Source: Bosea sp. (in: a-proteobacteria) (GTDB lineage Bacteria > Pseudomonadota > Alphaproteobacteria > Rhizobiales > Beijerinckiaceae). From it: a stretch of DNA of 64,000 bases. Of the stretch, positions 1 through 64,000 are shown piece by piece. Below the pieces are notes generated by a model. That model made no database searches. It was not told the DNA's origin and saw nothing but the letters and a program-made list of their open reading frames with translations. The translations under genes were made by a program, and so were the position numbers. The stretch lies in contig NZ_JAUYTP010000039.1 in assembly GCF_030695125.1 (NCBI RefSeq), forward strand, positions 259 through 64,258, in the 5' to 3' direction. The stretch's first letter is position 1, and each line of letters opens with the position of its first letter.

Positions 1-190
1 AGGCTTCGGCTTGATCCTGCGTGAGATCGCGATCAGCAGCTTTGAGGGACCGCAAGTTTGGCACGGAATGATGCAAGACGGCGAGCGGAGGCACGTTGTA
101 GAAGACGGCATGGCGTCTGATCAAAGACGACAAAAGCTCATCAAGGGCTGGTGGGAAGCAGACCGGCATCGGCGACGGCGTGGCCGGCAT
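1..190 (-). CDS. tniQ: TniQ-family transposition protein, N-terminal part only (gene runs off the left edge)
   Basis: Minus-strand ATG at 190-188 overlaps the tniB stop (ATGA). Translation is MPATPSPMPVCFPPALDELLSSLIRRHAVFYNVPPLAVLHHSVPNL..., which is TniQ/TnsD-like. It sits in the canonical tniA-tniB-tniQ order. Confidence 0.55.
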   Translation of the reverse strand, partial: MPATPSPMPVCFPPALDELLSSLIRRHAVFYNVPPLAVLHHSVPNLRSLKAADRDLTQDQAEA

Positions 191-1071
191 CAGGCAACCG
201 CGGTCTCGCCCTGGAATGCGGGCTCCCAGCGCTGGACGGCCTCGTCGGTGATCCGCTCCTCGCCGCTCTCTATGGCTGCGATGGCGAGGTCGGTGATCAG
301 TCGGAAGATGCCCGCTGTAATGCCATCTGTGATCTGGAGAATGCGGCGCAGTGCGTTTGGCGTCAGCACGGAAGGGTGGCGAAGTGGCATGTTGCGCAGG
401 ACCGAGCCGATCAAAGCTTCAAATTGCTCGTTCGCCGCCCACCGGCTCAAGGTCAGCTGCTCGAAACGCCGCGCCAACTGCACGTCGCCGCTGATCGCCT
501 CGCGTGCTTCATTGACCCCGAAGCAGACGAGGGAGATTTGCAGTCGGTTGCTCAGGAAGCGAAGCGTGTTGAGCACGATGCGCTGCTCGCGGTAGCTGCC
601 GGCCAGAAGGTTGTGGACCTCGTCGATGACGAGGACTTGGACGCCGATGGCTTCCATAATCCGCATGGCTGCCTGCTCCATCTGGGCGATGTCAGCACGC
701 GGCCGCGATGGAGCCCCCAACAGCGTCAGCAGTTCCGCGTAAAACCGCCGTTCGCCCGGTCGGCTCGTCATCTCCATTGCAAGAACTGGCGTCGTCAGCA
801 CGCCGGTTGCGGTGTTGAAGCTTGGCGGGTGTTCGTCCCGGAATTGCTTCATGATCATGGTCTTGCCCATGCCGCTGTCACCATAGATGGCGATGGATGG
901 CATTCGCGTGCCACGCGGCTGGTCAAGAAGTCCATGCAGGCGATCGAGCGCCTGCTTGGCGCGAGGATAAAGCACCCACCGACGCGACCGGATGGCGCGG
1001 ATGCGCCGCTCATCATGCTCGGCAAGAAGCGCCGCCGCGCTCGATGTCAGGTGGCGGAATGTGAATGTCAT
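190..1071 (-). CDS. tniB: TniB AAA+ ATPase (TnsC-like transposition regulator)
   Basis: 293 aa. Walker A is IYGDSGMGKT and Walker B is VLVIDEVH. Typical TniB length, immediately downstream of tniA. Confidence 0.9.
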   Translation of the reverse strand: MTFTFRHLTSSAAALLAEHDERRIRAIRSRRWVLYPRAKQALDRLHGLLDQPRGTRMPSIAIYGDSGMGKTMIMKQFRDEHPPSFNTATGVLTTPVLAMEMTSRPGERRFYAELLTLLGAPSRPRADIAQMEQAAMRIMEAIGVQVLVIDEVHNLLAGSYREQRIVLNTLRFLSNRLQISLVCFGVNEAREAISGDVQLARRFEQLTLSRWAANEQFEALIGSVLRNMPLRHPSVLTPNALRRILQITDGITAGIFRLITDLAIAAIESGEERITDEAVQRWEPAFQGETAVA

Positions 1072-1077
1072 GCTGCG

Positions 1078-2694
1078 TCAATCCATATCCTCGACCGAGG
1101 GCACAGGATTGCTGGAATCGACGCCACGAAGCGAGCCCCAGCCGCTATCATCCACTTTGGAGTTTCTGGCCGCTCGCCCCCGCTTGCGCTGAGAGGAAGT
1201 CTTGCGAACGGCGTCATCGATCAACTCTCGCTGTGCTATGACAGTCCGCAAGATTGCCTCGGCGCCCACTTCTCGCCGCCCCTTTGCAAGAAGGGACTTC
1301 CGGGCCGCGCTGACCTCGCGCAGCGTTGCGGACGGCAAGGTGATGTCGGCATAGCGGGCCTCGACGAAGCTTCCGGATGGGCGCTGGACGAAGACGCGAG
1401 CCAGATCGCGGGGGTCGTACTTGACGAGCAGCTTGCTCTTCACGCGGCCGACATCGGCGGATAGGGCAGGCGACCAATAGCGAAGGCCGAACAGATGGAT
1501 TCCGGTCGGGCGCAAACTGCGGCGGTCTTCCGGCAGGAAGTTCAGCCAGAAGCGCTGACGATCTTGCGGCATGCGCAGAGGCGTCCGTTCTTCTAGCTCA
1601 CGCCAGACGGCGAGAGGAGGCCGGCCCAGGCCATTATGAATGGATTGGTGATAGGCTCCGGCGATATCGAGCGCGATGTAGCGCTCTAGTTCGCGCAGCG
1701 TGAGCGCGGCATGCCGTCTGCTGTCATAGTCTCCGCGCTCATCCACATCGCCGAAGGTCGTGCCCGGAAGAAGATGCAGGCGGCCCATCTGCGTGCCGAT
1801 GAGCCGCTCGATATGGCCGCCGAACCGAGGTTGTCCAGGCGGGCGCCAGATGACAGCGACGCCGGCGTCGTCGCAGCCCCGCTTGAAAGCCTTGCTCCTG
1901 AAATCCGCGCCGTTGTCGACATGCAGAGCGTCCGGCAAGCCAGCGATCGGCCAGGGCTCGGAAATCTCGCGCTCCTGGAGCCAAGCCGTTTTGTCGAATA
2001 CGGCGTGCAGCAGACACAGGCTCGTCGAGAGCCGCGAAGGCGCATCCATCGTGAGATGAAAGCCCATGACCATGCGGCTGTGCACGTCGATCGCGAGCGT
2101 CAGCCATGGGCGACCGATCGGCAGTCGCGTCTCTTCGTCGACGACGAAGATATCTGCCCTTGTATGGTCGAGTTGGACCACCTCGAGCGGCCGTGTTGTG
2201 CGCAGCGCGCCGGGAACCGGAGTCGTCGCCTTCACGGTGGCCTCGTCGCCACGCCGCCTGGCACGGTGCTGCAGGTCGACATCCTTGATACGCGCCTCGA
2301 TCGTGCGTCGATGCGGCGGCTTGAGACCCGCTTTCATGCAGCGCGCCTGAATCATCCGCACAAGCTCAGAGACGGGCGGGCGATTGGGCGTCAGGAAGAT
2401 CGCCCGGATGGCGCTCTTGACGAGTTCGTCCCGCCCGGGGTCAAGAATGCGATGGCCAAGTGGTCGGCCACGCTTGCGTTCGACCAGAGCGCGCACGCTG
2501 CCGCCTTCGCGGAAGAGACCGATCAGCCGATAGGTGGTTGCCTGACTGAGCCCGAGTTCAGTCGCCAGTGCAGCGACATCAGCCGTCGTGCCCTGGTCGC
2601 GGCGATGACTGAGAAATGTGCGGATTGCGTCGGCTCGCCGTCGAGCTTCTTCCCAATGAGCATCATCAATCTGATCGGGAAGCGGATCTTGCAT
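1078..2694 (-). CDS. tniA: TniA DDE transposase (TnsB/MuA-like)
   Basis: 538 aa. N-terminal HTH region (TTYRLIGLFREGG), rve-type core (VQLDHTRADIFVVDE ... LHVDNGADFRS), and the tniA-tniB-tniQ order. Confidence 0.9.
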   Translation of the reverse strand: MQDPLPDQIDDAHWEEARRRADAIRTFLSHRRDQGTTADVAALATELGLSQATTYRLIGLFREGGSVRALVERKRGRPLGHRILDPGRDELVKSAIRAIFLTPNRPPVSELVRMIQARCMKAGLKPPHRRTIEARIKDVDLQHRARRRGDEATVKATTPVPGALRTTRPLEVVQLDHTRADIFVVDEETRLPIGRPWLTLAIDVHSRMVMGFHLTMDAPSRLSTSLCLLHAVFDKTAWLQEREISEPWPIAGLPDALHVDNGADFRSKAFKRGCDDAGVAVIWRPPGQPRFGGHIERLIGTQMGRLHLLPGTTFGDVDERGDYDSRRHAALTLRELERYIALDIAGAYHQSIHNGLGRPPLAVWRELEERTPLRMPQDRQRFWLNFLPEDRRSLRPTGIHLFGLRYWSPALSADVGRVKSKLLVKYDPRDLARVFVQRPSGSFVEARYADITLPSATLREVSAARKSLLAKGRREVGAEAILRTVIAQRELIDDAVRKTSSQRKRGRAARNSKVDDSGWGSLRGVDSSNPVPSVEDMD

Positions 2695-2728
2695 GAGCGG
2701 CCCCAGCGCCGAAAGTGAACCGCATTCC

Positions 2729-2798
2729 CATTCTCACATAAGGTGCCAGAAATAAAGCGTCATTCTCAAATTAACTGCCGATTATCAAATTACCTGCC
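2729..2798. repeat. Three direct 19-bp repeats, candidate TniA-binding sites at the transposon end
   Basis: cattctcacataaggtgcc (2729-2747), cattctcaaattaactgcc (2761-2779) and gattatcaaattacctgcc (2780-2798). A weaker fourth copy lies around 2807-2827. The tract is AT-rich and immediately upstream of tniA. Confidence 0.6.
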
Positions 2799-3007
2799 GG
2801 CGTAACATGTTGAAAATGGTGAACTGCGGTTCCGGGATTTAAATGGAAAGTGACATCCGTCGCTGACCACGACGCGATCGCGAGGGGAGGTTTCCTTTTC
2901 GCTGCCGGGGGCGAAAGCATAAAGGGCGCAAACCGCTCCGCCAATCACCAGAAAATGGACCAAAGGTTCGCGGATGACGCGACTGACTAATGACGTGGTG
3001 GGCCTCG

Positions 3008-3607
3008 CTATCCCGCGACCTTAGGCCCGACCCATACGAGCGTGAGCACGATACCGGCGGTTGCGGCGGTCCACGATCCGGCGGCGCGGATTCCAATGCG
3101 TTGCCACGGGCGCGTGAAGCAGCACGTCAGGCCCCCAACACAGCTCAACAGCAGCACGCCGCCGACCGCAGTTCCAGCAAGGGCCAACGACATCTCGCGA
3201 TGCGGTGCGCCGTCCGGTGTGGAGTCCAGGCCGATGCCAACGCCAACAACTGTCGCCAGCGCGACGATGAAGACGAGCCCGAAGGCCCACTCAAATGCGA
3301 CCATCAATCCCGCGATCAGAGCCAAGGCGAGAAAAATCGCCTGGGGAACGCCCTGACCGACCCAATATCCCGCAACGAGGCCGAACCAAAATGCTGCGAC
3401 GAAAGCAAACCAGCCGCAGCGACTGAGCTGCGGCGCATGTTGCCCAAGCAAGAGGCCAAGCGCTGTGACCGACAACAGCTGCGACGGGACGAACAAGATA
3501 TGCAGCATGCCGTTATAGAACACGCCGATGCCCTCGATCGGCGCGTGAGCCAGCGCCGGCTCGACGGCCGCGATGAGCGATGCAAGTGCCAAGACGAAGT
3601 GGATCAT
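3008..3607 (-). CDS. HupE/UreJ-related membrane protein (second copy, divergent)
   Basis: 199 aa from the ATG at 3607, which overlaps the hupE stop (ATGA). It has a signal-like N-terminus ending ALAHAPIEG followed by about 5-6 hydrophobic segments. The 353-aa track ORF is an artefactual 5' extension through hupE. Confidence 0.6.
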   Translation of the reverse strand: MIHFVLALASLIAAVEPALAHAPIEGIGVFYNGMLHILFVPSQLLSVTALGLLLGQHAPQLSRCGWFAFVAAFWFGLVAGYWVGQGVPQAIFLALALIAGLMVAFEWAFGLVFIVALATVVGVGIGLDSTPDGAPHREMSLALAGTAVGGVLLLSCVGGLTCCFTRPWQRIGIRAAGSWTAATAGIVLTLVWVGPKVAG

Positions 3608-4218
3608 GCCACTCCCTTCAAGAGGAAGCCCACACCAACTAGTGCGATGATGCCTCCCGCGGTTCGCACTGCCGGTGCCCCCCAACTCCAACGCGTCGTG
3701 AAGCCGAACGAAACCCCGATGAGATGGAGCAGACCGGTGGCGATTACGAAACCTGCGGCATAAGCAAGCGCGTTGGCGGCGGCGGGCAGTTCGGTGCCGT
3801 GGGCGTGGCCATGGAATATTGCAAAGAGTCCGACGATCGCGGCAGCGCCGACCAGCGGCGGCCGCGCGGCCAGGGCCACCATGACTCCGAGCAGGACGGC
3901 CGAAAACGCAATGCCGATCTCGACCGCCGGCAACGGGACCCCGATGATGCCCAGCGCTGCGCCAAAGGCCATGACCAGCGGAAACACGATCGGCAGGAGC
4001 CAGATCGCCGGCGCTCCGAGGAATGCCCCCCATAGACCGACGGCGACCATGGCCGCTACATGATCCCATCCGAACAACGGATGTGCGAAGCCGCTCATGA
4101 AGCCGCCGGCAACGCCGGCCGCTTCATGAGCGTCGGCAACAGGCGATCCGACCGACAAGGCCATGGCTGCCAACGCCGCCATTCCTGCCACCCGTCGGGT
4201 GTAAGCGCGGTTCCGCAT
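3604..4218 (-). CDS. hupE: HupE/UreJ nickel permease
   Basis: Starts MRNRAYTRR behind the strong SD GAAGGAGG. Signal peptide ends ADAHE. It carries the HupE signatures FAHPLFGWDH and FHGHAHG and is multi-TM. Confidence 0.85.
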   Translation of the reverse strand: MRNRAYTRRVAGMAALAAMALSVGSPVADAHEAAGVAGGFMSGFAHPLFGWDHVAAMVAVGLWGAFLGAPAIWLLPIVFPLVMAFGAALGIIGVPLPAVEIGIAFSAVLLGVMVALAARPPLVGAAAIVGLFAIFHGHAHGTELPAAANALAYAAGFVIATGLLHLIGVSFGFTTRWSWGAPAVRTAGGIIALVGVGFLLKGVA

Positions 4219-4285
4219 TATTGCCCGTCCTCCTTCAATAGCGTTGCGTTGCGCAAGGCGTTCGTTGGGCTCGCAGCCTTCACTC

Positions 4286-4431
4286 AATCTGATCGAGCGT
4301 CTGTTCAACAAGCTCAAGAACTGGCGGTGCGCGCCAGACGTTGCAACAAGCGCAAGGAATATTACCTTGGATTCGTCGCTATCGGCGCAGTAAAACTCTG
4401 GTTACCCTTTGTCAACGAAGCCTGGAGCTAA
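4286..4431 (+). pseudogene. IS5-family (IS427-like) transposase, C-terminal stump with frameshift
   Basis: Two frames together read NLIERLFNKLKNWR ... (VAT) ... KRKEYYLGFVAIGAVKLWLPFVNEA, the conserved IS5/IS427 transposase C-terminus interrupted by small indels. No upstream part of the gene is present. Confidence 0.6.
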
Positions 4432-4525
4432 ACATCGGCGAGAATACACAGTTTTATTCGGATCGAGAAAGCGAGGTTTTCGGACGTTTTTACAACAATT
4501 CCAGAATCAGTAATCAAACGCGACA

Positions 4526-5467
4526 TCAAGCCAAGCTGTTGATATAATTTGAACTAAATTTCAAATCAGTTCTAAGATGCAATAATCTCGTAAGCCAGGC
4601 GTCCAAATTTTGCCCAGTCTTCGCTGAAACGCAGATGATCTCGGCCACCGGATTCACGGCACGAATGTTGTTGCAACAAGCAGCCTCGTCGAAGCCGACA
4701 TGCGGCGCAAGGTCCATCTTGTTGACGATCACGATCTTTACCGCGCGGAACATGTGAGGATACTTCAGGGGCTTATCCTCTCCCTCGGTGGTTGAGATCA
4801 CGGCGATCTTCATCGCCTCGCCCAAATCGAACATCGCCGGGCAGACAAGGTTGCCGACATTCTCGATCAGCAGGAGGCTGCCCGGAGGGGGATTGAGCGC
4901 GCGAGCTGCTTCGGCCACCATGTCCGCCTCGAGGTGGCATCCCGCGCCGGTGTTGATCTGGATCGCGGCAGCACCGGCGGCGCGGATGCGCTCGGCGTCG
5001 TTGCTGGTCATCTGGTCGCCTTCGATTACCGTGATCGTAACCTGCCCCGCCAGCGCCCGGATCGTTGCCTCAAGGAGCGCCGTCTTGCCCGCGCCCGGCG
5101 AGGACACGAAGTTCAAGGCCAACACGCCGCGACCTTCGAACCAGCCCCGGTTGCGCTGCGCGATGGCGTCGTTCTTGGCCAGGATCGCGGTTTCCAGAGC
5201 GACGGAGCCGCCATGCAGCGCAGTCGCCTCGGCTTGGCTCTGATTCCCGTGGTCATGGCCATGGTCATGGGCGTGTGCGTGTGCGTGCCCGTGGTCATGA
5301 TCATGCGGCAGGCCATGTGCATGGGCAAACGCATGCGCCTCAGCCACCGAAAGCCCTACCGGGACCTCTGTCGCCGGGCCGGTGCGCAGCAGGCTGGTCT
5401 TGCCGCTGGCCATATCGGTCATTGTCACTTGGTTCGTCGGATCGGCACAGCCGCATATTCCGCACAT
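4526..5467 (-). CDS. hypB: HypB nickel-binding GTPase
   Basis: Begins MCGICGC (CxxCGC metal site). Has the His-rich tract HAFAHAHGLPHDHDHGHAHAHAHDHGHDHG and the P-loop SSPGAGKT. Its start overlaps the hypA stop (TGATG). Confidence 0.95.
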   Translation of the reverse strand: MCGICGCADPTNQVTMTDMASGKTSLLRTGPATEVPVGLSVAEAHAFAHAHGLPHDHDHGHAHAHAHDHGHDHGNQSQAEATALHGGSVALETAILAKNDAIAQRNRGWFEGRGVLALNFVSSPGAGKTALLEATIRALAGQVTITVIEGDQMTSNDAERIRAAGAAAIQINTGAGCHLEADMVAEAARALNPPPGSLLLIENVGNLVCPAMFDLGEAMKIAVISTTEGEDKPLKYPHMFRAVKIVIVNKMDLAPHVGFDEAACCNNIRAVNPVAEIICVSAKTGQNLDAWLTRLLHLRTDLKFSSNYINSLA

Positions 5468-5709
5468 CACGCGTCCTCCCTGATTTCGTAGTCCTTGACT
5501 GTGAAAGTCTCACCCTCGGCCTCGACGAAGCCGAGGGTGGCGCCCGCAAGGGCGGTGCCTTCGGTCACTATGTCCCAGCAGAAGGCCAATGCCTGCCGCT
5601 CGATGCAGGCGTGCGGGCCAATAGCAACGCGCACGCCGCGCACCCGGCGGCCCCGTGCGTGTTCGCAGACGATCGCGGCGATGCTGCGGGCCATGCCAAG
5701 TTCATGCAT
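5467..5709 (-). CDS. hypA: HypA-like nickel metallochaperone, 80 aa, lacking the zinc-finger domain
   Basis: Begins MHELGMARSI (MHE Ni-binding N-terminus) and has a HypA-like N-domain. No CxxC...CxxC is present, and the protein ends FTVKDYEIREDA. Confidence 0.75.
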   Translation of the reverse strand: MHELGMARSIAAIVCEHARGRRVRGVRVAIGPHACIERQALAFCWDIVTEGTALAGATLGFVEAEGETFTVKDYEIREDA

Positions 5710-5760
5710 TCTGAACTGCTTTCCGTCCTGTATGCGGACCGCGAACGCCCGGCCAGCCGC

Positions 5761-5934
5761 CTATTGCCGTCGGATCCGCCGCAGAACTGTCACCGAGGCT
5801 AGCGCCAGCGCCGCCATGGCGGCGAGTTCCCAATGGCTATGGGACGCCGGAGCGCCATGGCCGGGATGCGCCAGCGCCACCGCAGGCAAAAGGACAAACA
5901 CGGCAGCCAGTCCGCCCGTCGAATATTTGGTCAT
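5761..5934 (-). CDS. Small (57 aa) His-rich exported/membrane-anchored protein, below the ORF-track cutoff
   Basis: The ATG at 5934 follows the SD GAGAGGAAA. Translation is MTKYSTGGLAAVFVLLPAVALAHPGHGAPASHSHWELAAMAALALASVTVLRRIRRQ: a signal peptide, the motif AHPGHGAPASHSHWE, a C-terminal TM and a basic tail. Confidence 0.45.
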   Translation of the reverse strand: MTKYSTGGLAAVFVLLPAVALAHPGHGAPASHSHWELAAMAALALASVTVLRRIRRQ

Positions 5935-5960
5935 GGTCGTTTCCTCTCTCGTTGGATTGG

Positions 5961-7007
5961 TCAGCAGATGCGCGGCAATTGTTCGCCGACAAGCATGTCG
6001 ACGATCCGTCCGCCGCCAAAGACGGTCTTCATAACCACGGTTCCCGGATGGGCGGCCGTGGCCTGTCCGATGATGCAGGCCTCGACACCGGCCGCCATGC
6101 CTTGCATGGCGGCCAAAGCCGCCTCGGCCTGGTCAGGCGGCACGAACAGCACCAGCGTTCCCTCGTTGGCCAGATAGAGCGGATCGAGCCCGAGGATTTC
6201 GCAGACCCCCTTGACCTCGGGGCGCAGCGGCAGGTCGGTCTCGGCGATCACGACCCCCACCCCGGCAGCATCGGCGATCTCGTTCAGGGCCGAGGCAAGC
6301 CCGCCACGGGTGGCATCGCGAGCGCAGCGCAGATCGGGTGCGGCGGCCAGGACCGCGTCCATCAACAGGTTCAGAGGCCGGCAATCCGATATGACATCGG
6401 TGGTCAGCGCCATGTCGCCGCGTGCGGCCAGGATGGCAGCGCCATGATCGCCGAGTACGCCGTTGACGATTGCCACGTCGCCGGGCCGGACATTGCCCGC
6501 CATCAAATCGCGGCCGGGCGGGATCACGCCCACACCGGCGGTGGTGACAAAGACGCCGTCGCCCGACCCCCGGCCCACCACCTTGGTGTCGCCGGTGACG
6601 ATGCGCACCCCGGCGGCCTCGGCGGCGGTCTGCATCGAGCGGGCGATGCGGCGGAGGGTGGCGATCTCGACGCCCTCCTCGATGATGAAGGCGGCTGACA
6701 GCCACAGCGGCCGCGCGCCGCCCACGGCCAAGTCGTTGACCGTGCCGCAGACCGCGATGGTGCCGATGTCGCCGCCGGGAAATTCCATCGGCGAGACGAC
6801 GAAGCTGTCGGTGGTGAAGGCAAGTCGCGCGCCCGGGTCCAGCAGCGACGGATGCATCAGCCGTGCCTGATCCTCCATCCCCGGCGGCGCGAAGACCGAG
6901 GTGAACACATCCTCGATCAGATCACGCATCGCCTTGCCGCCGCCGCCATGGGCTAGCGTCACCCGGTCGGCGACGACGCGCCGAGGGGGACGCAGTCGCT
7001 CGTTCAC
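5961..7007 (-). CDS. hypE: HypE carbamoyl dehydratase (cyanide ligand synthesis)
   Basis: A GTG start at 7007 overlaps the hypD stop (GTGA). It has an AIR-synthase-like fold signature and the conserved C-terminal PRIC. The 446-aa track ORF is over-extended. Confidence 0.95.
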   Translation of the reverse strand: MNERLRPPRRVVADRVTLAHGGGGKAMRDLIEDVFTSVFAPPGMEDQARLMHPSLLDPGARLAFTTDSFVVSPMEFPGGDIGTIAVCGTVNDLAVGGARPLWLSAAFIIEEGVEIATLRRIARSMQTAAEAAGVRIVTGDTKVVGRGSGDGVFVTTAGVGVIPPGRDLMAGNVRPGDVAIVNGVLGDHGAAILAARGDMALTTDVISDCRPLNLLMDAVLAAAPDLRCARDATRGGLASALNEIADAAGVGVVIAETDLPLRPEVKGVCEILGLDPLYLANEGTLVLFVPPDQAEAALAAMQGMAAGVEACIIGQATAAHPGTVVMKTVFGGGRIVDMLVGEQLPRIC

Positions 7008-8143
7008 AGCGCCTCCTCCAGCCGCAGCCCGCCATACTGGTAATAGGCAGCGCAGGCCCCCTCGGAACTGACCATCAGCGCGCCCAGCGGCATTTCGGGC
7101 GTGCAGCGCTTGCCGAACTGCGGGCAGGAATGCGGCTTGATCCGGCCGGTCATCACATCGCCGCAGCGGCAGCCATCGGGCTCGGCCACCAGGCGCGGCC
7201 CCTTGCCGTAGCCGACCCCGAACTTGACCTCGGCATCCCAGGCTGCATAGGCGGGGCGAATGCGCATGCCGCTGGCGTCGATCTCGCCCAGGCCGCGCCA
7301 TTCGAAACTGGGCCGTGGCTCATAGACCTCTGCGCAGGCGGCGATCGAGACCGGGTTGCCGTCATCCGGCACGACGCGGGAATACTGGTTTTCCACCTCC
7401 GCGCGGCCGTCGCGGATCTGTTCCAGCACCATCAGCACCGATTGCAGCAGGTCCAGCGGCTCGAACCCCGCCACCACGATCGGCTTGCCATAGTCGCGGG
7501 CGATGAAGTCATAGGGCCGCACCCCGATCACCATCGAGACATGCCCCGGCCCGACAAAGCCGTCGAGGATCATGTGCGGATCGTCGAGCAGCGCCTTGAT
7601 CGGCGGTGGCACGGTGATGTGGTTGCAGAAGACCGAGAAATTGGTCTGCCCGTCCGCTGCCGCCTGCAGGATGGTCAGCGCCGTCGAGGGCGTGGTGGTC
7701 TCGAACCCCAGGCCGAAGAACACCACCTCGCGGTCGGGGTGGCGCCGGGCCAGTTCCAACGCGTCGAGCGGAGAATAGACCATGCGGATGTCGGCTCCGT
7801 CGGCGTTGGCCTGGATCAGCGACTTGCGATGCCCCGGCACCCGCATCGCATCGCCGAAGGTGGTCATGATGACGCCCGGCCGTTCGGCGATCTCGACGCA
7901 TTCGTCGATCCGGCTCATTGGCAGGACGCAGACCGGGCAGCCCGGCCCGTGGATGAACTCGAGCCCCGGCGGCGTCAGCTTGTCGAGACCGTAGCGAAAG
8001 ATCGCATGGGTATGCCCGCCGCAGATCTCCATGATGTGGACGGGTTTTTCGCGGGTAGCACCGATCTCGTCGGTGACGCGGGCAATGGCGGCCAGCACGC
8101 CGCGCGCGGCGATAGGGTCGCGGAATTCGTCAGCGTAGTTCAT
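7004..8143 (-). CDS. hypD: HypD Fe-S maturation scaffold
   Basis: 379 aa, with the motifs EICGGHTH, GPGCPVCV and FEPLD. Confidence 0.95.
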   Translation of the reverse strand: MNYADEFRDPIAARGVLAAIARVTDEIGATREKPVHIMEICGGHTHAIFRYGLDKLTPPGLEFIHGPGCPVCVLPMSRIDECVEIAERPGVIMTTFGDAMRVPGHRKSLIQANADGADIRMVYSPLDALELARRHPDREVVFFGLGFETTTPSTALTILQAAADGQTNFSVFCNHITVPPPIKALLDDPHMILDGFVGPGHVSMVIGVRPYDFIARDYGKPIVVAGFEPLDLLQSVLMVLEQIRDGRAEVENQYSRVVPDDGNPVSIAACAEVYEPRPSFEWRGLGEIDASGMRIRPAYAAWDAEVKFGVGYGKGPRLVAEPDGCRCGDVMTGRIKPHSCPQFGKRCTPEMPLGALMVSSEGACAAYYQYGGLRLEEAL

Positions 8144-8427
8144 GATGCCAGCATCCTTTCCGAGGCCTTCATCGCCTCGATCTCGGCCTGCGCCTCGCCA
8201 AGCTGGCGCAGGACGTCAAGCGTCAGCGCCGCCTCTTCTTCATTGATCCGGCTCATGGCAAAGCCGACATGGATCAGGGACCAGGTGCCGATCAGCGCTT
8301 CGATCGGCTCGTCTTTCAAGATGCAAGCGACGTTGACCTGACGGCGGACGCCCATCACCTCGACTGTGGCTAGCTTTCGGCGGGCATCCGTGATTTCTAC
8401 GATCCGGCCCGGGATTCCAAGGCACAT
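8140..8427 (-). CDS. hypC: HypC/HupF-type chaperone
   Basis: 95 aa beginning MCLGIPGRIVEI, with the essential Cys2. Confidence 0.9.
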   Translation of the reverse strand: MCLGIPGRIVEITDARRKLATVEVMGVRRQVNVACILKDEPIEALIGTWSLIHVGFAMSRINEEEAALTLDVLRQLGEAQAEIEAMKASERMLAS

Positions 8428-10766
8428 GGGGTGTCCTCCGTTTGGCTGACGGCCAGGGCCACAACGGCCTGGCCAACTGCTAGTCCCCCGTCGTTCGCGG
8501 GGGTTCGGGCGTGGCTGAGAACCGTCAGCCCGCGGGCTTCGAGTCCGTGATGGACCAGCGCGAACAATGTCGCGTTCTGGAACACGCCGCCCGACAGGGC
8601 GACGGTGTCGATGGCGGTATCTTCGGTGATGCGCTCGGCCATCCGCACGACGGCCTGCGCCAGCCCGCGGTGAAAGCGGGCCGCTATGACACCGATCGGG
8701 GTGGCTAGGATCAGATCGCCGAGCATTGCCCGCCAGACCGCCAGCGGCTCAATATAGGGAATGCCCTTGCCCCCCGTCAGCGGAATGCTGAACGGATAGG
8801 CCATGTCGTCAGGCTCTGCCATCGCGGCGGCGTCGATCGCGGCCTCGAAGCGCATGGCGGCCTCGCCCTCGTAATCCTGCGCCTCCCAGGCCAGGCCCGC
8901 GATGGCGGCGGCCGCATCGAAGAGTCGCCCGCAGGAGGTCGACACCGGCGCATTCGTGCCACGCGCGATCATCGCATCCAGAGTCGCGCGCGGCGCCGCG
9001 GAAAGCCTGCGGAAGATCTCGAGCCCGTCGAAATTCATCGCGAATTCGGCCCAGCCCATTTCCGCCATCAGATGCGCATAGGCGTTGCGCCAGGGCTCAC
9101 GGATCGCTGCTGCCCCGCCGGGCAGTGCCACCGGCTTGCACGATCCGACCCGCGCATAGCGCCGATAATCGCAGACCAGAAACTCGCCGCCCCAGAGCGT
9201 GCCGTTATCGCCAAGGCCGCTGCCGTCAAGAGCGATGCCAAGGACCGGGCGCGCATCCAACGGGCGGCCGTTCTCGGCGAGACAGGCGGCGACATGGGCG
9301 TGATGGTGCTGCACCGCGATCACCGGACGACCGCCGGCCAGCGCCCGCCCGGCCTGGGTGGACAGGTATTGCGGATGCAGGTCGACCGCGATCACGCTCG
9401 GCGCATGGTCGAACAGCCGGGTGTAGAGTGCCAGGTTCCGCGCGGCGTCGGCATGGGTGGCGGCATCCTCGAGATCACCCATGTGCTGCGATAGGATCGC
9501 TTGGCCGTCCTTGACGAGGCAGAAGGTGTTCTTCAGCTCTCCGCCCATCGCCAGCACCTGCGCCGCGCGCGAAAAGCCGGGCGGCAGTGGCAGGCCAGTC
9601 GGAGCAAAGCCGCGTGCCCGGCGCAGCACGCGCATCCGGCCAAGGTCCACCCGCACCACAGAATCGTCGATGCGGTTGGCGATCTCGCGGTCGTGCAGGC
9701 AGGCAAAGTCGGCAATGGCGGACAGCCGGTCGCGGGTTTCCTGATTGCCAATACATTGAGGCTGGCCTGAAGGATTGCCGCTGGTCATCACCACGGGGCG
9801 GCCGATGCGGCGCAGGATCAGGTGATAGAACGGCGTGTAAGGCAGCATCACCCCAAGCCGGTCCAGCCCCGGCGCGATGGCCCCGGGCAGGGCGTTCGGC
9901 AACGATTTGAGGAGCACGATCGGCGCTTCGGGGCCGGACAGGGCTGCGGCCTCGGCCTCGGAAACCTGGCAGAATTCGCGAACCACGCCCAGGTCGCGGG
10001 CCATCAGCGCAAAGGCCTTGCCATTGCGCCCCTTGCGGCGGCGCAGTTCGGCGACGGCGGCGGCATTGGTTGCATCGCAAGCCAGGTGTACGCCGCCCAG
10101 GCCGCGGATCGCGACGATATGGCCGTTCAGGATCATGCCGCCAGTGGCGTCGATGTCATCGAGCATCGAAAAGGCTTCGTGGTTGACCGCGCCGGGGCCC
10201 AGCTTCTCGATCCAGATCTGCGGGCCGCAGCGGCCGCAGGCGACCGGCTGGGCATGAAAACGCCGGTCGGTGGGGTCGGCATATTCTCCCGCGCAGATCT
10301 CGCACAGGTCAAACGGGGCCATCGTCGTCCGGGCTCGGTCATAGGGCGCCCCGGTCACGATGGAAAAGCGAGGGCCGCAATTGGTGCAATTGGTGAAGGG
10401 ATAGCGGTAGCGGTGCTGGAACGGATCGCGGATCTCCGCCAGACAATCGGGGCAGGTCGCGGCATCGGGCGTCACCGAGCCGCGCATCGTACCGAGCGCC
10501 TCCGAAGCGACGATGGCAAAACCCAAAGGCGGCGCATCGTCCAGGGGCTCGACGCGCAGCTCCTCGATCCGGGCCAGCGCCGGTAGGGCGGCGTGCAGCC
10601 GGCCCGGAAAGCTGTCCAGCCCCTCGCCCCAGAGCCGGATCACCACGCCCTCGGCGGTGTTCTTCACGTCACCCGCCAGCCCCATCTCGCGCGCCAGCCG
10701 CCAGACCGTGGGCCGGAAGCCCACGCCCTGGACCTGCCCGCGCACGGTCAGGCGCGCGCCGGTCAT
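8397..10766 (-). CDS. hypF: HypF carbamoyltransferase
   Basis: The ATG at 10766 overlaps the stop of the upstream NHL gene (ATGA). It has an acylphosphatase domain (VRGQVQGVGFRPTVWRLA), two CxxC-x18-CxxC zinc fingers, and YrdC- and Kae1-like domains. Confidence 0.95.
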   Translation of the reverse strand: MTGARLTVRGQVQGVGFRPTVWRLAREMGLAGDVKNTAEGVVIRLWGEGLDSFPGRLHAALPALARIEELRVEPLDDAPPLGFAIVASEALGTMRGSVTPDAATCPDCLAEIRDPFQHRYRYPFTNCTNCGPRFSIVTGAPYDRARTTMAPFDLCEICAGEYADPTDRRFHAQPVACGRCGPQIWIEKLGPGAVNHEAFSMLDDIDATGGMILNGHIVAIRGLGGVHLACDATNAAAVAELRRRKGRNGKAFALMARDLGVVREFCQVSEAEAAALSGPEAPIVLLKSLPNALPGAIAPGLDRLGVMLPYTPFYHLILRRIGRPVVMTSGNPSGQPQCIGNQETRDRLSAIADFACLHDREIANRIDDSVVRVDLGRMRVLRRARGFAPTGLPLPPGFSRAAQVLAMGGELKNTFCLVKDGQAILSQHMGDLEDAATHADAARNLALYTRLFDHAPSVIAVDLHPQYLSTQAGRALAGGRPVIAVQHHHAHVAACLAENGRPLDARPVLGIALDGSGLGDNGTLWGGEFLVCDYRRYARVGSCKPVALPGGAAAIREPWRNAYAHLMAEMGWAEFAMNFDGLEIFRRLSAAPRATLDAMIARGTNAPVSTSCGRLFDAAAAIAGLAWEAQDYEGEAAMRFEAAIDAAAMAEPDDMAYPFSIPLTGGKGIPYIEPLAVWRAMLGDLILATPIGVIAARFHRGLAQAVVRMAERITEDTAIDTVALSGGVFQNATLFALVHHGLEARGLTVLSHARTPANDGGLAVGQAVVALAVSQTEDTPCALESRAGS

Positions 10767-11941
10767 GGCGCGGATTCCCATATCAGCACGCGGTTGTTGC
10801 CGCTGTCGGCCACGGCGACCGTGCTGCCACGCACCGACAGGCCGTAGGGCCAGCACAGGCTGTCGCGCATGGCCAATCCCCAGCGGTTGTCGCCCTTCGA
10901 GGCGAAATCAGGCTGGCCGGTCAACCAATCGGCCTCGGCCGCAAAGCCGACCCCGGCAAAGCCCAGCAGCCGCGAATTGGCTGTATCCCCGACAATCAGC
11001 CGGTCGCCCAGCACCCCGAGCGCATAGGGCATGTTGACCGCTAGCGACGACGGGTAATAGGCGCCCCGGTTCAGGTCGCAATCAGTCATCCTGGCCTGGC
11101 CTACGAGGGAATCGGCAGGCTGACCATTGGCTTGGGGAAAGCTGGACCAGACCATGACGCGATTATTGCCCGCATCCGCGACCGCCAGGCCGCCGCGCCA
11201 GCCGGTGGCCATATGGGGCCAACGCATGGAACGCGCCGAGACTGGCCCGCCCGCATTCTCGTCGCGGCAGGTGAAACAGTCCTGACCCAGCGCCAGATCG
11301 GCGGGCTGTCCGGTTTCGACCGGATCGTTCCAGACCAGCAGGCGGCGGTTGCCGGTGTCGCAGACGACTAGCCTGCCGTCGATCTCGGACAGGCCATAGG
11401 GCCAGTGAAGCGTCTGAGGCCCCGGCGCATCCGCGCCGCGATTGGCCAGCGCCGACCCCGCATCGGCCTGACCAAGCACGATGTCGGCCGGGCTTTCCGG
11501 GCCCTCGGGCAGGCGGTGCCAGATCAGCACCCGGTGGTTCCAGGCATCCGCCACCGCCAGGCCGCCGCGAAAGGCGGTGATGCCGGTCGGCACGTTCAGC
11601 GTGGCGGCGGTCACCGGCCCCTTGGCATTGCGCCCCTCGCGGCCAAAGGCGGGCTGGCCGAACAGGATATCGGCCGGCTGGTCGTCGCGGTCCGGCAGCT
11701 TGCGCCAGCCCAGCAGCCGATGGTGCCCGGTATCGGCGACCCAGAACGAGCCGTCGGGATGCAGGCAGACGCCACGCGGCCCGAACAGGCGATGCGCAGC
11801 CGGGGTAATCGGGTCGGCCAGCAGCCCGCCATCCGATCCCAAGATCACCTGCGCGCCCGACGGGTCGAGAAGCGGAGGGCCTTTTGTCACCGTGCCCTCG
11901 GCCTTGATCGGCGCAAACGAGGGCGCGAGCGAAACCTTCAT
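10763..11941 (-). CDS. NHL-repeat beta-propeller protein
   Basis: About 6 repeats of the form D..N+R+L+W.......PAD..LGQ, for example NHRVLIWHRLPEGPESPADIVLGQ, GNRRLLVWNDPVETGQPADLALGQ and GNNRVMVWSSFPQANGQPADSLVGQ. Start MKVSL at 11941 overlaps the upstream stop (ATGA). Confidence 0.8.
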   Translation of the reverse strand: MKVSLAPSFAPIKAEGTVTKGPPLLDPSGAQVILGSDGGLLADPITPAAHRLFGPRGVCLHPDGSFWVADTGHHRLLGWRKLPDRDDQPADILFGQPAFGREGRNAKGPVTAATLNVPTGITAFRGGLAVADAWNHRVLIWHRLPEGPESPADIVLGQADAGSALANRGADAPGPQTLHWPYGLSEIDGRLVVCDTGNRRLLVWNDPVETGQPADLALGQDCFTCRDENAGGPVSARSMRWPHMATGWRGGLAVADAGNNRVMVWSSFPQANGQPADSLVGQARMTDCDLNRGAYYPSSLAVNMPYALGVLGDRLIVGDTANSRLLGFAGVGFAAEADWLTGQPDFASKGDNRWGLAMRDSLCWPYGLSVRGSTVAVADSGNNRVLIWESAP

Positions 11942-12810
11942 GGCACGATCCTGACCTGGATGTGCGAGCCGATGACCCGCACCGCATGGGCGTGCAACTG
12001 CACCTCGGGCGCGGTCAGGCACTCGCCACTTTCCAGCGCATAGCGGAAACCATGCCAAGGGCAGGTCAGGATGCCCGCCTCGACGGCACCCTCGGTCATC
12101 TCGAGCCCCATGTGCGCGCAGGCGTTGCGAAAACAGGTCACCAGATCGCCCTGCCGCGCAAAGATCACCGATTCGCCGCCGACGGTCTCGAACAGCGTTG
12201 TACCATCCGGCAGCTTCGCCAGATTGAGCGCGTTGATCCAGCTGCCCCCCAGCGTCTCGGCAAAGGGCGAGGTGAAATGCACCGTGTCGGCACCACCGCC
12301 GCCCAACCCCTTGACCTGGCGCACTTCGGTGATCTCGGGCACATGATCCTCGATCGCCTTCTTGACGCCGGCATAGAACGTGAGTTGCGAGGCCGGGCAG
12401 CCGTCGCAGGCACCCAGAAAGCGGATCTCGGCGCGGTTGCCCTCGACCGAGGCGACCTCGGCATTGCCGCCGTGGCTGGCCAGCATCGGGCGCACCGTTT
12501 CCAGCGCGGCCTCGACCCGTTCATGCAGCGACGGCTTTAGGATACCGTGCCGGCGCAGGACGGCATAGACGACTTCGTCGCGCGCCGCATCGACCAGCGC
12601 CTTGCCAAAGCCGTCGTGGGACTTCAGCGTGCTGATCATTCGCCGGAACGCTTCGGCGTTCAGCGCGTCGATTGCTGCAGCCTGCGCCGTGGCCCCAATC
12701 CGCGCCGCATCGTCCCAGCCCTCGGCCAGCGCCTTGAGCGCATTGAGATCGCCCAAGAGCCGGTCGAGGCCGGGTCGATCACTGTGCTCGGGGGCGCCGC
12801 TGTCAGGCAT
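11938..12810 (-). CDS. NifU(Nfu)-domain / Rieske [2Fe-2S] fusion protein (HucE/HhyE-like)
   Basis: The Nfu-type motif is FLGACDGCPASQLT. The Rieske motifs are CAHMG and CPWHGFRY. From memory, this architecture matches the putative Fe-S proteins required for mycobacterial Huc/Hhy activity. Confidence 0.8.
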   Translation of the reverse strand: MPDSGAPEHSDRPGLDRLLGDLNALKALAEGWDDAARIGATAQAAAIDALNAEAFRRMISTLKSHDGFGKALVDAARDEVVYAVLRRHGILKPSLHERVEAALETVRPMLASHGGNAEVASVEGNRAEIRFLGACDGCPASQLTFYAGVKKAIEDHVPEITEVRQVKGLGGGGADTVHFTSPFAETLGGSWINALNLAKLPDGTTLFETVGGESVIFARQGDLVTCFRNACAHMGLEMTEGAVEAGILTCPWHGFRYALESGECLTAPEVQLHAHAVRVIGSHIQVRIVP

Positions 12811-12814
12811 CAGA

Positions 12815-13036
12815 TCACGCGTACTTCACGTTCTTGAGGAGGAAAGGCTGGATCAGTCCGGTCACGCCTCCCGCAGCAAGTGCCGCCGCCCAGATGGGGG
12901 CGATTTGACCGACCCCGACGCCGACAACGATTCCCGCAAGGGAACCGAGAGTAAACTGGAGGATCACCTGTCCATTGTTCTTGAACAATTTCCCGGTGAA
13001 GAAGAGCTTCGCAGAATTCATAGCCATGGCGAACAT
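12815..13036 (-). CDS. Small hydrophobic protein (73 aa)
   Basis: SD GAGGGAGGA precedes the ATG. It has a Gly/Ala/Val-rich TM segment (LAGIVVGVGVGQIAPIWAAALAAGGVTGLI) and sits in an operon-like position. Confidence 0.5.
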   Translation of the reverse strand: MFAMAMNSAKLFFTGKLFKNNGQVILQFTLGSLAGIVVGVGVGQIAPIWAAALAAGGVTGLIQPFLLKNVKYA

Positions 13037-13049
13037 GTGCGGTCCTCCC

Positions 13050-13235
13050 TCAGGTCAGCGACAAAACGACGACGGTCGCGACGACGGCCGCCCCACCGGC
13101 GATTGCACCGTAAAGGCCGCCCATATAGGCGGCGAGTTCGGTTCCAAGTGCTGACTTTCCGACCGCGACACCGCCCACGGCTCCAGTAAGCAGCGCAGCG
13201 AGGCATCCTGTGGCCAATGCAGCAAATATGATCAA
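13050..13235 (-). CDS. Small glycine-zipper membrane protein (61 aa)
   Basis: TTG start behind SD GAAGGAG. The sequence MIIFAALATGCLAALLTGAVGGVAVGK...GGLYGAIAGGAAVVATVVVL has two GxxxG-rich TMs. Confidence 0.5.
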   Translation of the reverse strand: MIIFAALATGCLAALLTGAVGGVAVGKSALGTELAAYMGGLYGAIAGGAAVVATVVVLSLT

Positions 13236-13270
13236 GCGATGGTCTCCTTCTTCGAGTTTGTTCGGTGTGG

Positions 13271-14272
13271 TCAGTGCATGGCGTTGGGCGCAAACGCACC
13301 GTGGGGAGCGAGGTGCGACGAAAGTTCGGCAATCGCCTCGGCGACCGCCTGCGCCTTGTCCTCGACCCCGCGGGCGGCAAATATGCCCTTGGCCTCGCGC
13401 AGCAGGGCCACCGCCGCCGCAACGTTGCGCGGGTTTCCCGCCTCGGGGTTCGCCGGATCGTCGGGCAGGTTCGCCATGCAGTTCGCCTTGTTGGCGATGG
13501 TGTTGGCATAGGCCTCGGGCATGTCGCGAAAAGTGCGAACCTTCAGCGCCTCGTCATAGGCATCGAGCGCGCGAAAGCCGTTCTCGACCCGGTGCGCCGA
13601 AGACACATATTGCAGCGCATTGCCGAGGTTGTTCTGGAGCATCGCATACTCGACCGGCTGGTCGATCAATGTAACGACACGCAGCGCTTCCTCGAATGCC
13701 TGAACAGCCAACGCCTCGCGCAATTTGCCCGACTCGTCGGTAAACGGCATCGACAGGAAGGCCGTGGCCAGATTGTTCTGCAGGATAGCGAATTCCTTGG
13801 GAAAGGCGGTCCGGTCAAAGGTACGCAGGGCACGCTGATAGGCGCTAATCGCAGGCTGGATCGGGGCAAGTCCCATCCCCGCCATCGTCTGGCAGATCAG
13901 CCCGAGGTTCATTTCGGCCTCGGCGATCTCGGCATCCGAGCCCTCTGCCGTCAGAGTTGCAATGGCGGTCGTCATCTCCAACCGCGCCGCCTTGATCGCC
14001 TCTGCGTCGCTGCCAGGCACTGCCATCAGCGCGGTCGAAAGCCGCGCACGAATGCGCGCGGCACCCAGAGCTTCGTTTGGCGGCACCAGAGCGATCGCCC
14101 GGCGATAAAGATCGACGGCCGCGCGCAGATCCTCAGGGTCGCGCGGGGCCTGTTGCAGGCCCATCGCAATTTCCATCAGCATCTGTGCCTTGTCGGAGTC
14201 AGATGCGTCTGCGTCCTCGACCGCCGCAAGCGCCGCGTCGACCTGTTGCTTCGTGCGGCTTGATGCGCCCAA
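13271..14272 (-). CDS. TPR-like all-helical protein (333 aa)
   Basis: TTG start behind SD AGGGAGGA. It has repeated helical-pair motifs (A..LY+RAI.L, LQNNLATAF, LQNNLGNAL, AYANTIANKANCM) and sits inside the hydrogenase accessory operon. Confidence 0.6.
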   Translation of the reverse strand: MGASSRTKQQVDAALAAVEDADASDSDKAQMLMEIAMGLQQAPRDPEDLRAAVDLYRRAIALVPPNEALGAARIRARLSTALMAVPGSDAEAIKAARLEMTTAIATLTAEGSDAEIAEAEMNLGLICQTMAGMGLAPIQPAISAYQRALRTFDRTAFPKEFAILQNNLATAFLSMPFTDESGKLREALAVQAFEEALRVVTLIDQPVEYAMLQNNLGNALQYVSSAHRVENGFRALDAYDEALKVRTFRDMPEAYANTIANKANCMANLPDDPANPEAGNPRNVAAAVALLREAKGIFAARGVEDKAQAVAEAIAELSSHLAPHGAFAPNAMH

Positions 14273-14354
14273 CGAGTCCTCCCTGCGCGACTCTGACGGT
14301 CGCGTTATCCCTGATCACCCTAGAGCATCAACGCTCGACCGTCTACTTTCTTTC

Positions 14355-14681
14355 TTACTTGTAAACTAACTTTGCTAAGTCGCCGGGGATCGGAGCGCAG
14401 AGGGCGCACATCTCAGAATTCCAATGTACCGGTAAGTCGGACACCGCCATGGCGAGCAGCCCATGGGCCTGAAATACGTCGCGCGCCTGCGCGACGCGGT
14501 CGCCGGCGGCGTTGCGCTGTTTAAGCAAGCAGCCTCCGGCCGTCGCATGATGCACCGGCAGAACCATCAGCGTCTGGTCCCGGATCAGGACCACAACCGC
14601 CGCGACACCCTGCAGATAGGTCTCGACAACCGGCGCCGGCAGATAGACAGACCCGTCACGGACGGCGATGCCACTGCTCAT
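14355..14681 (-). CDS. Hypothetical protein (108 aa) of the hydrogenase accessory operon
   Basis: The ATG at 14681 overlaps the protease stop (ATGA). I recognise no motifs. Confidence 0.55.
   Translation of the reverse strand: MSSGIAVRDGSVYLPAPVVETYLQGVAAVVVLIRDQTLMVLPVHHATAGGCLLKQRNAAGDRVAQARDVFQAHGLLAMAVSDLPVHWNSEMCALCAPIPGDLAKLVYK
14361..14375. promoter_or_regulatory. 15-bp dyad gtaaactaactttgc (copy 2 of a recurring motif)
   Basis: An inverted repeat, GTAAAC-TAA-CTTTGC, in an AT-rich patch. It overlaps the last codons of ORF 14355-14681 and lies about 90 nt upstream of the TPR-like gene. Confidence 0.35.
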
Positions 14682-15163
14682 GTCGAAGCCCAGTGTCGCA
14701 ACAGGGTGGTCACCTTGTTTGCGACAAGCTCGACTGCCGTGGAGACTGTAGGGCTGAGAGACAAGCCAAGCGCGAGTGTCTCTGCCTCGATCAGGAAGAC
14801 CGTTACGTGCGCGGGAAACGCATCGCCATAGATGCGCTGCCCGGCATAGATCGCGTTGTCCCAGCGAAATTCGTGCAGGCCTGCTCCGCGCGCCGATGGT
14901 GCTGCAAGAACTTCGCCCGGTACTTCGTAGACCGAACCTGGTGTTCCCATGGGAACCCGAGCGTCCACAATCAGCAGATGGGTGGCGCCCCGCGCTTTGT
15001 AAATTACGGCCATACCGTCGGTGCCAACGTCAAACAGGCGAACAGACGCTGGCAACTGGCGGTTGCGAAGCAACTCGATCACCGCGGGGCCCGCCCCATC
15101 ATCGCTGCGGTTCGGATTTCCGCAGCCCAGGACGACGATTTGCTGTCCGATCAAATCCGCCAT
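14678..15163 (-). CDS. Hydrogenase maturation endopeptidase (HupD/HyaD/HupW family)
   Basis: IVVLGCGNPNRSDDGAG and HLLIVDA resemble the conserved GxGN..xDDG and D motifs. The large subunit has a 16-aa tail after the terminal His that would need cleavage. The start is ambiguous (15163 or 15178). Confidence 0.85.
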   Translation of the reverse strand: MADLIGQQIVVLGCGNPNRSDDGAGPAVIELLRNRQLPASVRLFDVGTDGMAVIYKARGATHLLIVDARVPMGTPGSVYEVPGEVLAAPSARGAGLHEFRWDNAIYAGQRIYGDAFPAHVTVFLIEAETLALGLSLSPTVSTAVELVANKVTTLLRHWAST

Positions 15164-15465
15164 AACCTGCAGGACCATGCGGGCTCGACCGGAAGCATCA
15201 GTTCGGGAAGATCGCAGCATCTGGCGTGGACTTTGTAATACATGCAGGTCTCGCAGGGTTGCGGCATGCCCTCAGCTTCAATCGTGTGGTCGGTAAAGCC
15301 TGCAATGATCAGCTTCTTGTCGAGGTCGTCGCCGGCTTCGAGCTGAAGCCGGTTGACGATGGCATTGACCTCTTCGCTTGTTTCGGCCCGTGGCCAGACT
15401 TCGGTCTGCAGCCCCGCCGAGAGGCGGTCGGCGATTGAGCGACGCAAGGCATCCATGTCCATCAT
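15151..15465 (-). CDS. HiPIP-like four-Cys protein, paralogue B (104 aa)
   Basis: The C-terminus is CETCMYYKVHARCCDLPELMLPVEPAWSCRLWRI. There is no signal peptide. SD GAAGGT. Confidence 0.65.
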   Translation of the reverse strand: MMDMDALRRSIADRLSAGLQTEVWPRAETSEEVNAIVNRLQLEAGDDLDKKLIIAGFTDHTIEAEGMPQPCETCMYYKVHARCCDLPELMLPVEPAWSCRLWRI

Positions 15466-15475
15466 GCGTGGACCT

Positions 15476-15862
15476 TCATATGCGCCAGAGCCTGCACCAC
15501 CAGTCCGGCTTGGCAGGCAAGTTGAGTTCAGGCAGATCGCACCAGCGCCGGTGCACTAGATAGTACATGCACTCCTGACAGCGCATCCGGTCCGGTCCGT
15601 AAGGCTCCAGAAGCCAGCCCGAGATCACCAGTTTCTGGCGCAGATCGTCCGCGCTCAGCGGCCGCAGGATGTCCAGTAGTTTCCCGAACTCGCGGTCGGT
15701 TTCAGGGAACGGGCTGACCTCGGTCACAAGCCCATCCTCGAATATATCCTCGATCATGCGAAGCAACATATCATGGTCCGCATCAGCCGGAGAAAGGCCG
15801 TAGCGGTCCGTGAAGTATTTCGTATCCCGTGCCGTGGCGACGGCATCTTTGTTTTCGCTCAT
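15476..15862 (-). CDS. HiPIP-like four-Cys protein, paralogue A (128 aa)
   Basis: The C-terminus CQECMYYLVHRRWCDLPELNLPAKPDWWCRLWRI has spacing C-x2-C-x9-C-x14-C with an aromatic residue before the last Cys. There is no signal peptide. SD GGGGAGG. Confidence 0.65.
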   Translation of the reverse strand: MSENKDAVATARDTKYFTDRYGLSPADADHDMLLRMIEDIFEDGLVTEVSPFPETDREFGKLLDILRPLSADDLRQKLVISGWLLEPYGPDRMRCQECMYYLVHRRWCDLPELNLPAKPDWWCRLWRI

Positions 15863-15890
15863 GACGGCCTCCCCACCGGTGTGCGTTTCT

Positions 15891-15928
15891 CCCGAAGCAA
15901 TTCCGCTGTAAGGCGAGATTGCTTCGGG
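15891..15928 (-). promoter_or_regulatory. Intercistronic stem-loop after hupL
   Basis: cccgaagcaat (15891-15901) pairs with attgcttcggg (15918-15928): an 11-bp stem and 16-nt loop with no U-tract. It may be an mRNA-stabilising or partial-termination element. Confidence 0.35.
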
Positions 15929-15937
15929 GTAGATGGG

Positions 15938-17545
15938 TCAGGCGGTCCGGAAGCGGGCCATCTCCTCGCCGGTGTCGCCGTCATGCGCATGCACGGTGCA
16001 GACGAGGCAGCTGTCATAGGACCGGCAAACGTGGCCGACCTCGACCGGATCATGCTTGTTCTTGATCGGGGTTCCGAGCAAGGCCTCTTCGATCGGGCCG
16101 CGCTGGCCGTCGGCGGAACGCGGGCCAACGTTCCAGGTCGTCGGTGCGATGATCTGGTAGTTCGCGATCTTGCCGTTCTTGACTTCGATCCAGTGGCACA
16201 GAGCGCCACGGATCGCTTCGGTGGCACCCCACCCCTTGCCGTCCCGTTCAGTCGGCTTGATGTACCACTCGTCGTTCAGGCGGAACTCGCGCAGGATACG
16301 CTCCGCCTCGCGATAGAGGATGCACAGTTCGTGCATCCGCGCGAAGTGTCGCAGCATGATCGAGGCACCGCCCATCTTGCGGTACATGTCGAGCACGAGA
16401 CCATCTGAATGCTGGAATGCCTGCCCGGTCGTGTTTCCAGCGATCAGACGCCGTGCCAGCGGACCGGCCTCCAGCGCGCCGCTCTCGGCGTGCCGCACGG
16501 CGGTACCCCAGGAGTATTTTCCATTCGTATCGACGGTATTTTTGGCGATCGGCTTGGTGGTACGGTCGAAAGGATGAACGGCGCTCTTGCCTTCGTCATA
16601 CCAGGCATGGGTCGTATCTTCGCGGGTGAAGATGTGCTCCATCGGGCCGAAGCTGTCGGTGGCACCGTCATAGGTACCGGCCTTCATGATCACCGCACCT
16701 GAGCGGCTGTCTATTGTCGGCTTGTTGTACTTGTCTTCATGCGGCAGGTAGCCCCAAGTCACGAACCTGCCGTGGCCCTTGCCATAGTGTTGCAGTCCGA
16801 TCTCCTTCGACATGCGCCAGAACAGGCCCAAGTCCGAATTGGCATGTTTCGGGCTTTCGTCCAGCCAGGCCTCGAACTGCTCGAGGGTCTGGATCTGTTC
16901 GTAGCGCTCCATCGAACAGCCGAGCCAGAGCGGTTCGATCCAGTTCTGGCGGAAATGCTCGAGAATCGCCCAGGCGCGCGTCACGTCGGTCAGGGTGGGG
17001 GCACACATCACGCCGCCCGGCACCATGAAGGAGGAATGCGGCCACTGACCGCCCAAGAGCGCGTAGATCTCAACCGGACGGCCCGAGATCGTCACGCCAG
17101 CCTCATAGGAGGTGCCGGTGAAGGGCGAATAGCGCTTGACCGCTTCTTCGTAGAACGGGCTCGCCGCATAGTTGGCGTTGGTGTAGTCGATCATGAAGAG
17201 TCCGTAGTGGTGGCGCGGCAGCGATTGCAGCGACTCCACGATCTGGCCGAGGTTGCGTGCAAGGATCGCGTTACGCGGCACGGTCGTGCCCCAGGCGGTG
17301 TCAAGCGCCCAGGCGGCGCAGGTCAGGTGCGAGGCGCCGCAGATGCCGCAAGCGCGCGGTGTCACCACGAGCCCGGCCTGCGGGTCCTTGTCCTTCAGGA
17401 TCACCTCGAAGCCGCGGAACAGTTCCGCATGCGTCCAAGCATTGGTCACCACACCGTCCTGGATATCAACGCGCACGTCGAGATCGCCTTCGACGCGGCC
17501 GACCGGAGAGATGTCGAGAGTCTCGACGCTGGATAGTGCTGTCAT
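15938..17545 (-). CDS. hupL: [NiFe]-hydrogenase large subunit, probably group 2a
   Basis: 535 aa. The N-terminal motif is RACGICGASH (C66, C69). The C-terminal motif is DSCLVCTVH, followed by a 16-aa cleavable tail. GRVEGDL lies near the N-terminus. Confidence 0.9.
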   Translation of the reverse strand: MTALSSVETLDISPVGRVEGDLDVRVDIQDGVVTNAWTHAELFRGFEVILKDKDPQAGLVVTPRACGICGASHLTCAAWALDTAWGTTVPRNAILARNLGQIVESLQSLPRHHYGLFMIDYTNANYAASPFYEEAVKRYSPFTGTSYEAGVTISGRPVEIYALLGGQWPHSSFMVPGGVMCAPTLTDVTRAWAILEHFRQNWIEPLWLGCSMERYEQIQTLEQFEAWLDESPKHANSDLGLFWRMSKEIGLQHYGKGHGRFVTWGYLPHEDKYNKPTIDSRSGAVIMKAGTYDGATDSFGPMEHIFTREDTTHAWYDEGKSAVHPFDRTTKPIAKNTVDTNGKYSWGTAVRHAESGALEAGPLARRLIAGNTTGQAFQHSDGLVLDMYRKMGGASIMLRHFARMHELCILYREAERILREFRLNDEWYIKPTERDGKGWGATEAIRGALCHWIEVKNGKIANYQIIAPTTWNVGPRSADGQRGPIEEALLGTPIKNKHDPVEVGHVCRSYDSCLVCTVHAHDGDTGEEMARFRTA

Positions 17546-17570
17546 TTTCTTGGTTCCTCCCTGAACGGAT

Positions 17571-18533
17571 TTAAACGACGAAGATGTCTTCTTCCGCCCA
17601 AGCGGGGGCCATGCCCTTGGCGGCGGCGGTCAGCTTGATGTATCCGACCTTGTCGACGCCCGTAGGCATGTCCTTGGGCACACCCATGACCGTCTGGGTC
17701 TTGAAGACGGTGCCAGGGCTCAGATCGAAGAAGGGGAACTCAGGTTCCGTGCAGCCGAGGCAAGGCATGCCGGCCCGTGTCTTCGACGAGTGGCGGTTCC
17801 AGAGGATGCGATTGCAGGGGCTGTGCGTCATCGGGCCGCGGCAGCCCAGATCGTAGAACAGGCAGCCCTTGCGCTGCCCGAAGGCTGTGGTCGAGACCTT
17901 GTAGGCGAAATGCATGTTGCGGGTGCAACCGGTCTGCGTGAAGGACGAGAAGAACGTCTTCGGCCGGTGGAACTCGTCAAGGGTCAGATCGCCCGCACGC
18001 CCCGTTGCGACCGCAACCAGAATCTGCGTGACCCAGTCGGGATGCGCCGGGCAACCCGGGATGTTGATGACCGGAAGGCCCGACTTCGCCTTGAAGTTGG
18101 TGCCGAGCGAGCCGCCTTTGGCACGCTTGAGGAATTGCAGGCCGACGCTTTCGGACGGGTTCGGCGCCATCGCTGGGATGCCGCCATAGGTGGCGCAGTC
18201 GCCGATCGCGACGACGAAATCCGCCGCTGCCGACAGTTCCTTGACCCACTCCTTCATCGGGCGGCCGCAGAAGCGGTTCCACTCGCCGGTGCCATTGGGC
18301 GCGTTCACGACGGTGCCCTCGAACACGAAGATGTCGAGCTTGATCTCGCCCGAGATGCATTTCTTCAGGATGGTCTTGACGTCTTCGCCAAGCTCCAGCC
18401 CAAGCGAGGGCTGCCACAAGATGTTGATGCCGAAATCGGTCACAAGGTCACACGCGCTCGGTTCCTCGGCATTGAGGAACGACATCGTGTTCCCCGAGCA
18501 CGCACCACCTTGCAGCCAAAGTAGATTGGCCAT
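17571..18533 (-). CDS. hupS: [NiFe]-hydrogenase small subunit without Tat signal, probably group 2a
   Basis: 320 aa starting MANLLWLQGGACSGNTMSF, with no RRxF twin-arginine leader. Fe-S ligand motifs are GDCATYGG, PGCPAHP, QTGC, GCLFYDLGC, SPC and PCLGC. Confidence 0.9.
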   Translation of the reverse strand: MANLLWLQGGACSGNTMSFLNAEEPSACDLVTDFGINILWQPSLGLELGEDVKTILKKCISGEIKLDIFVFEGTVVNAPNGTGEWNRFCGRPMKEWVKELSAAADFVVAIGDCATYGGIPAMAPNPSESVGLQFLKRAKGGSLGTNFKAKSGLPVINIPGCPAHPDWVTQILVAVATGRAGDLTLDEFHRPKTFFSSFTQTGCTRNMHFAYKVSTTAFGQRKGCLFYDLGCRGPMTHSPCNRILWNRHSSKTRAGMPCLGCTEPEFPFFDLSPGTVFKTQTVMGVPKDMPTGVDKVGYIKLTAAAKGMAPAWAEEDIFVV

Positions 18534-18620
18534 TTTCTTCCTCCCTCTCGTTGAGCTGCCTTGGCCCCCCAGCCAAGGGTAGCGACCCGATCGACTCTTG
18601 TGAGGGTCGATCCTGAGACG

Positions 18621-18636
18621 GGCAGGATATCGGCCA
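18621..18636 (-). promoter_or_regulatory. Weak candidate sigma-54 (-24/-12) promoter for hupS
   Basis: The minus strand reads TGGCCGATATCCTGCC. GG and GC are spaced as in the consensus TGGCACG-N4-TTGCW. It lies about 90 nt upstream of the hupS ATG and about 70 nt downstream of the dyad at 18702. Confidence 0.3.
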
Positions 18637-18701
18637 TAGCGCGCAACTCGAAATCAACTTGCGCCCTGAAAAGGTGGAATCTATGAAACAAATTGCATAC
18701 T

Positions 18702-18716
18702 GCAAACTTAGTTTGC
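18702..18716. promoter_or_regulatory. Perfect 15-bp palindrome gcaaacttagtttgc (copy 1), candidate activator-binding site
   Basis: A 7-1-7 perfect inverted repeat in the AT-rich spacer between the regulator operon and hupS. Confidence 0.4.
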
Positions 18717-18733
18717 TGTTTTGACAGCCGGTT

Positions 18734-18973
18734 TCAGCGGCGGCCGCCGAAAGATGGGCAGCGCGATTCTCCCAAGTGACGGTACCAGACCCCGACGCAA
18801 TGGTTGCACCAGCGTCCCTTCGGGTTCATCGCGACGGCTCCAAGTGTCTCGGACAGTGGGGCCAAGCCTAAGTTTTTGAATGGAGCCTGCGATTTTGGCC
18901 AACGCTTGCTCGGATCCGGAAAGGCAACGACATTAAACCGAGAGGGGTCATCAGAACCGCTTTCCTCTGTCAT
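18734..18973 (-). CDS. Possible 79-aa Cys/His-containing protein translationally coupled to the regulator
   Basis: The ATG at 18973 overlaps the regulator stop (ATGA). Translation is MTEESGSDDPSRFNVVAFPDPSK...RWCNHCVGVWYRHLGESRCPSFGGRR. GC3 is lower than in neighbouring genes, so it is uncertain. Confidence 0.35.
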   Translation of the reverse strand: MTEESGSDDPSRFNVVAFPDPSKRWPKSQAPFKNLGLAPLSETLGAVAMNPKGRWCNHCVGVWYRHLGESRCPSFGGRR

Positions 18974-20421
18974 GCCCGTCGCTTGCGCTGGATATCGTAA
19001 CGCTTGATCTTGTTGGCGAGTCCTACGCGCGACAGCCCCAGGTCGGCGGCAACCTTGCTCTGGTTCCATTGGTGGCGGTCCAGAGCGCGCTCTACCACTG
19101 ACCGCTCCACTCGTTCGACAATATCTTTGAGGCTACCTTCTGAAATCAGTGCAGACAATTTGTCGCGATCATACACTGGAGTTTTGGAAATTTTGTCGGA
19201 GAGGTGCCGGAAGGCGATGTAGCCGCCCTGCTCGGCTACCGCGACCATGCGCTGAACTTCGGTCTCGAGTTCGCGGACGTTGCCGGGAAAGGGATAGGCC
19301 TCCAGCCGCTGCAAGGCGTCCGCCGTGATCCCAAGTACATTCCGGCCGACGACACCCGCATATTTCTCGACGAAGAAGCGCGTCAGTACGGGGATATCTT
19401 CGGGGCGCTCGGCCAGCGATGGAACATTCAATTGGAAGCCTCGCAGACGGTAGTAAAGGTCGCGCCGGAAGCTGCCCTTCTCGACCAACCGTTCCAACCG
19501 CTTGTTCGACGCTGCGATGATGCGGACATCGCTGTGCAGCATGGTATCCGAACCTAGGGGCTTCACCTCACCCTCCTGCAGAAAGCGCAGTAGCGCGATC
19601 TGGAACTGGGGCGATATGTCGGACACCTCGTCGAGCAGGATAGTGCCGCCATCGGCCGCACGAAACAGCCCCAGTCGGTCCGAGATTGCGCCGGGAAAGG
19701 CCCCGCGGACATGCCCGAAAAGTTCGGAGTGCAGCACGTTCTCCGCGATGCCGCCGCAGTTCTGCACCAGCATCGCCGACTTGCGCCGCGGCGAATTGAA
19801 ATGGATCGCGCGGGCTAACAGCTCCTTGCCCGTGCCGGTCTCGCCCTGGATCAGCACCGGCATGTTGGTCTTAGCGGCCATCTGCGCTTCGGAGACCAGT
19901 TCGGCCATCTTCGGGCTGAGGAAGACCAGCCGCTCGAACTGCGAATAGCCACCCTGGACAAAGCTTTCCTTCACTCCGTGGAAGATGTCGTCGTCGAGTG
20001 ACAGCTTTAGCTCGCGACTCAGGATACGGTGACGCCGCGACAGTTCGACATGTTCAAGCGCCCGCTTCGCAACAAGGCTAAGCTGCATCGCCTCTACCGG
20101 CTTGAACAGAAACAGGTACGAAGCCGTCCGGTTAGCCAGTTCGTGGCCGGATCTGACCTTTTCGTGGTCAAGAAGGAGGATGCGCGTACAGGAGGTATGC
20201 GCCAAGCGTGACCGCAACAGCGCGCTTTCGTCCTGGGAAACTTCGTCGCAGCAGTCGTAAAGAAAGAGATTCACGTTCACTTCTTCAAGCCTGCGGATCG
20301 CTGACCTGTCGTCCTCGCTGAAAATGAGACGGTATCCGTCGGCCTCGCTGAGCGCGCGCGAGACCCCTTCAAGAACGGCGGCGTCGGTAGACTTCACCAG
20401 AACCGTCTGAAATGTGGCCAA
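18970..20421 (-). CDS. NtrC-family response-regulator-type enhancer-binding protein (HoxA/HupR-like)
   Basis: AAA+ core with GETGTGKE, GAFPGA (a variant of GAFTGA) and ESELFGH-like motifs. The C-terminal Fis-type HTH is QSKVAADLGLSRVGLANKIKRY. The N-terminal receiver-like domain has LFLYD and a KP motif. The likely start is the TTG at 20421 behind GGAG; the track start is 20439. Confidence 0.85.
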   Translation of the reverse strand: MATFQTVLVKSTDAAVLEGVSRALSEADGYRLIFSEDDRSAIRRLEEVNVNLFLYDCCDEVSQDESALLRSRLAHTSCTRILLLDHEKVRSGHELANRTASYLFLFKPVEAMQLSLVAKRALEHVELSRRHRILSRELKLSLDDDIFHGVKESFVQGGYSQFERLVFLSPKMAELVSEAQMAAKTNMPVLIQGETGTGKELLARAIHFNSPRRKSAMLVQNCGGIAENVLHSELFGHVRGAFPGAISDRLGLFRAADGGTILLDEVSDISPQFQIALLRFLQEGEVKPLGSDTMLHSDVRIIAASNKRLERLVEKGSFRRDLYYRLRGFQLNVPSLAERPEDIPVLTRFFVEKYAGVVGRNVLGITADALQRLEAYPFPGNVRELETEVQRMVAVAEQGGYIAFRHLSDKISKTPVYDRDKLSALISEGSLKDIVERVERSVVERALDRHQWNQSKVAADLGLSRVGLANKIKRYDIQRKRRA

Positions 20422-20443
20422 ATCAGTTCTCCGTCGCAAAACT

Positions 20444-20458
20444 GCAAAGCAACTTTAC
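20444..20458. promoter_or_regulatory. 15-bp dyad gcaaagcaactttac (copy 3)
   Basis: GCAAAG-CAA-CTTTAC lies about 23 nt upstream of the regulator start. With flanks it matches the 18702 site at 17 of 22 positions (TTTGCnGTTTTG). It overlaps the end of the adjacent transposase remnant, so an IS-end origin is possible. Confidence 0.3.
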
Positions 20459-21010
20459 GTTCTGTCCGCAGACTTCTCAAGCCCAGCTGCAGACAACCCC
20501 TGAAGAAGCCCCGATTGGTCGGACATGTCCTCCTTGGTTGTGCGGTCTGCGATGAACTCTAGCGGTGAACGGTATCCCAGCCCCTTATGCGGGTGAAGCC
20601 GGGTGTAGTGATCGAACCATGCTCGCAGCTGACGCATGACGATTTTGGCGTTGGGCAGCGGATTGACCCCTGGCTCAGTGCCTGATGGTTTGAACGAAAT
20701 CCTCGACCATGCCGTTGGATTGCGGGCTCTGGACCAGTGTCGTCGGCAGTTCGAAGCCAATCTCACGCGCGAAGCGTCGGGTTTTCCCTCGGCAAGCCTC
20801 GTTCGGGGCGGCCTGGGCAAATTCACAAGCTGATCTACCGGGTCATGCAGGCCCGCAGCCTGCTCTCCTGCGATGTCGCAGCGACCGCCTGATGCTGGAT
20901 CGAGTGAAGTCGACCGTCTTCGTCGATGCCCAGCGAAACCACGTTGATCGTATCGGGCCGGCGGACTTGGGAGAACATATGCTGTCGCGTCAGCCCCAGC
21001 CGGACAGAGC
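20455..21010 (-). pseudogene. DDE (rve/integrase-core) transposase remnant, frameshifted
   Basis: Fragments in different frames: ...FAREIGFELPTTLVQSPQSNGMVEDFVQT... and ...LPNAKIVMRQLRAWFDHYTRLHPHKGLGYRSPLEFI. No intact N-terminus is present. Confidence 0.65.
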
Positions 21011-21013
21011 ACT

Positions 21014-21647
21014 CTAACGCGAGCGAGCCATCACAGGCAGGGAGAGCTGATGCTGCGGGCGTAAGCCGGAGCCGAACCCGCGGCCGACATAAGGCGAAAC
21101 GACCCGGACATTCTCGCTCGACAGCCCGAAGACACGGGGTGCCGCCAGCTCTACGCACATGTCGGAGGGGTGCGTCGCGATGCAGTACTCGCTTGCGCCC
21201 AGAATGGTGTGGATGCGGTTCAGCCCGCCGATCGCCGAACAGCCCGAGCCGGGCTCGCGCTTGTTGCAGGGCGTGGCGGCATCGTTGAAATAATAGCAGC
21301 AGCGCGTGCGCTGGTTCAGATTGCCGCCGGTCGTGGCCGCATTGCGCAGCTGCGGCGTCGCGCCGGCCAGGATCGCACTGGCGAGCAACGGAAAGCGCGC
21401 GGCGACGCGCTCGTCTTAGGCGACCATGGTGTTGGAGACGAGCGCGCCTATCCGCAGAGACCGGTTCTGCCTCTCCGCGATGCCCTGAGCCCCACGATGC
21501 GCGTCACGTCGATGGCTGCTCGACGTCGTATTTCATCGGGTCGACGAGTTTGGTGCCGCCGGCGATGAGGCGCGCGCTGGACTCCGCGGAAAGCGCCCTG
21601 ATCGCATCGTCGACGGTGTCGGCGCGGTGATAGGAAAAGCGGTTCAT
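21014..21647 (-). pseudogene. Xanthine-dehydrogenase/CoxM-family FAD subunit fused by deletion to a Moco-subunit fragment; frameshifted
   Basis: The N-terminus MNRFSYHRADTVDDAIRAL..LIAGGTKLVD stops at 21504. The next piece reads [20 protein letters not shown]...ATHPSDM and then jumps into [15 protein letters not shown], a large-subunit motif. It is truncated at the IS remnant. Confidence 0.6.
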
Positions 21648-22153
21648 TCCGCGGCCTCCTTCATTAGCTGGCCGCGCTGGACGAGCACGTCTTCGATGGC
21701 GTCGACGATGTTGGGGTAAGCGCCGCAGTGGCAGATGTTGCCGGTCATATGCTCGCGGATCTCCTCGCGAGTGGTGGCGCGCCCCTCCTCGATCAGCGCC
21801 ACGCCGGAGCAGATCTGTCCTGGCGTGCAATAGCTGCACTGGAGGGCGTTGCGCTCGACAAAGGCCGCCTGCAGCGGATGCAGCGCACTGTCCTGCGACA
21901 GCCCCTTGATCGTGGTGATCGCTTTGCCGTCCTGCATCACCGCGAGCTGGAGGCAACTGTTGATCCTCTGCCCGTCGATCAGGACGGTGCAGGCGTCGCA
22001 CTGGTCATGGTCGCAGCCCTTCTTCGTGCCTGTCAGCGCGAGGTCGTGCCGGAGTAGATCGAGCAGCGTCGTGGCGGGCGCGACCTTCACCGATGCCGAA
22101 CATCTCGAAGCCGCCATCCACGAGAGCGTCATCGACATCAACCGCAAGCGCAT
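21644..22153 (-). CDS. (2Fe-2S)-binding small subunit of the xanthine dehydrogenase/CoxS family
   Basis: TGTKKGCDHDQCDACTVLIDG and CSYCTPGQICS ... GNICHCGAYPNI are the two [2Fe-2S] motifs. The N-terminal 25 aa are atypical and the start is uncertain. The partner genes are broken, so it is probably non-functional. Confidence 0.65.
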   Translation of the reverse strand: MRLRLMSMTLSWMAASRCSASVKVAPATTLLDLLRHDLALTGTKKGCDHDQCDACTVLIDGQRINSCLQLAVMQDGKAITTIKGLSQDSALHPLQAAFVERNALQCSYCTPGQICSGVALIEEGRATTREEIREHMTGNICHCGAYPNIVDAIEDVLVQRGQLMKEAAE

Positions 22154-22189
22154 GAAAACCCATTCGTGTGACAATCTGCGAATTGCTGC

Positions 22190-23122
22190 TTAGGGCAATT
22201 CCGGCAGGTGTCGGCGTCCTTGCTCGGACAGGAACGCATACATGCGCGCCGCAGCCGGCAACAGCGCGCGCTCGGGGCGGCGGATCACGAACCATTCACG
22301 CAGGAGAGGCAGCCCCTTGACCTTGACGATGGCGATGCGCCGGTCGGCGACTTCGGCGGCGATGACGTGGCTAGAGATGAATGCCATGCCCAGGCCGGCC
22401 ATGACGGCTTGCTTGATCGTCTCGTTGCTGGCGATCTCCATGCCGATCCGTGGCGCCATTGCGTGCTCAGCGAAGTAGCGCCCCATCAGAATGCGGGTGC
22501 CCGAGCCCGGCTCGCGGACGAGAAAGGTTTCCGCCTCGAGCCCGGCGACTTCGACGCTGGTCCTGCCGGCAAGGCGATGTCCGGGCGCGCAAATGATGAC
22601 ATGCGGATGATCGCCCAACTTTTGGCTTTCAACGAGGAGATCATCCGGCGGCCGGCCCATGATTGCGAGGTCGAGCTGGTTGCTCCGCATCAGGCTGAGC
22701 ATCTCGCCGCGGTTGCCGATGACCAGCCGGACCTCGATGTTAGGATGCGCCTGCTGGAAGGCCGAAATGATGAAAGGCACGAAGTATTTCGCGGTGCTGA
22801 CTGCACCGATCGAAACCTCGCCGCCTTGGCCAGCGCGCATGGCAGCGAGTTGACGCTCGGTTTCGAGGACGAGCGTCTCGATGTGCTGTGAGAGCGCGAC
22901 CAAAAGAACTCCCGCCTGCGTCGGGACGAGGCGCCCGTTGGCGCGCTCGAACAGGGGCAGGCCCATCCGCTCCTGCAGGGTCTGGATCTGGAGCGAAACG
23001 GCCGGCTGCGTCACGCCGATGGATGTCGCGGCGGCGGTGTAGCTCCCGCTCCGGGCCACGATGGCCAGCGCCCGCAACTGGCGCAACGTGGCGTCGCGGA
23101 GATGGCGACTGGCATTAGACAT
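22190..23122 (-). CDS. cbbR: LysR-family regulator CbbR
   Basis: wHTH TLRQLRALAIVARSGSYTAAATSIGVTQPAVSLQIQTLQERMGLPLFER. It is divergent from cbbF, the classical cbbR arrangement. Confidence 0.85.
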   Translation of the reverse strand: MSNASRHLRDATLRQLRALAIVARSGSYTAAATSIGVTQPAVSLQIQTLQERMGLPLFERANGRLVPTQAGVLLVALSQHIETLVLETERQLAAMRAGQGGEVSIGAVSTAKYFVPFIISAFQQAHPNIEVRLVIGNRGEMLSLMRSNQLDLAIMGRPPDDLLVESQKLGDHPHVIICAPGHRLAGRTSVEVAGLEAETFLVREPGSGTRILMGRYFAEHAMAPRIGMEIASNETIKQAVMAGLGMAFISSHVIAAEVADRRIAIVKVKGLPLLREWFVIRRPERALLPAAARMYAFLSEQGRRHLPELP

Positions 23123-23137
23123 TCTTTGGCCTATCAA

Positions 23138-23244
23138 CAGAAGAATAAATTTCCCTTTTAATCTAGAAGCCCGAATGTGAAGTCAATGGACGGTTCGGCC
23201 CAGCGAGGCAGCGCCGCATTCGAAGGCTCCTGGGGAGGAAGCTC
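23138..23244. promoter_or_regulatory. Divergent cbbR/cbbF control region
   Basis: A 107-bp spacer with an AT-rich partial dyad, ataaatttcccttttaat (23145-23162). The CbbR operator call is by position only. Confidence 0.4.
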
Positions 23245-24288
23245 GTGTTGGACCAACCGTCGCTGGCGCAATGTCTTGCGCCCTATCGAACTGGTGGCGA
23301 GCTGCAGACGCAGGTCGCCGACACGACCCTCGCTTTGGCGCAGGCAGCGGTTTCGATCTCCGAACTGGTCTCGAAAGGCGGCCTGGCCGGCGATCTGGCG
23401 GGCGCAACGGGCGCGACTTCCGACGGCGACGCCCAGAAGGCGCTCGATCTCATCGCCAACGACCTGATCCTCGCGGCGCTGTCGCGCTGCCCGGTCGCAC
23501 AGATCGCCTCGGAAGAGAACGACGAGATTCAGCACCTTCCCGGCAACGGCCCTCTCGCGGTGGCGGTCGATCCCGTCGACGGCTCCGCCAACATCGCGAC
23601 GAACGGGGCGATCGGCACGATCTTCTCGATAAGGGCGGCGGATGCGGGGGATGCGTCGGAACTCGGAGCTTTCGCCTCGACCGGTGAGGCCCAGCTTGCC
23701 GCAGGGTATGTGCTCTACGGACCCCAGACGACGCTGGTTCTGACGACGGGGTCCGGCGTCGATGTCTTCGTGCTGGAACGGAAGACGGCTGCCTTCCTGC
23801 GCACGAAGACAGGGATCCGCATACCGCGCGGCACGCGGGACTATGCGATCAACGCCTCGAACGCCCGGCACTGGGACCCGCCAGTGCGTCAGTTCGTCGA
23901 GGATTGTCTCGCAGGCTCATCAGGACCGCTGGGCGTCGACTACAACACCCGCTGGTATGCCGCGATGATCGGCGAGGCGCACCGCATCCTGTTAGGCGGG
24001 GGCGTGTTTCTCTATCCCGGCGATGCCAGGCCCGGCTATCATGAGGGCCGCCTGCGGCTGGTCTACGAGGCGCAGGCCGTCGCCTTCCTGATCGAACAGG
24101 CGGGTGGAGCCGCTAGCGACGGCTATCGGCCGATCCGAACGATTCTGCCGCAGCGCCTGCACCAGCGCGTGCCGCTGATTTTCGGCGCGCCCGAAGAGGT
24201 CTCACGCATCGACATGCTGCATGCCGCCCCGGCGGATGACCGGTCCGTCGCGCCGCTGTTCGGGCGGCGCGGCCTGTTCCGGTCCTGA
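23245..24288 (+). CDS. cbbF: Fructose-1,6-/sedoheptulose-1,7-bisphosphatase class I
   Basis: 347 aa with a GTG start. FBPase class I motifs (VDPVDGSANI, GEAHRIL..GGVFLYPGD). First gene of the cbb operon. Confidence 0.9.
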   Translation: MLDQPSLAQCLAPYRTGGELQTQVADTTLALAQAAVSISELVSKGGLAGDLAGATGATSDGDAQKALDLIANDLILAALSRCPVAQIASEENDEIQHLPGNGPLAVAVDPVDGSANIATNGAIGTIFSIRAADAGDASELGAFASTGEAQLAAGYVLYGPQTTLVLTTGSGVDVFVLERKTAAFLRTKTGIRIPRGTRDYAINASNARHWDPPVRQFVEDCLAGSSGPLGVDYNTRWYAAMIGEAHRILLGGGVFLYPGDARPGYHEGRLRLVYEAQAVAFLIEQAGGAASDGYRPIRTILPQRLHQRVPLIFGAPEEVSRIDMLHAAPADDRSVAPLFGRRGLFRS

Positions 24289-24302
24289 GCGGAGATCGGT
24301 TG

Positions 24303-25175
24303 ATGTCGATCAAGCATCCGATCATCTCGATCACCGGCTCTTCCGGGGCAGGCACCACCTCGGTGAAGCGCACCTTCGCGCAGATATTCCGGCGCGAAAC
24401 CATTGCCGCAGCCTATATCGAGGGCGACGCCTTCCACCGCTACGACCGCCTGGAGATGCGAAAGCTGATGGCCGACGAGGCCGCCAGGGGCAACAAGCAT
24501 GTCAGCCATTTCAGCCCCGCCACCAACCTGCTCGAAGAGCTGGAGGCGGTCTTCAAGTCCTATAGCGAGACCGGCGCGGGCCAGACCCGCCACTACATCC
24601 ACGATGCTCAGGAGGCCGAGACCTACGGCGTGCCGCCCGGCAAGATGACCGATTGGGAGCCGCTGCCCGCCGACACCGACCTGCTCTTCTACGAGGGTCT
24701 GCACGGGGCGGTCTGCGACGAGAGGCTGAACATCGCCCAGTATGCCGATCTCAAGATCGGAGTCGTGCCGGTGATCAACCTCGAATGGATCCAGAAACTG
24801 CACCGGGACCGGTCGGCGCGGGGTTATTCGACCGAGGCCGTGACCGACACGATCCTGCGGCGCATGCCGGACTACATCCACCACATCTGCCCGCAATTCT
24901 CGCAGACCGACGTCAACTTCCAGCGCATTCCGACGGTCGACACCTCGAACCCGTTCGTCGCGCGTTGGATCCCTACGCCCGACGAATCCATGGTCGTGAT
25001 CCGGTTCAAGAACCCGCGCGGGATCGACTTCTCCTACCTGCGCTCGATGATCGCCGGCAGCTTCATGTCACGCGCCAATTCGATCGTCATTCATGGCGGG
25101 AAGCTCGACCTCGCCATGCAGCTGATCCTGACCCCGATGATCCTGCAACTCGTGGAACGGCGGAGGCGGGCATGA
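24303..25175 (+). CDS. cbbP: Phosphoribulokinase
   Basis: [25 protein letters not shown], the P-loop of bacterial PRK; 290 aa. Confidence 0.95.
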
Positions 25176-27205
25176 ACAAGATGGCACCCATGGCTCTCGG
25201 GCACGAGGCGTCGATGCATCGCGACATGGCGAACGCGATCCGCTTCCTCGCCATCGACGCGGTTGAGAAGGCCAAGTCGGGGCATCCCGGCATGCCGATG
25301 GGAATGGCCGACGTCGCGACCGTGCTGTTTGCGCAGTTCCTGAAATTCGATCCTGCCGACCCCGCCTGGCCCGACCGCGACCGCTTCGTGCTATCGGCCG
25401 GACATGGTTCGATGCTGCTCTATGCGCTCCTGCATCTGACCGGATATCGAGGCATGGACATCGCGCAGCTCAAGGCCTTCCGGCAATGGGGCTCGCTGAC
25501 GCCCGGCCATCCGGAGCATGCCCATACACCCGGTGTCGAGACGACGACCGGGCCTCTCGGACAGGGGCTTGCGACAGCGGTAGGCATGGCGCTGGCTGAG
25601 CGGCTGTCGAACGCCCGCTTCGGCGACGACCTCGTCGATCATCACACCTATGTCATCGCCGGCGATGGCTGCCTGATGGAAGGGCTGAGCCATGAGGCGA
25701 TCTCGCTGGCGGGGCATCTCCGGCTGGGCCGGCTGATCGTCCTCTTCGACGACAATTCGATTTCGATCGACGGCGCGACGGCGCTGTCCTGTTCGGACGA
25801 CCAGCTCGCACGCTTCGCCGCCAGCGGCTGGCACGCCGCTCGGATCGACGGACACAACCCGGAGACGGTGGCCGAGGCGATCGCGGCGGCCAAGGCCGAT
25901 CCGCGTCCATCGCTGATCGCCTGCAGAACCATCATCGGTTTCGGCTCACCCAATCGTCAGGGAACGGAAAAGGTCCATGGCGCACCGCTGGGCGCCGACG
26001 AGGTCGCGGCGACGCGGGCCGCGCTGGCTTGGCCGCATGCGCCCTTCGAAGTGCCTGCGGAAGTCGGGGACGCCTGGATACGAGCCGGGCAAAAGAACGC
26101 CAAGGCGCGCAGGGACTGGCAGGCTCGCCTGAAGGATGCGCCGTCTGACGTTCGGGCTCGGTTTGCTGCTGCACTCGCGGGAGATATCGGGGACGTTGGC
26201 CGGTCAGCTTTGGCGACGATCCGCACGCGCTTTCTCGCCGATGCGCCAAAGATTGCGACGAGACAAGCTTCGCAGCAGGTGCTGGACGCGATCGCGCCCG
26301 CCATTCCCGATCTGTTCGGCGGCTCGGCCGACCTGACGCACTCCAATCTGACGCACGCCAAGAGCCAGAAGCCGGTGACGCCCGGCGATTTCGCCGGCTC
26401 TTACGTCCATTACGGCATCCGCGAGTTCGGCATGGCCGCCGCGATGAACGGCATCGCCCTCCATGGCGGCTTCATCCCCTATGGCGGAACGTTCCTCGTC
26501 TTCGCCGATTACTGTCGCCCGGCGATCCGCCTCTCGGCGCTGATGAAGCAGCGCGTTGTCTACGTCATGACGCATGATTCGATCGGGCTGGGCGAGGACG
26601 GGCCTACGCATCAGCCGGTCGAGCATCTGGCTTCTCTGCGAGCCATTCCGGGCCTGCTCGTGTTCCGGCCGGCCGACGCGGTCGAGACGGCCGAGGCCTG
26701 GGCCTGCGCGCTGGCTCACGATGGCCCGTCGGTGCTGTGTCTGACTCGGCAGGCTCTGCCGATGCTTCCGAGACCACATGAAGCCGGCGAAACCGTTAGC
26801 GGTGGCGCGTGGGTTGTCCGCGAACCAAACGGCAAGCGGGATATCACGTTGATTGCCACGGGTTCCGAGGTCGCGCTGGCATTGGCAGCCGCCGACGCGC
26901 TGCACGAACAGATGGTCGAAGCCGCGGTGGTGTCCATTCCCTGCTTTGAACGCTTCTCGGCCCAACCACCCTCCGTGCGACAGGCGATTCTGGGGCGCGC
27001 GCCCCGTATCGGTATCGAGGCCGCGGTGAGCCTGGGCTGGGATCGCTGGATCGGCAGCGAGGGCACCTTCGTGGGCATGCACGGCTTTGGCGCCTCCGCG
27101 CCTGCTGACGTGCTTTTCGAGAAATTCGGGCTGACGGCAGCGGCCATCGAGACCGCGGCGATGAAGGCCGTGATCGTCTCGCGCAGTGGCAGGGGGCTGA
27201 GATGA
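25172..27205 (+). CDS. cbbT: Transketolase
   Basis: The ATG overlaps the cbbP stop (ATGA). SGHPGMPMG and GDGCLMEG are TPP motifs. 677 aa; the 850-aa track ORF is over-extended. Confidence 0.95.
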
Positions 27206-28416
27206 TGGCCCGTTTCCCAACCCTCGACGACGCCGAATTTTCGGGCAGGCGCGCGCTTGTGCGGGTCGACCTCAACGTGCCGATGGAGAACGGCGCGGTC
27301 ACGGACACGACCCGCATCGACCGCATCCTGCCGACGATCCGCGAGATTGCGGCCAAGGGCGGCAAGGTCGTGCTGCTCGCCCATTTCGGACGGCCCAAAG
27401 GTCGCGACGCCAAGGACAGCCTGCGGCAGGTCGTGCCCGCTCTCACCCATGCGCTCGGAAGCCCTGTGATCTTCGTCGAGGACTGCATCGGCGAGGATGT
27501 CGCCAGGGCGGTTGCGGCTGCGAAGAACGGTGACGTTCTGCTGCTCGAGAACACCCGCTTCCACGCCGACGACGAAAAGAACGATCCGGAATTCGTCAAG
27601 GCGCTTGCCGCCAATGGCGACCTCTTCGTCAACGACGCCTTCTCGGCGGCGCATCGGGCCCACGCCTCGACCGAAGGGCTCGCCCATGTCCTGCCGGCCT
27701 ATGCCGGACGCACCATGCAGGCGGAACTGGAGGCGCTGTCGGCCGGGCTCGACAATCCAGCGAAGCCTGTGATGGCGATCGTCGGCGGCGCGAAGGTCTC
27801 GACCAAGCTCGACCTGCTCGGCAGCCTCGTGAAGAAGGTTGATATGCTGGCCATTGGCGGCGGCATGGCCAACACCTTCCTCGCCGCGCGCGGCGTCTCC
27901 GTCGGCAAGTCGCTCTGCGAGCATGACCTCGTCGCCACCGCACGCGAGATCGAGGAGAAGGCCAGGGCCGCTGGCTGCGAGATCGTGCTGCCGGTCGACG
28001 CGCTGGTCGCCCGCGAGTTCAAGGCCCATCCCGGCCACCGCGTCGTGCCGGTATCGGATGTCGCCGCCGACGAGATGATCCTGGACGCCGGCCCCTTGAG
28101 CGTGGCCGAGGTCGTGCTCAAGCTGGACAGCGTCCAGACCCTGGTCTGGAACGGGCCGTTCGGGGCCTTCGAGCTGCCGCCCTTCGACACCGCGACGGTG
28201 ACCGTCGCCAAGGCGGCAGCCCGGCGCGTCAAGGCGGGCAAGCTCGTCGCCGTTGCAGGCGGCGGCGACACGGTCGCGGCGATGAACCATGCCGGCGTCG
28301 CCAACGACCTGACTTACGTCTCGACGGCGGGCGGCGCCTTCCTTGAATGGATGGAAGGCAAGCCGCTGCCAGGGGTAGAGGCGCTGCATCGTCACCCAGA
28401 ACTGGAGAGCACCTGA
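27202..28416 (+). CDS. pgk: Phosphoglycerate kinase
   Basis: 404 aa. RVDLNVPM and [10 protein letters not shown] are PGK signatures. ATGA overlap with cbbT. Confidence 0.95.
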
Positions 28417-28418
28417 CC

Positions 28419-31002
<2,584 letters not shown>

Positions 31003-31013
31003 GGAGGACGACT

Positions 31014-31436
31014 ATGCGCGTGACCCAAGGCTGCTTCTCCTATTTGCCCGACCTGACCGACGACCAGATCAAGGCGCAGGTTCAGTACTGCCTCGACAAG
31101 GGCTGGGCGGTGAACATCGAGTTCACCGATGACCCGCATCCCCGCAACACCTATTGGGAGATGTGGGGCTTGCCGATGTACGACCTCAAGGACCCGGCCG
31201 GCGTGATGATGGAGCTCAGCCAGTGCCGTCGGGTCTATGGCGAGCGCTATATCCGGATGTCTGGCTTCGACGCCGGCCATGGCTGGGAGTCGGTGCGGAT
31301 CTCCTTCATGGTTAACCGGCCCAAGGTCGAGCCCGGCTTCCGGCTGGAGCGGCAGGAGGCCAAAGGCCGCCAGCAGCGCTATGTGACGCATGCCTACGCG
31401 ACCGACCGGCCGGAAGGGGAGCGTTATGGGTCTTGA
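31014..31436 (+). CDS. cbbS: RuBisCO small subunit, red-type
   Basis: MRVTQGCFSYLPDLTDDQIKAQVQYCLDKGWAVNIEFTDDPHPRNTYWEMWGLPM; SD GAGGAGG. Confidence 0.95.
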   Translation: MRVTQGCFSYLPDLTDDQIKAQVQYCLDKGWAVNIEFTDDPHPRNTYWEMWGLPMYDLKDPAGVMMELSQCRRVYGERYIRMSGFDAGHGWESVRISFMVNRPKVEPGFRLERQEAKGRQQRYVTHAYATDRPEGERYGS

Positions 31437-31470
31437 GGCGCAGGCTCGGTCTCTCATGAGTTCGCGCTCT

Positions 31471-31621
31471 CTCTCCCCCCTCGTGGGGGAGAGTTGGAGA
31501 GGGGGGGCGAACGGCTGGGTGAGCTTCATATCGATCAAGCACAACCGCCAGCACCCTCTTGCAAACCGCTCGCCCGGTCTTTCGCCCCCCACTCCTATCC
31601 CCTCCCCAAAAGAGGGAGGGG
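31471..31621. repeat. REP/MITE-like GC-rich twin-hairpin element in the cbbS-cbbX spacer
   Basis: Hairpin 1 is ctctccccc-ctcgt-gggggagag (31471-31493). Hairpin 2 is cccctccc-caaaaga-gggagggg (about 31599-31621). It resembles the dispersed palindromic repeats of rhizobial genomes. Confidence 0.5.
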
Positions 31622-31672
31622 AAGAGCTTGGCCGCCCAGCGCTGGCGCGGACCCTGTCATCGGGCGCAGCCC

Positions 31673-32605
31673 GTGTCTGAGGATACGGACGAGAACCCAG
31701 GCGGCGGCCCGCCCGCCAGCATCTCCCTTCGCGAGGAATTCGACGGTGCCGGCATCGCTGAGGTCCTGGCGCAGCTCGACCGGGAGCTGATCGGTCTGAA
31801 GCCGGTCAAAACCCGCATCCGCGAGATCGCCTCGCTGTTGCTGATCGAAAAGGTGCGCCAAAAGATGGGCATCAGCGCCGGCCAGCCGACGCTGCACATG
31901 TCCTTCACCGGCAATCCGGGGACCGGCAAGACCACGGTCGCCTTGCGCATGGCTGACATCTTGCACCGGCTTGGCTTCGTCCGGCGCGGCCATGTGATTT
32001 CGGTGACGCGCGACGATCTCGTCGGGCAATATATCGGCCACACCGCGCCCAAGACCAAGGAGATCCTGAAGAAGGCGATGGGCGGCGTGCTGTTCATCGA
32101 CGAGGCCTATTACCTCTATCGGCCCGAGAACGAGCGCGACTACGGCCAGGAGTCGATCGAGATTCTGCTGCAGGTGATGGAGAACCAGCGCGACGACCTC
32201 GTCGTCATCCTCGCCGGCTATGCCGAGCGCATGGAGACGTTCTTCCGCTCGAACCCGGGCTTTCGCTCGCGCATCGCCCACCACATCGATTTTCCCGATT
32301 ACGGGGACGAGGAGCTGTTCAGCATCGCCGAGCTGATGCTGGCCGGCCAGAACTACCGCTTCAGCAGCGCGGCGCAGGACGCCTTCCGCAGATACATCGC
32401 CGCGCGGAAATCCCAGCCGCTTTTTTCCAACGCACGATCGATCCGCAACGCGCTCGACCGCGCCCGCCTGCGCCAGGCCAACCGGCTCGTAGCCGATCTC
32501 GACGCGCCGCTGAACGCCGAGACGATCATGACGCTGGAGCCCGAAGACATCCTCGCCAGCCGCATCTTCGCCCAGGCTGCCGACAGCCGCGTCTCGGCGG
32601 CCTAG
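31673..32605 (+). CDS. cbbX: CbbX AAA+ red-type RuBisCO activase
   Basis: The GTG at 31673 gives 310 aa. Walker A is GNPGTGKTT and Walker B is VLFIDEAY. It follows cbbLS, as in red-type operons. Confidence 0.9.
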
Positions 32606-32622
32606 TAGTGGAGATTCCGACA

Positions 32623-33303
32623 ATGCCAAACCCGCTGTTGATCGCGCCGTCGATCCTATCGGCCGATTTTGCCCGTCTTGGCGAGGAGGTTCGTGCGCTG
32701 GACGCCGCCGGCGCCGACTGGATTCATTGCGACGTGATGGACGGGCATTTCGTGCCCAACATCACCTTTGGGCCGGATGTGGTGCAGGCCATACGCCCGC
32801 ACACCGACAAGGTCCTCGACGTCCATCTGATGATCTCGCCAGCGGATAACTACCTCGAGGCTTTCGCCATGTCAGGAGCGGACGTGATCACGGTTCATGC
32901 CGAGAGCGGGCCTCATCTCCATCGCTCGCTGCAGACCATACGAGGTCTCGGCAAGCAGGTCGGCGTCACGCTCAACCCCGCGACGCCGCTCGCGGTGATA
33001 GAGCCGGTGATCAGGCTGGTCGATCTCGTCTTGGTCATGAGCGTCAATCCGGGCTTCGGCGGCCAGGCCTTCATTCCCGACGCCGTCGATCGCGTCGCAG
33101 CCGTGCGGCGTATGGCGCGCGACCGGGGCTTGAGTCTGCGCATCGAAGTGGATGGCGGCGTCGGACCGGCGAACGCCGGCGCGTTATACGCGGCAGGCGC
33201 GGACACGCTTGTCGCCGGGTCGGCCGTATTGAAGGACGGACCCGCTCACTATCGCGCCAGGATGGAGGCGATCCGTGCCGCCGCCGTGAACGTGACGCCA
33301 TGA
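32623..33303 (+). CDS. cbbE: Ribulose-phosphate 3-epimerase
   Basis: [40 protein letters not shown]. Confidence 0.95.
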
Positions 33304-33983
33304 AGTATCGCCACAAGCCGCGATCAAAGCTGGGCGCGGTCATCTTCGATCTCGACGGCACGCTTGTCGACAGCGCTGCGGACATCGCGAGTTCTCTCAA
33401 CCATGCGCTGAGCTGCGAGGGCCTCGCGACCGTTCCATTGGCCAATGTCCGCACCATGATTGGCGATGGCGTCGCGGCCCTTGTGAGGAAGGCGATCGAC
33501 CATCAGGGCGCCGCTGTCGATCCGGATCGATGCAACAGGGTGACGGAGCGTTTCATGACATTCGCTCATTCCGTGCCAGTCAACGCCTCCACGCTGTATC
33601 CCGGCACGGAAAACCTGCTGCGAAGGCTGCGGCGCGACGGAGTCAGGTTGGGCGTCTGCACCAACAAGCCGCATGATCTCGCCGGACGCGTCTTGCAGAT
33701 GCTTGGGGCGGCTGAGATCATCGATGGGTGGATAGGCGGCGGGCATTTTGCGATGAAGCCCGATCCATCGTCGCTACTGGCCGTGATTGAGGAGCTCGGG
33801 GCCACTCCGGACGCGACCGTTTATGTCGGCGACATGCGTGTCGATTATCTCACGGCGTTGAACGCGGACACTGCCTTCATCGGGGTCAATTTCGGTGCTT
33901 GGCGCTATGATTTGCCCGACATGGACAAGCCGTGTGTGGTCATGAGCATGGAGGAGTTGCGCAAGGGGCTGGTTGCAGAATGA
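33300..33983 (+). CDS. cbbZ: Phosphoglycolate phosphatase (HAD)
   Basis: [12 protein letters not shown] is HAD motif I. ATGA overlap with cbbE. Its position matches that in cbb operons. Confidence 0.85.
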
Positions 33984-34132
33984 GTGACCGCGCCGTCATG
34001 CATTGGCCGAAGGCGATGATTTTCGATCTCGATGGGACACTGGCCGAGACCGAAGAACTCGATCGGCTAAGTCTCAACGATTCATTCGAGGCACTGAATC
34101 TCGGTTGGAATTGGTTGTCACTTGGCAGCTAA
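33980..34132 (+). pseudogene. cbbY: Truncated cbbY-like HAD phosphatase (first ~45 codons only)
   Basis: [45 protein letters not shown] then diverges into LSLGS-stop. ATGA overlap with cbbZ. Downstream DNA is AT-rich and unrelated. Confidence 0.65.
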
Positions 34133-34521
34133 TTACAAGAATGCGGCCGTTCTCGCCATAGCGTGCACTTAAAATACGAGAATCGAACAGCTCAGATTCC
34201 TAAATTATCTGCAATCACATTGTGTCGAAGCTGTTGTAAGTATTGAATACCACGGGGATATTTTACGATTTCCGGACCGAGAAGGCGTTCCAGCTCGTCG
34301 GCCAGATGGGGCTGGTTGGGCAGGTGATCTACCTCACCCATCATCCGCACCTTTGCAAGATCGCTCGGCGGGTGTGTCCTGGCGCTAGGATTCATGAACT
34401 GACTGCACGCCTGCAACGATAGTAAGATTGCTTGCGCACGCCCGGATCTGGACGCTATTCACATGCACTTCCTCGCAGAGCCCGTCTCTGCTTCGGCGCC
34501 GTGTGTTAGCGCCTGCCATTC

Positions 34522-35376
34522 TCACGCGCCATGGCTAGCTTCCTGCGGCAACAGGTCGGCCGGCACGGTGATCCGATAGGTCGGATGCAGTCGCCCGCCT
34601 GCGGCGAGAGCGCGATCGCCACGCCCCATGTCGATCTGCGACATGTCTATATGCTTGCGCCAAGCTTGAGCGTGTTTGTCGGCATAGACGAAGAACAGAC
34701 GTTTGACCTTCACGCTCTGGCATTGGACGAGCAGCGTCGTCAGCAAGTTCGGGCGCAGATTGACCAGGCTCTCAAACGTCATGTCGAGGGTGTGAAAGCT
34801 CTCATTGTTTGGCAGCTCATCAAGCGCCTCGAGGATCGCTCGCTCTGCCGACGACATCCGTATCGGCCAACGCCAGGGGCTGAGGGTGAACTCCGCGTCC
34901 GGGCCGTCGGACAGGCTGAATTCGCTATCTTCAACACCTGTCGGCTGCTCACCGAACAGCGCGTCGTTTCGCCGGACGAACCGTGGATCGGGTTGCAGCT
35001 CGACCAGCCATGTCGGCATGGCCGAGCCGTAGAGATAGATCGCCGCGTCGCCGCCCAACTGCAGATAGTGCGAATGACCGTGAAGGCCGAGGGCGCTTAC
35101 CCCTCCGACATGGAAGCTATGTCCCATGATCCATTGAGCGGAGAGCAATGGTATTTTCCATCCCGTGGCGGCTTCTCGACTTGCGCCGGTGGTAAAGGGG
35201 CGGCGGTAGAGGCCTTGTCTCACTCGCTCCAGCCAGCCCTGCTTCACATAGGCCGAAACCGATTGTCGCGAGATGGCGTGGCGCGTCATCCAAGCCATAT
35301 CCACCAGAAAACCCGGCGGGATGGCCTGGAGGAGTAGCTTCAGCTTCGACGCGCCTTGTCCATTCATGTTTGACAA
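34522..35376 (-). CDS. AbiEi-family antitoxin / transcriptional regulator (type IV TA)
   Basis: 284 aa. The N-terminal wHTH-like region (ISRQSVSAYVKQGWLERVRQGLYRRP) and the pattern VGGVSALGLHG...LPTW are, as I recall, typical of AbiEi proteins. Confidence 0.65.
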   Translation of the reverse strand: MSNMNGQGASKLKLLLQAIPPGFLVDMAWMTRHAISRQSVSAYVKQGWLERVRQGLYRRPFTTGASREAATGWKIPLLSAQWIMGHSFHVGGVSALGLHGHSHYLQLGGDAAIYLYGSAMPTWLVELQPDPRFVRRNDALFGEQPTGVEDSEFSLSDGPDAEFTLSPWRWPIRMSSAERAILEALDELPNNESFHTLDMTFESLVNLRPNLLTTLLVQCQSVKVKRLFFVYADKHAQAWRKHIDMSQIDMGRGDRALAAGGRLHPTYRITVPADLLPQEASHGA

Positions 35377-35419
35377 TATTCCATGAACTCAAAGTGAGCG
35401 CGAGCGCGGATTTTTTGGA

Positions 35420-35436
35420 TTTGACCTGATGTCAAA
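35420..35436. promoter_or_regulatory. Palindrome tttgac-ctgat-gtcaaa upstream of the AbiEi gene
   Basis: 6-bp arms with a 5-nt spacer, 44 nt upstream of the start. A further ttgaca follows at about 35443. It is a candidate autoregulatory operator or -35 box. Confidence 0.3.
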
Positions 35437-36063
35437 CGAGCGTTGACAACAGCAATCTTTTTCAAAGTAGCCGGGCCGGCTATCCTGCTGAGTTGAAGGG
35501 CTGAGATGGCGTCTCCCTGCGGGCCGGGCTGTCGGCGAAGCTGAAGCCCTTGCGGGCCTTCACCCATGCGGGCGTCCATCCCTGACGCGGGGTGTAGAGG
35601 CGGCGCTATCCGGCGGACGATGGCAAGCCGATGTCCATGAACTCGGCCAGGTCGACGAATTTGGCGCCTTCTGCGCTGCGCAGAGACGGGCAGCCCGCGC
35701 GCGGGCCGATGGTCTGACGGGCGAATTCCTGCACCGGAAAAGGTTGCGGCGGAGGTCGCGCGAATCCCGACGCACGCGAAGATGAATCTCGCGAAGGTCC
35801 AGGTAATCGTCATGCGGCGACAGGGTGTTTTTCGGCGAAGAGCGTCGTTGCCATGAAGCCAGGTCCACCGAGAGCAGCGCAATCCCGCTCTTCTGCGATG
35901 GCGTCCTGGTCCGGTTCCGGATCTTCCACGATCAACCCGCAAGGGGTCGGCTACGCGAGCGTGCCGCCGCTGCGGCTGACGCCTTCGCGGTGATCGCGAC
36001 CGGCCCCGGCCCTTCGAGGAGCCATCGAGCGGGAATTCCCCCGCTCCCGGATGGAGCCTCACA

Positions 36064-36249
36064 ATGTCGAACGATCTTGTCCTTGCCCAGAGCCACGCCT
36101 TCGCACTCGCTCGCACGCTGATGGTCCCGATTACGGTCTTCCAGATCGATGGCGCCTATGGAGTGCTGCCGAGCGACGAGATCGACGACGCAGACGAGCT
36201 CCACGTCATCCATGAGTTCGACCCTCATGATCGCCGGCCGGCTCACTGA
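36064..36249 (+). CDS. Small acidic hypothetical protein (61 aa)
   Basis: SD GGATGGAG. MSNDLVLAQSHAFALARTLMVPITVFQIDGAYGVLPSDEIDDADELHVIHEFDP. First gene of the co-oriented train. Confidence 0.5.
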   Translation: MSNDLVLAQSHAFALARTLMVPITVFQIDGAYGVLPSDEIDDADELHVIHEFDPHDRRPAH

Positions 36250-36442
36250 GCCGGGAGTGGGCGCCGCAAGCGAGCGGTCGCCCGCAAGGGAGGCTGCGCC
36301 GCGAACGATTGATCTCATTTCCCGTCGAAGGTCGATCCGCGCCCTTGCAGGCGCCGCTCTTCGCGGCGGTTGGGCTTGGACCCGCGAGATGTGCGGGAGG
36401 GACGACGCAGCAGGAAAGGCCGGACGTAAAGCGCCGGGAGAG

Positions 36443-37402
36443 ATGATGGAGCAACGAGAACTCGAAGAACTGAAGGGGCGCGTGTTGTGTGCGGCGGTGC
36501 TGGAGAAAGCCGGCTTCGCCATCGATCTGAAGGAGAGCACGCGCCGCGCCGTCAAGCACCGGCGCGGCAGCGACATCATCATCGTGATCCACGAAGGCCG
36601 GGGCTGGTTCGATCCGCTGTCGGACGCCAAGGGCGATGTCTTTTCGCTGATCCAGCATCTGGACGGCGTCGCCTTCGCCGAAGTGCTTGTGCGTGCGGCC
36701 GAGCTGGTCGGGTTTGGACCGGCGGAACCTGCGTGGCAGAGATCGCGCACGCAGAGGCCGGATGTCTCTCTTGCCGAACGCTGGCGCGCCCGGCGAGCCC
36801 TTCGGCCGGGCTCTGCCACCTGGCGCTACCTGCGTCACGAACGCCATCTCCCCGAAAGGGTGCTGCGCGCCGCGATCCGTCAGGACCGGCTGCGGGAAGG
36901 CCCGCATGGCAGCGTGTGGGCCGCCCATGTCGACAACGGCGGCATTGTCACCGGATGGGAAGCGCGCGGCCCGCAATGGCGTGGGTTTTCGACCGGCGGG
37001 ACCAAGATGCTGTTCCGACTGGGAGCGCCCGACGCCTTGAGGCTTTGCATCACCGAGGCGGCGATCGACGCCATGAGCCTTGCAGCGCTCGAGGGGCTCC
37101 GGCCCGGAAGCCTCTATCTCAGCACCGGCGGCGGCTGGTCGCCTGCGACAGATGCAGCGGTGCGAACGCTCGCCGCGCCTCCCGGCGCCCAGCTCGTCGC
37201 GGCGACGGATGCCAACAGCCAGGGCGAGGTTTTTGCAGGGCGGCTGCGCGAGATCGCCGAGAGCGCCGGCTGCGACTGGTTTCGGCTGCGGCCGCCAGGC
37301 GACGACTGGAACGACGCTTTGAGGGAGAAGGCGGGGGAGGAGCAGGAAAGGAGGAATGGGAGGAGAGACTTGCCGCATGCCCGCCGGCCGCATCAAGGGT
37401 GA
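36443..37402 (+). CDS. DUF3991/Toprim-domain protein (primase/topoisomerase-like, plasmid/ICE type)
   Basis: Start MMEQRELEEL behind GGGAGAG. The Toprim-like segment is LCITEAAIDAMSLAAL...LVAATDANSQGE with a DxD-type acidic motif. The 417-aa track ORF is over-extended. Confidence 0.65.
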   Translation: MMEQRELEELKGRVLCAAVLEKAGFAIDLKESTRRAVKHRRGSDIIIVIHEGRGWFDPLSDAKGDVFSLIQHLDGVAFAEVLVRAAELVGFGPAEPAWQRSRTQRPDVSLAERWRARRALRPGSATWRYLRHERHLPERVLRAAIRQDRLREGPHGSVWAAHVDNGGIVTGWEARGPQWRGFSTGGTKMLFRLGAPDALRLCITEAAIDAMSLAALEGLRPGSLYLSTGGGWSPATDAAVRTLAAPPGAQLVAATDANSQGEVFAGRLREIAESAGCDWFRLRPPGDDWNDALREKAGEEQERRNGRRDLPHARRPHQG

Positions 37403-37543
37403 CGCTTTGCCCGGCTGCGCCGGCCCTTGACCCGGCCGGACGGCGAGGCGGCCGCAAGGGAGGGGTCAGGAAGAGCCGAAGATGATGGCGATGTCGCGAG
37501 GATGAGCCGCGCTCCGGTCTGACGAGTCCACAGGAGCCAGTTC

Positions 37544-38146
37544 ATGACCCTCTCCCCCATCCGAAAAGTGTTTCAGGGCGTCGCCGACCGGCGCCAAATG
37601 TTTGCGATGTTCGACCGCCATGCCCAGCGGCCCGATCGCGGCCAGGGTAACGCCGGCTCGCTCTACGCCGGCGAATGGTTCGAGATCGGCCAGGCGGCGC
37701 ACGACTATATGTTCGAGGCCCTGCCGCCAGTCATCTTGGCGGTCGATATGTTCGCGCTGCGCGAGTTTCTGACCGGTTCGATCACCAGCGTCTTCTTCAC
37801 ATTGTGGATCGACGGCCGGGCCCGGTACTTCCACGGTTATTGCGATCTCGCCGATATCAATTCCGGCAGGCGCATGCGCGAGGCGATTGTCGAGCGCGAA
37901 ACCCGACCCGTTCGGGCGATGACGCGGCAAGAGCGTCTGGAGCACATCTGGTCGAGCACCCATGACGACTATCGCGGCTATGCCGACGGGCGCTGGCCCG
38001 CGCCCGAGAGAGACAAGCGCACGGTCACGGTCTATAGGGGCCGGCACGGGACGACGTCAAAACTTCTCGACCGTCTGACGGATAGCGAGATCAGCGAAAA
38101 GCTCCCCGTGCATCTGCGCTATCTGCCCGACGCGATCGCGGCGTGA
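37544..38146 (+). CDS. Conserved plasmid/ICE hypothetical protein (I recall this as DUF1419-like)
   Basis: 200 aa. AGSLYAGEWFEIGQAAHDYMFEALPP...FHGYCDLADI. SD CAGGAG. Confidence 0.55.
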   Translation: MTLSPIRKVFQGVADRRQMFAMFDRHAQRPDRGQGNAGSLYAGEWFEIGQAAHDYMFEALPPVILAVDMFALREFLTGSITSVFFTLWIDGRARYFHGYCDLADINSGRRMREAIVERETRPVRAMTRQERLEHIWSSTHDDYRGYADGRWPAPERDKRTVTVYRGRHGTTSKLLDRLTDSEISEKLPVHLRYLPDAIAA

Positions 38147-38155
38147 TGGGCGCCG

Positions 38156-38557
38156 GTGATGTTCAGCTTTTCCGTCACGGATGTCCGCGCCGTCATCACG
38201 CGCGGACGGATCGACGCCGTCCTCAATGGCGGCTTTCGCAATCCCCATTATGGCCTCGCTTCCGGGCAGGACGAACGACCGGGCGTATGGCTGGTCGGCG
38301 ATGAGGGCGTCTACATCATGTCCAACGGCAAGCTTGCCGAGGATCAGCGTCCGCTCGTCGTCTACGCCCAGGAGTGCGATCCAAAAACCAATCCCGACTA
38401 CTGGCATTACAAGCGTCAGCACTTTGGCGGCGATGACGGCGTCGAGTTTCTCGATGCAGCCGAGCTCGTGAAGCTGCTCATGGCCGCGCCGTCGGCGACG
38501 CATCTCACGATCACGATGACCGACAGCGCCCTGTCGCTCGCCCTGGCCCGGCGCTGA
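38156..38557 (+). CDS. Conserved plasmid/ICE hypothetical protein (I recall this as DUF3085-like)
   Basis: 133 aa. GVWLVGDEGVYIMSNGKL...DYWHYKRQHFGGDDGVEFL. GTG-ATG start at 38156/38159. Confidence 0.5.
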   Translation: MMFSFSVTDVRAVITRGRIDAVLNGGFRNPHYGLASGQDERPGVWLVGDEGVYIMSNGKLAEDQRPLVVYAQECDPKTNPDYWHYKRQHFGGDDGVEFLDAAELVKLLMAAPSATHLTITMTDSALSLALARR

Positions 38558-38637
38558 TCCGCCGGCTGAACCAGCCACCCACCCACCATCCATCGCCCGC
38601 GACCAAACCTCCCGTCGGACCTGATCCGGCGGGAGCG

Positions 38638-41600
38638 ATGGCGCGCGCCCCGATCAGAGGAGAATTCGCCATGGCTCACGATCACCACTTGTCTCTTGAT
38701 CCCTTCACCATCGACCTCTTCAACGACACCGCGCTCTCATCGGGCCTGAGCCTCGGCGTGACGGCCTTCGCCGGCGACGTCGTAGCCAATGACGACGATG
38801 ACCCGGAGCCCACGCCGCCGACGCCGGCGCAACGGATCGTTCCGTCGGGGCCGCGGCTTTCAACGCTTGGTCGGGCCAACTTCGTCCTTGAGGACAATCG
38901 CGGTTTGGCTGCGAACTGGAAGGATCGTGCCCGCGACAGCATTGCTGCGATCCGGATCGCATCGCAAATCGAAGTTGAGCAGCGGCCGGCGACGCTGGAC
39001 GAACAGCGCAGGCTGATCCGCTTCACAGGATTCGGCGCCTCCGACCTCGCCAATGGCGTCTTCCTGCGGCCGGGCGAAACGACATTCCGGAAGGGCTGGG
39101 AGACGATCGGCGGCGCGCTGCAGGATGCGGTCAGCGACGCCGATTACGCTTCGTTGGCGCGCTGCACGCAGTACGCTCATTTCACGCCGGAGTTCATCGT
39201 CCGGGCAATCTGGGCCGGCCTGCGGCGGCTCGGCTGGCGCGGTGGCCGCTTGCTCGAACCTGGCATCGGAACCGGGCTGTTCGCGGCACTCATGCCGGAA
39301 GCCTTTCGCGATTGCGCCCACGTCACCGGCGTCGAGCTTGATCCGACGACGGCGCGCATCGCCCGGCTGCTGCAGCCGCGCGCTCGCATCCTCGCCGGCG
39401 ACTTTGCCCGAACCGAGCTACCTTCGAACTTCGACCTCGCCATCGGCAACCCGCCGTTTTCCGATCGCATGGTCCGCTCCGACCGCGCCTATCGTTCGAT
39501 GGGCTTGCGGCTGCACGACTACTTCATCGCGCGCTCGATCGATTTGTTGAAGCCTGGCGGGCTGGCGGCCTTCGTCACCTCACATGGCACGATGGACAAG
39601 GTGGACGCGTCAGCGCGCGAGAAGATCGCGAAAGTTGCCGATCTGGTCGCTGCGATTCGGCTGCCGCAAGGCAGCTTCCGCGCCGACGCCGGGACGGACG
39701 TCGTCGTCGACATCCTGTTCTTCAGGAAGCGGAAGCTGGGCGAGCCGCAAGGCGAGCTCGCATGGGTCGATATCGAGGAGGTGCGGGCCGCCACGGCAGA
39801 CGAGGGTGCGATCCGCGTCAATCGCTGGTTCGTGCGCAATCCCGGCTTCGTGCTTGGCACGCACGCCCTCACCACAGGGCCGTTCGGCGAGGCCTATACC
39901 TGTCTGCCCCAGCCCGACGTCGCGCTCGACGCCGCGTTGAACGCCGCCATCCGTCTCCTCCCGGAGAGCCTCTATGACGGCGAGCCGGAAGCGGTCGATC
40001 TCGACGACGGGGAAGCGTCGGACGTTGATCTCGTTCTCCCGCACGAGACGCGCATCCGCGAGGGCAGTTACTTCGTCGACACACGCCGCGGGCTGATGCA
40101 GCTCGTAGACGGCCAGCCCGTCGCGGTGAAGGTTCGAAAAGGGCGGAGCGCCGAGGGCGTCCCGGAAAAGCACGTCCGGATCATCCAGAAGCTGATCCCG
40201 ATCCGTGACGCCATGCGCGAGGTCCTCAGCTGCCAGGAACAGGACCGGCCCTGGAAGGATGAGCAGGTTCGCATGCGCATCGCCTGGTCGAGCTTTTTGC
40301 GCGACTTCGGGCCGATCAACCACACGACGGTCTCGATCTCTCAGGACGAGTCAACGGGCGAGGTCCGCGAAACCCATCGCCGTCCGAACCTGCAGCCATT
40401 CCTTGACGATCCCGATTGCTGGCTCGTCGCCTCGATCGAGGATTACGACCTCGATACCGACACGGCAAAGCCCGGTCCTCTCTTCAGCGAGCGCGTCATC
40501 GCGCCGCTTGCCGCGCCCGTTATTACTTCGGCTGCCGACGCGCTTGCCGTCGTCCTGAACGAGCGCGGCCGCGTCGATCTCGAGCACATTGCCGAGCTTC
40601 TCCATCGGGATGTCGCCAACGTCATCGTCAAGCTGGGCGACGCGATCTTCCGGAATCCGGCCGACGGCACCTGGCTGATGGCGGACGCCTATCTGTCGGG
40701 GCCGGTGCGCGACAAGCTGAAGGTTGCCGAAGCCGCGGCAGCGCTCGACCCCGCATTCGAGCGCAATGTCCGCGCCCTGGTCGCGGTCCAGCCGGCCGAT
40801 CTCGGTCCCTCCGACATCACCGCTCGTCTCGGCGCGCCGTGGATTCCGGCAGCCGACGTCGTCGCCTTCGTCAAGGAGGCGATGGGCGCCGAGATCACGA
40901 TCCGCCACATGCCGGAGCTGGCGTCATGGACAGTGGATGCGCGCCAGCTCGCCTGGCTGGCGGCGGGAACCTCCGATTGGGGCACGGGCCGTCGCCATGC
41001 CGGCGAGCTGCTGACCGACGCGCTGAACAGCCGCATCCCGCAAATCTTTGACACGGTGAAGGAGGGCGGCAGCGAGCGGCGCGTGCTCAACGTCGTCGAT
41101 ACCGAAGCCACCAAGGAGAAGCTGCACAAGATCAAGACCGCATTCCAGACATGGGTCTGGTCCGATCCGGCACGCACCGACCGGCTGGCGCGGGTCTACA
41201 ATGACCGCTTCAACAACATCGCGCCGCGCGCTTTTGATGGCTCGCATCTGAACCTGCCTGGCGCAAGCGGCGCTTTCACCCTCTACCCCCATCAGAAGCG
41301 CGGCATCTGGCGGATCATCGCGACTGGGTCGACCTATCTTGCCCACGCGGTCGGCGCCGGAAAGACCATGACCTTTGCTGCCGCCGTGATGGAGCAGCGT
41401 CGGCTCGGGCTGATCGCCAAGGCCATGCTGGTCGTGCCGGGCCATTGCCTGGCGCAGGTCGCGCGGGAGTTTTTGGCGCTCTACCCGAACGCCCGCATCC
41501 TCGTCGCCGACGAGAGCAATTTTACGAAGGAGAAACGCCACCGCTTTCTGTCGCGCGCTGCGACCGCGACCTGGGACGCGATCATCATCACCCATTCGGC

Positions 41601-43773
41601 GTTCCGCTTCATCGACGTGCCGTCCGCCTTCGAGCAGCAGATGATTCAGGACGAACTCGAACTCTATGAGAGCCTCTTGACGAAGGTCGAGACCGATGAC
41701 CGCGTCTCGCGCAAGCGCCTCGAACGCCTGAAGGAGGGATTGAAGGAGCGGCTGGAGGCGCTCTCGACCCGCAAGGACGATCTCCTGACCATCTCCGAGC
41801 TCGGCATCGATCAGATCATTGTCGACGAGGCGCAGGAGTTCCGGAAGTTGTCCTTCGCCACCAACATGTCGACACTGAAGGGCGTCGACCCCAACGGCTC
41901 GCAGCGCGCCTGGGATTTCTATGTGAAGTCGCGCTTCGTCGAGACGAAGAACCCCGGCCGGGCGCTCGTCCTTGCCTCGGGTACGCCGATCACCAACACG
42001 CTCGGCGAGATGTTCTCGGTGCAGCGGCTGATGGACCATGCCGCGCTTCGCCAGCGCGGGCTGCATGAGTTCGACGCCTGGGCTTCGACCTTTGGCGATA
42101 CCACGACCGAACTCGAGCTGCAGCCATCGGGCAAATACAAGCCGGTCTCGCGCTTCGCCAGCTTCGTCAATGTGCCCGAGCTGATCGCCATGTTCCGCTC
42201 CTTCGCGGATGTCGTGCTTCCCGACGATTTGCGGCGTTATGTGAAGGTGCCGGCGATCTCGACCGGCCGCCGTCAGATTCTGACCGCCAAACCGACGTCG
42301 GCCTTCAAGTCGTATCAGCGCCTGCTTGACGAACGCATCAAGGCGATCGAGATGCGCGACCGGCCGCCGGAGCCCGGCGACGACATCCTGCTCTCGGTCA
42401 TCACCGATGGCCGCCATGCCGCGATCGATCTGCGCTTGGTCGATCCCGACAACGACAACGACGCGGAGAACAAGCTCAACCTGCTTATCGGGAACGCGCT
42501 ACGCATATGGCGGGAAACCACGGACGCAACCTATGTCCGGCCCGATGGCAAGCCCTTCGAGGCGACGGGCGCCGCGCAGATGATTTTCTCCGATCTCGGC
42601 ACGATCAGCGTCGAGAAGAGCCGGGGGTTCTCTGCCTATCGCTGGATCCGCGACGAGTTGGTCCGACGCGGCGTGCCGGTCTCCGAAATCGCCTTCATGC
42701 AGGATTTCAAGAAGTCGGAGGCCAAACAGCGCCTGTTCGGCGATGTCCGGGCCGGCCGGGTGCGCTTTCTGATCGGCTCGTCGGAGACGATGGGCACCGG
42801 CGTCAACGCCCAACTCCGCCTGAAAGCGTTGCATCATCTTGACGTGCCGTGGCTGCCCTCGCAGATCGAGCAGCGAGAGGGGAGGATCGTGCGGCAGGGC
42901 AACCAGCATGACGAGGTCGACATCTTCGCCTATGCGACGCAAGGCTCGCTCGACGCCACGATGTGGCAAAACAATGAGCGCAAGGCCCGCTTCATCGCGG
43001 CGGCACTCTCAGGCGACACCTCGATCCGCCGTTTGGAGGATCTGGGCGAGGGGCAGGCCAACCAGTTCGCGATGGCGAAAGCGATCGCGTCGGGCGATCA
43101 GCGGCTGATGCAGAAGGCCGGGTTGGAGGCCGAGATCGCCCGGCTCGAGCGCCTGCGTGCCGCCCATCAGGACGATCAGTTCGCCGTGCGTCGGCAGCTT
43201 CGCGATGCCGAACGGGATAGCGCGGTCTCGACCCGCCGGATTGACGAGATTGGGCGCGACATCGAGCGCCTCGTTCCGACCACCGGCGACGCATTCGCCA
43301 TGACGGTGGCGGGCTCACCCTATCGCGAGCGCAAGGAGGCTGGACGCGCCTTGCTCCGGGAAATCCTGACCCTCGTGCAGATGCGGCATGAGGGGGAGGT
43401 GGTGATCGCCATGATCGGCGGGTTTGAACTGGAGTTCAGCGGCGAGCGCGGGGGCCGCGATGGCTATCGCTATGAGACGATGTTGCTTCGTACCGGCGCT
43501 GAGCACGAGATCGATCTGCCGGTCACGGTGACGCCGCTTGGCGCGGTGTCGCGGCTCGAACACGCACTCGGGGATCTTGAGGGCGAGCGGGAGCGGTATC
43601 GTCAGCGTCTCGCTGAGGCCCAGCGCCGGCTCGCGTCGTATCGGTCGCGCGAGGATGGCACGTTCGCCTTCGGCGAGGAGCTGGCGGAGAAACGCCGACA
43701 GTTGGTCGAGATCGAGACAGCGCTGGCGAGCGATACGGACGGACCTGATGCGATGCCGGCGGTCGCAGCTTGA
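38638..43773 (+). CDS. Giant N6-adenine DNA methyltransferase / SNF2-type helicase fusion (1711 aa)
   Basis: Methyltransferase motif I is LEPGIGTGLF and motif IV is GNPPFS. Helicase Walker A is AHAVGAGKTM, the DEAQ box is IVDEAQEFRK, and motif VI is QREGRIVRQGN. There is a long C-terminal coiled region. An alternative start is at 38671. Confidence 0.85.
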   Translation: MARAPIRGEFAMAHDHHLSLDPFTIDLFNDTALSSGLSLGVTAFAGDVVANDDDDPEPTPPTPAQRIVPSGPRLSTLGRANFVLEDNRGLAANWKDRARDSIAAIRIASQIEVEQRPATLDEQRRLIRFTGFGASDLANGVFLRPGETTFRKGWETIGGALQDAVSDADYASLARCTQYAHFTPEFIVRAIWAGLRRLGWRGGRLLEPGIGTGLFAALMPEAFRDCAHVTGVELDPTTARIARLLQPRARILAGDFARTELPSNFDLAIGNPPFSDRMVRSDRAYRSMGLRLHDYFIARSIDLLKPGGLAAFVTSHGTMDKVDASAREKIAKVADLVAAIRLPQGSFRADAGTDVVVDILFFRKRKLGEPQGELAWVDIEEVRAATADEGAIRVNRWFVRNPGFVLGTHALTTGPFGEAYTCLPQPDVALDAALNAAIRLLPESLYDGEPEAVDLDDGEASDVDLVLPHETRIREGSYFVDTRRGLMQLVDGQPVAVKVRKGRSAEGVPEKHVRIIQKLIPIRDAMREVLSCQEQDRPWKDEQVRMRIAWSSFLRDFGPINHTTVSISQDESTGEVRETHRRPNLQPFLDDPDCWLVASIEDYDLDTDTAKPGPLFSERVIAPLAAPVITSAADALAVVLNERGRVDLEHIAELLHRDVANVIVKLGDAIFRNPADGTWLMADAYLSGPVRDKLKVAEAAAALDPAFERNVRALVAVQPADLGPSDITARLGAPWIPAADVVAFVKEAMGAEITIRHMPELASWTVDARQLAWLAAGTSDWGTGRRHAGELLTDALNSRIPQIFDTVKEGGSERRVLNVVDTEATKEKLHKIKTAFQTWVWSDPARTDRLARVYNDRFNNIAPRAFDGSHLNLPGASGAFTLYPHQKRGIWRIIATGSTYLAHAVGAGKTMTFAAAVMEQRRLGLIAKAMLVVPGHCLAQVAREFLALYPNARILVADESNFTKEKRHRFLSRAATATWDAIIITHSAFRFIDVPSAFEQQMIQDELELYESLLTKVETDDRVSRKRLERLKEGLKERLEALSTRKDDLLTISELGIDQIIVDEAQEFRKLSFATNMSTLKGVDPNGSQRAWDFYVKSRFVETKNPGRALVLASGTPITNTLGEMFSVQRLMDHAALRQRGLHEFDAWASTFGDTTTELELQPSGKYKPVSRFASFVNVPELIAMFRSFADVVLPDDLRRYVKVPAISTGRRQILTAKPTSAFKSYQRLLDERIKAIEMRDRPPEPGDDILLSVITDGRHAAIDLRLVDPDNDNDAENKLNLLIGNALRIWRETTDATYVRPDGKPFEATGAAQMIFSDLGTISVEKSRGFSAYRWIRDELVRRGVPVSEIAFMQDFKKSEAKQRLFGDVRAGRVRFLIGSSETMGTGVNAQLRLKALHHLDVPWLPSQIEQREGRIVRQGNQHDEVDIFAYATQGSLDATMWQNNERKARFIAAALSGDTSIRRLEDLGEGQANQFAMAKAIASGDQRLMQKAGLEAEIARLERLRAAHQDDQFAVRRQLRDAERDSAVSTRRIDEIGRDIERLVPTTGDAFAMTVAGSPYRERKEAGRALLREILTLVQMRHEGEVVIAMIGGFELEFSGERGGRDGYRYETMLLRTGAEHEIDLPVTVTPLGAVSRLEHALGDLEGERERYRQRLAEAQRRLASYRSREDGTFAFGEELAEKRRQLVEIETALASDTDGPDAMPAVAA

Positions 43774-43946
43774 TCTGAGCAGAAGGGCGGAAAGCGGGGC
43801 GAGAGAAAAAATGAACCTTGCTCGCCGACCGGCCATTCCGGTGACACTGACGCTCAACCGCCGCCGTCGCGATCCCGGTCCGTTGTCCCGCGCAGGGCTT
43901 TGCCCCGCTTGGCCATCCGGACCGACATGCTCGGCCGCAGTTGCAC

Positions 43947-44008
43947 CGACCTGTCCGCTCCGCGGCCTGGGAGGGGTCTTCGGGAAGAAGACTGAACCGG
44001 ACAGGTCG
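43947..44008 (+). other. Nested long hairpin upstream of the ParB-nuclease gene
   Basis: Outer arms cgacctgtccg (43947-43957) and cggacaggtcg (43998-44008). An inner gtcttc-gggaa-gaagac hairpin is present. No U-tract. Confidence 0.35.
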
Positions 44009-44044
44009 AGGCCGTGTCCCGCACCCTCTGAAGGAGCTTCCCCC

Positions 44045-45736
44045 ATGCATCTCATGAAAGTCGATCCGCGCGCGCTGAAGGAGAATTCCGATCGTTCGCG
44101 CCAGACCAAATCCACACCGCAGGCCGACGCGTTGCTGCTGGCGACGATCAAGGCGGTCGGCCTCGTCCAGCCGCCGGTGATCGCGCCGGAGACCGATGGC
44201 GGCAATGGATACATCATTGATTCCGGGCATCGCCGCGTGAAGCAGGCGATCGCGGCCGGGCTGGAGGAAATCGACGTCCTGGTCGTCGATGCCGCCAACG
44301 ATAATGGCGCGATGCGCAGCATCGTCGAGAACATTGCCCGGGAGCCGCTGAACCCGGTCGATCAGTGGCGGGCGATCGAGCGTCTCGTCTCGCTCGGCTG
44401 GACAGAAGAAGCGATCGGCATCGCGCTCGCCTTGCCGGTGCGCCAGATCAGGAAACTAAGGCTGCTGGCGAATGTGCTGCCGGCGATGCTGGACCACATG
44501 GCGAAGGGCGATATGCCGGGCGAGCAGCAACTGCGCGCGATCGCGGCCGCCAATCTCGACGAACAGCGCGAGGTCTGGAAGGCGCAGAAGCCGAAGAAGG
44601 GCGACCCGCAGGTATCATGGTGGAGCGTAGCGAACGCTCTGTCGAAGAAGCGCATGTACGCGCGCGACGCGAGTTTTGGCGATGATCTGGCCCAGGCCTA
44701 TGGGATCGCATGGGTCGAAGACCTCTTCGCGCCGGCCGACGAGGACAGCCGCTACACCACCAATGTCGAGGGGTTCCTTGGTGCGCAGCAGGAGTGGATG
44801 ACGATCCATTTGCCCAAGCGCGGCGTCATCACCGACGTCAACAACTGGGGTCAGGTCGTGCTCCCGCCCAAGGCCGAGCGCGTCCACGGCAAGCCGGGCA
44901 AGAGCGACCGCACGGCGATGTATCTCGACCGCGAGGGCAAGGTGCAGAGCGTGCATTTTCGGCTGCCGGAGCCGAAGAAGAACAAGGGCGCGGACGAGGC
45001 GGCTGGCGACGATGCGATCGTGATGGTGAAGCCCCGGCCGGACGTGACCCGCAAGGGCATCGAGATGATCGGCGACCTGCGCACCGATGCGCTGCACGAG
45101 GCACTGGCCCGGGCGCCGATCGAGGACGATACGCTGATGGCGCTGCTGGTGCTCGCGCTCGCCGGTCGAAACATCTCGGTCCAGTCTGGCGCATCCGATG
45201 ACGTTTATGGGTTCGCCCGGATGGAGCGGCATGCCGTTGGCCTCGTCGGCGAGGACGGCAAGCTCTCCTTTGACATGGACACGCTGCGGGTCGCAGCGCG
45301 CTCGGCCCTGATCGACATCATCTCGGCCCGCGAAAACCGGACCAATAGCGGCATCGTTGCGCGCCTTGCCGGCGACGCGGTCGGCGCGGACGGTTTTCTG
45401 CCGACCATGGGCACGGACGAGTTCCTGTCGTGCCTGTCTCGCCAGGCGCTGGAGCGCTCTTGCAAGGACACGTCCGTGCTTCCCCGTGCGCGGGTGAAGG
45501 ACACGCGCGCCGCGCTCGTCGAGCACTTCAGAGAAGCGCGCTTCGTTCATCCCACCGCGCTGTTTGCACCGACCGCAGCCGAGGTCGCCACCTGGCGTTC
45601 GAAGAGCGCGGTCGGCGCGGATGACGACGCCGACGTCACGGCGGACGATGCTGATATCGGGTCCGGCGATGCCGCTGCACTCGACGACTTCGATCCCGAG
45701 GCGATCGACGAGGCCTACCGTGTCGCGGCGGAATAA
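44045..45736 (+). CDS. ParB/Srx-N-terminal-domain (ParB-like nuclease) protein, 563 aa
   Basis: Start MHLMKVDP behind GAAGGAG. The ParB-N motif region is YIIDSGHRRVKQAIAAG. The C-terminal ~400 aa is long and uncharacterised. The track ORF from 43538 is over-extended. Confidence 0.75.
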   Translation: MHLMKVDPRALKENSDRSRQTKSTPQADALLLATIKAVGLVQPPVIAPETDGGNGYIIDSGHRRVKQAIAAGLEEIDVLVVDAANDNGAMRSIVENIAREPLNPVDQWRAIERLVSLGWTEEAIGIALALPVRQIRKLRLLANVLPAMLDHMAKGDMPGEQQLRAIAAANLDEQREVWKAQKPKKGDPQVSWWSVANALSKKRMYARDASFGDDLAQAYGIAWVEDLFAPADEDSRYTTNVEGFLGAQQEWMTIHLPKRGVITDVNNWGQVVLPPKAERVHGKPGKSDRTAMYLDREGKVQSVHFRLPEPKKNKGADEAAGDDAIVMVKPRPDVTRKGIEMIGDLRTDALHEALARAPIEDDTLMALLVLALAGRNISVQSGASDDVYGFARMERHAVGLVGEDGKLSFDMDTLRVAARSALIDIISARENRTNSGIVARLAGDAVGADGFLPTMGTDEFLSCLSRQALERSCKDTSVLPRARVKDTRAALVEHFREARFVHPTALFAPTAAEVATWRSKSAVGADDDADVTADDADIGSGDAAALDDFDPEAIDEAYRVAAE

Positions 45737-45769
45737 CCCCGACCTCCTCACTCAAGCCCGATTTACCTC

Positions 45770-45804
45770 CCGCCGCCGGCCTCATGCCGGCGGCGGTTTC
45801 GTTT
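45770..45804 (+). terminator. Rho-independent terminator
   Basis: ccgccgccggc-ctcat-gccggcggcgg, an 11-bp GC stem followed by tttcgttt. Confidence 0.75.
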
Positions 45805-45831
45805 GCACGCAGCGCCATCACGGAGGACAAC

Positions 45832-46305
45832 ATGTCCGCGCACGCAATATTCGATCATGCACCCATCGGCTCGACCATCGCCTGGTCCGACGGCACGCCG
45901 CGGCCACTGGCGCGCTTCACCAGGAAACTCGCAGCCTGGCTGACCAACAACGGCAAGGGCCGCCTGATCCGGAAGCAGCCCAGCAGGAGCATGGGCAATC
46001 TCAGCCTGTCCGCCAGCTTCACTTTGCACGAAGCGGATTTCGGCACTGGGGGCGTCGTCGCGATCCGGGTCCATCGCAGCTTCTCGCTGGACTCCACCCT
46101 ACACTTCAGCGCGGTCGAGCGCCCGGCGATCGGGTCGGTGCGCGTGTTGGACCGGGTCGGCGCGGATGCCGAGCTTGTCCATCTCGCGTCAAACCTCGCG
46201 GCGGCGGAGGAATGGCTCTCTCGTCATGGCTATCCGCGCGCCGTGCTTCAGGAGGTCACGGCCGACGAGGTCGGGGCCGCTGTCGTCGAGGGGAGGGCGG
46301 CATGA
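45832..46305 (+). CDS. Hypothetical protein (157 aa)
   Basis: SD GGAGG 6 nt upstream. MSAHAIFDHAPIGSTIAWSDGTPRPLARFTRKLAAWLTNNGKG... Its stop overlaps the next ATG. Confidence 0.55.
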   Translation: MSAHAIFDHAPIGSTIAWSDGTPRPLARFTRKLAAWLTNNGKGRLIRKQPSRSMGNLSLSASFTLHEADFGTGGVVAIRVHRSFSLDSTLHFSAVERPAIGSVRVLDRVGADAELVHLASNLAAAEEWLSRHGYPRAVLQEVTADEVGAAVVEGRAA

Positions 46306-47189
46306 CAAGCGCATTGGCTTGCGACCCCGCGACCGGCGCGGATTCCGAAGTGCCGGAGGTCGAGTTCGGGCGATCGATTGCAGGTTTCCCAGTCGCCCGC
46401 GTCGGCGTCAGTGCCTTCGCCATGCTGCCGGCGCGCGACCGGCGTCATTATCTCGCGACGGGCTGGCGCATTCCGCGCCCACTCACCGAATGGCGTCGAT
46501 CCGACTTTTACGGCCATTCCGGCGAACTGGCGGATGAGGCGGCTTTCCGCGCAAAGGTCCTGGAGCAGGCGGAGCATCAGCGCGAGAAGAGGGCGCTCGG
46601 TCGCCGTGACGTCCACAGATGGGTGCAGACGCCATGGGGGGTCTCACAGGGCGCGACAGTCTACGCCGAGGGCGTCGAATCGCATTTCACCGCCGGACAT
46701 GGCGGCTTCAAGCTTTCGGCCGAGCGCAATCGTAAGGTTCATGCGCTGTTGCGCGCGGAAGTTGGCTGGTACGAGGAGGACTGCGCCTGGGCGATCGTCG
46801 CCATCACCTTCCCCGACCTTTTTACCCGCTTCGAGCGGCGCTGCGCCGAGCGCTCGGTCAGGGATAGCTGGCCCGACGCATGGGAGACGATCTTCGGCGT
46901 CGTGCTCGCGCCGGGGGAATCCCATGAGAAGGACCGGCGGGCTTTTCATGAGCTTCATGCCGAGAACTGGATCGTGGTCTCGGCGATCGCGTCCGGACAG
47001 CAGAAGGGATTTGTCGAGTGCGTCGCCACGCCAGGCGGCCGGCGCGGCGAGGGAACCGAGGAGCGTCGCTTTCTCGTTCCAGCGGACGAATACGCGGTCG
47101 GCCGGTTCGGCTTCGTCATCAATCCGATCCGTCATGCTGTTTATGGAGGTCCTTCCAGCTTCCTCGGCTGGCAGGGCAGGGTATCGTGA
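46302..47189 (+). CDS. Conserved plasmid/ICE hypothetical protein (295 aa; I recall this as DUF7007-like)
   Basis: ATGA overlap with the upstream gene. HFTAGHGGFKLSAERNRKVHALLRAEVGWYEEDCAWAIVAITFPDLF. Confidence 0.6.
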   Translation: MTSALACDPATGADSEVPEVEFGRSIAGFPVARVGVSAFAMLPARDRRHYLATGWRIPRPLTEWRRSDFYGHSGELADEAAFRAKVLEQAEHQREKRALGRRDVHRWVQTPWGVSQGATVYAEGVESHFTAGHGGFKLSAERNRKVHALLRAEVGWYEEDCAWAIVAITFPDLFTRFERRCAERSVRDSWPDAWETIFGVVLAPGESHEKDRRAFHELHAENWIVVSAIASGQQKGFVECVATPGGRRGEGTEERRFLVPADEYAVGRFGFVINPIRHAVYGGPSSFLGWQGRVS

Positions 47190-47515
47190 TGACGATCCTC
47201 CCTGAGACGTTGGCGCAGCTTTCCCGCATGGAGGAAGCGCGCCGGCAGATCCAGCGCCAGCTCGAGCTGATCGACCGGCAGATCATCCGCCGCGCGACCG
47301 CGTTGGTCCCGCAGCAGCGCAGACGGCAGGGCCTGCAGCGAGGCGAGACATCCGGCGCGCGCATGGTGCTGGAGCGTTATCGCGCAACCCTGGCTGCGCT
47401 GACGGCCGAGCGTCAGCCGGAGATCGACGCGCTGTCGCGCAAGCTCGCGCGGCAGGACCAGGCCATCGCCGCCCATCACGAGCGTCAGCAGATCGCGCTT
47501 TCGCGCGCGGCGTGA
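47189..47515 (+). CDS. Coiled-coil hypothetical protein (108 aa)
   Basis: TGATG overlap with the upstream gene. The sequence is heptad-like and Arg/Gln/Glu-rich (LSRMEEARRQIQRQLELIDRQIIRR). Confidence 0.5.
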   Translation: MTILPETLAQLSRMEEARRQIQRQLELIDRQIIRRATALVPQQRRRQGLQRGETSGARMVLERYRATLAALTAERQPEIDALSRKLARQDQAIAAHHERQQIALSRAA

Positions 47516-47920
47516 CCGGGCGACGCGGGGGGCGGGCGCTGCAGATCCGTCAGCTCCGAGGCAATCGGCGGCGCATGGCTGCTGCGAGGCCCCGACTGTC
47601 TATTTCGGTAGCGTCGCTGAGGCGAGGCCGGGCTGGCCCTTGTCCTCTCGGGTTTGCTGCGGTCTAAACCGTCGGCCAGGCGCTTCAAGGCCGCGTGCCG
47701 CGCCGCGTGGCGGCCGGCCTTCGCCGATCTCGCAGACGAGGCGCAGCGTCCTTCGCGAGGGCTTACGCCCTGCTTGGCCGCAAGCCTCGTCCGCTCGCCT
47801 GGCATAGGCCGGGCCCTGATGCGCCAGGGCATTCGACGGTTCGTATCGACCGCACCCGAGGGGACGACGGCCAAGCGCTGGCCGCGACGCTCGAGGCGAA
47901 ACCGAAGAAAGGAACATTCC

Positions 47921-48508
47921 ATGGCCAAGACCGCACAATCGCCCCGCGAGAGCGCCCGCGTCGTTCCGCTCCGCAAGGGCACGACCATCGAAATGACCCG
48001 GCTCGCCTGCCCCGACCAGCAGCAGGCGCTCCTCATTGCCGAGAGTTTCGGGCTCCCGGTCCTCGACGGCGACGGCATCCGCGACATGCACGAGCGGCTG
48101 ATCGTAGAGACCGCCGCCAGCCTGCAGGAAGCGCTTGGCGAGCGGGCGATGCAGATCCACCTGCAGCGCATCGTCGGCGCCTATGTCGGTTCGGCCCATG
48201 GCGCCGGGCAGTTTTATTCACGCGCAGTCACCGAGGCACGCGACGCCACCGCCAAATCGGCCTGCGATGCTCGCGACGAGGATGTCGATGGCCCGGTCGG
48301 CTTCGACGGCCCCGCCCAGCGCAAACGAGAATTCGCGGCCGACATGGGCGTCCAGGCGCATGCACTGCTTATGGCCGCAGAAGGTGCAGTTACGGCTTAC
48401 GAGCAGGTCATCGGCGAACGATGGAAGCCCTACGAGCGAGCAGCGGAAACCGCCGGGCCATCCGTCGATCGCAAGGCGGCCGCGGCTCAGATGGCCGCCT
48501 TCGGCTGA
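47921..48508 (+). CDS. Hypothetical protein (195 aa)
   Basis: SD GAAAGGAAC. MAKTAQSPRESARVVPLRKGTTIEMTRLACPDQQQALLIAESFGLPVLDG... It is preceded by a 400-bp non-coding GC-rich spacer. Confidence 0.55.
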   Translation: MAKTAQSPRESARVVPLRKGTTIEMTRLACPDQQQALLIAESFGLPVLDGDGIRDMHERLIVETAASLQEALGERAMQIHLQRIVGAYVGSAHGAGQFYSRAVTEARDATAKSACDARDEDVDGPVGFDGPAQRKREFAADMGVQAHALLMAAEGAVTAYEQVIGERWKPYERAAETAGPSVDRKAAAAQMAAFG

Positions 48509-48514
48509 GGCTTG

Positions 48515-48540
48515 GCGAGCGGGGCGTCAGCCCCGCTCGC
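48515..48540. terminator. Bidirectional terminator hairpin between convergent genes
   Basis: gcgagcggggc-gtca-gccccgctcgc, an 11-bp stem between the stop at 48508 (+) and the vapC stop at 48573 (-). Confidence 0.6.
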
Positions 48541-48572
48541 TATCTCTACGGTCCGTGCGATCGGACAACCGT

Positions 48573-49046
48573 TCACCGCAACCGTTTTCCGATAGATCGA
48601 ACCGGAAACCGTTCCGGATCATCGTTCCAAGGATCGAACACCACCGCGCCGGTGGCGCTCATGTCCTTGGTGTTGCGGGTCACGAGATACAAGTCGTACT
48701 CGATCGCCGTTGCCGCCAGCAGCGTGTCGATCACCGGCGGCGGATGACCGCTCGCCCGCCTGATCTCTCCCGACATCCGCCCCCAGGCCAGCACGACCGG
48801 GTTGCTGACGCCGAGCATTCGATCCTGGAATCGTTGCGCCAGGGCGTCGCGGGCGGCCTTGTATCTCGGCCGGTCGGGATGATCGGGCGCTAGGTTGAAA
48901 ATCCCCTTGTCGTATTCGGCCAGCGTCAGGATGCTGATGAAGAAGCTGTCCTCGCGCTGGTCGCGCGCCCATCCCTTGACGGACGGCGCACCATTGGGAT
49001 TGATCAGCGCGGCGACGACGTTGGTGTCGAGAAGCCAGCCTTTCAA
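48573..49046 (-). CDS. vapC: PIN-domain toxin VapC
   Basis: Begins MKGWLLDTNVV (first acidic PIN residue), with LTLAEY and a C-terminal TRNTKD. ATGA overlap with vapB. Confidence 0.85.
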   Translation of the reverse strand: MKGWLLDTNVVAALINPNGAPSVKGWARDQREDSFFISILTLAEYDKGIFNLAPDHPDRPRYKAARDALAQRFQDRMLGVSNPVVLAWGRMSGEIRRASGHPPPVIDTLLAATAIEYDLYLVTRNTKDMSATGAVVFDPWNDDPERFPVRSIGKRLR

Positions 49047-49309
49047 AGTTCGACGTCCCGCCCGAAATCCGCTTCGCGGGCTAAGTCGAGCCCGTCCAGA
49101 TGCAGGCTCTCCATGAAGTCGACGAAGGGCGCCTGCTGCTCTTGCGGAACCAGACGCTCGAATTCCTCGACGCTCATGACCACGACCGCGTCATGGCCTC
49201 GCACGCTCACCCGCTGCGGCCCCACGGTCCGAGCGTGACGCACGACTTCGCTGAAGCGCGCTTTTGCGTCTTCGAGCTTCCATCGTCCTTGAGGTATTGC
49301 CTTGGCCAT
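49043..49309 (-). CDS. vapB: Phd/YefM-type antitoxin (VapB)
   Basis: 88 aa. WKLEDAKARFSEVVRHARTVGPQRVSVRGHDAVVVMSVEEFERL is the typical Phd/YefM N-domain. Confidence 0.8.
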   Translation of the reverse strand: MAKAIPQGRWKLEDAKARFSEVVRHARTVGPQRVSVRGHDAVVVMSVEEFERLVPQEQQAPFVDFMESLHLDGLDLAREADFGRDVEL

Positions 49310-49598
49310 TCACGCAGCTCTTTTCGTCATGATATTCGAGCTAGTCAGCTAGTCAGAAGATAGCGGCTCTCGGCCCCCGGCGCCAGCCCTCGGACACGAG
49401 ATAGGACTGCCAAGTCCGATCGGCCGATCGCGACCCGTCCCGGCCGACGGTCTTGGCCGGGACGGCATCGGCTGCAACGGCTTTGCCGTCTTCCACTTCG
49501 TTCCAGCCCTTCAGGTGCAGCCATCGCCTGGGCTCCCGGCTTTTCGACCTTTCGTGACGGGGTCGCGATCGGCGCGACCTCCACAAGGAGGTTGGATC

Positions 49599-50525
49599 AT
49601 GAGCAAGTCAGAAGAGAAACCGCGCGCGGACATTTATGCCCGGATCACCGACAGGATTGTCGCGCAACTGGAACAGGGCGTGCGCCCGTGGATGCAGCCT
49701 TGGCGTTCAGATCGTGGCAGCGGAAACGTGACACGGCCACTACGGCATAACGGGCTGCCCTATAGCGGAATGAACGTGCTCCTGCTCTGGTCTGAGGCTG
49801 CGGCGCGCGGCTTTTCCTCCCCGGTCTGGATGACATTCAAGCAGGCGCTTGAACTCGGCGGCGCGGTCCGCAAAGGCGAGAGCGGATCGATGGTTGTCTT
49901 CGCCAGCCGCTTCAAGAAAACCGAAACCGATGCCTCGGGCGACGTGGTCGATCGCGAAATTCCATTCCTCAAATCATACACGGTCTTCAACGCCGAGCAG
50001 ATCGACGGCCTGCCCGCCAACGATCGCAACCAGTCCGAACCGGCTTGCGATCCGATCGAGCGGATCGACCATGCCGATCGCTTCTTCGCCCAAACCGGCG
50101 CCGTCATCCGACATGGTGGCGACCGCGCCTACTATTCCCCGGCGACGGACCATATTCAGATGCCGCCCTTTGCGACGTTTCGCGATGGCGCGTCTTATGT
50201 CGCGACGCTGAGCCATGAGGCGGCCCATTGGACAGCAGCCCCATATCGCGTGAATCGCGACCTTAGCCGCTACGGCAAGGACCGCAGCGAGAGGGCGCGC
50301 GAGGAGCTGATCGCGGAACTTGGAAGCTGCTTCCTCTGCGCCGATCTTGGCATTGCGCCGGAGCTGGAGCCGCGTCCAGATCACGCCAGCTATCTCGCTT
50401 CCTGGCTCGAGGTTCTGTCCAACGACAAGCGCTTCATCTTTTCGGCCGCGGCGCATGCACAGCGGGCCGTCTCCTATCTCCACGGGCTTCAGCCGCAGGC
50501 AGGCTGGATCGCGGAGGCTGCATGA
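49599..50525 (+). CDS. ardC: ArdC-type antirestriction protein (ssDNA-binding N-domain plus zincin metalloprotease domain)
   Basis: SD AAGGAGG. IYARITDRIVAQLEQGVRPWMQPW...PYSGMNVLLLW...VWMTFKQALELGGAVRKGE is the ArdC-N/DUF1738 pattern. HEAAHWT is the HExxH motif. Confidence 0.85.
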   Translation: MSKSEEKPRADIYARITDRIVAQLEQGVRPWMQPWRSDRGSGNVTRPLRHNGLPYSGMNVLLLWSEAAARGFSSPVWMTFKQALELGGAVRKGESGSMVVFASRFKKTETDASGDVVDREIPFLKSYTVFNAEQIDGLPANDRNQSEPACDPIERIDHADRFFAQTGAVIRHGGDRAYYSPATDHIQMPPFATFRDGASYVATLSHEAAHWTAAPYRVNRDLSRYGKDRSERAREELIAELGSCFLCADLGIAPELEPRPDHASYLASWLEVLSNDKRFIFSAAAHAQRAVSYLHGLQPQAGWIAEAA

Positions 50526-50698
50526 ATAGTCGAGCTCGATGATGCCAGAGCCAGTTCGGGATTTGCGGAGAGCGCTATCACCATGCGTTTCCCGGGCGTT
50601 TGCTGGGCCTTGCGTCCACTGCGTCCTCGATGGGCATGTCTGACCGGAGGCCGTCGTCGCTGGCGCGCCGTCTCGCTCTCACACCTGCAACGGCCGTC

Positions 50699-50756
50699 CG
50701 CGACTTTCTTCCCCTGGGCCCTTCGGTCCCATTCCTCGCGAAGCAAGAAAGTCGCG
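50699..50756 (+). other. Long-range hairpin upstream of the DUF736 gene
   Basis: cgcgactttctt (50699-50710) pairs with aagaaagtcgcg (50745-50756): a 12-bp stem and 34-nt loop inside a 350-bp ORF-free spacer. Confidence 0.35.
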
Positions 50757-50877
50757 CCCGACCGTCCTCCACTGCGTTGCGGTCCTTTCAGGATGCAGGT
50801 CGATCGCCTCCGGTCTTTTGACTGCCATCGAGGCCGCGATGGGCGCAAGGTCTCGAACAAGCAGAAGGAACTCCACA

Positions 50878-51186
50878 ATGGCGATCATCGGTAGCTTCAC
50901 CTCGAACGGCGACGGCTTCAACGGCACGATCAAGACCCTCAACCTCAACGTCAAAGCCAAGATGGTGCGACCCGAGCGGCCATCCGAAAAGGGCCCGGCC
51001 TTTCGCATCCTCGCAGGCAATGTCGAATTCGGCGCGGCCTGGCAAAAGACCTCGACCGAGGGGCGCGACTATCTCTCGGTCAAGCTCGACGATCCGAGTT
51101 TTCCTGCCGCCATCTATGCCACGCTGATCGAGGTCGAGGGCAGCGACGGCCTGCAGCTCATCTGGTCCCGGCCGACCCGCGACTGA
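50878..51186 (+). CDS. DUF736-family protein
   Basis: [33 protein letters not shown]... is the characteristic DUF736 N-terminus. SD GAAGGAAC. Confidence 0.8.
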
Positions 51187-51200
51187 GACCAGTCCAAGAT

Positions 51201-51222
51201 GGCCCCGCCGCGAGGCGGGGCC
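51201..51222 (+). terminator. Terminator-like GC hairpin after the DUF736 gene
   Basis: ggccccgcc-gcga-ggcggggcc, a 9-bp stem with a weak or absent U-tract. Confidence 0.4.
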
Positions 51223-51284
51223 AATCCTTCGGACCCGGCATCGCCAGCGCAACGGTCCGCCTTTTCCCTACCCGCCAGTTCGGA

Positions 51285-51375
51285 TGTGGTTTGAACCACA
51301 ACTGACCCGATGAAGCGGTCGGCGGACGCTTTGTGGTTCAAACCACACTTTTGGCAATTGGTGGTTCAAACCACA
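51285..51375. repeat. Three copies of a 16-bp parS-like palindrome TGTGGTT(TG/CA)AACCACA
   Basis: tgtggtttgaaccaca (51285-51300), tgtggttcaaaccaca (51332-51347) and ggtggttcaaaccaca (51360-51375). Confidence 0.65.
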
Positions 51376-51621
51376 TCTCGATCCTTGCACGCTCTGAGCT
51401 TTGTTAGCCGCCCTGGCGCTTCCTGTGCGAGCTGGAGGGGCTCTCTGGTCGGCCTAGTGTACGGCCGGCGGAGCCCGCCTCAAGGACGTGCGGTGCCCCC
51501 AAAATGCTTCGCATTTCGGCTCCCCCACGCGCCGCCTCCGGCGGTCGGCTGCGCCGATCCTTGACCCGGTCTCCACCGACGCGTGGCGCGCCTTCGTCCA
51601 TTCAAGACGAAGGAGGTTCTC

Positions 51622-51828
51622 ATGACCATGCCGATCGATCAGCAGATTGCCGAAATCAAGGCCGAACTGAACAATGCCTGCCTGACGCCGCGCGAGCGGC
51701 GCGAAGCGCAGCACGAGCTGGAATTCCTGACCGAGCAGGACCGCAGCGATGCGGAGACGGCCTACTTCACGAAGGTCGAGGTCTGGGCTGCGGGCCAGGC
51801 GGTGGATCTCGCAGCGCTGCCGTTCTGA
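51622..51828 (+). CDS. Small hypothetical protein (68 aa)
   Basis: Strong SD AAGGAGG. MTMPIDQQIAEIKAELNNACLTPRERREAQHELEFLTEQDRSDAETAYF... A terminator follows it. Confidence 0.55.
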   Translation: MTMPIDQQIAEIKAELNNACLTPRERREAQHELEFLTEQDRSDAETAYFTKVEVWAAGQAVDLAALPF

Positions 51829-51846
51829 ACATCACGAATCGAACTG

Positions 51847-51881
51847 GCCGGTCTGACGCGACACGCGTCGGGCCGGCTTTT
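51847..51881 (+). terminator. Rho-independent terminator
   Basis: gccgg-tct-gacgcg-aca-cgcgtc-ggg-ccggc followed by tttt. Confidence 0.7.
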
Positions 51882-51952
51882 CGCATGTCGCCCGCGCCTG
51901 CGCTTGCTTCGCTGCGCGCAGGCGCGAGCTGTCCATGCCGCCTCGCCCGCGG

Positions 51953-51968
51953 TGTGGTTTGAACCGCA
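51953..51968. repeat. parS-like palindrome copy 4 (one mismatch)
   Basis: tgtggtttgaaccgca, about 80 nt upstream of the parA ATG. Confidence 0.55.
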
Positions 51969-52049
51969 CCGTCACGTCATCGCCGCGATCGGCCGTCAGA
52001 AGGCGTCCCGCATCGGAGTTGCCGGGACCAGCGTCATGTCGCGTTCGCC

Positions 52050-52793
52050 ATGAAGACCATCGTGATCAACAATCAGAAGGGCGGCGTCGGCAAGACGACG
52101 CTCGCCGTCCACCTTGCCTGGCACCTCGCCGAGACCGGCGGTCGCGTGCTGCTGATCGACGCGGATGCCCAGGGCAATGCCACCGACACGATGAAGCGGC
52201 ATCGTGTCGACGTCACCGCCGCCGAGCTGTTTCGACCAGGCAGGGTGCCTGTGGCTGGCGGGGCCGACGGGATCACGCTCGCGGCTTCGGACAGCTCGCT
52301 CACCGACGTTGATCGCGGCGACGCGGCCGGCATCCAGCAGTTTCGCGACAATCTGCGCTCGGTGAGCGATGCATTCGACGTCTGCGTCATCGACACGCCG
52401 CCTTCGCTCGGCCTGCGCAGCGTGGCCGCGCTCGTCGCCGCGACGCATGTACTGTCGCCGATCTATCTCGAGGACTATTCGGTGAAGGGCGTGAAGGGTC
52501 TTCTCCAGACCGTGATCGGCGTGCAGCAGCGCTATGGCCGCTCCGACATGAAGTTCCTCGGGCTGCTGCCGTCGAACTTCAACACGAAGTCACCGCGCCA
52601 ACGGACGCATCTCGACCAGCTTCTGCGCGAGGCGGGCAAGCACGTCTTTCCGGGCCACATCGTCGCGCGTGACGGCTATGCCGAGGCGGTGGCGGAGGGC
52701 GTTCCGGTCTGGACATTGAAGAAGCGCTCGGCGCAGGAGGCCGGTCGCGAAATCCGCACCGTGCTGTCGCGCATCGTCGAGCAGATGGGGTGA
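52050..52793 (+). CDS. parA: ParA partition ATPase
   Basis: MKTIVINNQKGGVGKTTLAVHLA is the deviant Walker A. 247 aa. Confidence 0.9.
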   Translation: MKTIVINNQKGGVGKTTLAVHLAWHLAETGGRVLLIDADAQGNATDTMKRHRVDVTAAELFRPGRVPVAGGADGITLAASDSSLTDVDRGDAAGIQQFRDNLRSVSDAFDVCVIDTPPSLGLRSVAALVAATHVLSPIYLEDYSVKGVKGLLQTVIGVQQRYGRSDMKFLGLLPSNFNTKSPRQRTHLDQLLREAGKHVFPGHIVARDGYAEAVAEGVPVWTLKKRSAQEAGREIRTVLSRIVEQMG

Positions 52794-52797
52794 TGGC

Positions 52798-53748
52798 ATG
52801 GCGCTGGATCTGAGCTTCAAGGACCTCGCTGACGTCGCTGTCGGCAACGCGTCCGACGGTCGGCCGCTCAAGGTCGCACTGGACCTGATCGACGAGGATC
52901 CTGATCAGCCGCGGCGCGAGTTTCCCGAGGAGGAACTACAGAACTTGGCGGCCTCGGTTCGGATCGATGGCATTCTTCAGCCGATCGTGGTCCGGCGCGC
53001 GCAACAGGCCGGGCGCTTCATCATCGTGATGGGAGCGCGGAGATACCGGGCGGCAAAGCTCGCCGAGCTTAATGAGGCGCCCATCTTCATTCAGGATGCG
53101 GATGAAGCGAACCCCTACGCCCAGATGGTCGAGAACATCCAGCGCGATGATCTGAAGCCCAGCGAGATCGCACGCTTCATCACGGCGCGGCTCGAGGCCG
53201 GTGAGAAGCAGACCGAGGTTGCGCGACGTCTCGGCAAACCGCGCGACTGGGTTTCGCGCTATGGCGCGGTGCCGAAGATGCCGCCCTTCCTGCAGGAGAT
53301 GCTGGCAACGAGTTCGATCCGCGCCGTCTACGAACTCTATCAGGCCTGGCGACAGGAGCCGGGAGAGGTTGAGCGCGCGGTCGAGGACGGCACGGCCTTC
53401 ACCGATGGTCAGGCGCGGGAGTTTGCGGCGACGGTCCGAGCATCCGGCACGCTGCCAGGATCGATCGATGCGACGGCCGACGAGACGGATGGCTCCATGG
53501 AGCGCGTCGAGCAGAGTGGTCGACCTGACCGGAGTGCGCGCACTCCCGCAGCGATAGTGCCGCAATCGCGTCCTGCGGCTAAGGGGGTGGCTGTTGTGCG
53601 GGTCCGTGTCGGCAAGCGGCGCGGTGCGTTGGTGCTCGATGATGCGTCGGCGAGAAGCCACGGGTTCGCGCGCGTTGCATTCGATGACGGCTCGGTTGAG
53701 GATGCGGGCGTGACCGCGCTTCGGATCGAAGCGGTTCTCCTCGGCTGA
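52798..53748 (+). CDS. parB: ParB partition protein
   Basis: ParB N-domain motifs LQPIVVR and IVMGARRYRAAKLA, followed by an HTH region (QTEVARRLGKPRDWVSRY). Confidence 0.85.
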   Translation: MALDLSFKDLADVAVGNASDGRPLKVALDLIDEDPDQPRREFPEEELQNLAASVRIDGILQPIVVRRAQQAGRFIIVMGARRYRAAKLAELNEAPIFIQDADEANPYAQMVENIQRDDLKPSEIARFITARLEAGEKQTEVARRLGKPRDWVSRYGAVPKMPPFLQEMLATSSIRAVYELYQAWRQEPGEVERAVEDGTAFTDGQAREFAATVRASGTLPGSIDATADETDGSMERVEQSGRPDRSARTPAAIVPQSRPAAKGVAVVRVRVGKRRGALVLDDASARSHGFARVAFDDGSVEDAGVTALRIEAVLLG

Positions 53749-53776
53749 CATTGCGAGACCAGCGCCTCACTCAGAG

Positions 53777-53792
53777 TGTGGTTTGAACCACA
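53777..53792. repeat. parS-like palindrome copy 5
   Basis: tgtggtttgaaccaca, 29 nt after the parB stop. Confidence 0.6.
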
Positions 53793-53967
53793 CTGCGTCA
53801 TTCCAAGGGCGGTCTCATTTCCTAAACCGGGACAGCATCGCCGGTTTGCTGTGGGCCGCCGAGAGCGCTCATCAGCTGCCCCTTCACGAATCGTTAACCG
53901 AGGAGGATTGTTGAGAGTCTTGGAGTTGCTTGTTAGTGCAGGATAGGCTTGCCGCCAGCGAATTATT

Positions 53968-54002
53968 ACGCCAGTTTGGCGTGGCGACGCGCTTTGGCGC
54001 GT
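53968..54002. other. Candidate oriT: two adjacent hairpins upstream of mobC
   Basis: acgcca-gtt-tggcgt (53968-53982) and acgcgc-tttg-gcgcgt (53987-54002), 35-70 nt upstream of the MobC start in a 290-bp ORF-free spacer. Confidence 0.4.
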
Positions 54003-54036
54003 AGATGGTTCTCGTGACTGTCGAGAGGACGCCCTG

Positions 54037-54546
54037 ATGCCAACGCTGACGTTGCGGGTTTCGGATGAGTTGGCGCTTCAGTTCGCGGCGCTGGCGGCGA
54101 CGGAAGGTGGGAAGTCGGCGCTCATCCGGCGGCTGCTCGAGGGCGCAGTCGGCGCGCCGGAATCGAAGCGAGCGCCGGTCGCGGTCGGCTCGCCGCAGAA
54201 AGTGACGGTGCGCTTCCGCGAGAGCGAACTGCGTCAGCTTGGCGAGATGGCGACGGCGCGGGGGATGACGCGGACGCAGTGGATCACGTCACTGGTGCGG
54301 TCCCGTCTTGGCGCGCCGGCGCAGCAGTCTGATGGCGAGCGCGAGGCGCTGCGAGCGATCGCACGCGAGCTGAATCGGATCGGCGGCAACATCAATCAGA
54401 TCGCGCGGGCCGCGAACGGTGGCGAGGGTGGCTCGGCCGGAGGCTCCAAGTCCGGGTTGGATGATGCGCGTGTGGCGCTGGAGGCACTCCAGGGCGAATT
54501 GAAGGATGTGCTCGAACGGACCAGCACCTATTGGGAGGGCCGCTGA
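54037..54546 (+). CDS. mobC: MobC-type relaxosome accessory protein with N-terminal RHH
   Basis: The RHH-like start is MPTLTLRVSDELALQF. The MobC signature is LRAIARELNRIGGNINQIARAAN. Confidence 0.8.
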   Translation: MPTLTLRVSDELALQFAALAATEGGKSALIRRLLEGAVGAPESKRAPVAVGSPQKVTVRFRESELRQLGEMATARGMTRTQWITSLVRSRLGAPAQQSDGEREALRAIARELNRIGGNINQIARAANGGEGGSAGGSKSGLDDARVALEALQGELKDVLERTSTYWEGR

Positions 54547-55604
54547 TGAGCGGGAAAGGCGCGCAAGAGCTTCTCGATGATATGCCGCCGATCTCCTATG
54601 TCTGGCGGACGCCGGTGCGGCGGCCGCGCGTCTCAGAGGCCGACATTCCCGATCCGGTTACGCCCCAGCGCGTCACGCCGGCAATGCGAGCGCGGCTCGA
54701 ACGGATCGTGGGTCGTGCGCCAGAGGTGATGGTGAAGATCACCGGGCGCACCAAAGACGCTGGTCATCTCAAATCCCATCTCGAATACATCATGCGCAAT
54801 GGCGAACTGACAGCAGAGACCGAGCAGGGTTCCCTGATGCAGGGCAGGGAGGGCCTCAAGGATCTTCAGTCGCGCTGGACCGAAGACACGGTGCTCGACG
54901 ACAAGCGGCGTCGCGACGGCAGCGTCTCGGTCAATATCATCCTGTCGATGCCGCCTGGGACCGATCCGATCGCGGTAAAGGATGCCGTGCGGGCCTTCGC
55001 GATGGAGACCTTCGAGGCCAACCACGACTACGTCTTCGTCCAGCATCTCGACGACAAGCACCCGCATGTGCATCTGACGGTGCGCTCGCAGGGCTACAAC
55101 GGAAAGCGGCTGAACCCGCGAAAGGCCGACCTGGCGACCTGGCGCGAGCGGTTCGCACAGGAGCTGCGCGTGCGCGGTGTTGCGGCCGAGGCGACGCCGC
55201 GGCGGACGAGAGGGAAGGTGCGCAAGCACGACAAGGGGACGGTGGTGGCGCTGCGTCGACGCGGTGTGGTTCCGGACACCGAGAAGGGCGCGAGGGACGA
55301 CGTCGTTCGGGCGGCGAAGTCCGGCGTCGGCGGCGCACACCCCTGGGAGGCAAAGGCTCGCGAACGGCAGGCCAAGATTCGAGCTCAGTACTTGGCTCAC
55401 GCCAAGGAGCTCGAGCGGACCGGGAAGGGGAGCGATCGGGCTCTGGCGATGAAGGTGCGGGAATTTGTGGCGAAAATGCCTGATCCCGAGACGCGGCGGG
55501 AGCAGTTGTTGCGGGAATTGGGCTCTGCTGCGCAGAGGGCTCGAACAGATCGGACCGACGTTCCTGATCGCAGCGATTCAAAGCCTCATGGGAAAGAACG
55601 ATGA
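54546..55604 (+). CDS. Relaxase/mobilisation nuclease (MobA/VirD2 family), short form
   Basis: TGATG overlap with mobC. The histidine triad is HLDDKHPHVHL (HxDxxxPHxH). 352 aa with no helicase or primase domain. Confidence 0.8.
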   Translation: MSGKGAQELLDDMPPISYVWRTPVRRPRVSEADIPDPVTPQRVTPAMRARLERIVGRAPEVMVKITGRTKDAGHLKSHLEYIMRNGELTAETEQGSLMQGREGLKDLQSRWTEDTVLDDKRRRDGSVSVNIILSMPPGTDPIAVKDAVRAFAMETFEANHDYVFVQHLDDKHPHVHLTVRSQGYNGKRLNPRKADLATWRERFAQELRVRGVAAEATPRRTRGKVRKHDKGTVVALRRRGVVPDTEKGARDDVVRAAKSGVGGAHPWEAKARERQAKIRAQYLAHAKELERTGKGSDRALAMKVREFVAKMPDPETRREQLLRELGSAAQRARTDRTDVPDRSDSKPHGKER

Positions 55605-55644
55605 ACCGGTGAGGTAACGTTGAGCGAGAAGGACAAAGGTCGCC

Positions 55645-56061
55645 TTAATGTCGATCATGCCCGCATTGGCTGTGGTCCGCCAGCGCCTCGATGATCGCGC
55701 AATCGCAGGCTGTGACGCCGCCCGAACAGGTCGCGGCGATGCGCTCGAGTTCCTTCTCCAGCGACCGGAGCCGCGCGATCTTGTGGCGGACGTCATCGAG
55801 ATGGGCGACCGAAATCGCGTGAGCCTCGTCGCAGGCCATGCCGGGGTTGTCGGACAGCCTGAGGAGGGCCCGGATGCCGTCGACGGGAAAACCGAGGTCG
55901 CGGGCATGCTTGATGAAGGCCAGGCGCTCGACATGGGCGCGGCCATAGCGGCGCTGGTTGCCCTCCGAGCGCTCTGGCTGCGGAAGAAGCCCGACCTGCT
56001 CGTAGTAGCGGATGGTCTCGACCTTCACGCCGGTCCGATCCGAGAGCGATCCGATCGGCAT
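55645..56061 (-). CDS. MerR-family divalent-metal sensor (CadR/PbrR/ZntR-like)
   Basis: MPIGSLSDRTGVKVETIRYYEQVGLL is the MerR HTH. Metal-site Cys residues are at MAC and CSGGVTACDC. Alternative starts are at 56088 and 56094. The 314-aa track ORF is over-extended. Confidence 0.85.
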   Translation of the reverse strand: MPIGSLSDRTGVKVETIRYYEQVGLLPQPERSEGNQRRYGRAHVERLAFIKHARDLGFPVDGIRALLRLSDNPGMACDEAHAISVAHLDDVRHKIARLRSLEKELERIAATCSGGVTACDCAIIEALADHSQCGHDRH

Positions 56062-56102
56062 GACGCGCGCGAGGTTTTTTGCGTCCATCTGCATTTTACC
56101 CC

Positions 56103-56133
56103 TTGAACCTGAAGTGGCTAGAGATCGTATGTA
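56103..56133 (+). promoter_or_regulatory. MerR-type promoter with 19-bp spacer
   Basis: TTGAAC (56103-56108), a 19-bp spacer ctgaagtggctagagatcg, then TATGTA (56128-56133). The spacer resembles my recollection of the pbr/cad operator (CTATAGTAACTAGAG). It lies 34 nt upstream of the ATPase ATG. Confidence 0.45.
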
Positions 56134-56166
56134 GGTCGTCTCGCAGCGCCTGCAAGCGGAGACGAC

Positions 56167-58476
56167 ATGACAGCGACCTCGGATATCAAGCCCCAGACTT
56201 TGAGTTGGAAGGTCGGCGGCATGGATTGTCCGGGCTGCGCCGCGACCATTCGTGGCGCAATCGAACGTCTGCCTGGCGTCCGCGACGTCAAGCTCTCGGT
56301 GATGTTTGAAACCCTGACGCTCGCGCTGGACGAGACCCAGACGAAGCGCGACGCAATCGAAAAGCGCATCGCCAGCCTCGGCTTCACCACCGCCGTCGTT
56401 GCGCCGAAGACGCAAGCGTCGAGCCCCGCAACCGCTGATCGTCGCGAGCATGAAGATCATGCCGGGCACGATCATGCGGGTCATAGCCATTCTCATAACC
56501 ATGATGGACACGCCGCCAGGCATGCGACGGCCGACACGATCGGCAAACAGCCCGTCGATACCGGGCACGGCCTGCCGGGCCATGTCCATGAGGCGACGCC
56601 GGACGGCATGTCCTGGTACCAGACCAATAAGGGCCGTCTCGTGCTGACGACAGGCGCGCTGCTCGCCGGGGCCTGGGCTTCGAGCCTGGTCTGGCCCGCC
56701 GCCGCTTACTGGGCCTTCGTCGCGGCCTGCGTGATCGGCATCGTGCCGGTCGCGCGCAAGGCCTATGCGGCCGCCAGCGCCGGCATGCCCTTCACCATCG
56801 AGATGCTGATGACGATCGCCGCCACGGGCGCGCTGTTCATCGGGGCGGCCGAGGAGGCTGCGCTCGTCGTCTTCCTGTTCGCCGTCGGCGAGGTTCTGGA
56901 GGGCGTCGCGGCGGACAGGGCACGAGCCTCGATCCGGGCGCTCGGCGACCTCGTGCCCAAGACCGCGATCGTCGAGGAGAATGGCGAAACAAAAACGGTC
57001 GATGCCGCTGCCCTGATGATCGGCCAGACCGTGCTGGTGCGCCCGGGCGATCGCATCCCGGCCGATGGCGAGATCACGAACGGCGTCTCCGGCATCGACG
57101 AAAGCCCGGTCACGGGCGAGTCGGTGCCGAAGACCAAGGGCGTCGGCGATCCAGTCTTCGCCGGCTCGGTCAATAGCGAGGCGGCGCTGCGCGTCCGTGT
57201 GACCAAGGCTGCCGAGGACAACACGATCGCGCGCATCATCCGGCTGGTCGAGGAGGCGCAGGAGGCGCGCGCGCCGACCGAGCGCTTCATCGACCGGTTT
57301 TCGCGCATCTACATGCCGGCGATCGTCGGGCTGGCGGTGCTCGTCGCCATCGTTCCGCCGCTGCTGCTCGGGGCTGAATGGTCGGTCTGGATCTACCGGG
57401 CGTTGGCCCTGTTGTTGATCGGCTGCCCTTGCGCGCTCGTCATCTCCGTCCCGGCCTCGATCGCCGCCTCGCTCTCGACCGGCGCGCGCCAGGGCCTGCT
57501 GATGAAGGGCGGCGTCGTCATCGAGGCCGCCGCAAAGACCGGAATCGTCGCCTTCGACAAGACCGGCACGCTGACGCAGGGTCGCCCGCGCGTGACGGAG
57601 GTCGTCGCGCTGGGACGGACCGAACGCGATGTCGTGGAACTGGCTGCCTCGGTCGAAACGGGCTCAAGCCACCCGCTGGCGCTAGCGATCATCGAGCGCG
57701 CCAAGGCGCATGCGATCCCGGTGCGCAACGCCAGCGAGGCGAAGGCCATTGCCGGGCAGGGCGTCACCGGCACGCTGGACGGAGTCACGATCTTCGTCGG
57801 GGCGCCACGCGACGCGCTCTCGCGAGCCACCTTCGACGACCAGGCGAAGGCGGCCGTGGAGCAGTTGGAGACCGCCGGCAAGACCGTCGCGGCCGTGATC
57901 GCGGACGGCGTTCTCGCCGGCCTGATCGCCATGCGCGACGAGCCGCGCGAGGATGCCGCCGCCGGCATCACCGAGCTGAAGGCGATGGGCATCCGCTCGC
58001 TGATGCTGACCGGCGACAACGCCCGCACGGGAGCGGCCATCGCCGGCTCGCTCGGCATGGAGCACAAGGCCGAACTGATGCCGGAGGACAAGGTCGCGGC
58101 AGTCAAGGCGCTGTCGGCCGAGGCCTCTGTCATGATGATCGGCGACGGCATCAACGACGCGCCGGCGCTCGCCGCCGCCGGCATCGGCGTGGCGATGGGC
58201 TCGGGCACCGACGTCGCGCTGGAGACCGCCGACGCGGCGATCCTGAAGAGCCGGGTGCGCGATGTCGCCGCCATGATCCGGCTGGCGCGGGCGACCATGA
58301 GCAACATCCGGGTCAACATCGCCATCGCGCTCGGTCTGAAGGCCGTGTTCCTCGTCACCACGGTGTTCGGCTACACCGGCCTCTGGGTCGCGATCCTGGC
58401 CGACACGGGCGCCACGGTCATCGTGACGGCCAATGCCCTGCGGCTGCTCCGCTTCAACGCCGGCCGCGCCGGCTAA
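56167..58476 (+). CDS. P1B-2-type heavy-metal ATPase (Zn/Cd/Pb; ZntA/CadA-like)
   Basis: HMA domain GMDCPGCAATI, His-rich linker EHEDHAGHDHAGHSHSHNHDGH, TM6 CPC, DKTGTLT, GDGINDAP, and TM8 ADTG. Confidence 0.9.
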   Translation: MTATSDIKPQTLSWKVGGMDCPGCAATIRGAIERLPGVRDVKLSVMFETLTLALDETQTKRDAIEKRIASLGFTTAVVAPKTQASSPATADRREHEDHAGHDHAGHSHSHNHDGHAARHATADTIGKQPVDTGHGLPGHVHEATPDGMSWYQTNKGRLVLTTGALLAGAWASSLVWPAAAYWAFVAACVIGIVPVARKAYAAASAGMPFTIEMLMTIAATGALFIGAAEEAALVVFLFAVGEVLEGVAADRARASIRALGDLVPKTAIVEENGETKTVDAAALMIGQTVLVRPGDRIPADGEITNGVSGIDESPVTGESVPKTKGVGDPVFAGSVNSEAALRVRVTKAAEDNTIARIIRLVEEAQEARAPTERFIDRFSRIYMPAIVGLAVLVAIVPPLLLGAEWSVWIYRALALLLIGCPCALVISVPASIAASLSTGARQGLLMKGGVVIEAAAKTGIVAFDKTGTLTQGRPRVTEVVALGRTERDVVELAASVETGSSHPLALAIIERAKAHAIPVRNASEAKAIAGQGVTGTLDGVTIFVGAPRDALSRATFDDQAKAAVEQLETAGKTVAAVIADGVLAGLIAMRDEPREDAAAGITELKAMGIRSLMLTGDNARTGAAIAGSLGMEHKAELMPEDKVAAVKALSAEASVMMIGDGINDAPALAAAGIGVAMGSGTDVALETADAAILKSRVRDVAAMIRLARATMSNIRVNIAIALGLKAVFLVTTVFGYTGLWVAILADTGATVIVTANALRLLRFNAGRAG

Positions 58477-58492
58477 CCGGGAGCAGCGCGCC

Positions 58493-59122
58493 ATGTCGGG
58501 CATGGAAATCGCCAGCTACCTGATGACCGTCGTCTACGTCATCAGCTTCTTCGCCATGTCGGCCGTCCTTGCCGAGGAAGCGGGACGGCCGATCTGGCTC
58601 TTCGACAAAGGCCGCGAGAAGCAGGCGCTGCCCGCCATGCTGTTTCGCCTCGCCTTTGCCGGCGCGGTGCTCTGGCCCATCGTGCTGACGTTGGTCGGCA
58701 ATCCGATCAAGGCAGACCCGCTCCATCGCGCGCTCGATGGCCCGTGGGTCGATGTCCTGGGCCATCTTCTCGTCGTGGTCGGACCCTGCCTCGCGATCCT
58801 GTCCCAGCGCTATATGGGCGCCTCCTGGCGCATCGGCGCGGCGGAGGGCGAGCTCGGCCCGATCGTCGACAGCGGCCCTTTCGCCATCTCGCGAAACCCG
58901 GTCTTCGTTGGCCAGGCATTGCTCTTCATCGGCCTGTTCATCGTGCTGCCCAGCCTTATCCAGGCCGTGCTGACGCTCGCGCTCCTCGTCGCCATCGTTC
59001 TCCAGGTCCGGATCGAGGAACGCGTCCTCTCGCAGACCCTCGTCCAACCCTATCGCGACTACCAGCAGCGGGTGCGGCGTTGGCTCGGGACCCGCACCAC
59101 CCCGGAAAGCACGGCGCCATGA
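58493..59122 (+). CDS. Isoprenylcysteine carboxyl methyltransferase (ICMT/PEMT)-family membrane protein
   Basis: Multi-TM. GPFAISRNPVFVGQALLFIGL ... RIEERVL is the ICMT-family C-terminal motif. Confidence 0.7.
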   Translation: MSGMEIASYLMTVVYVISFFAMSAVLAEEAGRPIWLFDKGREKQALPAMLFRLAFAGAVLWPIVLTLVGNPIKADPLHRALDGPWVDVLGHLLVVVGPCLAILSQRYMGASWRIGAAEGELGPIVDSGPFAISRNPVFVGQALLFIGLFIVLPSLIQAVLTLALLVAIVLQVRIEERVLSQTLVQPYRDYQQRVRRWLGTRTTPESTAP

Positions 59123-59658
59123 CGTTGCAGAAGCGACTCGGAGAAGTCCTTGGTTGGGCGCTCGCTTCCGCAGCGCTGGATCAGCTCTCGAAATGGCTCA
59201 TCCTGACCTATGTCATGGCACCGCCGCGCGTCATCGAGATCGCGCCGTTCCTCAACCTGCGCCTCGGTTTCAATTACGGCGTCAGCTTCGGGATCGGCCG
59301 CGACACGCTGGAGGCGTGGCCGGGCATGCTGGCCGCGTTCAAGGTCGCGGTCGCCATCGGCCTGATGGTCTGGGCTGTCAGAAGCCGGATCCGACTCGAG
59401 CGGGTCGGTCTGGCGTTGGTCGCGGGCGGTGCGCTCGGCAATGCGCAGGACCGCTGGCGTCAGGGCGCCGTCACGGACTTCATCGACCTGCACTGGGGCG
59501 ACTGGCACTGGCCGACCTTCAACGGCGCCGACATCGCGATCTCGGCCGGTGTAGGGCTGATGCTGCTGGCCGCTCTTGCCGACTATCGCAAGGCCCGATC
59601 AGAGGCCGTATCCGCACAGCCCAATGTCGCTCCAGGCGCGCAAGGAGACCGATCTTGA
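59119..59658 (+). CDS. lspA: Lipoprotein signal peptidase II
   Basis: ATGA overlap with the upstream gene. DQLSKW, FNYGVSFG, GGALGNAQDR, VTDFIDL and FNGADIAI are LspA boxes. Confidence 0.9.
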   Translation: MTLQKRLGEVLGWALASAALDQLSKWLILTYVMAPPRVIEIAPFLNLRLGFNYGVSFGIGRDTLEAWPGMLAAFKVAVAIGLMVWAVRSRIRLERVGLALVAGGALGNAQDRWRQGAVTDFIDLHWGDWHWPTFNGADIAISAGVGLMLLAALADYRKARSEAVSAQPNVAPGAQGDRS

Positions 59659-60209
59659 GGCGGGTCAGGCAATGGTTCGCGGCGGCGGCCGCCGCCGAGA
59701 TCAAGCCCTTTGCGCTGCTCTCGGGCGCAGCGGCCTGGCGTCTCGGAGGCCTTGCCGTCCTGATCGGGGCTGGTCTGCTCGCCATGGGGCAGATCCATCC
59801 AGAGCCGGTGGCGCAGCGTGGCGGCGTCGCCGTGATCCACCCCTGGGCCAAGGGATCGGCGCTGAAGGGCGACCAGTTTCCGTTCTACGCAACCTTCGCC
59901 AACAACGGCGCTCGCCCGGATCGACTCCTCAAGATCGAGACGGCCGCAGCCCACCACGCCATCCTGAAGGCGCTGGACACCAAGACCGGCATCGTCCGTC
60001 CGGTGGAGCTCGACGAACTCGCCGTGCCGGCGAATGGCAGGGTGTCGCTTAGACCGGGCACGCATCAGATCACGCTGATCGGCCTCTACGCCAAGGTCGA
60101 GCCCGGCAGCTTCATCCCGGTGACCTTCGTCTTCGAGCGCGCCGGCCGCCTCTCGGCCGACATCCGCGTCGAGAACCTCGGTGAGCCTGAGCACAAGGAT
60201 CATATCTGA
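59655..60209 (+). CDS. PCu(A)C/DUF461-like periplasmic metallochaperone lacking the Met ligands
   Basis: TTG start behind AAGGAG, overlapping the lspA stop (TTGA), with a signal/TM segment. The fold pattern is IHPWAKGS...FYATFANNGARPDRLLKIETAAAHHAIL...LAVPANGRVSLRPGTHQITLIGL...IPVTFVFERAG. Where the family has HxM it reads HQI. Confidence 0.6.
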   Translation: MRRVRQWFAAAAAAEIKPFALLSGAAAWRLGGLAVLIGAGLLAMGQIHPEPVAQRGGVAVIHPWAKGSALKGDQFPFYATFANNGARPDRLLKIETAAAHHAILKALDTKTGIVRPVELDELAVPANGRVSLRPGTHQITLIGLYAKVEPGSFIPVTFVFERAGRLSADIRVENLGEPEHKDHI

Positions 60210-60254
60210 GCAGCGACGTTGCACGTCGGCGAGATGAGTAGCTAATACGGTCCG

Positions 60255-61090
60255 ATGTCCGTCGTGCGCGAAGCTCTCGAAACCCACCAAGTTACGATCT
60301 ATTTCACGGCGATTGCCATCGCGGCCGCTACCGCTTTGGCGCTGCCGCAAACGGCGATTCTTGAGATTTTCATTAATCCGACGCTCGCGTTGATGCTTTT
60401 TGTGACTTTCCTGCAAGTGCCTCTGGCCGATCTCGCTCGTGCTTTTACCCGCCTTCCCGTTCTCGGATCGCTGCTCGTCACCAACTTTCTCGTCATCCCG
60501 CTGCTTGTGGCGGGATTGCTGCAGTTTCTCCCTTCCGACCCCATGATACGGTTGGGGGTGCTGTTGGTGCTGCTGACTCCCTGCATCGACTACGTAGTGA
60601 CCTTCGCCCATCTTGGTCGGGCTGATGCGCGATTGCTTCTCGCATCGACGCCGATCCTGCTCATAGCGCAGATGCTCCTCCTGCCTGTTTATCTCACTTT
60701 GTTTATGGGCAACGAAGCACGTGGGCTGGTCCGAATGGAGCCCTTCCTTCATGCCTTCGCCTGGTTGATCGCGGCGCCCCTCGCGCTGGCGGCGGTCGTG
60801 CAGGTCCTCTCCGGAAGAAGCAACACGGCGAGACGGGCGGCAGGCTACCTTGGATTGCTGCCCGTTCCTGCCACTGCGCTTGTCCTGTTCGTCGTGATCG
60901 CAGCGGTAGTGCCGCAGTTGGGACTTGCTCTCGATGGCGCGTTGCGTGTCGTTCCAATCTATGTGGCGTTCGCTATCGCTGCTCCGATCTTGGGCTGGAT
61001 CGTAGCCAGATCGTTCAGTCTTGATGGTTCGGCTGCACGCGCCGTCGCTTTCAGCGCGGGGACACGGAATTCACTGGTCGTCCTGCCCCT
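60255..61090 (+). pseudogene. SBF/ACR3-related permease (as I recall, often annotated as an arsenic resistance protein), C-terminally truncated
   Basis: About 279 aa of multi-TM sequence (INPTLALMLFVTFLQVPL...LLTPCIDYVVTF...SAGTRNSLVVLPL) is followed by Arg-rich read-through with no similarity to the family. Confidence 0.55.
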
Positions 61091-61333
61091 CAGCACCACA
61101 AGGCGTCGGATTGGTTCACCGCGCGACAGGCGGCCGAGCCTACCTACGCATTCAAGGTCATGGTCGAAGAAGAAACAGATCGAATTCTCGGCGCGCATCT
61201 GGTCGGGCCGCACGCTGATGAAGTCATCAATCTGTTCGCGCTGGCCATCCGACAAGGGATCACGGCAGAAGCCATCAAAAGCACGATGTTCGCCTACCCC
61301 ACGGGGGCGTCGGACATTGGCTACATGCTTTGA
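61091..61333 (+). pseudogene. 3'-terminal fragment of a pyridine nucleotide-disulfide oxidoreductase (dimerisation domain)
   Basis: A different frame reads QHHKASDWFTARQAAEPTYAFKVMVEEETDRILGAHLVGPHADEVINLFALAIRQGITAEAIKSTMFAYPTGASDIGYML-stop. No 5' part is present. Confidence 0.65.
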
Positions 61334-61351
61334 CCGGGGCTGCTACCAGCC

Positions 61352-62155
61352 TTAGGCTTGGCGACGAGCGGAACCCGTGTTTCCGGCCGGCTTTTCAGAC
61401 GAGGGCTCCCGGAGAATTGGACCGAAGATCGCGCGGCCAACCTCAAGCGCCTCGTCCATCGCCAGGCTGACGCCCTGGCGGCGCGGTATCTGTTCATCGA
61501 GCCAGCCTTGCAGGTGTGCGCTGGAGCAGAAGAACGCGATCGTGGGGCAGCATGAACTCGCTGCCGCATCTTCCCCATAGGCGAAGTCGTACCAGACGAC
61601 CGCATCCGATGGTGACACGCTGAGAAGGCTGCGGCCCTCATCGCTGGTTTCCACTCGGATCATCTCGCTGCACACACGGCAGGTCGATTGCACCGTGGCA
61701 TCGGCGCTATACATGGCCCCGACGCCAAGAGCGTCGATGGCGCACAGGGCATAAAAAACCTTCCCTTTGAGCCACACCAAGTGGCCCGTCTCCGCCTGGG
61801 TAAACGGATAGGCGTACAGGATCGTATCCGTACCGGGCTCAAGGCCTACAAGGTCACGCAGCTGCAGCTTGCGCAGCAGGGCCCGGACCCGATCCTCCGA
61901 GAGGTTCGCCCGTTCGGCGATCTCGTCAATGCGGGGCGGACGACCACTATCGCCGTAAAGGCGCAGAGCCGTTCGCCATACCAGGTCTTCGGCCGCCTCG
62001 AGCGCATGCGACCACAAATCGAGCAATCCCGCTCGAGCGGCCGTGCGGCCGCCGAGCGCGGCCCGCGCCGCTGGCGTCGTCACGATTGACCAGTCGGGAC
62101 GATGCACACCCGGCCTGATCTCGACGGCCGTCTCTGTTCTGTTCTTGATCGACAT
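61352..62155 (-). CDS. merB: Organomercurial lyase MerB-like, with N-terminal extension (267 aa)
   Basis: FYALCAIDALG (catalytic Cys/Asp), SSCCPTIAFFCS (the second Cys pair) and AMDEALEVGRAIF align to canonical MerB. Start MSIKNRTE at 62155. Confidence 0.7.
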   Translation of the reverse strand: MSIKNRTETAVEIRPGVHRPDWSIVTTPAARAALGGRTAARAGLLDLWSHALEAAEDLVWRTALRLYGDSGRPPRIDEIAERANLSEDRVRALLRKLQLRDLVGLEPGTDTILYAYPFTQAETGHLVWLKGKVFYALCAIDALGVGAMYSADATVQSTCRVCSEMIRVETSDEGRSLLSVSPSDAVVWYDFAYGEDAAASSCCPTIAFFCSSAHLQGWLDEQIPRRQGVSLAMDEALEVGRAIFGPILREPSSEKPAGNTGSARRQA

Positions 62156-62178
62156 GTCTTCGTCCTCGACCGCTGTTC

Positions 62179-63615
62179 CTATCCCGCGCAGCAGGACAGC
62201 TTGCTGACATCGCGATCGAATGTCTGGGCCGCGAGCTTGAGGCCCTCGACGGTCGTCAGATATGGGAAGATGGCGTCCGTGAGGTCGTCGATCGTGAGCC
62301 CGCACCGGATCGCGATCGCCGCTGTCTGGATGCTGTCGGCTCCTTCTGGCGCCAGGATGTGCGCTCCCAGCAGCTTGCGGGTGCCGCGATCCGCCACCAG
62401 CTTGATCAAGCCACGGGTGTCGCGGGCGGCGAGCGCGCGCGGCACGTTGTCGAGGTAGAGCACCGACGTGCGCACGTCGTATCCGGCGGCCCGCGCCCGT
62501 GCTTCGGTGAGCCCGACGCTTCCGATCTGCGGGTCGGTGAACACCACTGCCGCCATCGAGGAATTGTCGTAGCGCAGGCTGTCGCTGTTGAGCGCGTTCT
62601 TCGCAGCGAGCTTTGCGCCATAAGCTGCCATGTAGACGAACTGGTCCTTGCCGGTGACGTCGCCGGCGGCGTAGACGCCGGCCTTGGAAGTGCGCATGCG
62701 GTCATCGACCAGAATGGCGCCCGTGGGCGTCTGGACGACGCCGGCCTCGGCCAGCCCGATCTCCTCGGTGTTGGGCGCGCGCCCGGTCGCGACGAGGATC
62801 CGCTCGGCAGAGATCGTCTCGGGCCGACCGTCACGAATGACCGTGAGCATGACACCGTCCTGCGTGCGGCGAACGAACTCGTAGGCCAGGTCGCCGATTA
62901 CCGTGACCCCCTCGTCCTCAAGGTAGCCGGCAAGCGCTGCGCCGATCTCCGGCTCCGACTCCGGGAGCAAGCGGCTCCGGAAGACGAGCGTCACCTCGAC
63001 GCCGACGCGGGCGAAGGTCTGGGCAAGCTCGACGCCGATATAGCCTCCACCCAACACGATCATCGAGCGCGGCAGCTCGGTCAGCGCGAGCGCCGCCGTG
63101 CTGTCGAGAGGATCCACATCCGCGATGCCGGAGATTGTGGGCAGCGCCGGCCGTGTCCCGGTAGCGATGATAATCCGGTCGCTGGCAAAGCGCTGGCCGC
63201 CGGCCTCGACGCCGCCTTCGACCAAGCGCGCGCGGCCCTCGTGATACGCCACGTTGTTATAGGCCGGCAGGAGGTCAACGTATTTCGCCTGGCGCAGTCC
63301 GGCGACCAGAGCGTCCTTCTGGGCGATCTGCGCTTTCCAATCGACCACATGGGCCTTCGCCGCGATGCCGGCAAATTTCGTGGCAGCAGCGTTGGCGTGA
63401 TGCACCGCCTCTGCAGCCCGTATCAGCGCCTTCGATGGCACGCAGCCGACATTGACGCAGCTGCCCCCAATCGTGCCATGGCCGATCAGGGCAACCTGGG
63501 CCCCTTGCTCGGCCGCGGTGATCGCGGCTGAGAATCCAGCTGAGCCGGCTCCGACCACGACGAGATCGTAGCGGCCGTTGCCATTCTTCGCGCTCACGGC
63601 GCAGCAATCACTCAT
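62179..63615 (-). CDS. merA: Mercuric reductase MerA, short form without the NmerA domain
   Basis: Starts MSDCCAVSAK. FAD site VVVGAGSAGFSAA. Redox-active GGSCVNVGCVPSK. C-terminal KLSCCAG. Its ATG overlaps the merF stop (ATGA). Confidence 0.9.
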   Translation of the reverse strand: MSDCCAVSAKNGNGRYDLVVVGAGSAGFSAAITAAEQGAQVALIGHGTIGGSCVNVGCVPSKALIRAAEAVHHANAAATKFAGIAAKAHVVDWKAQIAQKDALVAGLRQAKYVDLLPAYNNVAYHEGRARLVEGGVEAGGQRFASDRIIIATGTRPALPTISGIADVDPLDSTAALALTELPRSMIVLGGGYIGVELAQTFARVGVEVTLVFRSRLLPESEPEIGAALAGYLEDEGVTVIGDLAYEFVRRTQDGVMLTVIRDGRPETISAERILVATGRAPNTEEIGLAEAGVVQTPTGAILVDDRMRTSKAGVYAAGDVTGKDQFVYMAAYGAKLAAKNALNSDSLRYDNSSMAAVVFTDPQIGSVGLTEARARAAGYDVRTSVLYLDNVPRALAARDTRGLIKLVADRGTRKLLGAHILAPEGADSIQTAAIAIRCGLTIDDLTDAIFPYLTTVEGLKLAAQTFDRDVSKLSCCAG

Positions 63616-63872
63616 GACGTCAACTTTCTGGTGTTTCGATCGGTCTGACAGCAGTCGACAGCCGCCGAGGAAGAGAGCTTTCGCAGGTAAAGTCCAATGC
63701 CGACCAGCGCGATCGAGGCGATCAGGATCGGGATCAAGACGTAATCCGCCTTGGCCGCCCACGCCGAAAGCCCGACCAGCCCCAGCGAGACCGCGAGGAT
63801 AGGAGTTGCGCAGCATATTGCCGCGACGACTGTGCCGACGGCGCCTGCACGGATAAGGGTGCGGTCCTTCAT
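63612..63872 (-). CDS. merF: MerF-like two-TM mercury transporter
   Basis: There is a vicinal Cys pair in TM1 (AAICCATP) and a second pair near the C-terminus (VDCCQ). 86-89 aa depending on the start used. Confidence 0.6.
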   Translation of the reverse strand: MKDRTLIRAGAVGTVVAAICCATPILAVSLGLVGLSAWAAKADYVLIPILIASIALVGIGLYLRKLSSSAAVDCCQTDRNTRKLTS

Positions 63873-63885
63873 GTCGATCACGAGA

Positions 63886-64000
63886 TCAACGCACCAGGGC
63901 GGTGTAGAGTGGCGCAGACGACCGCGCGCTCTTCACGTCCTTGACGGTCGCAGGAAAGCCCGCATTGGTGACAGCCTGCGCCAGCGCTTCTGCCGTCGCC
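63886..64000 (-). CDS. merP: MerP-like periplasmic mercury-binding protein, C-terminal part (gene continues beyond the window)
   Basis: The minus-strand translation ...ATAEALAQAVTNAGFPATVKDVKSARSSAPLYTALVR-stop is the C-terminal beta-alpha-beta of an HMA fold, in the position upstream of merF-merA. Confidence 0.5.
   Translation of the reverse strand, partial: ATAEALAQAVTNAGFPATVKDVKSARSSAPLYTALVR

Follow-up and report, generated by a model that had tools for sequence, protein, structure and literature searches.

Many aerobic bacteria use group 2a [NiFe]-hydrogenases to take up H2 from the atmosphere and from sea water. To our knowledge, the mycobacterial enzyme is the only one whose electron route to the respiratory chain has been established; it involves HucM and menaquinone. 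The proteobacterial enzymes are approximately 70% identical to Huc and have neither HucM nor cytochrome b. Two small genes of the hydrogenase locus of Bosea sp., here called A and B, encode a pair of probable Fe-S proteins within the hydrogenase operon and are a testable candidate for the missing link. The window (the whole stretch of 64,000 nucleotides that was analysed) contains the following genes in and around the operon.

18970..20439, minus strand: sigma-54-dependent activator, upstream of hupS (Pfam Sigma54_activat, E 2e-60, and HTH_8).
17571..18533, minus strand: hupS/hucS, group 2a [NiFe]-hydrogenase small subunit without a Tat signal (Pfam Oxidored_q6 and NiFe_hyd_SSU_C).
15938..17545, minus strand: hupL (Pfam NiFeSe_Hases; best PDB match the Huc subunit HucL, 7uus/7utd, E 6e-177, versus 4e-60 for the next PDB match).
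15476..15862, minus strand: gene A, an acidic, cytoplasmic protein of 128 aa with a helical N-terminal part and the motif C95-x2-C98-x9-C108-x14-C123-RLWRI at its extreme C-terminus (ORF and translation).
15151..15465, minus strand: gene B, a 104-aa paralogue of A and the minimal form of the family, with the motif cysteines C71, C74, C84 and C99 (ORF and translation).
14678..15220, minus strand: maturation endopeptidase of the HupD/HupW type (TIGR00072, E 2.9e-34; Pfam HycI).
14355..14681, minus strand: o108, a conserved ORF of 108 aa after the protease gene, without a Pfam or NCBIfam family (tblastn match in every locus that reaches this far).
13271..14272, minus strand: TPR-like protein of 333 aa (weak TPR matches, conserved synteny), counterpart of cyanobacterial alr0691 (PMC2408588).
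13050..13235, minus strand: small hydrophobic ORF of 61 aa (ORF translation).
12815..13036, minus strand: m73, a small membrane protein of 73 aa conserved in the loci (ORF translation).
11938..12810, minus strand: HucE-like protein with a NifU domain (Pfam, E 4e-21) and a Rieske [2Fe-2S] domain (E 1e-14).
10763..12058, minus strand: NHL-repeat protein (Pfam NHL, E 2.4e-24; conserved synteny), with a true start probably later than that of the longest ORF.
8397..10856, minus strand: hypF (synteny), with hypD, hypE and hypB downstream (Pfam HypD, AIRS and cobW).

HupS aligns over its whole length with HucS of M. smegmatis (7uur, E 3e-159), the alignment beginning at residue 2, and HupL is likewise collinear with HucL; since the closest solved relative of the hydrogenase is Huc, it is assigned to group 2a. 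The longest ORF of the protease overlaps the 3′ end of B by 70 nt, but its true start is probably further downstream because the TIGR00072 alignment begins at residue 29. The 61-aa ORF probably encodes one of the pair of small membrane proteins known from group 2a clusters, by analogy with Sphingopyxis alaskensis, which has two small hypothetical genes at the matching position, and with the 2-TM proteins asr0689 and asr0690 of cyanobacteria (PMC2408588). The plasmid of S. alaskensis also carries a sigma-54 activator gene upstream of hucS; matches to the sigma-54 promoter consensus, with up to two mismatches allowed, were no more frequent than in shuffled sequence. The scanned ORFs of the hydrogenase cluster included no cytochrome b gene.

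The original prediction described A and B as tandem paralogues between hupL and the maturation protease, sharing a near-identical C-terminal block. Both minus-strand ORFs (128 and 104 aa) are present, their translations contain the C-terminal strings exactly as quoted, the gene order is as described, and a sequence identity of 47% over 102 aa (BLASTP, E 1e-28) bears out the paralogy, which extends along their whole common length and not only the C-terminus. The spacing C-x2-C-x9-C-x14-C had been given correctly for both proteins, each of which ends with it followed by RLWRI. The aromatic residue placed immediately before the last cysteine is found in A (WWC) but not in B (WSC); the invariant tryptophan is at position -2. 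The proteins were rightly taken to be cytoplasmic: neither has a signal peptide, a hydrophobic N-terminal stretch or a transmembrane helix (the highest 15-residue Kyte-Doolittle mean is 0.8), and no h-region comes after the RR in B. The predicted acidic and helical character of the N-terminal parts also agrees with the isoelectric points of the whole proteins (4.80 for A, 4.7 for B) and with the helices predicted by AlphaFold. Neither protein matched any family in Pfam or NCBIfam, and searches of PDB sequences with A, B and an 11-sequence profile gave chance matches or nothing.

There are 890 homologues of A, all annotated as hypothetical, and 401 of B. The family comprises 149 clusters at 50% identity, with the same annotation everywhere; neither Pfam nor NCBIfam has a model for it, and literature searches on group 2a or Huc genes and on HiPIPs together with hydrogenases found no description of the A and B genes. 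The family unit is approximately 100 aa long, is encoded with group 2a hydrogenase genes and ends in C-x2-C-[IM]-[YF]-x6-[WFY]-C-x-L-P-E-L-x-[LVI]-P-x4-W-x-C-[RK]-L-W-[RK]-x-COOH. In 90 diverse members, the four cysteines and Trp97 are invariant and the four-cysteine motif is always the extreme C-terminus. The cysteines are accompanied by a conserved aromatic shell, consisting of Y/F after the second cysteine, W/F before the third, the invariant W97, and W at C+3.

The association with hydrogenase genes is tight and specific, in support of the original prediction: the order hupS-hupL-A is kept in all 80 genome loci examined. B, the protease, o108, the TPR protein, m73, HucE, the NHL protein and hypF follow A wherever the contig is long enough, except at two loci (L045 and L055) in which A is present and B is absent. 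Metagenome loci recovered with the alignment of a longer form of the protein include Huc-like hydrogenase or hyp genes in 21 of 35 cases, the remainder being mostly short contigs. One locus (L087) has the order hupS-hupL-short-long-protease; therefore, a pair of such domains after hupL recurs. A and B are best explained as members of a small, undescribed family dedicated to proteobacterial Huc-type (group 2a) [NiFe]-hydrogenases. Cyanobacterial group 2a clusters as described list only 2-TM, TPR, NifU and NHL genes (PMC2408588), and the described mycobacterial cluster has HucM without A or B (PMC10017518), so A and B are a lineage-specific add-on outside the universal accessory set. The placement of HucM at this same position in mycobacteria, as given in the original prediction, was wrong: its gene in M. 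smegmatis is upstream of hucS and not between hucL and the protease gene (PMC10017518). Equivalence of A and B to HucM by gene position is rejected accordingly, the gene upstream of hupS in Bosea sp. being that of the sigma-54 activator.

The cysteine pattern had been likened to the [4Fe-4S] ligands of high-potential iron-sulfur proteins (HiPIPs), and three independent tests, consistent but weak in their support, allow A and B to be called HiPIP-like in the sense of a remote resemblance. When the family was aligned by hhalign with 125 true HiPIPs, the four ligand cysteines and the tryptophan at C+3 fell in register, pairing the motif with Cys43, Cys46, Cys63 and Cys77 of the A. vinosum HiPIP. 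The score of 18.8 (P 0.007) was reached by none of 300 column shuffles (mean 10.0, sd 2.4); the hhalign probability of the match was 5-7%, and a HiPIP profile of 125 instead of 6 sequences brought no gain, P being 0.007 instead of 0.005. The AlphaFold model of B built from a 90-sequence alignment has a pLDDT of 95.2 and a pTM of 0.86 (with a shallow alignment of 11 sequences, the pLDDT of the cysteine region was below 50). The top PDB match of this model in Foldseek, and the sole one with a probability above 0.03, is the HiPIP of R. marinus (3h31), at a non-significant E of 0.33 and a probability of 0.28; the TM scores are 0.32/0.43 (0.43 normalised on the target), with an rmsd of 7.6 Å over 78 columns. 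The Pfam HIPIP model, one of four families that match more than one of the 90 members, matches two of them at E 0.1 or weaker, below its curated cut-off. None of the three tests passes a family threshold or is significant at the scale of a database (Foldseek E 0.33, Pfam E of at least 0.1, hhalign probability 5-7%).

HiPIPs (PF01355; A. vinosum 1cku, R. marinus 3h31) resemble A and B in small size, the order C-x2-C...C...C, the aromatic shell and the tryptophan three residues past the last cysteine, but they are periplasmic whereas A and B are cytoplasmic. The second and third cysteines of A and B are separated by 9 residues and the third and fourth by 14, in contrast to 13 for the latter in four of five aligned HiPIPs, and A and B have Trp at -2 where HiPIPs have Gly-Trp at -2/-1. 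HiPIPs also differ in lacking the conserved acidic N-terminal part of three helices, the coincidence of the motif with the exact C-terminus, and the location of the genes in hydrogenase operons.

The best reading of these observations, offered tentatively, is that A and B are electron-transfer subunits of the hydrogenase. Each unit of approximately 100 residues would consist of three acidic helices and an aromatic-rich C-terminal module, in which the four invariant cysteines may hold a [4Fe-4S] cubane wrapped as in a HiPIP. A and B, co-translated with HupS and HupL, would dock on the hydrogenase, take electrons from the distal cluster of HupS and pass them towards the membrane quinone pool, and so might fill the role of cytochrome b in the membrane-bound uptake hydrogenases and of the HucM stalk in mycobacteria. 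Because the clusters of Huc are high-potential [3Fe-4S] clusters (PMC10017518), a HiPIP-type couple is thermodynamically plausible as an Fe-S acceptor, unlike a low-potential couple of the ferredoxin type. In its most specific form, which is rather unlikely to be correct in full, this reading takes A and B to be two cytoplasmic [4Fe-4S] subunits of the HiPIP type that form a heteromer and belong to the proteobacterial Huc-type enzyme itself, where they would prolong its wire of high-potential [3Fe-4S] clusters as far as ubiquinone or a membrane partner. That would make them the first HiPIP-like electron carriers of the cytoplasm, and also the coupling device long sought for group 2a hydrogenases beyond Actinobacteria, with an evolutionary origin separate from both cytochrome b and HucM.

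The proposed role as electron acceptor gains new comparative support from relatives of A and B. In one of them (P0250), encoded directly after a [NiFe] small-subunit gene, an N-terminal Ni_hydr_CYTB domain (E 1.6e-13) is fused to the A/B-type domain; the basis for this fusion is one metagenome contig of 3.5 kb and one fragment without a Pfam cytochrome b match. At another locus (L113), a long form closes a hupS-hupL-X operon as its third gene, with unrelated genes after it, and long forms are also found after hupL at L100, L101 and L106. The cytochrome b subunits HupC, HyaC and HoxZ (PF01292) are comparable to A and B in that the gene directly follows that of the large subunit and the product is the proposed acceptor of electrons from the small subunit. 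The hallmarks of Ni_hydr_CYTB are four transmembrane helices and haem-ligating His; A and B, in contrast, are soluble and acidic, with no transmembrane helices, no signature of a haem-binding family and no Pfam Ni_hydr_CYTB match. Several points count against the electron-transfer reading: some long forms (L092) have no hydrogenase gene within 10 kb, one (L090) adjoins a HupUV/HoxJ/HoxA-type cluster for a sensor hydrogenase, the window revealed no membrane protein with which a soluble carrier could pair, and HucE is a prior candidate for the relay. The putative iron-sulfur proteins HucE and HhyE, which share gene clusters with A and B, are candidate electron relays of the hydrogenases of groups 2a and 1h (PMC6883350). 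Their fold and metal motifs are different, A and B having no NifU or Rieske domain, and HucE is common to cyanobacteria and actinobacteria, from which A and B have not been reported.

Possible as well, if doubtful, is that A and B stand outside the working enzyme as maturation or assembly factors, which might supply the unusual Fe-S clusters of HupS, guard them or check them for errors in air, or act as chaperones of HupS and HupL before the complex forms. Such a role would be analogous to that of HupG, HupH and HupJ of the membrane-bound enzymes and of HoxR and HupI, the rubredoxin-type maturation proteins of O2-tolerant membrane-bound hydrogenases. Rubredoxins are built around a mononuclear Fe site and two CxxC knuckles. 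HoxR and HupI are like A and B in being small Cys4 metalloproteins, or candidates for such, whose genes in aerobic uptake hydrogenase loci lie between the structural genes and hyp, but A and B have one CxxC and two single cysteines, and neither the Pfam matches of the window proteins nor the 25 families on the list for the 90 members include a rubredoxin family. The genes lie directly before that of the protease, among presumed maturation genes (TPR, NifU, NHL and hyp), although compact loci have the structural and hyp genes on one strand, so that position by itself cannot tell the two readings apart. A long form is located between hypE and hypA/hypB at several loci of Gammaproteobacteria (L001, L002, L003 and L117), which counts against the electron-transfer reading, since the arrangement suits a maturation factor just as well. 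Against this, fusion to cytochrome b and the last place in hupS-hupL-X operons without adjacent maturation genes would be unusual for a maturation factor. Maturation of the small subunit has been proposed as the function of ORFs of unknown role in the cyanobacterial group 2a clusters (PMC2408588), but one would expect any core step of maturation to occur universally, and the family is apparently absent from the group 2a clusters described in cyanobacteria and mycobacteria (PMC2408588, PMC10017518). If A and B are nevertheless maturation factors, they would represent a new lineage-specific assembly step for an O2-insensitive hydrogenase, relevant to heterologous production.

It is unlikely that structural zinc or some other metal without a redox role occupies the four-cysteine site and that A and B are a scaffold, like HucM, that organises or oligomerises HupSL. 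Zinc modules, too, typically have four invariant cysteines at the end of a protein, the HiPIP match is of weak significance, and the conserved helical N-terminal part is a possible docking element. However, one CxxC and two isolated cysteines, 9 and 14 residues apart, take the place of two knuckles, the conserved aromatic shell fits the environment of a HiPIP cluster, and the best structural neighbour is an Fe-S protein and not a zinc finger. HucM (7utd/7uus), required for linking Huc to the membrane quinone pool, indicates that Huc-type enzymes may need a non-redox scaffold, and it resembles A and B as a small, lineage-specific extra protein of a group 2a hydrogenase (PMC10017518). HucM is a helical scaffold that appears to be free of cysteine and forms a lipid tube, whereas A and B have their four cysteines, and searches of PDB sequences with A, B and the family profile detected no similarity to HucM (MSMEG_2261) or to any Huc chain.

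Still less probable is a function of A and B as regulators that use an Fe-S cluster to sense redox state or O2 and adjust hydrogenase expression or activity accordingly. The sigma-54 activator gene directly upstream of hupS, the long form beside the sensor cluster, and the sigma-70 region 4 or MerR HTH domains carried by single family members are in keeping with regulation, but these HTH fusions are single clusters among the 90 members, A and B themselves have no DNA-binding or signalling domain in the Pfam and NCBIfam scans, and their co-translation with the structural genes at all loci is more in line with a stoichiometric partner than with a regulator.

That A and B are ordinary, merely diverged members of the HiPIP family (PF01355) is scarcely credible and is rejected: the alignment of their cysteines with HiPIP ligands and the HiPIP at the top of the Foldseek matches are outweighed by the lack of a PF01355 match at E ≤ 0.1 in either protein and of any PDB HiPIP at E ≤ 10 with the 11-member profile, by the missing export signal, and by the extra three-helix part, the third spacing of 14 and the tryptophan shifted to -2.

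Cluster look-ups gave a single taxon name for the long forms, Spongiibacteraceae. Sphingopyxis alaskensis RB2256, a cultured strain in which group 2a activity has reportedly been measured before, encodes its A and B proteins (WP_007015745.1 and WP_041384263.1) on a plasmid of 28.5 kb.

From 8397 to 20439 of the window every gene is on the minus strand and packing is tight. The hydrogenase cluster contains, between hupL and the maturation protease gene, two small genes termed A and B:

Minus strand, first part of the cluster: sigma-54 activator, then hupS, hupL, A, B and maturation endopeptidase
15476-15862, minus strand: A, translated ORF of 128 aa
15151-15465, minus strand: B, translated ORF of 104 aa
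Minus strand, middle part, after the endopeptidase: 108-aa ORF, TPR-like protein, two small membrane ORFs
Minus strand, end, after the membrane ORFs: NifU-Rieske protein (HucE-like), NHL-repeat protein, hypF, then hypD, hypE and hypB

The closest solved relative of HupL is HucL of Mycobacterium smegmatis Huc (E 6e-177; runner-up 4e-60), and HupS and HucS align over their full length (E 3e-159); these matches identify the enzyme, by homology, as a cytoplasmic group 2a hydrogenase of the Huc type and a close relative of Huc, in agreement with the original prediction. The two adjacent ORFs of that prediction were found in place with the C-terminal strings quoted for them exact in both, and their paralogy spans the entire common length (47% identity over 102 residues, E 1e-28). 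Both end in C-x2-C-x9-C-x14-C-RLWRI, the cysteine spacing expected; the aromatic residue said to precede the last cysteine is present in A but not in B, the invariant tryptophan being two residues ahead of that cysteine. A and B are acidic (pI 4.8 and 4.7) and a search for a hydrophobic N-terminal segment in either found none, so they are cytoplasmic, as had been proposed from the lack of a signal peptide.

A set of 5.8 billion proteins contains 890 homologues of A and 401 of B; those with a name are all called "hypothetical", and no Pfam domain occurs in any. The family is small: when 1.84 billion cluster representatives were searched with a profile, only 149 matched (107 of them with E <= 1e-10). 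The motif C-x2-C-[IM]-[YF]-x6-[WFY]-C-x-LPEL-x-[LVI]-P-x4-W-x-C-[RK]-LW-[RK]-x is present in all complete members, always as the C-terminal end of the protein, and the four cysteines and Trp97 (B numbering) are invariant in a 90-sequence alignment. This four-Cys unit occurs in three architectures: separate small proteins such as A and B, about 100-130 aa long; long forms of about 330-545 aa, with the unit C-terminal to an uncharacterised region; and one fusion (P0250, 391 aa, metagenome contig JGI 3300075153) to a cytochrome b domain of the Ni_hydr_CYTB family (E 1.6e-13), encoded immediately 3′ of the gene for a 347-aa [NiFe] small subunit. In the long forms (P0244, P0245, P0254, P0275, P0277, P0298 and others), the N-terminal 240-440 residues have no Pfam match and show little conservation (mean column identity 28%). 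In single members (P0260, 150 aa, and one other, in alignment A2) the unit is preceded by an HTH domain, of sigma-70 region 4 type (E 8.5e-11) or of MerR type (E 6.6e-13); these may be true fusions to regulators or artefacts of gene calling.

The proposed linkage to group 2a hupSL was borne out: the order hupS-hupL-A is found at 80 of 80 loci in species-representative genomes of Alphaproteobacteria and a few Gammaproteobacteria. Wherever the contig is long enough, A is followed by B, the protease, the 108-aa ORF, TPR, the 73-aa membrane ORF, HucE, NHL and hypF, the sole exceptions being two loci that lack B (L045 and L055). A long form is 3′ of hupL in L100, L101 and L106, is directly 3′ of hupL as the final gene of the operon in L113, and follows a short form in L087 (hupS-hupL-short-long-protease). 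In L001, L002, L003 and L117, a long form is flanked by hypE and hypA/hypB in a cluster that also has a Huc-like hupL. In L090 (7434-18578), a 446-aa long form adjoins a DUF3422 gene and a sensor-hydrogenase cluster, and in L092 no hydrogenase gene was found within 10 kb of the long form. The L090 cluster encodes a sigma-54 response regulator, a small subunit, an MCP-like protein, a large subunit with 36% identity to HupL and a PAS histidine kinase, and in gene content resembles an H2-sensing regulatory hydrogenase system; DUF3422 is again ahead of a sigma-54 regulator on the Sphingopyxis alaskensis plasmid. A literature search found no mention of genes A and B, which represent a new family, dedicated to hydrogenases, of probable Fe-S proteins.

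The suggested likeness to high-potential iron-sulfur proteins (HiPIPs) stood in part. With the 90-sequence alignment, AlphaFold modelled B with confidence (pLDDT 95.2, pTM 0.86) as three helices that lead into an irregular module at the C-terminus, in keeping with the acidic helical N-terminal part foreseen. The first-ranked Foldseek match to this model among 350,542 PDB chains was the Rhodothermus marinus HiPIP 3h31, but at E 0.33 and probability 0.28 (TM 0.43 on target); the remaining matches were to unrelated large proteins (E > 2.6). Neither A nor B matches PF01355, whereas two of the 90 family members match Pfam HIPIP, at best with E 0.1. Reference HiPIP sequences were compared with the PDB (those of A. 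vinosum and R. fermentans agreed exactly), and 120 true HiPIPs were then gathered for a profile. In hhalign, the four cysteines of the family align with the HiPIP ligands (score 18.8, P 0.007), as does the tryptophan three residues past the last cysteine with a HiPIP tryptophan; none of 300 column-shuffled HiPIP alignments reached this score (mean 10.0, sd 2.4, maximum 18.7). Structure, Pfam and profile comparison are three independent tests, of greater sensitivity than the direct family searches, that point weakly in the same direction, and the modelled C-terminal module resembles a HiPIP cluster cage, by remote homology or convergence. The likeness is confined to the cage: on curated criteria, membership of the HiPIP family was rejected, there being no PF01355 match for A or B and nothing found in PDB sequence searches with A, B or a profile of their own family.

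Whether A and B accept electrons from the hydrogenase, as originally predicted, may be judged from the comparative evidence. An electron-transfer role is favoured by the cytochrome b fusion, by the recurrence of one or two four-Cys units directly 3′ of hupL, by their last place in three-gene structural operons, and by their apparent absence from the universal group 2a accessory set; the cyanobacterial group 2a clusters described in PMC2408588 list only two 2-TM proteins and TPR, NifU and NHL proteins, and mycobacteria have HucM. A lineage-specific module on a nearly invariant catalytic core would be expected where the enzyme connects to a respiratory chain that is itself lineage-specific, and a HiPIP-type couple would fit the wire of high-potential [3Fe-4S] clusters described in Huc (PMC10017518). 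Against this role, long forms lie between hyp genes at several loci, the neighbouring TPR, NifU and NHL genes are often taken to encode small-subunit maturation factors, the fusion is on one short contig only, and no downstream acceptor was found in the window. These points together therefore leave an electron-transfer subunit a tentative reading, held with somewhat less than even confidence; a role in maturation is rather unlikely, a non-redox zinc scaffold improbable, and a regulator very improbable.

Besides HiPIPs, the nearest known counterparts are the HupC/HyaC cytochrome b, HucM and HucE. A and B share with the HupC/HyaC cytochrome b their gene position and the one fusion. HucM, which had been thought to occupy the same position, is encoded upstream of hucS in mycobacteria (PMC10017518); it is analogous to A and B as a lineage-specific component but is unrelated in sequence. 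HucE is co-encoded with A and B and has separately been proposed as a relay. In S. alaskensis RB2256, where group 2a activity has been measured (PMC10305171), the cluster is on a plasmid and A (WP_007015745.1) and B (WP_041384263.1) are annotated as hypothetical; the two genes make the wiring of non-actinobacterial group 2a hydrogenases directly testable in a cultured strain.

The 108-aa ORF (14355-14681, minus strand), directly 3′ of the protease gene, matches no Pfam or NCBIfam family and is kept in every related locus reaching that far. Two small hydrophobic ORFs of 61 and 73 aa (13050-13235 and 12815-13036, minus strand) between the TPR-like and HucE-like genes are possible membrane partners by gene position; S. 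alaskensis has two small hypothetical genes there, and in cyanobacterial group 2a clusters asr0689 and asr0690 are a pair of small 2-TM genes (PMC2408588). Some 85 nt before hupS begins, downstream of the sigma-54 activator gene, TGGCCGATATCCTGC (18622-18636, minus strand) retains GG-N10-GC, the core of a sigma-54 -24/-12 promoter; seen by eye and without statistical support, it has three mismatches to TGGCAC-N5-TTGC and was hence missed by a scan allowing two.

Several observations, on the window, on loci L004, L076 and L080 and on plasmid NC_008036.1, give the cluster the look of a mobile island. The window opens with TniB and Mu-type transposase genes (190-2694), and at about 20455-21012 there is a transposase-like remnant, judged by translation only. 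A contig of Bosea vaviloviae SD260 is similar (97.6% over 13 kb), but the match breaks off at about 20500; between Sphingopyxis sp. H115 and Novosphingobium subterraneum, the loci share 99.96% identity over 16 kb. Plasmids carry the cluster in Sphingopyxis alaskensis, Octadecabacter, Roseovarius, Novosphingobium, Bradyrhizobium and Mesorhizobium. Just past the island boundary (21504-22174, minus strand), ORFs resemble, from their translations only, two subunits of a molybdenum hydroxylase of CoxS/CoxM or xanthine dehydrogenase type, the small [2Fe-2S] one and the FAD-binding one.

Follow-up and report, generated by a model that had tools for sequence, protein, structure and literature searches.

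The 64-kb stretch of DNA analysed here (the window) carries a train of genes which, with a probability of about 0.7, we interpret as the leading region of a Hyphomicrobiales element, conjugative or mobilisable and of MOBP type, the polarity of transfer being predicted. We read the train as the conserved first-entering end of a conjugative plasmid or island found in alphaproteobacteria from soil and water. A leading region had been proposed in the sequence-only reading, and this interpretation is supported overall, each step that could be checked being favourable. What is new is that three spacers of the train (S1, S2 and S3) are non-coding, are conserved at the level of genes and show compensatory base changes, with helices mostly on the predicted transferred strand.

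Orientation of the train and the predicted oriT

Gene calls were based on third-position GC and Pfam and on a tblastn comparison with a Bosea plasmid that is annotated. From 36,064 to 55,604, 18 of the 20 genes lie on the plus strand, and phd and vapC are the sole exceptions, as had been claimed. All 20 genes are open and the catalytic motifs are intact. For the strand bias, the two-sided binomial test yields p = 4e-4, which is a rough figure, as operons inflate such runs; stronger evidence is the recurrence of order and orientation on the same strand in 80 of 80 related genome loci. In total, the collinear train was found in 439 plasmid records and these 80 loci of Hyphomicrobiales. The coordinates of all features are given in Table 1.

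The train points at a hairpin pair upstream of mobC, as described earlier, and this pair is predicted to belong to a MOBP-type oriT. The nick block is the sole conserved island within the otherwise divergent parB-mobC spacer: the block TCGCTGGCG..AAGCCTATCCTGCACTA is present on the minus strand in seven of seven related loci and on the plus strand in none. The predicted nick motif reads 5'-CCTATCCTG|CACTA-3' on the minus strand, and the MOBP consensus is YATCCTGY (PMC3772185); the nick 8-mer by itself is not significant, with 16 occurrences in the window. Both inverted repeats sit 5' of nic on the minus strand, on the mobC-relaxase side, and in RP4 an inverted repeat likewise lies upstream of nic (PMC3772185). 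The relaxase retains the motif HLDDKHPHVH (HxDDKHPHVH) and shows 62-67% identity over 90-97% of the length to Bradyrhizobium plasmid relaxases, two of which were inspected and are ~355 aa long and typed MOBP; judged against these homologues, the short relaxase is of full length.

A nick motif on the minus strand with inverted repeats 5' of it implies that the minus strand should be transferred leftwards, and hence that the train should enter first, with the transferred strand as the template of its genes. In the proposed course of events, the MobC-relaxase pair would nick the minus strand at the predicted site (53939/53938), and the 5' end with bound relaxase would move leftwards into the recipient. 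ParA/KorB and their operators would be followed by DUF736, ArdC, phd-vapC, unkC and DUF7007, and then by the ParB-like protein, the DarB-like methylase-helicase, DUF3085, DUF1419 and Toprim. The plus-strand genes could be expressed early because the incoming strand is their template. ArdC (ssDNA binding and metalloprotease) and the methylase-helicase would blunt restriction; priming, processing, partition or control would fall to Toprim, the ParB-like protein and ParA/KorB; and the phd-vapC toxin-antitoxin pair would serve retention.

Table 1 Features of the train and the adjoining oriT side (protein functions and nick site are predicted)
Feature	Position	Strand	Basis or remark
Conserved 61-aa ORF, opens the train	36064-36249	+	67% aa identity to Bosea plasmid ORF at the same position
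DUF3991 + Toprim protein	36446-37402	+	Pfam DUF3991 4e-23, Toprim_2 1.9e-16
DUF1419 protein	37544-38146	+	Pfam 4.4e-54
DUF3085 protein	38159-38557	+	Pfam 3.5e-41
DarB-like N6-adenine methyltransferase + SF2/SNF2 helicase, 1700 aa	38671-43773	+	Pfam N6_Mtase, Eco57I, ResIII, Helicase_C
S1 structured non-coding element	43774-44044	-	Directly 5' of ParB-like gene
ParB-like protein, 563 aa, PRK13832 family	44045-45736	+	NCBIfam NF010406 947 bits; Pfam ParB_N
unkA, 157 aa	45832-46305	+	55% aa identity to Bosea plasmid ORF
DUF7007 protein, 291 aa	46314-47189	+	Pfam DUF7007 1.8e-49
unkB, 108 aa	47189-47515	+	63% aa identity to Bosea ORF
S2 core, conserved imperfect hairpin, ~250 nt	47626-47881	-	5' of unkC
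unkC, 195 aa, strongly conserved	47921-48508	+	1376 homologues
vapC	48573-49046	-	Pfam PIN 7e-7
phd	49043-49309	-	Pfam PhdYeFM 2e-9
ardC upstream module, homologous to S3 3' half	49483-49602	+	nhmmer with S3 profile E 5.5e-9; pairwise alignment
ArdC, ssDNA-binding N-domain + zincin metallopeptidase	49599-50525	+	Pfam ArdcN 2.8e-42, MPTase-PolyVal 1.5e-48
S3 structured non-coding element	50614-50877	-	5' of DUF736
DUF736 protein, 102 aa	50878-51186	+	Pfam 1e-31
14-bp palindrome GTGGTTyrAACCAC, three copies	51286-51374		
Conserved 68-aa ORF	51622-51828	+	78% aa identity to Bosea plasmid ORF
14-bp palindrome GTGGTTyrAACCAC, further copies	51954-51967, 53778-53791		
ParA-type ATPase	52050-52793	+	Pfam AAA_31 8.7e-35, CbiA
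KorB-type ParB	52798-53748	+	Pfam ParB_N 7.5e-25, KorB 4.5e-10, KorB_C
Predicted nic 5'-TATCCTG|C-3'	53938-53945	-	Cut between 53939 and 53938
Inverted repeats ACGCCA-gtt-TGGCGT, ACGCGC-ttt-gGCGCGT	53970-54003		Read from sequence
MobC/NikA relaxosome accessory protein	54037-54546	+	Pfam NikA-like 1.1e-9, MobC 2.4e-9
MOBP-type relaxase, short form ~345 aa	54567-55604	+	Pfam Relaxase 5.5e-15

Cargo of the train

ArdC, in which HEAAH is intact, and the DarB-like methylase-helicase are recognisable as homologues of proven anti-restriction proteins. The latter, a candidate anti-restriction protein, contains the motifs EPGIGTG, NPPF, GAGKT and DEAQ, has TaqI methylase as its top PDB match and shows 41-43% identity over 89-95% of the length to the 'DarB-like antirestriction protein' of Burkholderia phages Bcep22, DC1 and JC1, a name that is itself an annotation. 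ArdC, the methylase-helicase, Toprim and DUF736 stand as first described, while the ParB-like "nuclease" comes down to a ParB_N/PRK13832 assignment; this protein has a GHRR box and no adjoining ParA partner. The DUF3991 + Toprim protein is a candidate primase-like protein, and the last 20 aa of its Bosea homologue align in a different frame, at 37368-37427 (tblastn).

Where at least seven small or unknown proteins had been announced, we counted nine or ten of unknown function, for which comparisons with PADLOC, PHROGs and PDB gave no informative match. No family was found for the 61-aa ORF (Pfam, PHROG, NCBIfam), which also adjoins ardC in many loci, for unkA (searches including Pfam, PHROG and NCBIfam), for unkB (family searches) or for the 68-aa ORF (PHROG, NCBIfam). 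PDB searches gave no match for DUF7007 or, by sequence, for DUF1419, and DUF3085 matches PHROG 18284, itself of unknown function. The best 120 of the 1376 unkC homologues are 76-96% identical, some being called 'ArgG' in UniRef; a Pfam domain is absent from unkC and its homologues, and its AlphaFold model is all-helical and poor (pLDDT 55). The AlphaFold model of DUF736 is all-beta with eight strands (pLDDT 85), a fold search against PDB gave no match (best E 0.2, TM <0.37), and its best 120 homologues are at least 75% identical.

The proposal that the whole 17 kb serves anti-defence does not hold for the last 3 kb before oriT, where ParA, KorB and the palindromes form a partition or control module. 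The palindrome GTGGTTyrAACCAC occurs five times in the window against 0.36 expected and is present at corresponding places in most close relatives; its copies are candidate KorB/ParB operators. For ParA/KorB, phd-vapC and Toprim, a role in maintenance or establishment is more likely than one in anti-defence. The phd-vapC pair, 5' of which a minus-strand promoter-like site lies at 49356-49329, is missing from the close relatives L006, L007 and L009.

Structured spacers S1, S2 and S3

The three GC-rich spacers pointed out earlier exist (S1 43774-44044, S2 47516-47920, S3 50526-50877) and are as conserved as coding sequence. Folded as single strands, they are more stable than dinucleotide-shuffled sequences; z lies between -1.3 and -4.1 and varies with the spacer and the strand. 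S1 has 80-98% nucleotide identity to Bosea loci and a single nhmmer match, in the same orientation, in 61 loci; its consensus fold reaches -33.2 on the minus strand against -13.5 on the plus strand, and 97% of its cells are paired against 32-44% with slid partners. S2 (89% identity to Bosea loci, nhmmer matches in 75 loci) is non-coding, its variable sites being without 3-periodicity. Its core contains 65 pairs, 95.2% paired against 32-43% when slid, and compensatory changes affect 21 pairs against 12.3 in shuffles, with 0 of 500 shuffles reaching 21. S3 (85-88% identity to Bosea loci, 95 same-orientation nhmmer matches across 65 loci) has covarying helices whose pair patterns in plus-strand notation, such as AT:30 / AC:27 / GC:4, agree with wobble on the minus strand; over its covarying pairs, A.C cells number 62 and G.T cells 11.

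The spacer helices thus mostly fit the minus, transferred strand; some helices close to ribosome-binding sites fit the plus strand, and in a strand-neutral (no-GU) fold the preference is weak. The idea of single-strand promoters or priming elements stands insofar as the spacers are conserved, non-coding, structured and mostly fit the transferred strand, but a convincing -35/-10 pair was found in none of the hairpins, S2 alone having an invariant CTTGAA. The transferred single strand is the most likely site of action of S1-S3, which lie just 5' of the ParB-like gene, unkC and DUF736, respectively. They could be Frpo-like promoters or priming sites, with which the data are consistent; the S2 core is a candidate for such an element.

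Another question is whether the spacers act as RNA, that is, as minus-strand antisense small RNAs or partly as plus-strand mRNA leaders, and in established cells control how stable the messages of the ParB-like gene, unkC, ardC and DUF736 are or how they are translated; such a role would be compatible with a leading region. On the minus strand, six S2 pairs have G.U/T as their commonest state, which is typical of RNA more than of DNA hairpins, and plus-strand wobble occurs near ribosome-binding sites (S2 columns 7-12 with 224-229, S3 columns 219-224 with 229-237). However, the S2 and S3 cores stop 40-80 nt before the start codons, so that an antisense RNA would miss the ribosome-binding site; an Rfam search gave no family match; and a search of S2 and S3 for minus-strand promoters and terminators gave one weak terminator-like site. 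One contig, whose source run is guessed to be RNA, spans 50561-51023 and links S3 with DUF736; it also fits a long mRNA leader and carries no strand information. Together with a ProQ/FinO-family gene immediately 3' of unkC in pTiL-11, these observations make action as RNA a tentative alternative, clearly the less probable one.

Conservation and likeness to known systems

The train points towards three different relaxase systems and is always located upstream of them: the MobC-relaxase pair here, a 764-aa relaxase in the Bosea plasmid, and traCDG, oriT and traA in pRi1724. In a published survey, ArdC and DUF736 (Riorf102/Tiorf76/y4eB; family 58) are leading-region-enriched, T-strand-oriented families, a ParA family is listed directly before ArdC, and family 164 bears the names Tiorf45, ArgG and Mll9335 (Samuel et al. 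2024, PMC11541004); the earlier claim of typical leading-region cargo is borne out for ArdC and DUF736. The methylase-helicase and unkC are probably the Riorf95 and Tiorf45 families of the survey, so that both would likewise be leading-region-enriched and unkC would belong to the Tiorf45/Mll9335 family, a match through shared gene names alone. The MOBP2 class shows no anti-defence enrichment there (PMC11541004), and the relaxase here is placed at MOBP level only.

It could be argued that the train is a mere conserved maintenance backbone, oriented by operons or replication, whose closeness to oriT is irrelevant to early expression or anti-defence. ParA/KorB, the toxin-antitoxin pair, the ParB-like protein and Toprim are classic maintenance functions, repABC lies directly upstream of the DUF736 segment in Bradyrhizobium plasmids, and the pRi1724 train stops ~10 kb before oriT. 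Nevertheless, the orientation is kept towards three systems that are unrelated, ArdC and the DarB-like protein are homologues of anti-restriction rather than maintenance proteins, and several train families are, by the statistics of the independent survey, enriched in leading regions, which makes this explanation unlikely. Slightly less probable still is a decayed, non-transmissible remnant that has ceased to act as a leading region: metal-resistance and transposon insertions would separate the relaxase module from the mating apparatus (the window is free of genes for type IV secretion or a coupling protein; a P-type ATPase lies within a few kb right of the relaxase, as does a mercuric-reductase-like gene with pyridine-nucleotide disulphide oxidoreductase domains; TniA/TniB are at the left end; and Toprim has the C-terminal frame change relative to Bosea), but the open genes, intact motifs and full-length relaxase argue against decay, homologous plasmids (typed MPF_T) carry the secretion genes far from the relaxase module, and near-identical copies are widespread in water metagenomes.

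As a leading region, the train resembles those of F and IncI1 (ColIb-P9), with Frpo/ssi single-strand promoters, and the anti-defence islands described by Samuel et al. (2024; PMC11541004) in its predicted position on the first-entering side of oriT. With these it also shares the predicted T-strand-as-template orientation of all genes, a cargo in which anti-restriction genes occur together with a methyltransferase and a toxin-antitoxin pair, and long imperfect hairpins upstream of individual genes. In contrast to these, it lacks ssb, psiB and ardA and has DarB-like, ParB-like, DUF736, unkC and Toprim genes, its hairpins are without a clear -35/-10 pair, and it belongs to Hyphomicrobiales with a MOBP relaxase and is known from sequence alone. 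ArdC shares with that of R388/pSa, likened by architecture, the ArdC-N and HExxH zincin metallopeptidase domains and a conjugative element as carrier; R388 ArdC works in recipients against hsdRMS (PMC7213743). P1 DarB and the Bcep22/DC1 proteins likewise combine an N6-adenine methylase and an SF2 helicase in one large polypeptide, but the phage proteins are capsid-packed, whereas the plasmid-borne one would presumably be made in the recipient or transported, and it has no counterpart of the lytic-transglycosylase domain that is annotated in some phage proteins.

The Ti/Ri/symbiosis plasmid block (riorf95-102 of pRi1724, tiorf45/76, y4eB of pNGR234a, mll9301/9335 of pMLb) has the same genes, order and orientation as the train; literature searches found neither this block described as a unit nor its structured spacers. 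Unlike in the element studied here, the relaxase of these plasmids is a TraA of MOBQ type, and traCDG lies between train and oriT. RP4 (IncP) shares the YATCCTG|Y motif, the upstream inverted repeat and a relaxase operon (TraJ/TraI) reading from the inverted-repeat side, as well as the pairing of a ParA with a ParB that has a KorB domain (KorB/IncC) and dispersed palindromic sites. Compared with RP4, the relaxase is much shorter (~345 aa), the accessory protein is MobC/NikA-like, the palindrome is GTGGTTyrAACCAC, and ParA/KorB directly adjoin oriT.

Gene content and conservation of the train

Twenty genes were called across the train from third-position GC, Pfam matches and a tblastn comparison with an annotated plasmid of Bosea vaviloviae; the window is alphaproteobacterial DNA with a GC content of ~65%. 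Eighteen of the 20 genes lie on the plus strand and only phd-vapC lies on the minus strand, and the same orientation was found in 80 loci. The one-directional train claimed by the sequence-only reading is thus confirmed, and its cargo list (Toprim, methylase-helicase, ParB-like, ArdC and DUF736) proved correct. Nine or ten of the products have no assigned function, namely a 61-aa ORF, DUF1419, DUF3085, unkA, DUF7007, unkB, unkC, DUF736, a 68-aa ORF and a doubtful 84-aa ORF (unkA, unkB and unkC are proteins without a Pfam domain), while a ParA/KorB module fills the last 3 kb ahead of the oriT hairpins. The C-terminal 20 residues of the DUF3991/Toprim homologue from Bosea align with the window in a different frame; this points to a frame change near the 3' end of the window gene, either genuine or caused by a sequencing error.

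Matches to the 20-kb stretch were found in 439 plasmid records (Agrobacterium, 166; Rhizobium, 83; Bradyrhizobium, 71; others). In every one of the 80 genome loci, fetched with ArdC as the probe, that extends far enough, the order and strand of the genes for the methylase-helicase, ParB-like protein, unkA, DUF7007, unkB, unkC, (61-aa ORF), ArdC and DUF736 are identical. The Bosea and Beijerinckiaceae contigs have the entire layout in common through the relaxase, with 85-95% amino acid identity. The train is located upstream of, and aimed at, three relaxase systems: that of the window, a 764-aa relaxase in a Bosea plasmid, and the traCDG/oriT/traA arrangement of pRi1724. It corresponds to a matching module of large Hyphomicrobiales plasmids and ICEs with symbiosis, virulence (Ti/Ri), autotrophy and metal-resistance genes, and the module occurs in hundreds of sequenced replicons.

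Some relatives carry inserts at the spacers (RES-Xre, TetR, IHF-like, CspA-like, GNAT and ProQ/FinO genes), which appear as insertion hot spots at 17445-20201 of the Bosea plasmid locus L001 and at 13485-17682 and 22592-23521 of the pTiL-11 locus L088. Between the DarB-like and ParB-like genes, the Bosea plasmid harbors RES-Xre toxin-antitoxin, TetR and enoyl-CoA hydratase genes and pTiL-11 harbors IHF-like, cold-shock and GNAT genes; in pTiL-11, a ProQ/FinO-family gene directly follows unkC. The phd-vapC cassette is wholly missing in three of the closest relatives.

ArdC (family 56) and DUF736 (Riorf102/Tiorf76/y4eB; family 58) are listed among the leading-region-enriched, T-strand-encoded families of Samuel et al. 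2024 (Supplementary Table 1, PMC11541004). Judging from shared gene names only, family 209 (containing Riorf95) is probably the methylase-helicase and family 164 (Tiorf45/ArgG/Mll9335) is probably unkC. The principle, some of the listed genes and several of the gene families have therefore been published already, and the island as such is unsurprising; in literature searches, neither the block as a whole nor its spacers were found described.

Predicted transfer origin and polarity

On the minus strand, the parB-mobC spacer reads 5'-GCTGGCGGCAAGCCTATCCTGCACTAAC-3', and the predicted nick block within it is 5'-...GCAAGCCTATCCTG/CACTAAC-3' (the slash marks the nick). MOBP relaxases, e.g., RP4 TraI and VirD2, share the nick consensus YATCCTG/Y and have an inverted repeat on its upstream side (PMC3772185). 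The case for this site rests on conservation, since the 8-mer recurs 16 times in the window and is weak evidence by itself. The block is the sole conserved island of the spacer in comparison with two Bradyrhizobium plasmids whose relaxases are ~65% identical, and it was found in all seven related MobC-relaxase loci, always on the minus strand, 47-92 nt upstream of mobC. Two short inverted repeats lie 5' of the nick motif on the minus strand, on the mobC side, in an RP4-like layout. The oriT of a Bosea vaviloviae plasmid was dropped as support for the nick call, as that region is unrelated and has a different relaxase.

The relaxase itself matches PF03432 (5.5e-15) and has the triad motif HxDDKHPHVH (HLDDKHPHVH) and an HLEYI segment. 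Its homologues are ~355 aa long and occur on plasmids typed MOBP/MPF_T; the possibility that the relaxase is truncated was rejected, as the homologues are of the same length. With its histidine triad, tyrosine region and YATCCTGY motif with an upstream inverted repeat, the relaxase-oriT pair is a putative MOBP system.

The strand of the nick motif and the side of the inverted repeats suggest that the minus strand would be nicked between 53939 and 53938, with the 5' end leading, and that the DNA to the left would enter first. The train is accordingly predicted to lie 3' of nic on the transferred strand and hence to be first-entering. All 16 plus-strand genes between its left end and oriT have the minus strand as a template, the exception being phd-vapC. 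Leading regions have been described as having genes with the T-strand as their template (PMC11541004), and under the predicted polarity the train has exactly this arrangement. Predicted first entry, the T-strand template and the presence of ArdC and a DarB-like protein together would make the train a leading-region anti-defence island in the sense of Samuel et al. 2024. All the computational tests that could be applied support this reading, which was proposed from the sequence alone and remains a prediction.

Coordinates of the features in and around the train
Feature	Position	Strand	Remark
TniB and TniA	190-2694		left end
NiFe-hydrogenase and cbb clusters	5961-33303
Train	36064-55604	mostly +
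Match to Toprim C-terminus	37368-37427		Bosea homologue, different frame
S1	43774-44044		upstream of ParB-like gene
S2	47516-47920		upstream of unkC
S2 core	47626-47881
Promoter-like site CTGACT-16-TATCAT	49356-49329	-	directly upstream of phd
Module upstream of ardC	49483-49602		~120 nt
S3	50526-50877		upstream of DUF736
Contig from run guessed to be RNA	50561-51023	unstranded
S3 element	50614-50877
S3 3' half	50750-50882		homologous to module upstream of ardC
Palindrome GTGGTTyrAACCAC	51286-51299
ORF of 84 aa	51310-51564		overlaps palindromes
Palindrome GTGGTTyrAACCAC	51333-51346
Palindrome GTGGTTyrAACCAC	51361-51374
Palindrome GTGGTTyrAACCAC	51954-51967
parB-mobC spacer	53749-54036
Palindrome GTGGTTyrAACCAC	53778-53791
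Predicted nick motif	53938-53945	-
Two short inverted repeats	53970-54003		mobC side of nick
Metal-resistance block	56167-63816		directly right of relaxase

Anti-restriction homologues and proteins without assigned function

ArdC combines an ArdC-N ssDNA-binding domain (Pfam 2.8e-42) with a zincin metallopeptidase domain (1.5e-48), in which HEAAH is intact at residue 206. In R388, ArdC is required in the recipient to overcome hsdRMS (PMC7213743); the train protein is a homologue of this anti-restriction factor and may act likewise, restriction relief being known for R388 ArdC only. The 1700-aa protein carries the motifs of a TaqI-like N6A-methylase (EPGIGTG, NPPF) and of an SF2 helicase (GAGKT, DEAQ), and its identity to Burkholderia phage 'DarB-like antirestriction' proteins is 41-43% over 89-95% of its length. 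With an N6A-methylase and an SF2 helicase in one polypeptide, it can be assigned, on sequence grounds, to the putative DarB-like anti-restriction class. P1 DarB and ArdC have both been described as binding and protecting transferred DNA (PMC5512222).

Could the methylase-helicase instead belong to a defence system? Pfam and PADLOC scans of the train proteins revealed neither a restriction endonuclease partner nor a full-length defence component with adjacent partners. The methylase-helicase gives only partial, low-score domain matches (mad2 and DrmD in PADLOC), it scores far below the NCBIfam cut-offs, and partner genes are absent, for which reasons we do not regard it as a defence system.

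The ParB-like protein corresponds to NCBIfam PRK13832 (947 bits) and has no adjoining ParA. For unkC, 1376 homologues were found, the 120 best of which show 76-96% identity; it has no Pfam domain, and its AlphaFold model (pLDDT 55) is too poor for a fold search. DUF736 is conserved to a similar degree and yields a confident all-beta model (pLDDT 85), with no fold match in the PDB (Foldseek). Searches of PDB sequences returned nothing for unkC, DUF736, DUF7007 and DUF1419. The proteins without assigned function had no informative match in PADLOC, PHROGs or NCBIfam. If the predicted polarity is true, these nine or ten very conserved proteins could be screened for anti-defence or establishment roles.

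Conservation and folding of the spacers

In comparison with the Bosea loci, S2 and S3 show 85-89% nucleotide identity with few gaps, i.e., a conservation equal to that of the flanking genes, while in the same comparison the identity of the oriT, S4 and S5 spacers is down to 60-74%. Searches with blastn or nhmmer located each of S1, S2 and S3 in 61-75 loci of the order, in a nearly constant orientation (two of the 77 S2 matches were on the opposite strand). A hidden coding sequence in S2 was rejected, as the variable sites show no 3-periodicity.

Covarying helices are present in all three spacers. The S2 core, folded as the minus strand with 24 diverse sequences, contains 65 pairs in 12 helices and takes the shape of an almost unbranched hairpin of ~250 nt. 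The proportion of paired cells was 95.2%, against 32-43% with slid partners, and 21 pairs showed compensatory changes, against 12.3 +/- 1.6 in shuffles; on all five measures, 0 of 500 shuffles reached the observed value. Rfam was searched with gathering thresholds over the entire window and with a cut-off of E = 1 over 35.5-56.2 kb, and nothing relevant emerged; the only match obtained, mir-434, was attributed to chance.

The DNA upstream of ardC and the 3' half of S3 are homologous (nhmmer E 5.5e-9), with the stretch TTTyGAC ... CGCGATsGGCGC common to both modules, so that ardC and DUF736 share a control module. We consider the three covariation-supported hairpins and the ultra-conserved unkC and DUF736, which are preceded by two of them, to be most worth following.

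Which strand folds, and what the spacers may do

Leading-region biology has been worked out almost wholly in enterobacterial F, IncI and IncW plasmids, and if the predicted polarity is true, the three hairpins would allow the single-strand-promoter idea to be examined outside Enterobacteriaceae. One question is whether the minus strand, predicted to be the transferred one, is the strand that folds. Six S2 pairs are most often G.U/T when read on the minus strand, which corresponds to A.C on the plus strand. Series such as AT:16 / AC:49 / GC:3 and CG:28 / CA:25 / TA:10, written on the plus strand, display the pattern of minus-strand wobble intermediates. Among the covarying pairs, S2 has 232 A.C cells against 44 G.T cells, and S3 has 62 against 11; the consensus energies of S1, S2 and S3 are lower on the minus strand, structures predicted on one strand being biased toward that strand. 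A strand-neutral fold without GU pairs showed a weaker preference (15 vs 3; 14 vs 6) and retained so few pairs that the strand could not be called firmly. A long imperfect minus-strand hairpin upstream of a leading-region gene, as in known single-strand promoters and priming signals (Frpo/ssi), is what these folds present, with the strand-neutral test being weak.

In the Frpo logic associated with the work of Masai and Arai in 1997, a promoter is reportedly rebuilt in a hairpin arm and is active only when the hairpin has formed. On its 3' arm, the S2 hairpin has an invariant CCTTGAAG and GGTTyAnGACCG, in the correct orientation for plus-sense transcription; the -10 is weak, with no good one seen. 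By the Frpo logic, a promoter on this arm would drive plus-sense transcription into unkC only with the hairpin formed. Nothing comparable was seen in S1 and S3. A promoter/terminator scan gave no excess over shuffles, and its promoter-like sites were on the minus strand only; one of these fits the promoter of the phd-vapC operon.

The best single explanation, which we hold tentatively, is that the spacers are DNA elements of the transferred strand, either promoters or priming sites. More specifically, S1, the S2 core and the S3 element could be previously undescribed T-strand single-strand promoters or primase entry sites across Hyphomicrobiales plasmids and ICEs, switching on the ParB-like gene, unkC and DUF736/ardC, respectively, a reading to which we assign a probability of about 0.35. 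If it is true, the very conserved unkC and DUF736 would correspond in function to the SSB/PsiB-type factors that act early in the establishment of enterobacterial plasmids. The rival explanation, only slightly less probable, is that the spacers work at the RNA level. A few helices close to start codons fit the plus strand, and a contig whose source run is presumed to be RNA, although unstranded, covers 50561-51023.

Palindromes as probable KorB sites

The 14-bp palindrome GTGGTTyrAACCAC is present in five copies, against 0.36 expected by chance. Copies occur behind DUF736, ahead of parA and, within the oriT spacer, immediately after korB; most close relatives also carry them at the corresponding places. 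The KorB-type ParB probably binds these palindromes, which would serve as KorB operators or as centromere sites. There is overlap between the palindrome cluster and the 84-aa ORF, whose 'protein' shows only 60-80% identity in relatives; the ORF is probably conserved regulatory DNA and not a gene.

Replicon cargo and occurrence of related elements

At the left end of the window, TniB and TniA (a Mu-type transposase) form a Tn5053/Tn7-like transposition module, adjoined by a CobW/HypB-type GTPase gene and then by the hydrogenase cluster. NiFe-hydrogenase genes (hyp/hup; maturation and structural) are accompanied by a complete cbb cluster (CbbR, FBPase, PRK, PGK, RuBisCO and CbbX-like). The metal-resistance block encodes a heavy-metal P-type ATPase, PCuAC and a MerA-like protein with pyridine-nucleotide disulphide oxidoreductase domains. 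The presence of these genes on the same replicon links the conjugation module to chemolithoautotrophy and metal-resistance cargo.

In two Bradyrhizobium plasmids, defence-type genes (TIR, caspase-like, Fic, DUF262, anti-phage dGTPase and methyltransferase) lie directly downstream of the homologous relaxase (L003, 14036-23855; L004, 21132-30516), on the side expected to enter last, which would place defence at the lagging end and anti-defence at the leading end.

For 47000-52000, 80-99% of the sampled 31-mers were found in contigs of ~20 metagenomes (drinking-water, aquifer, wetland, lake, seawater and air), indicating that near-identical copies of the element are widespread in aquatic samples.
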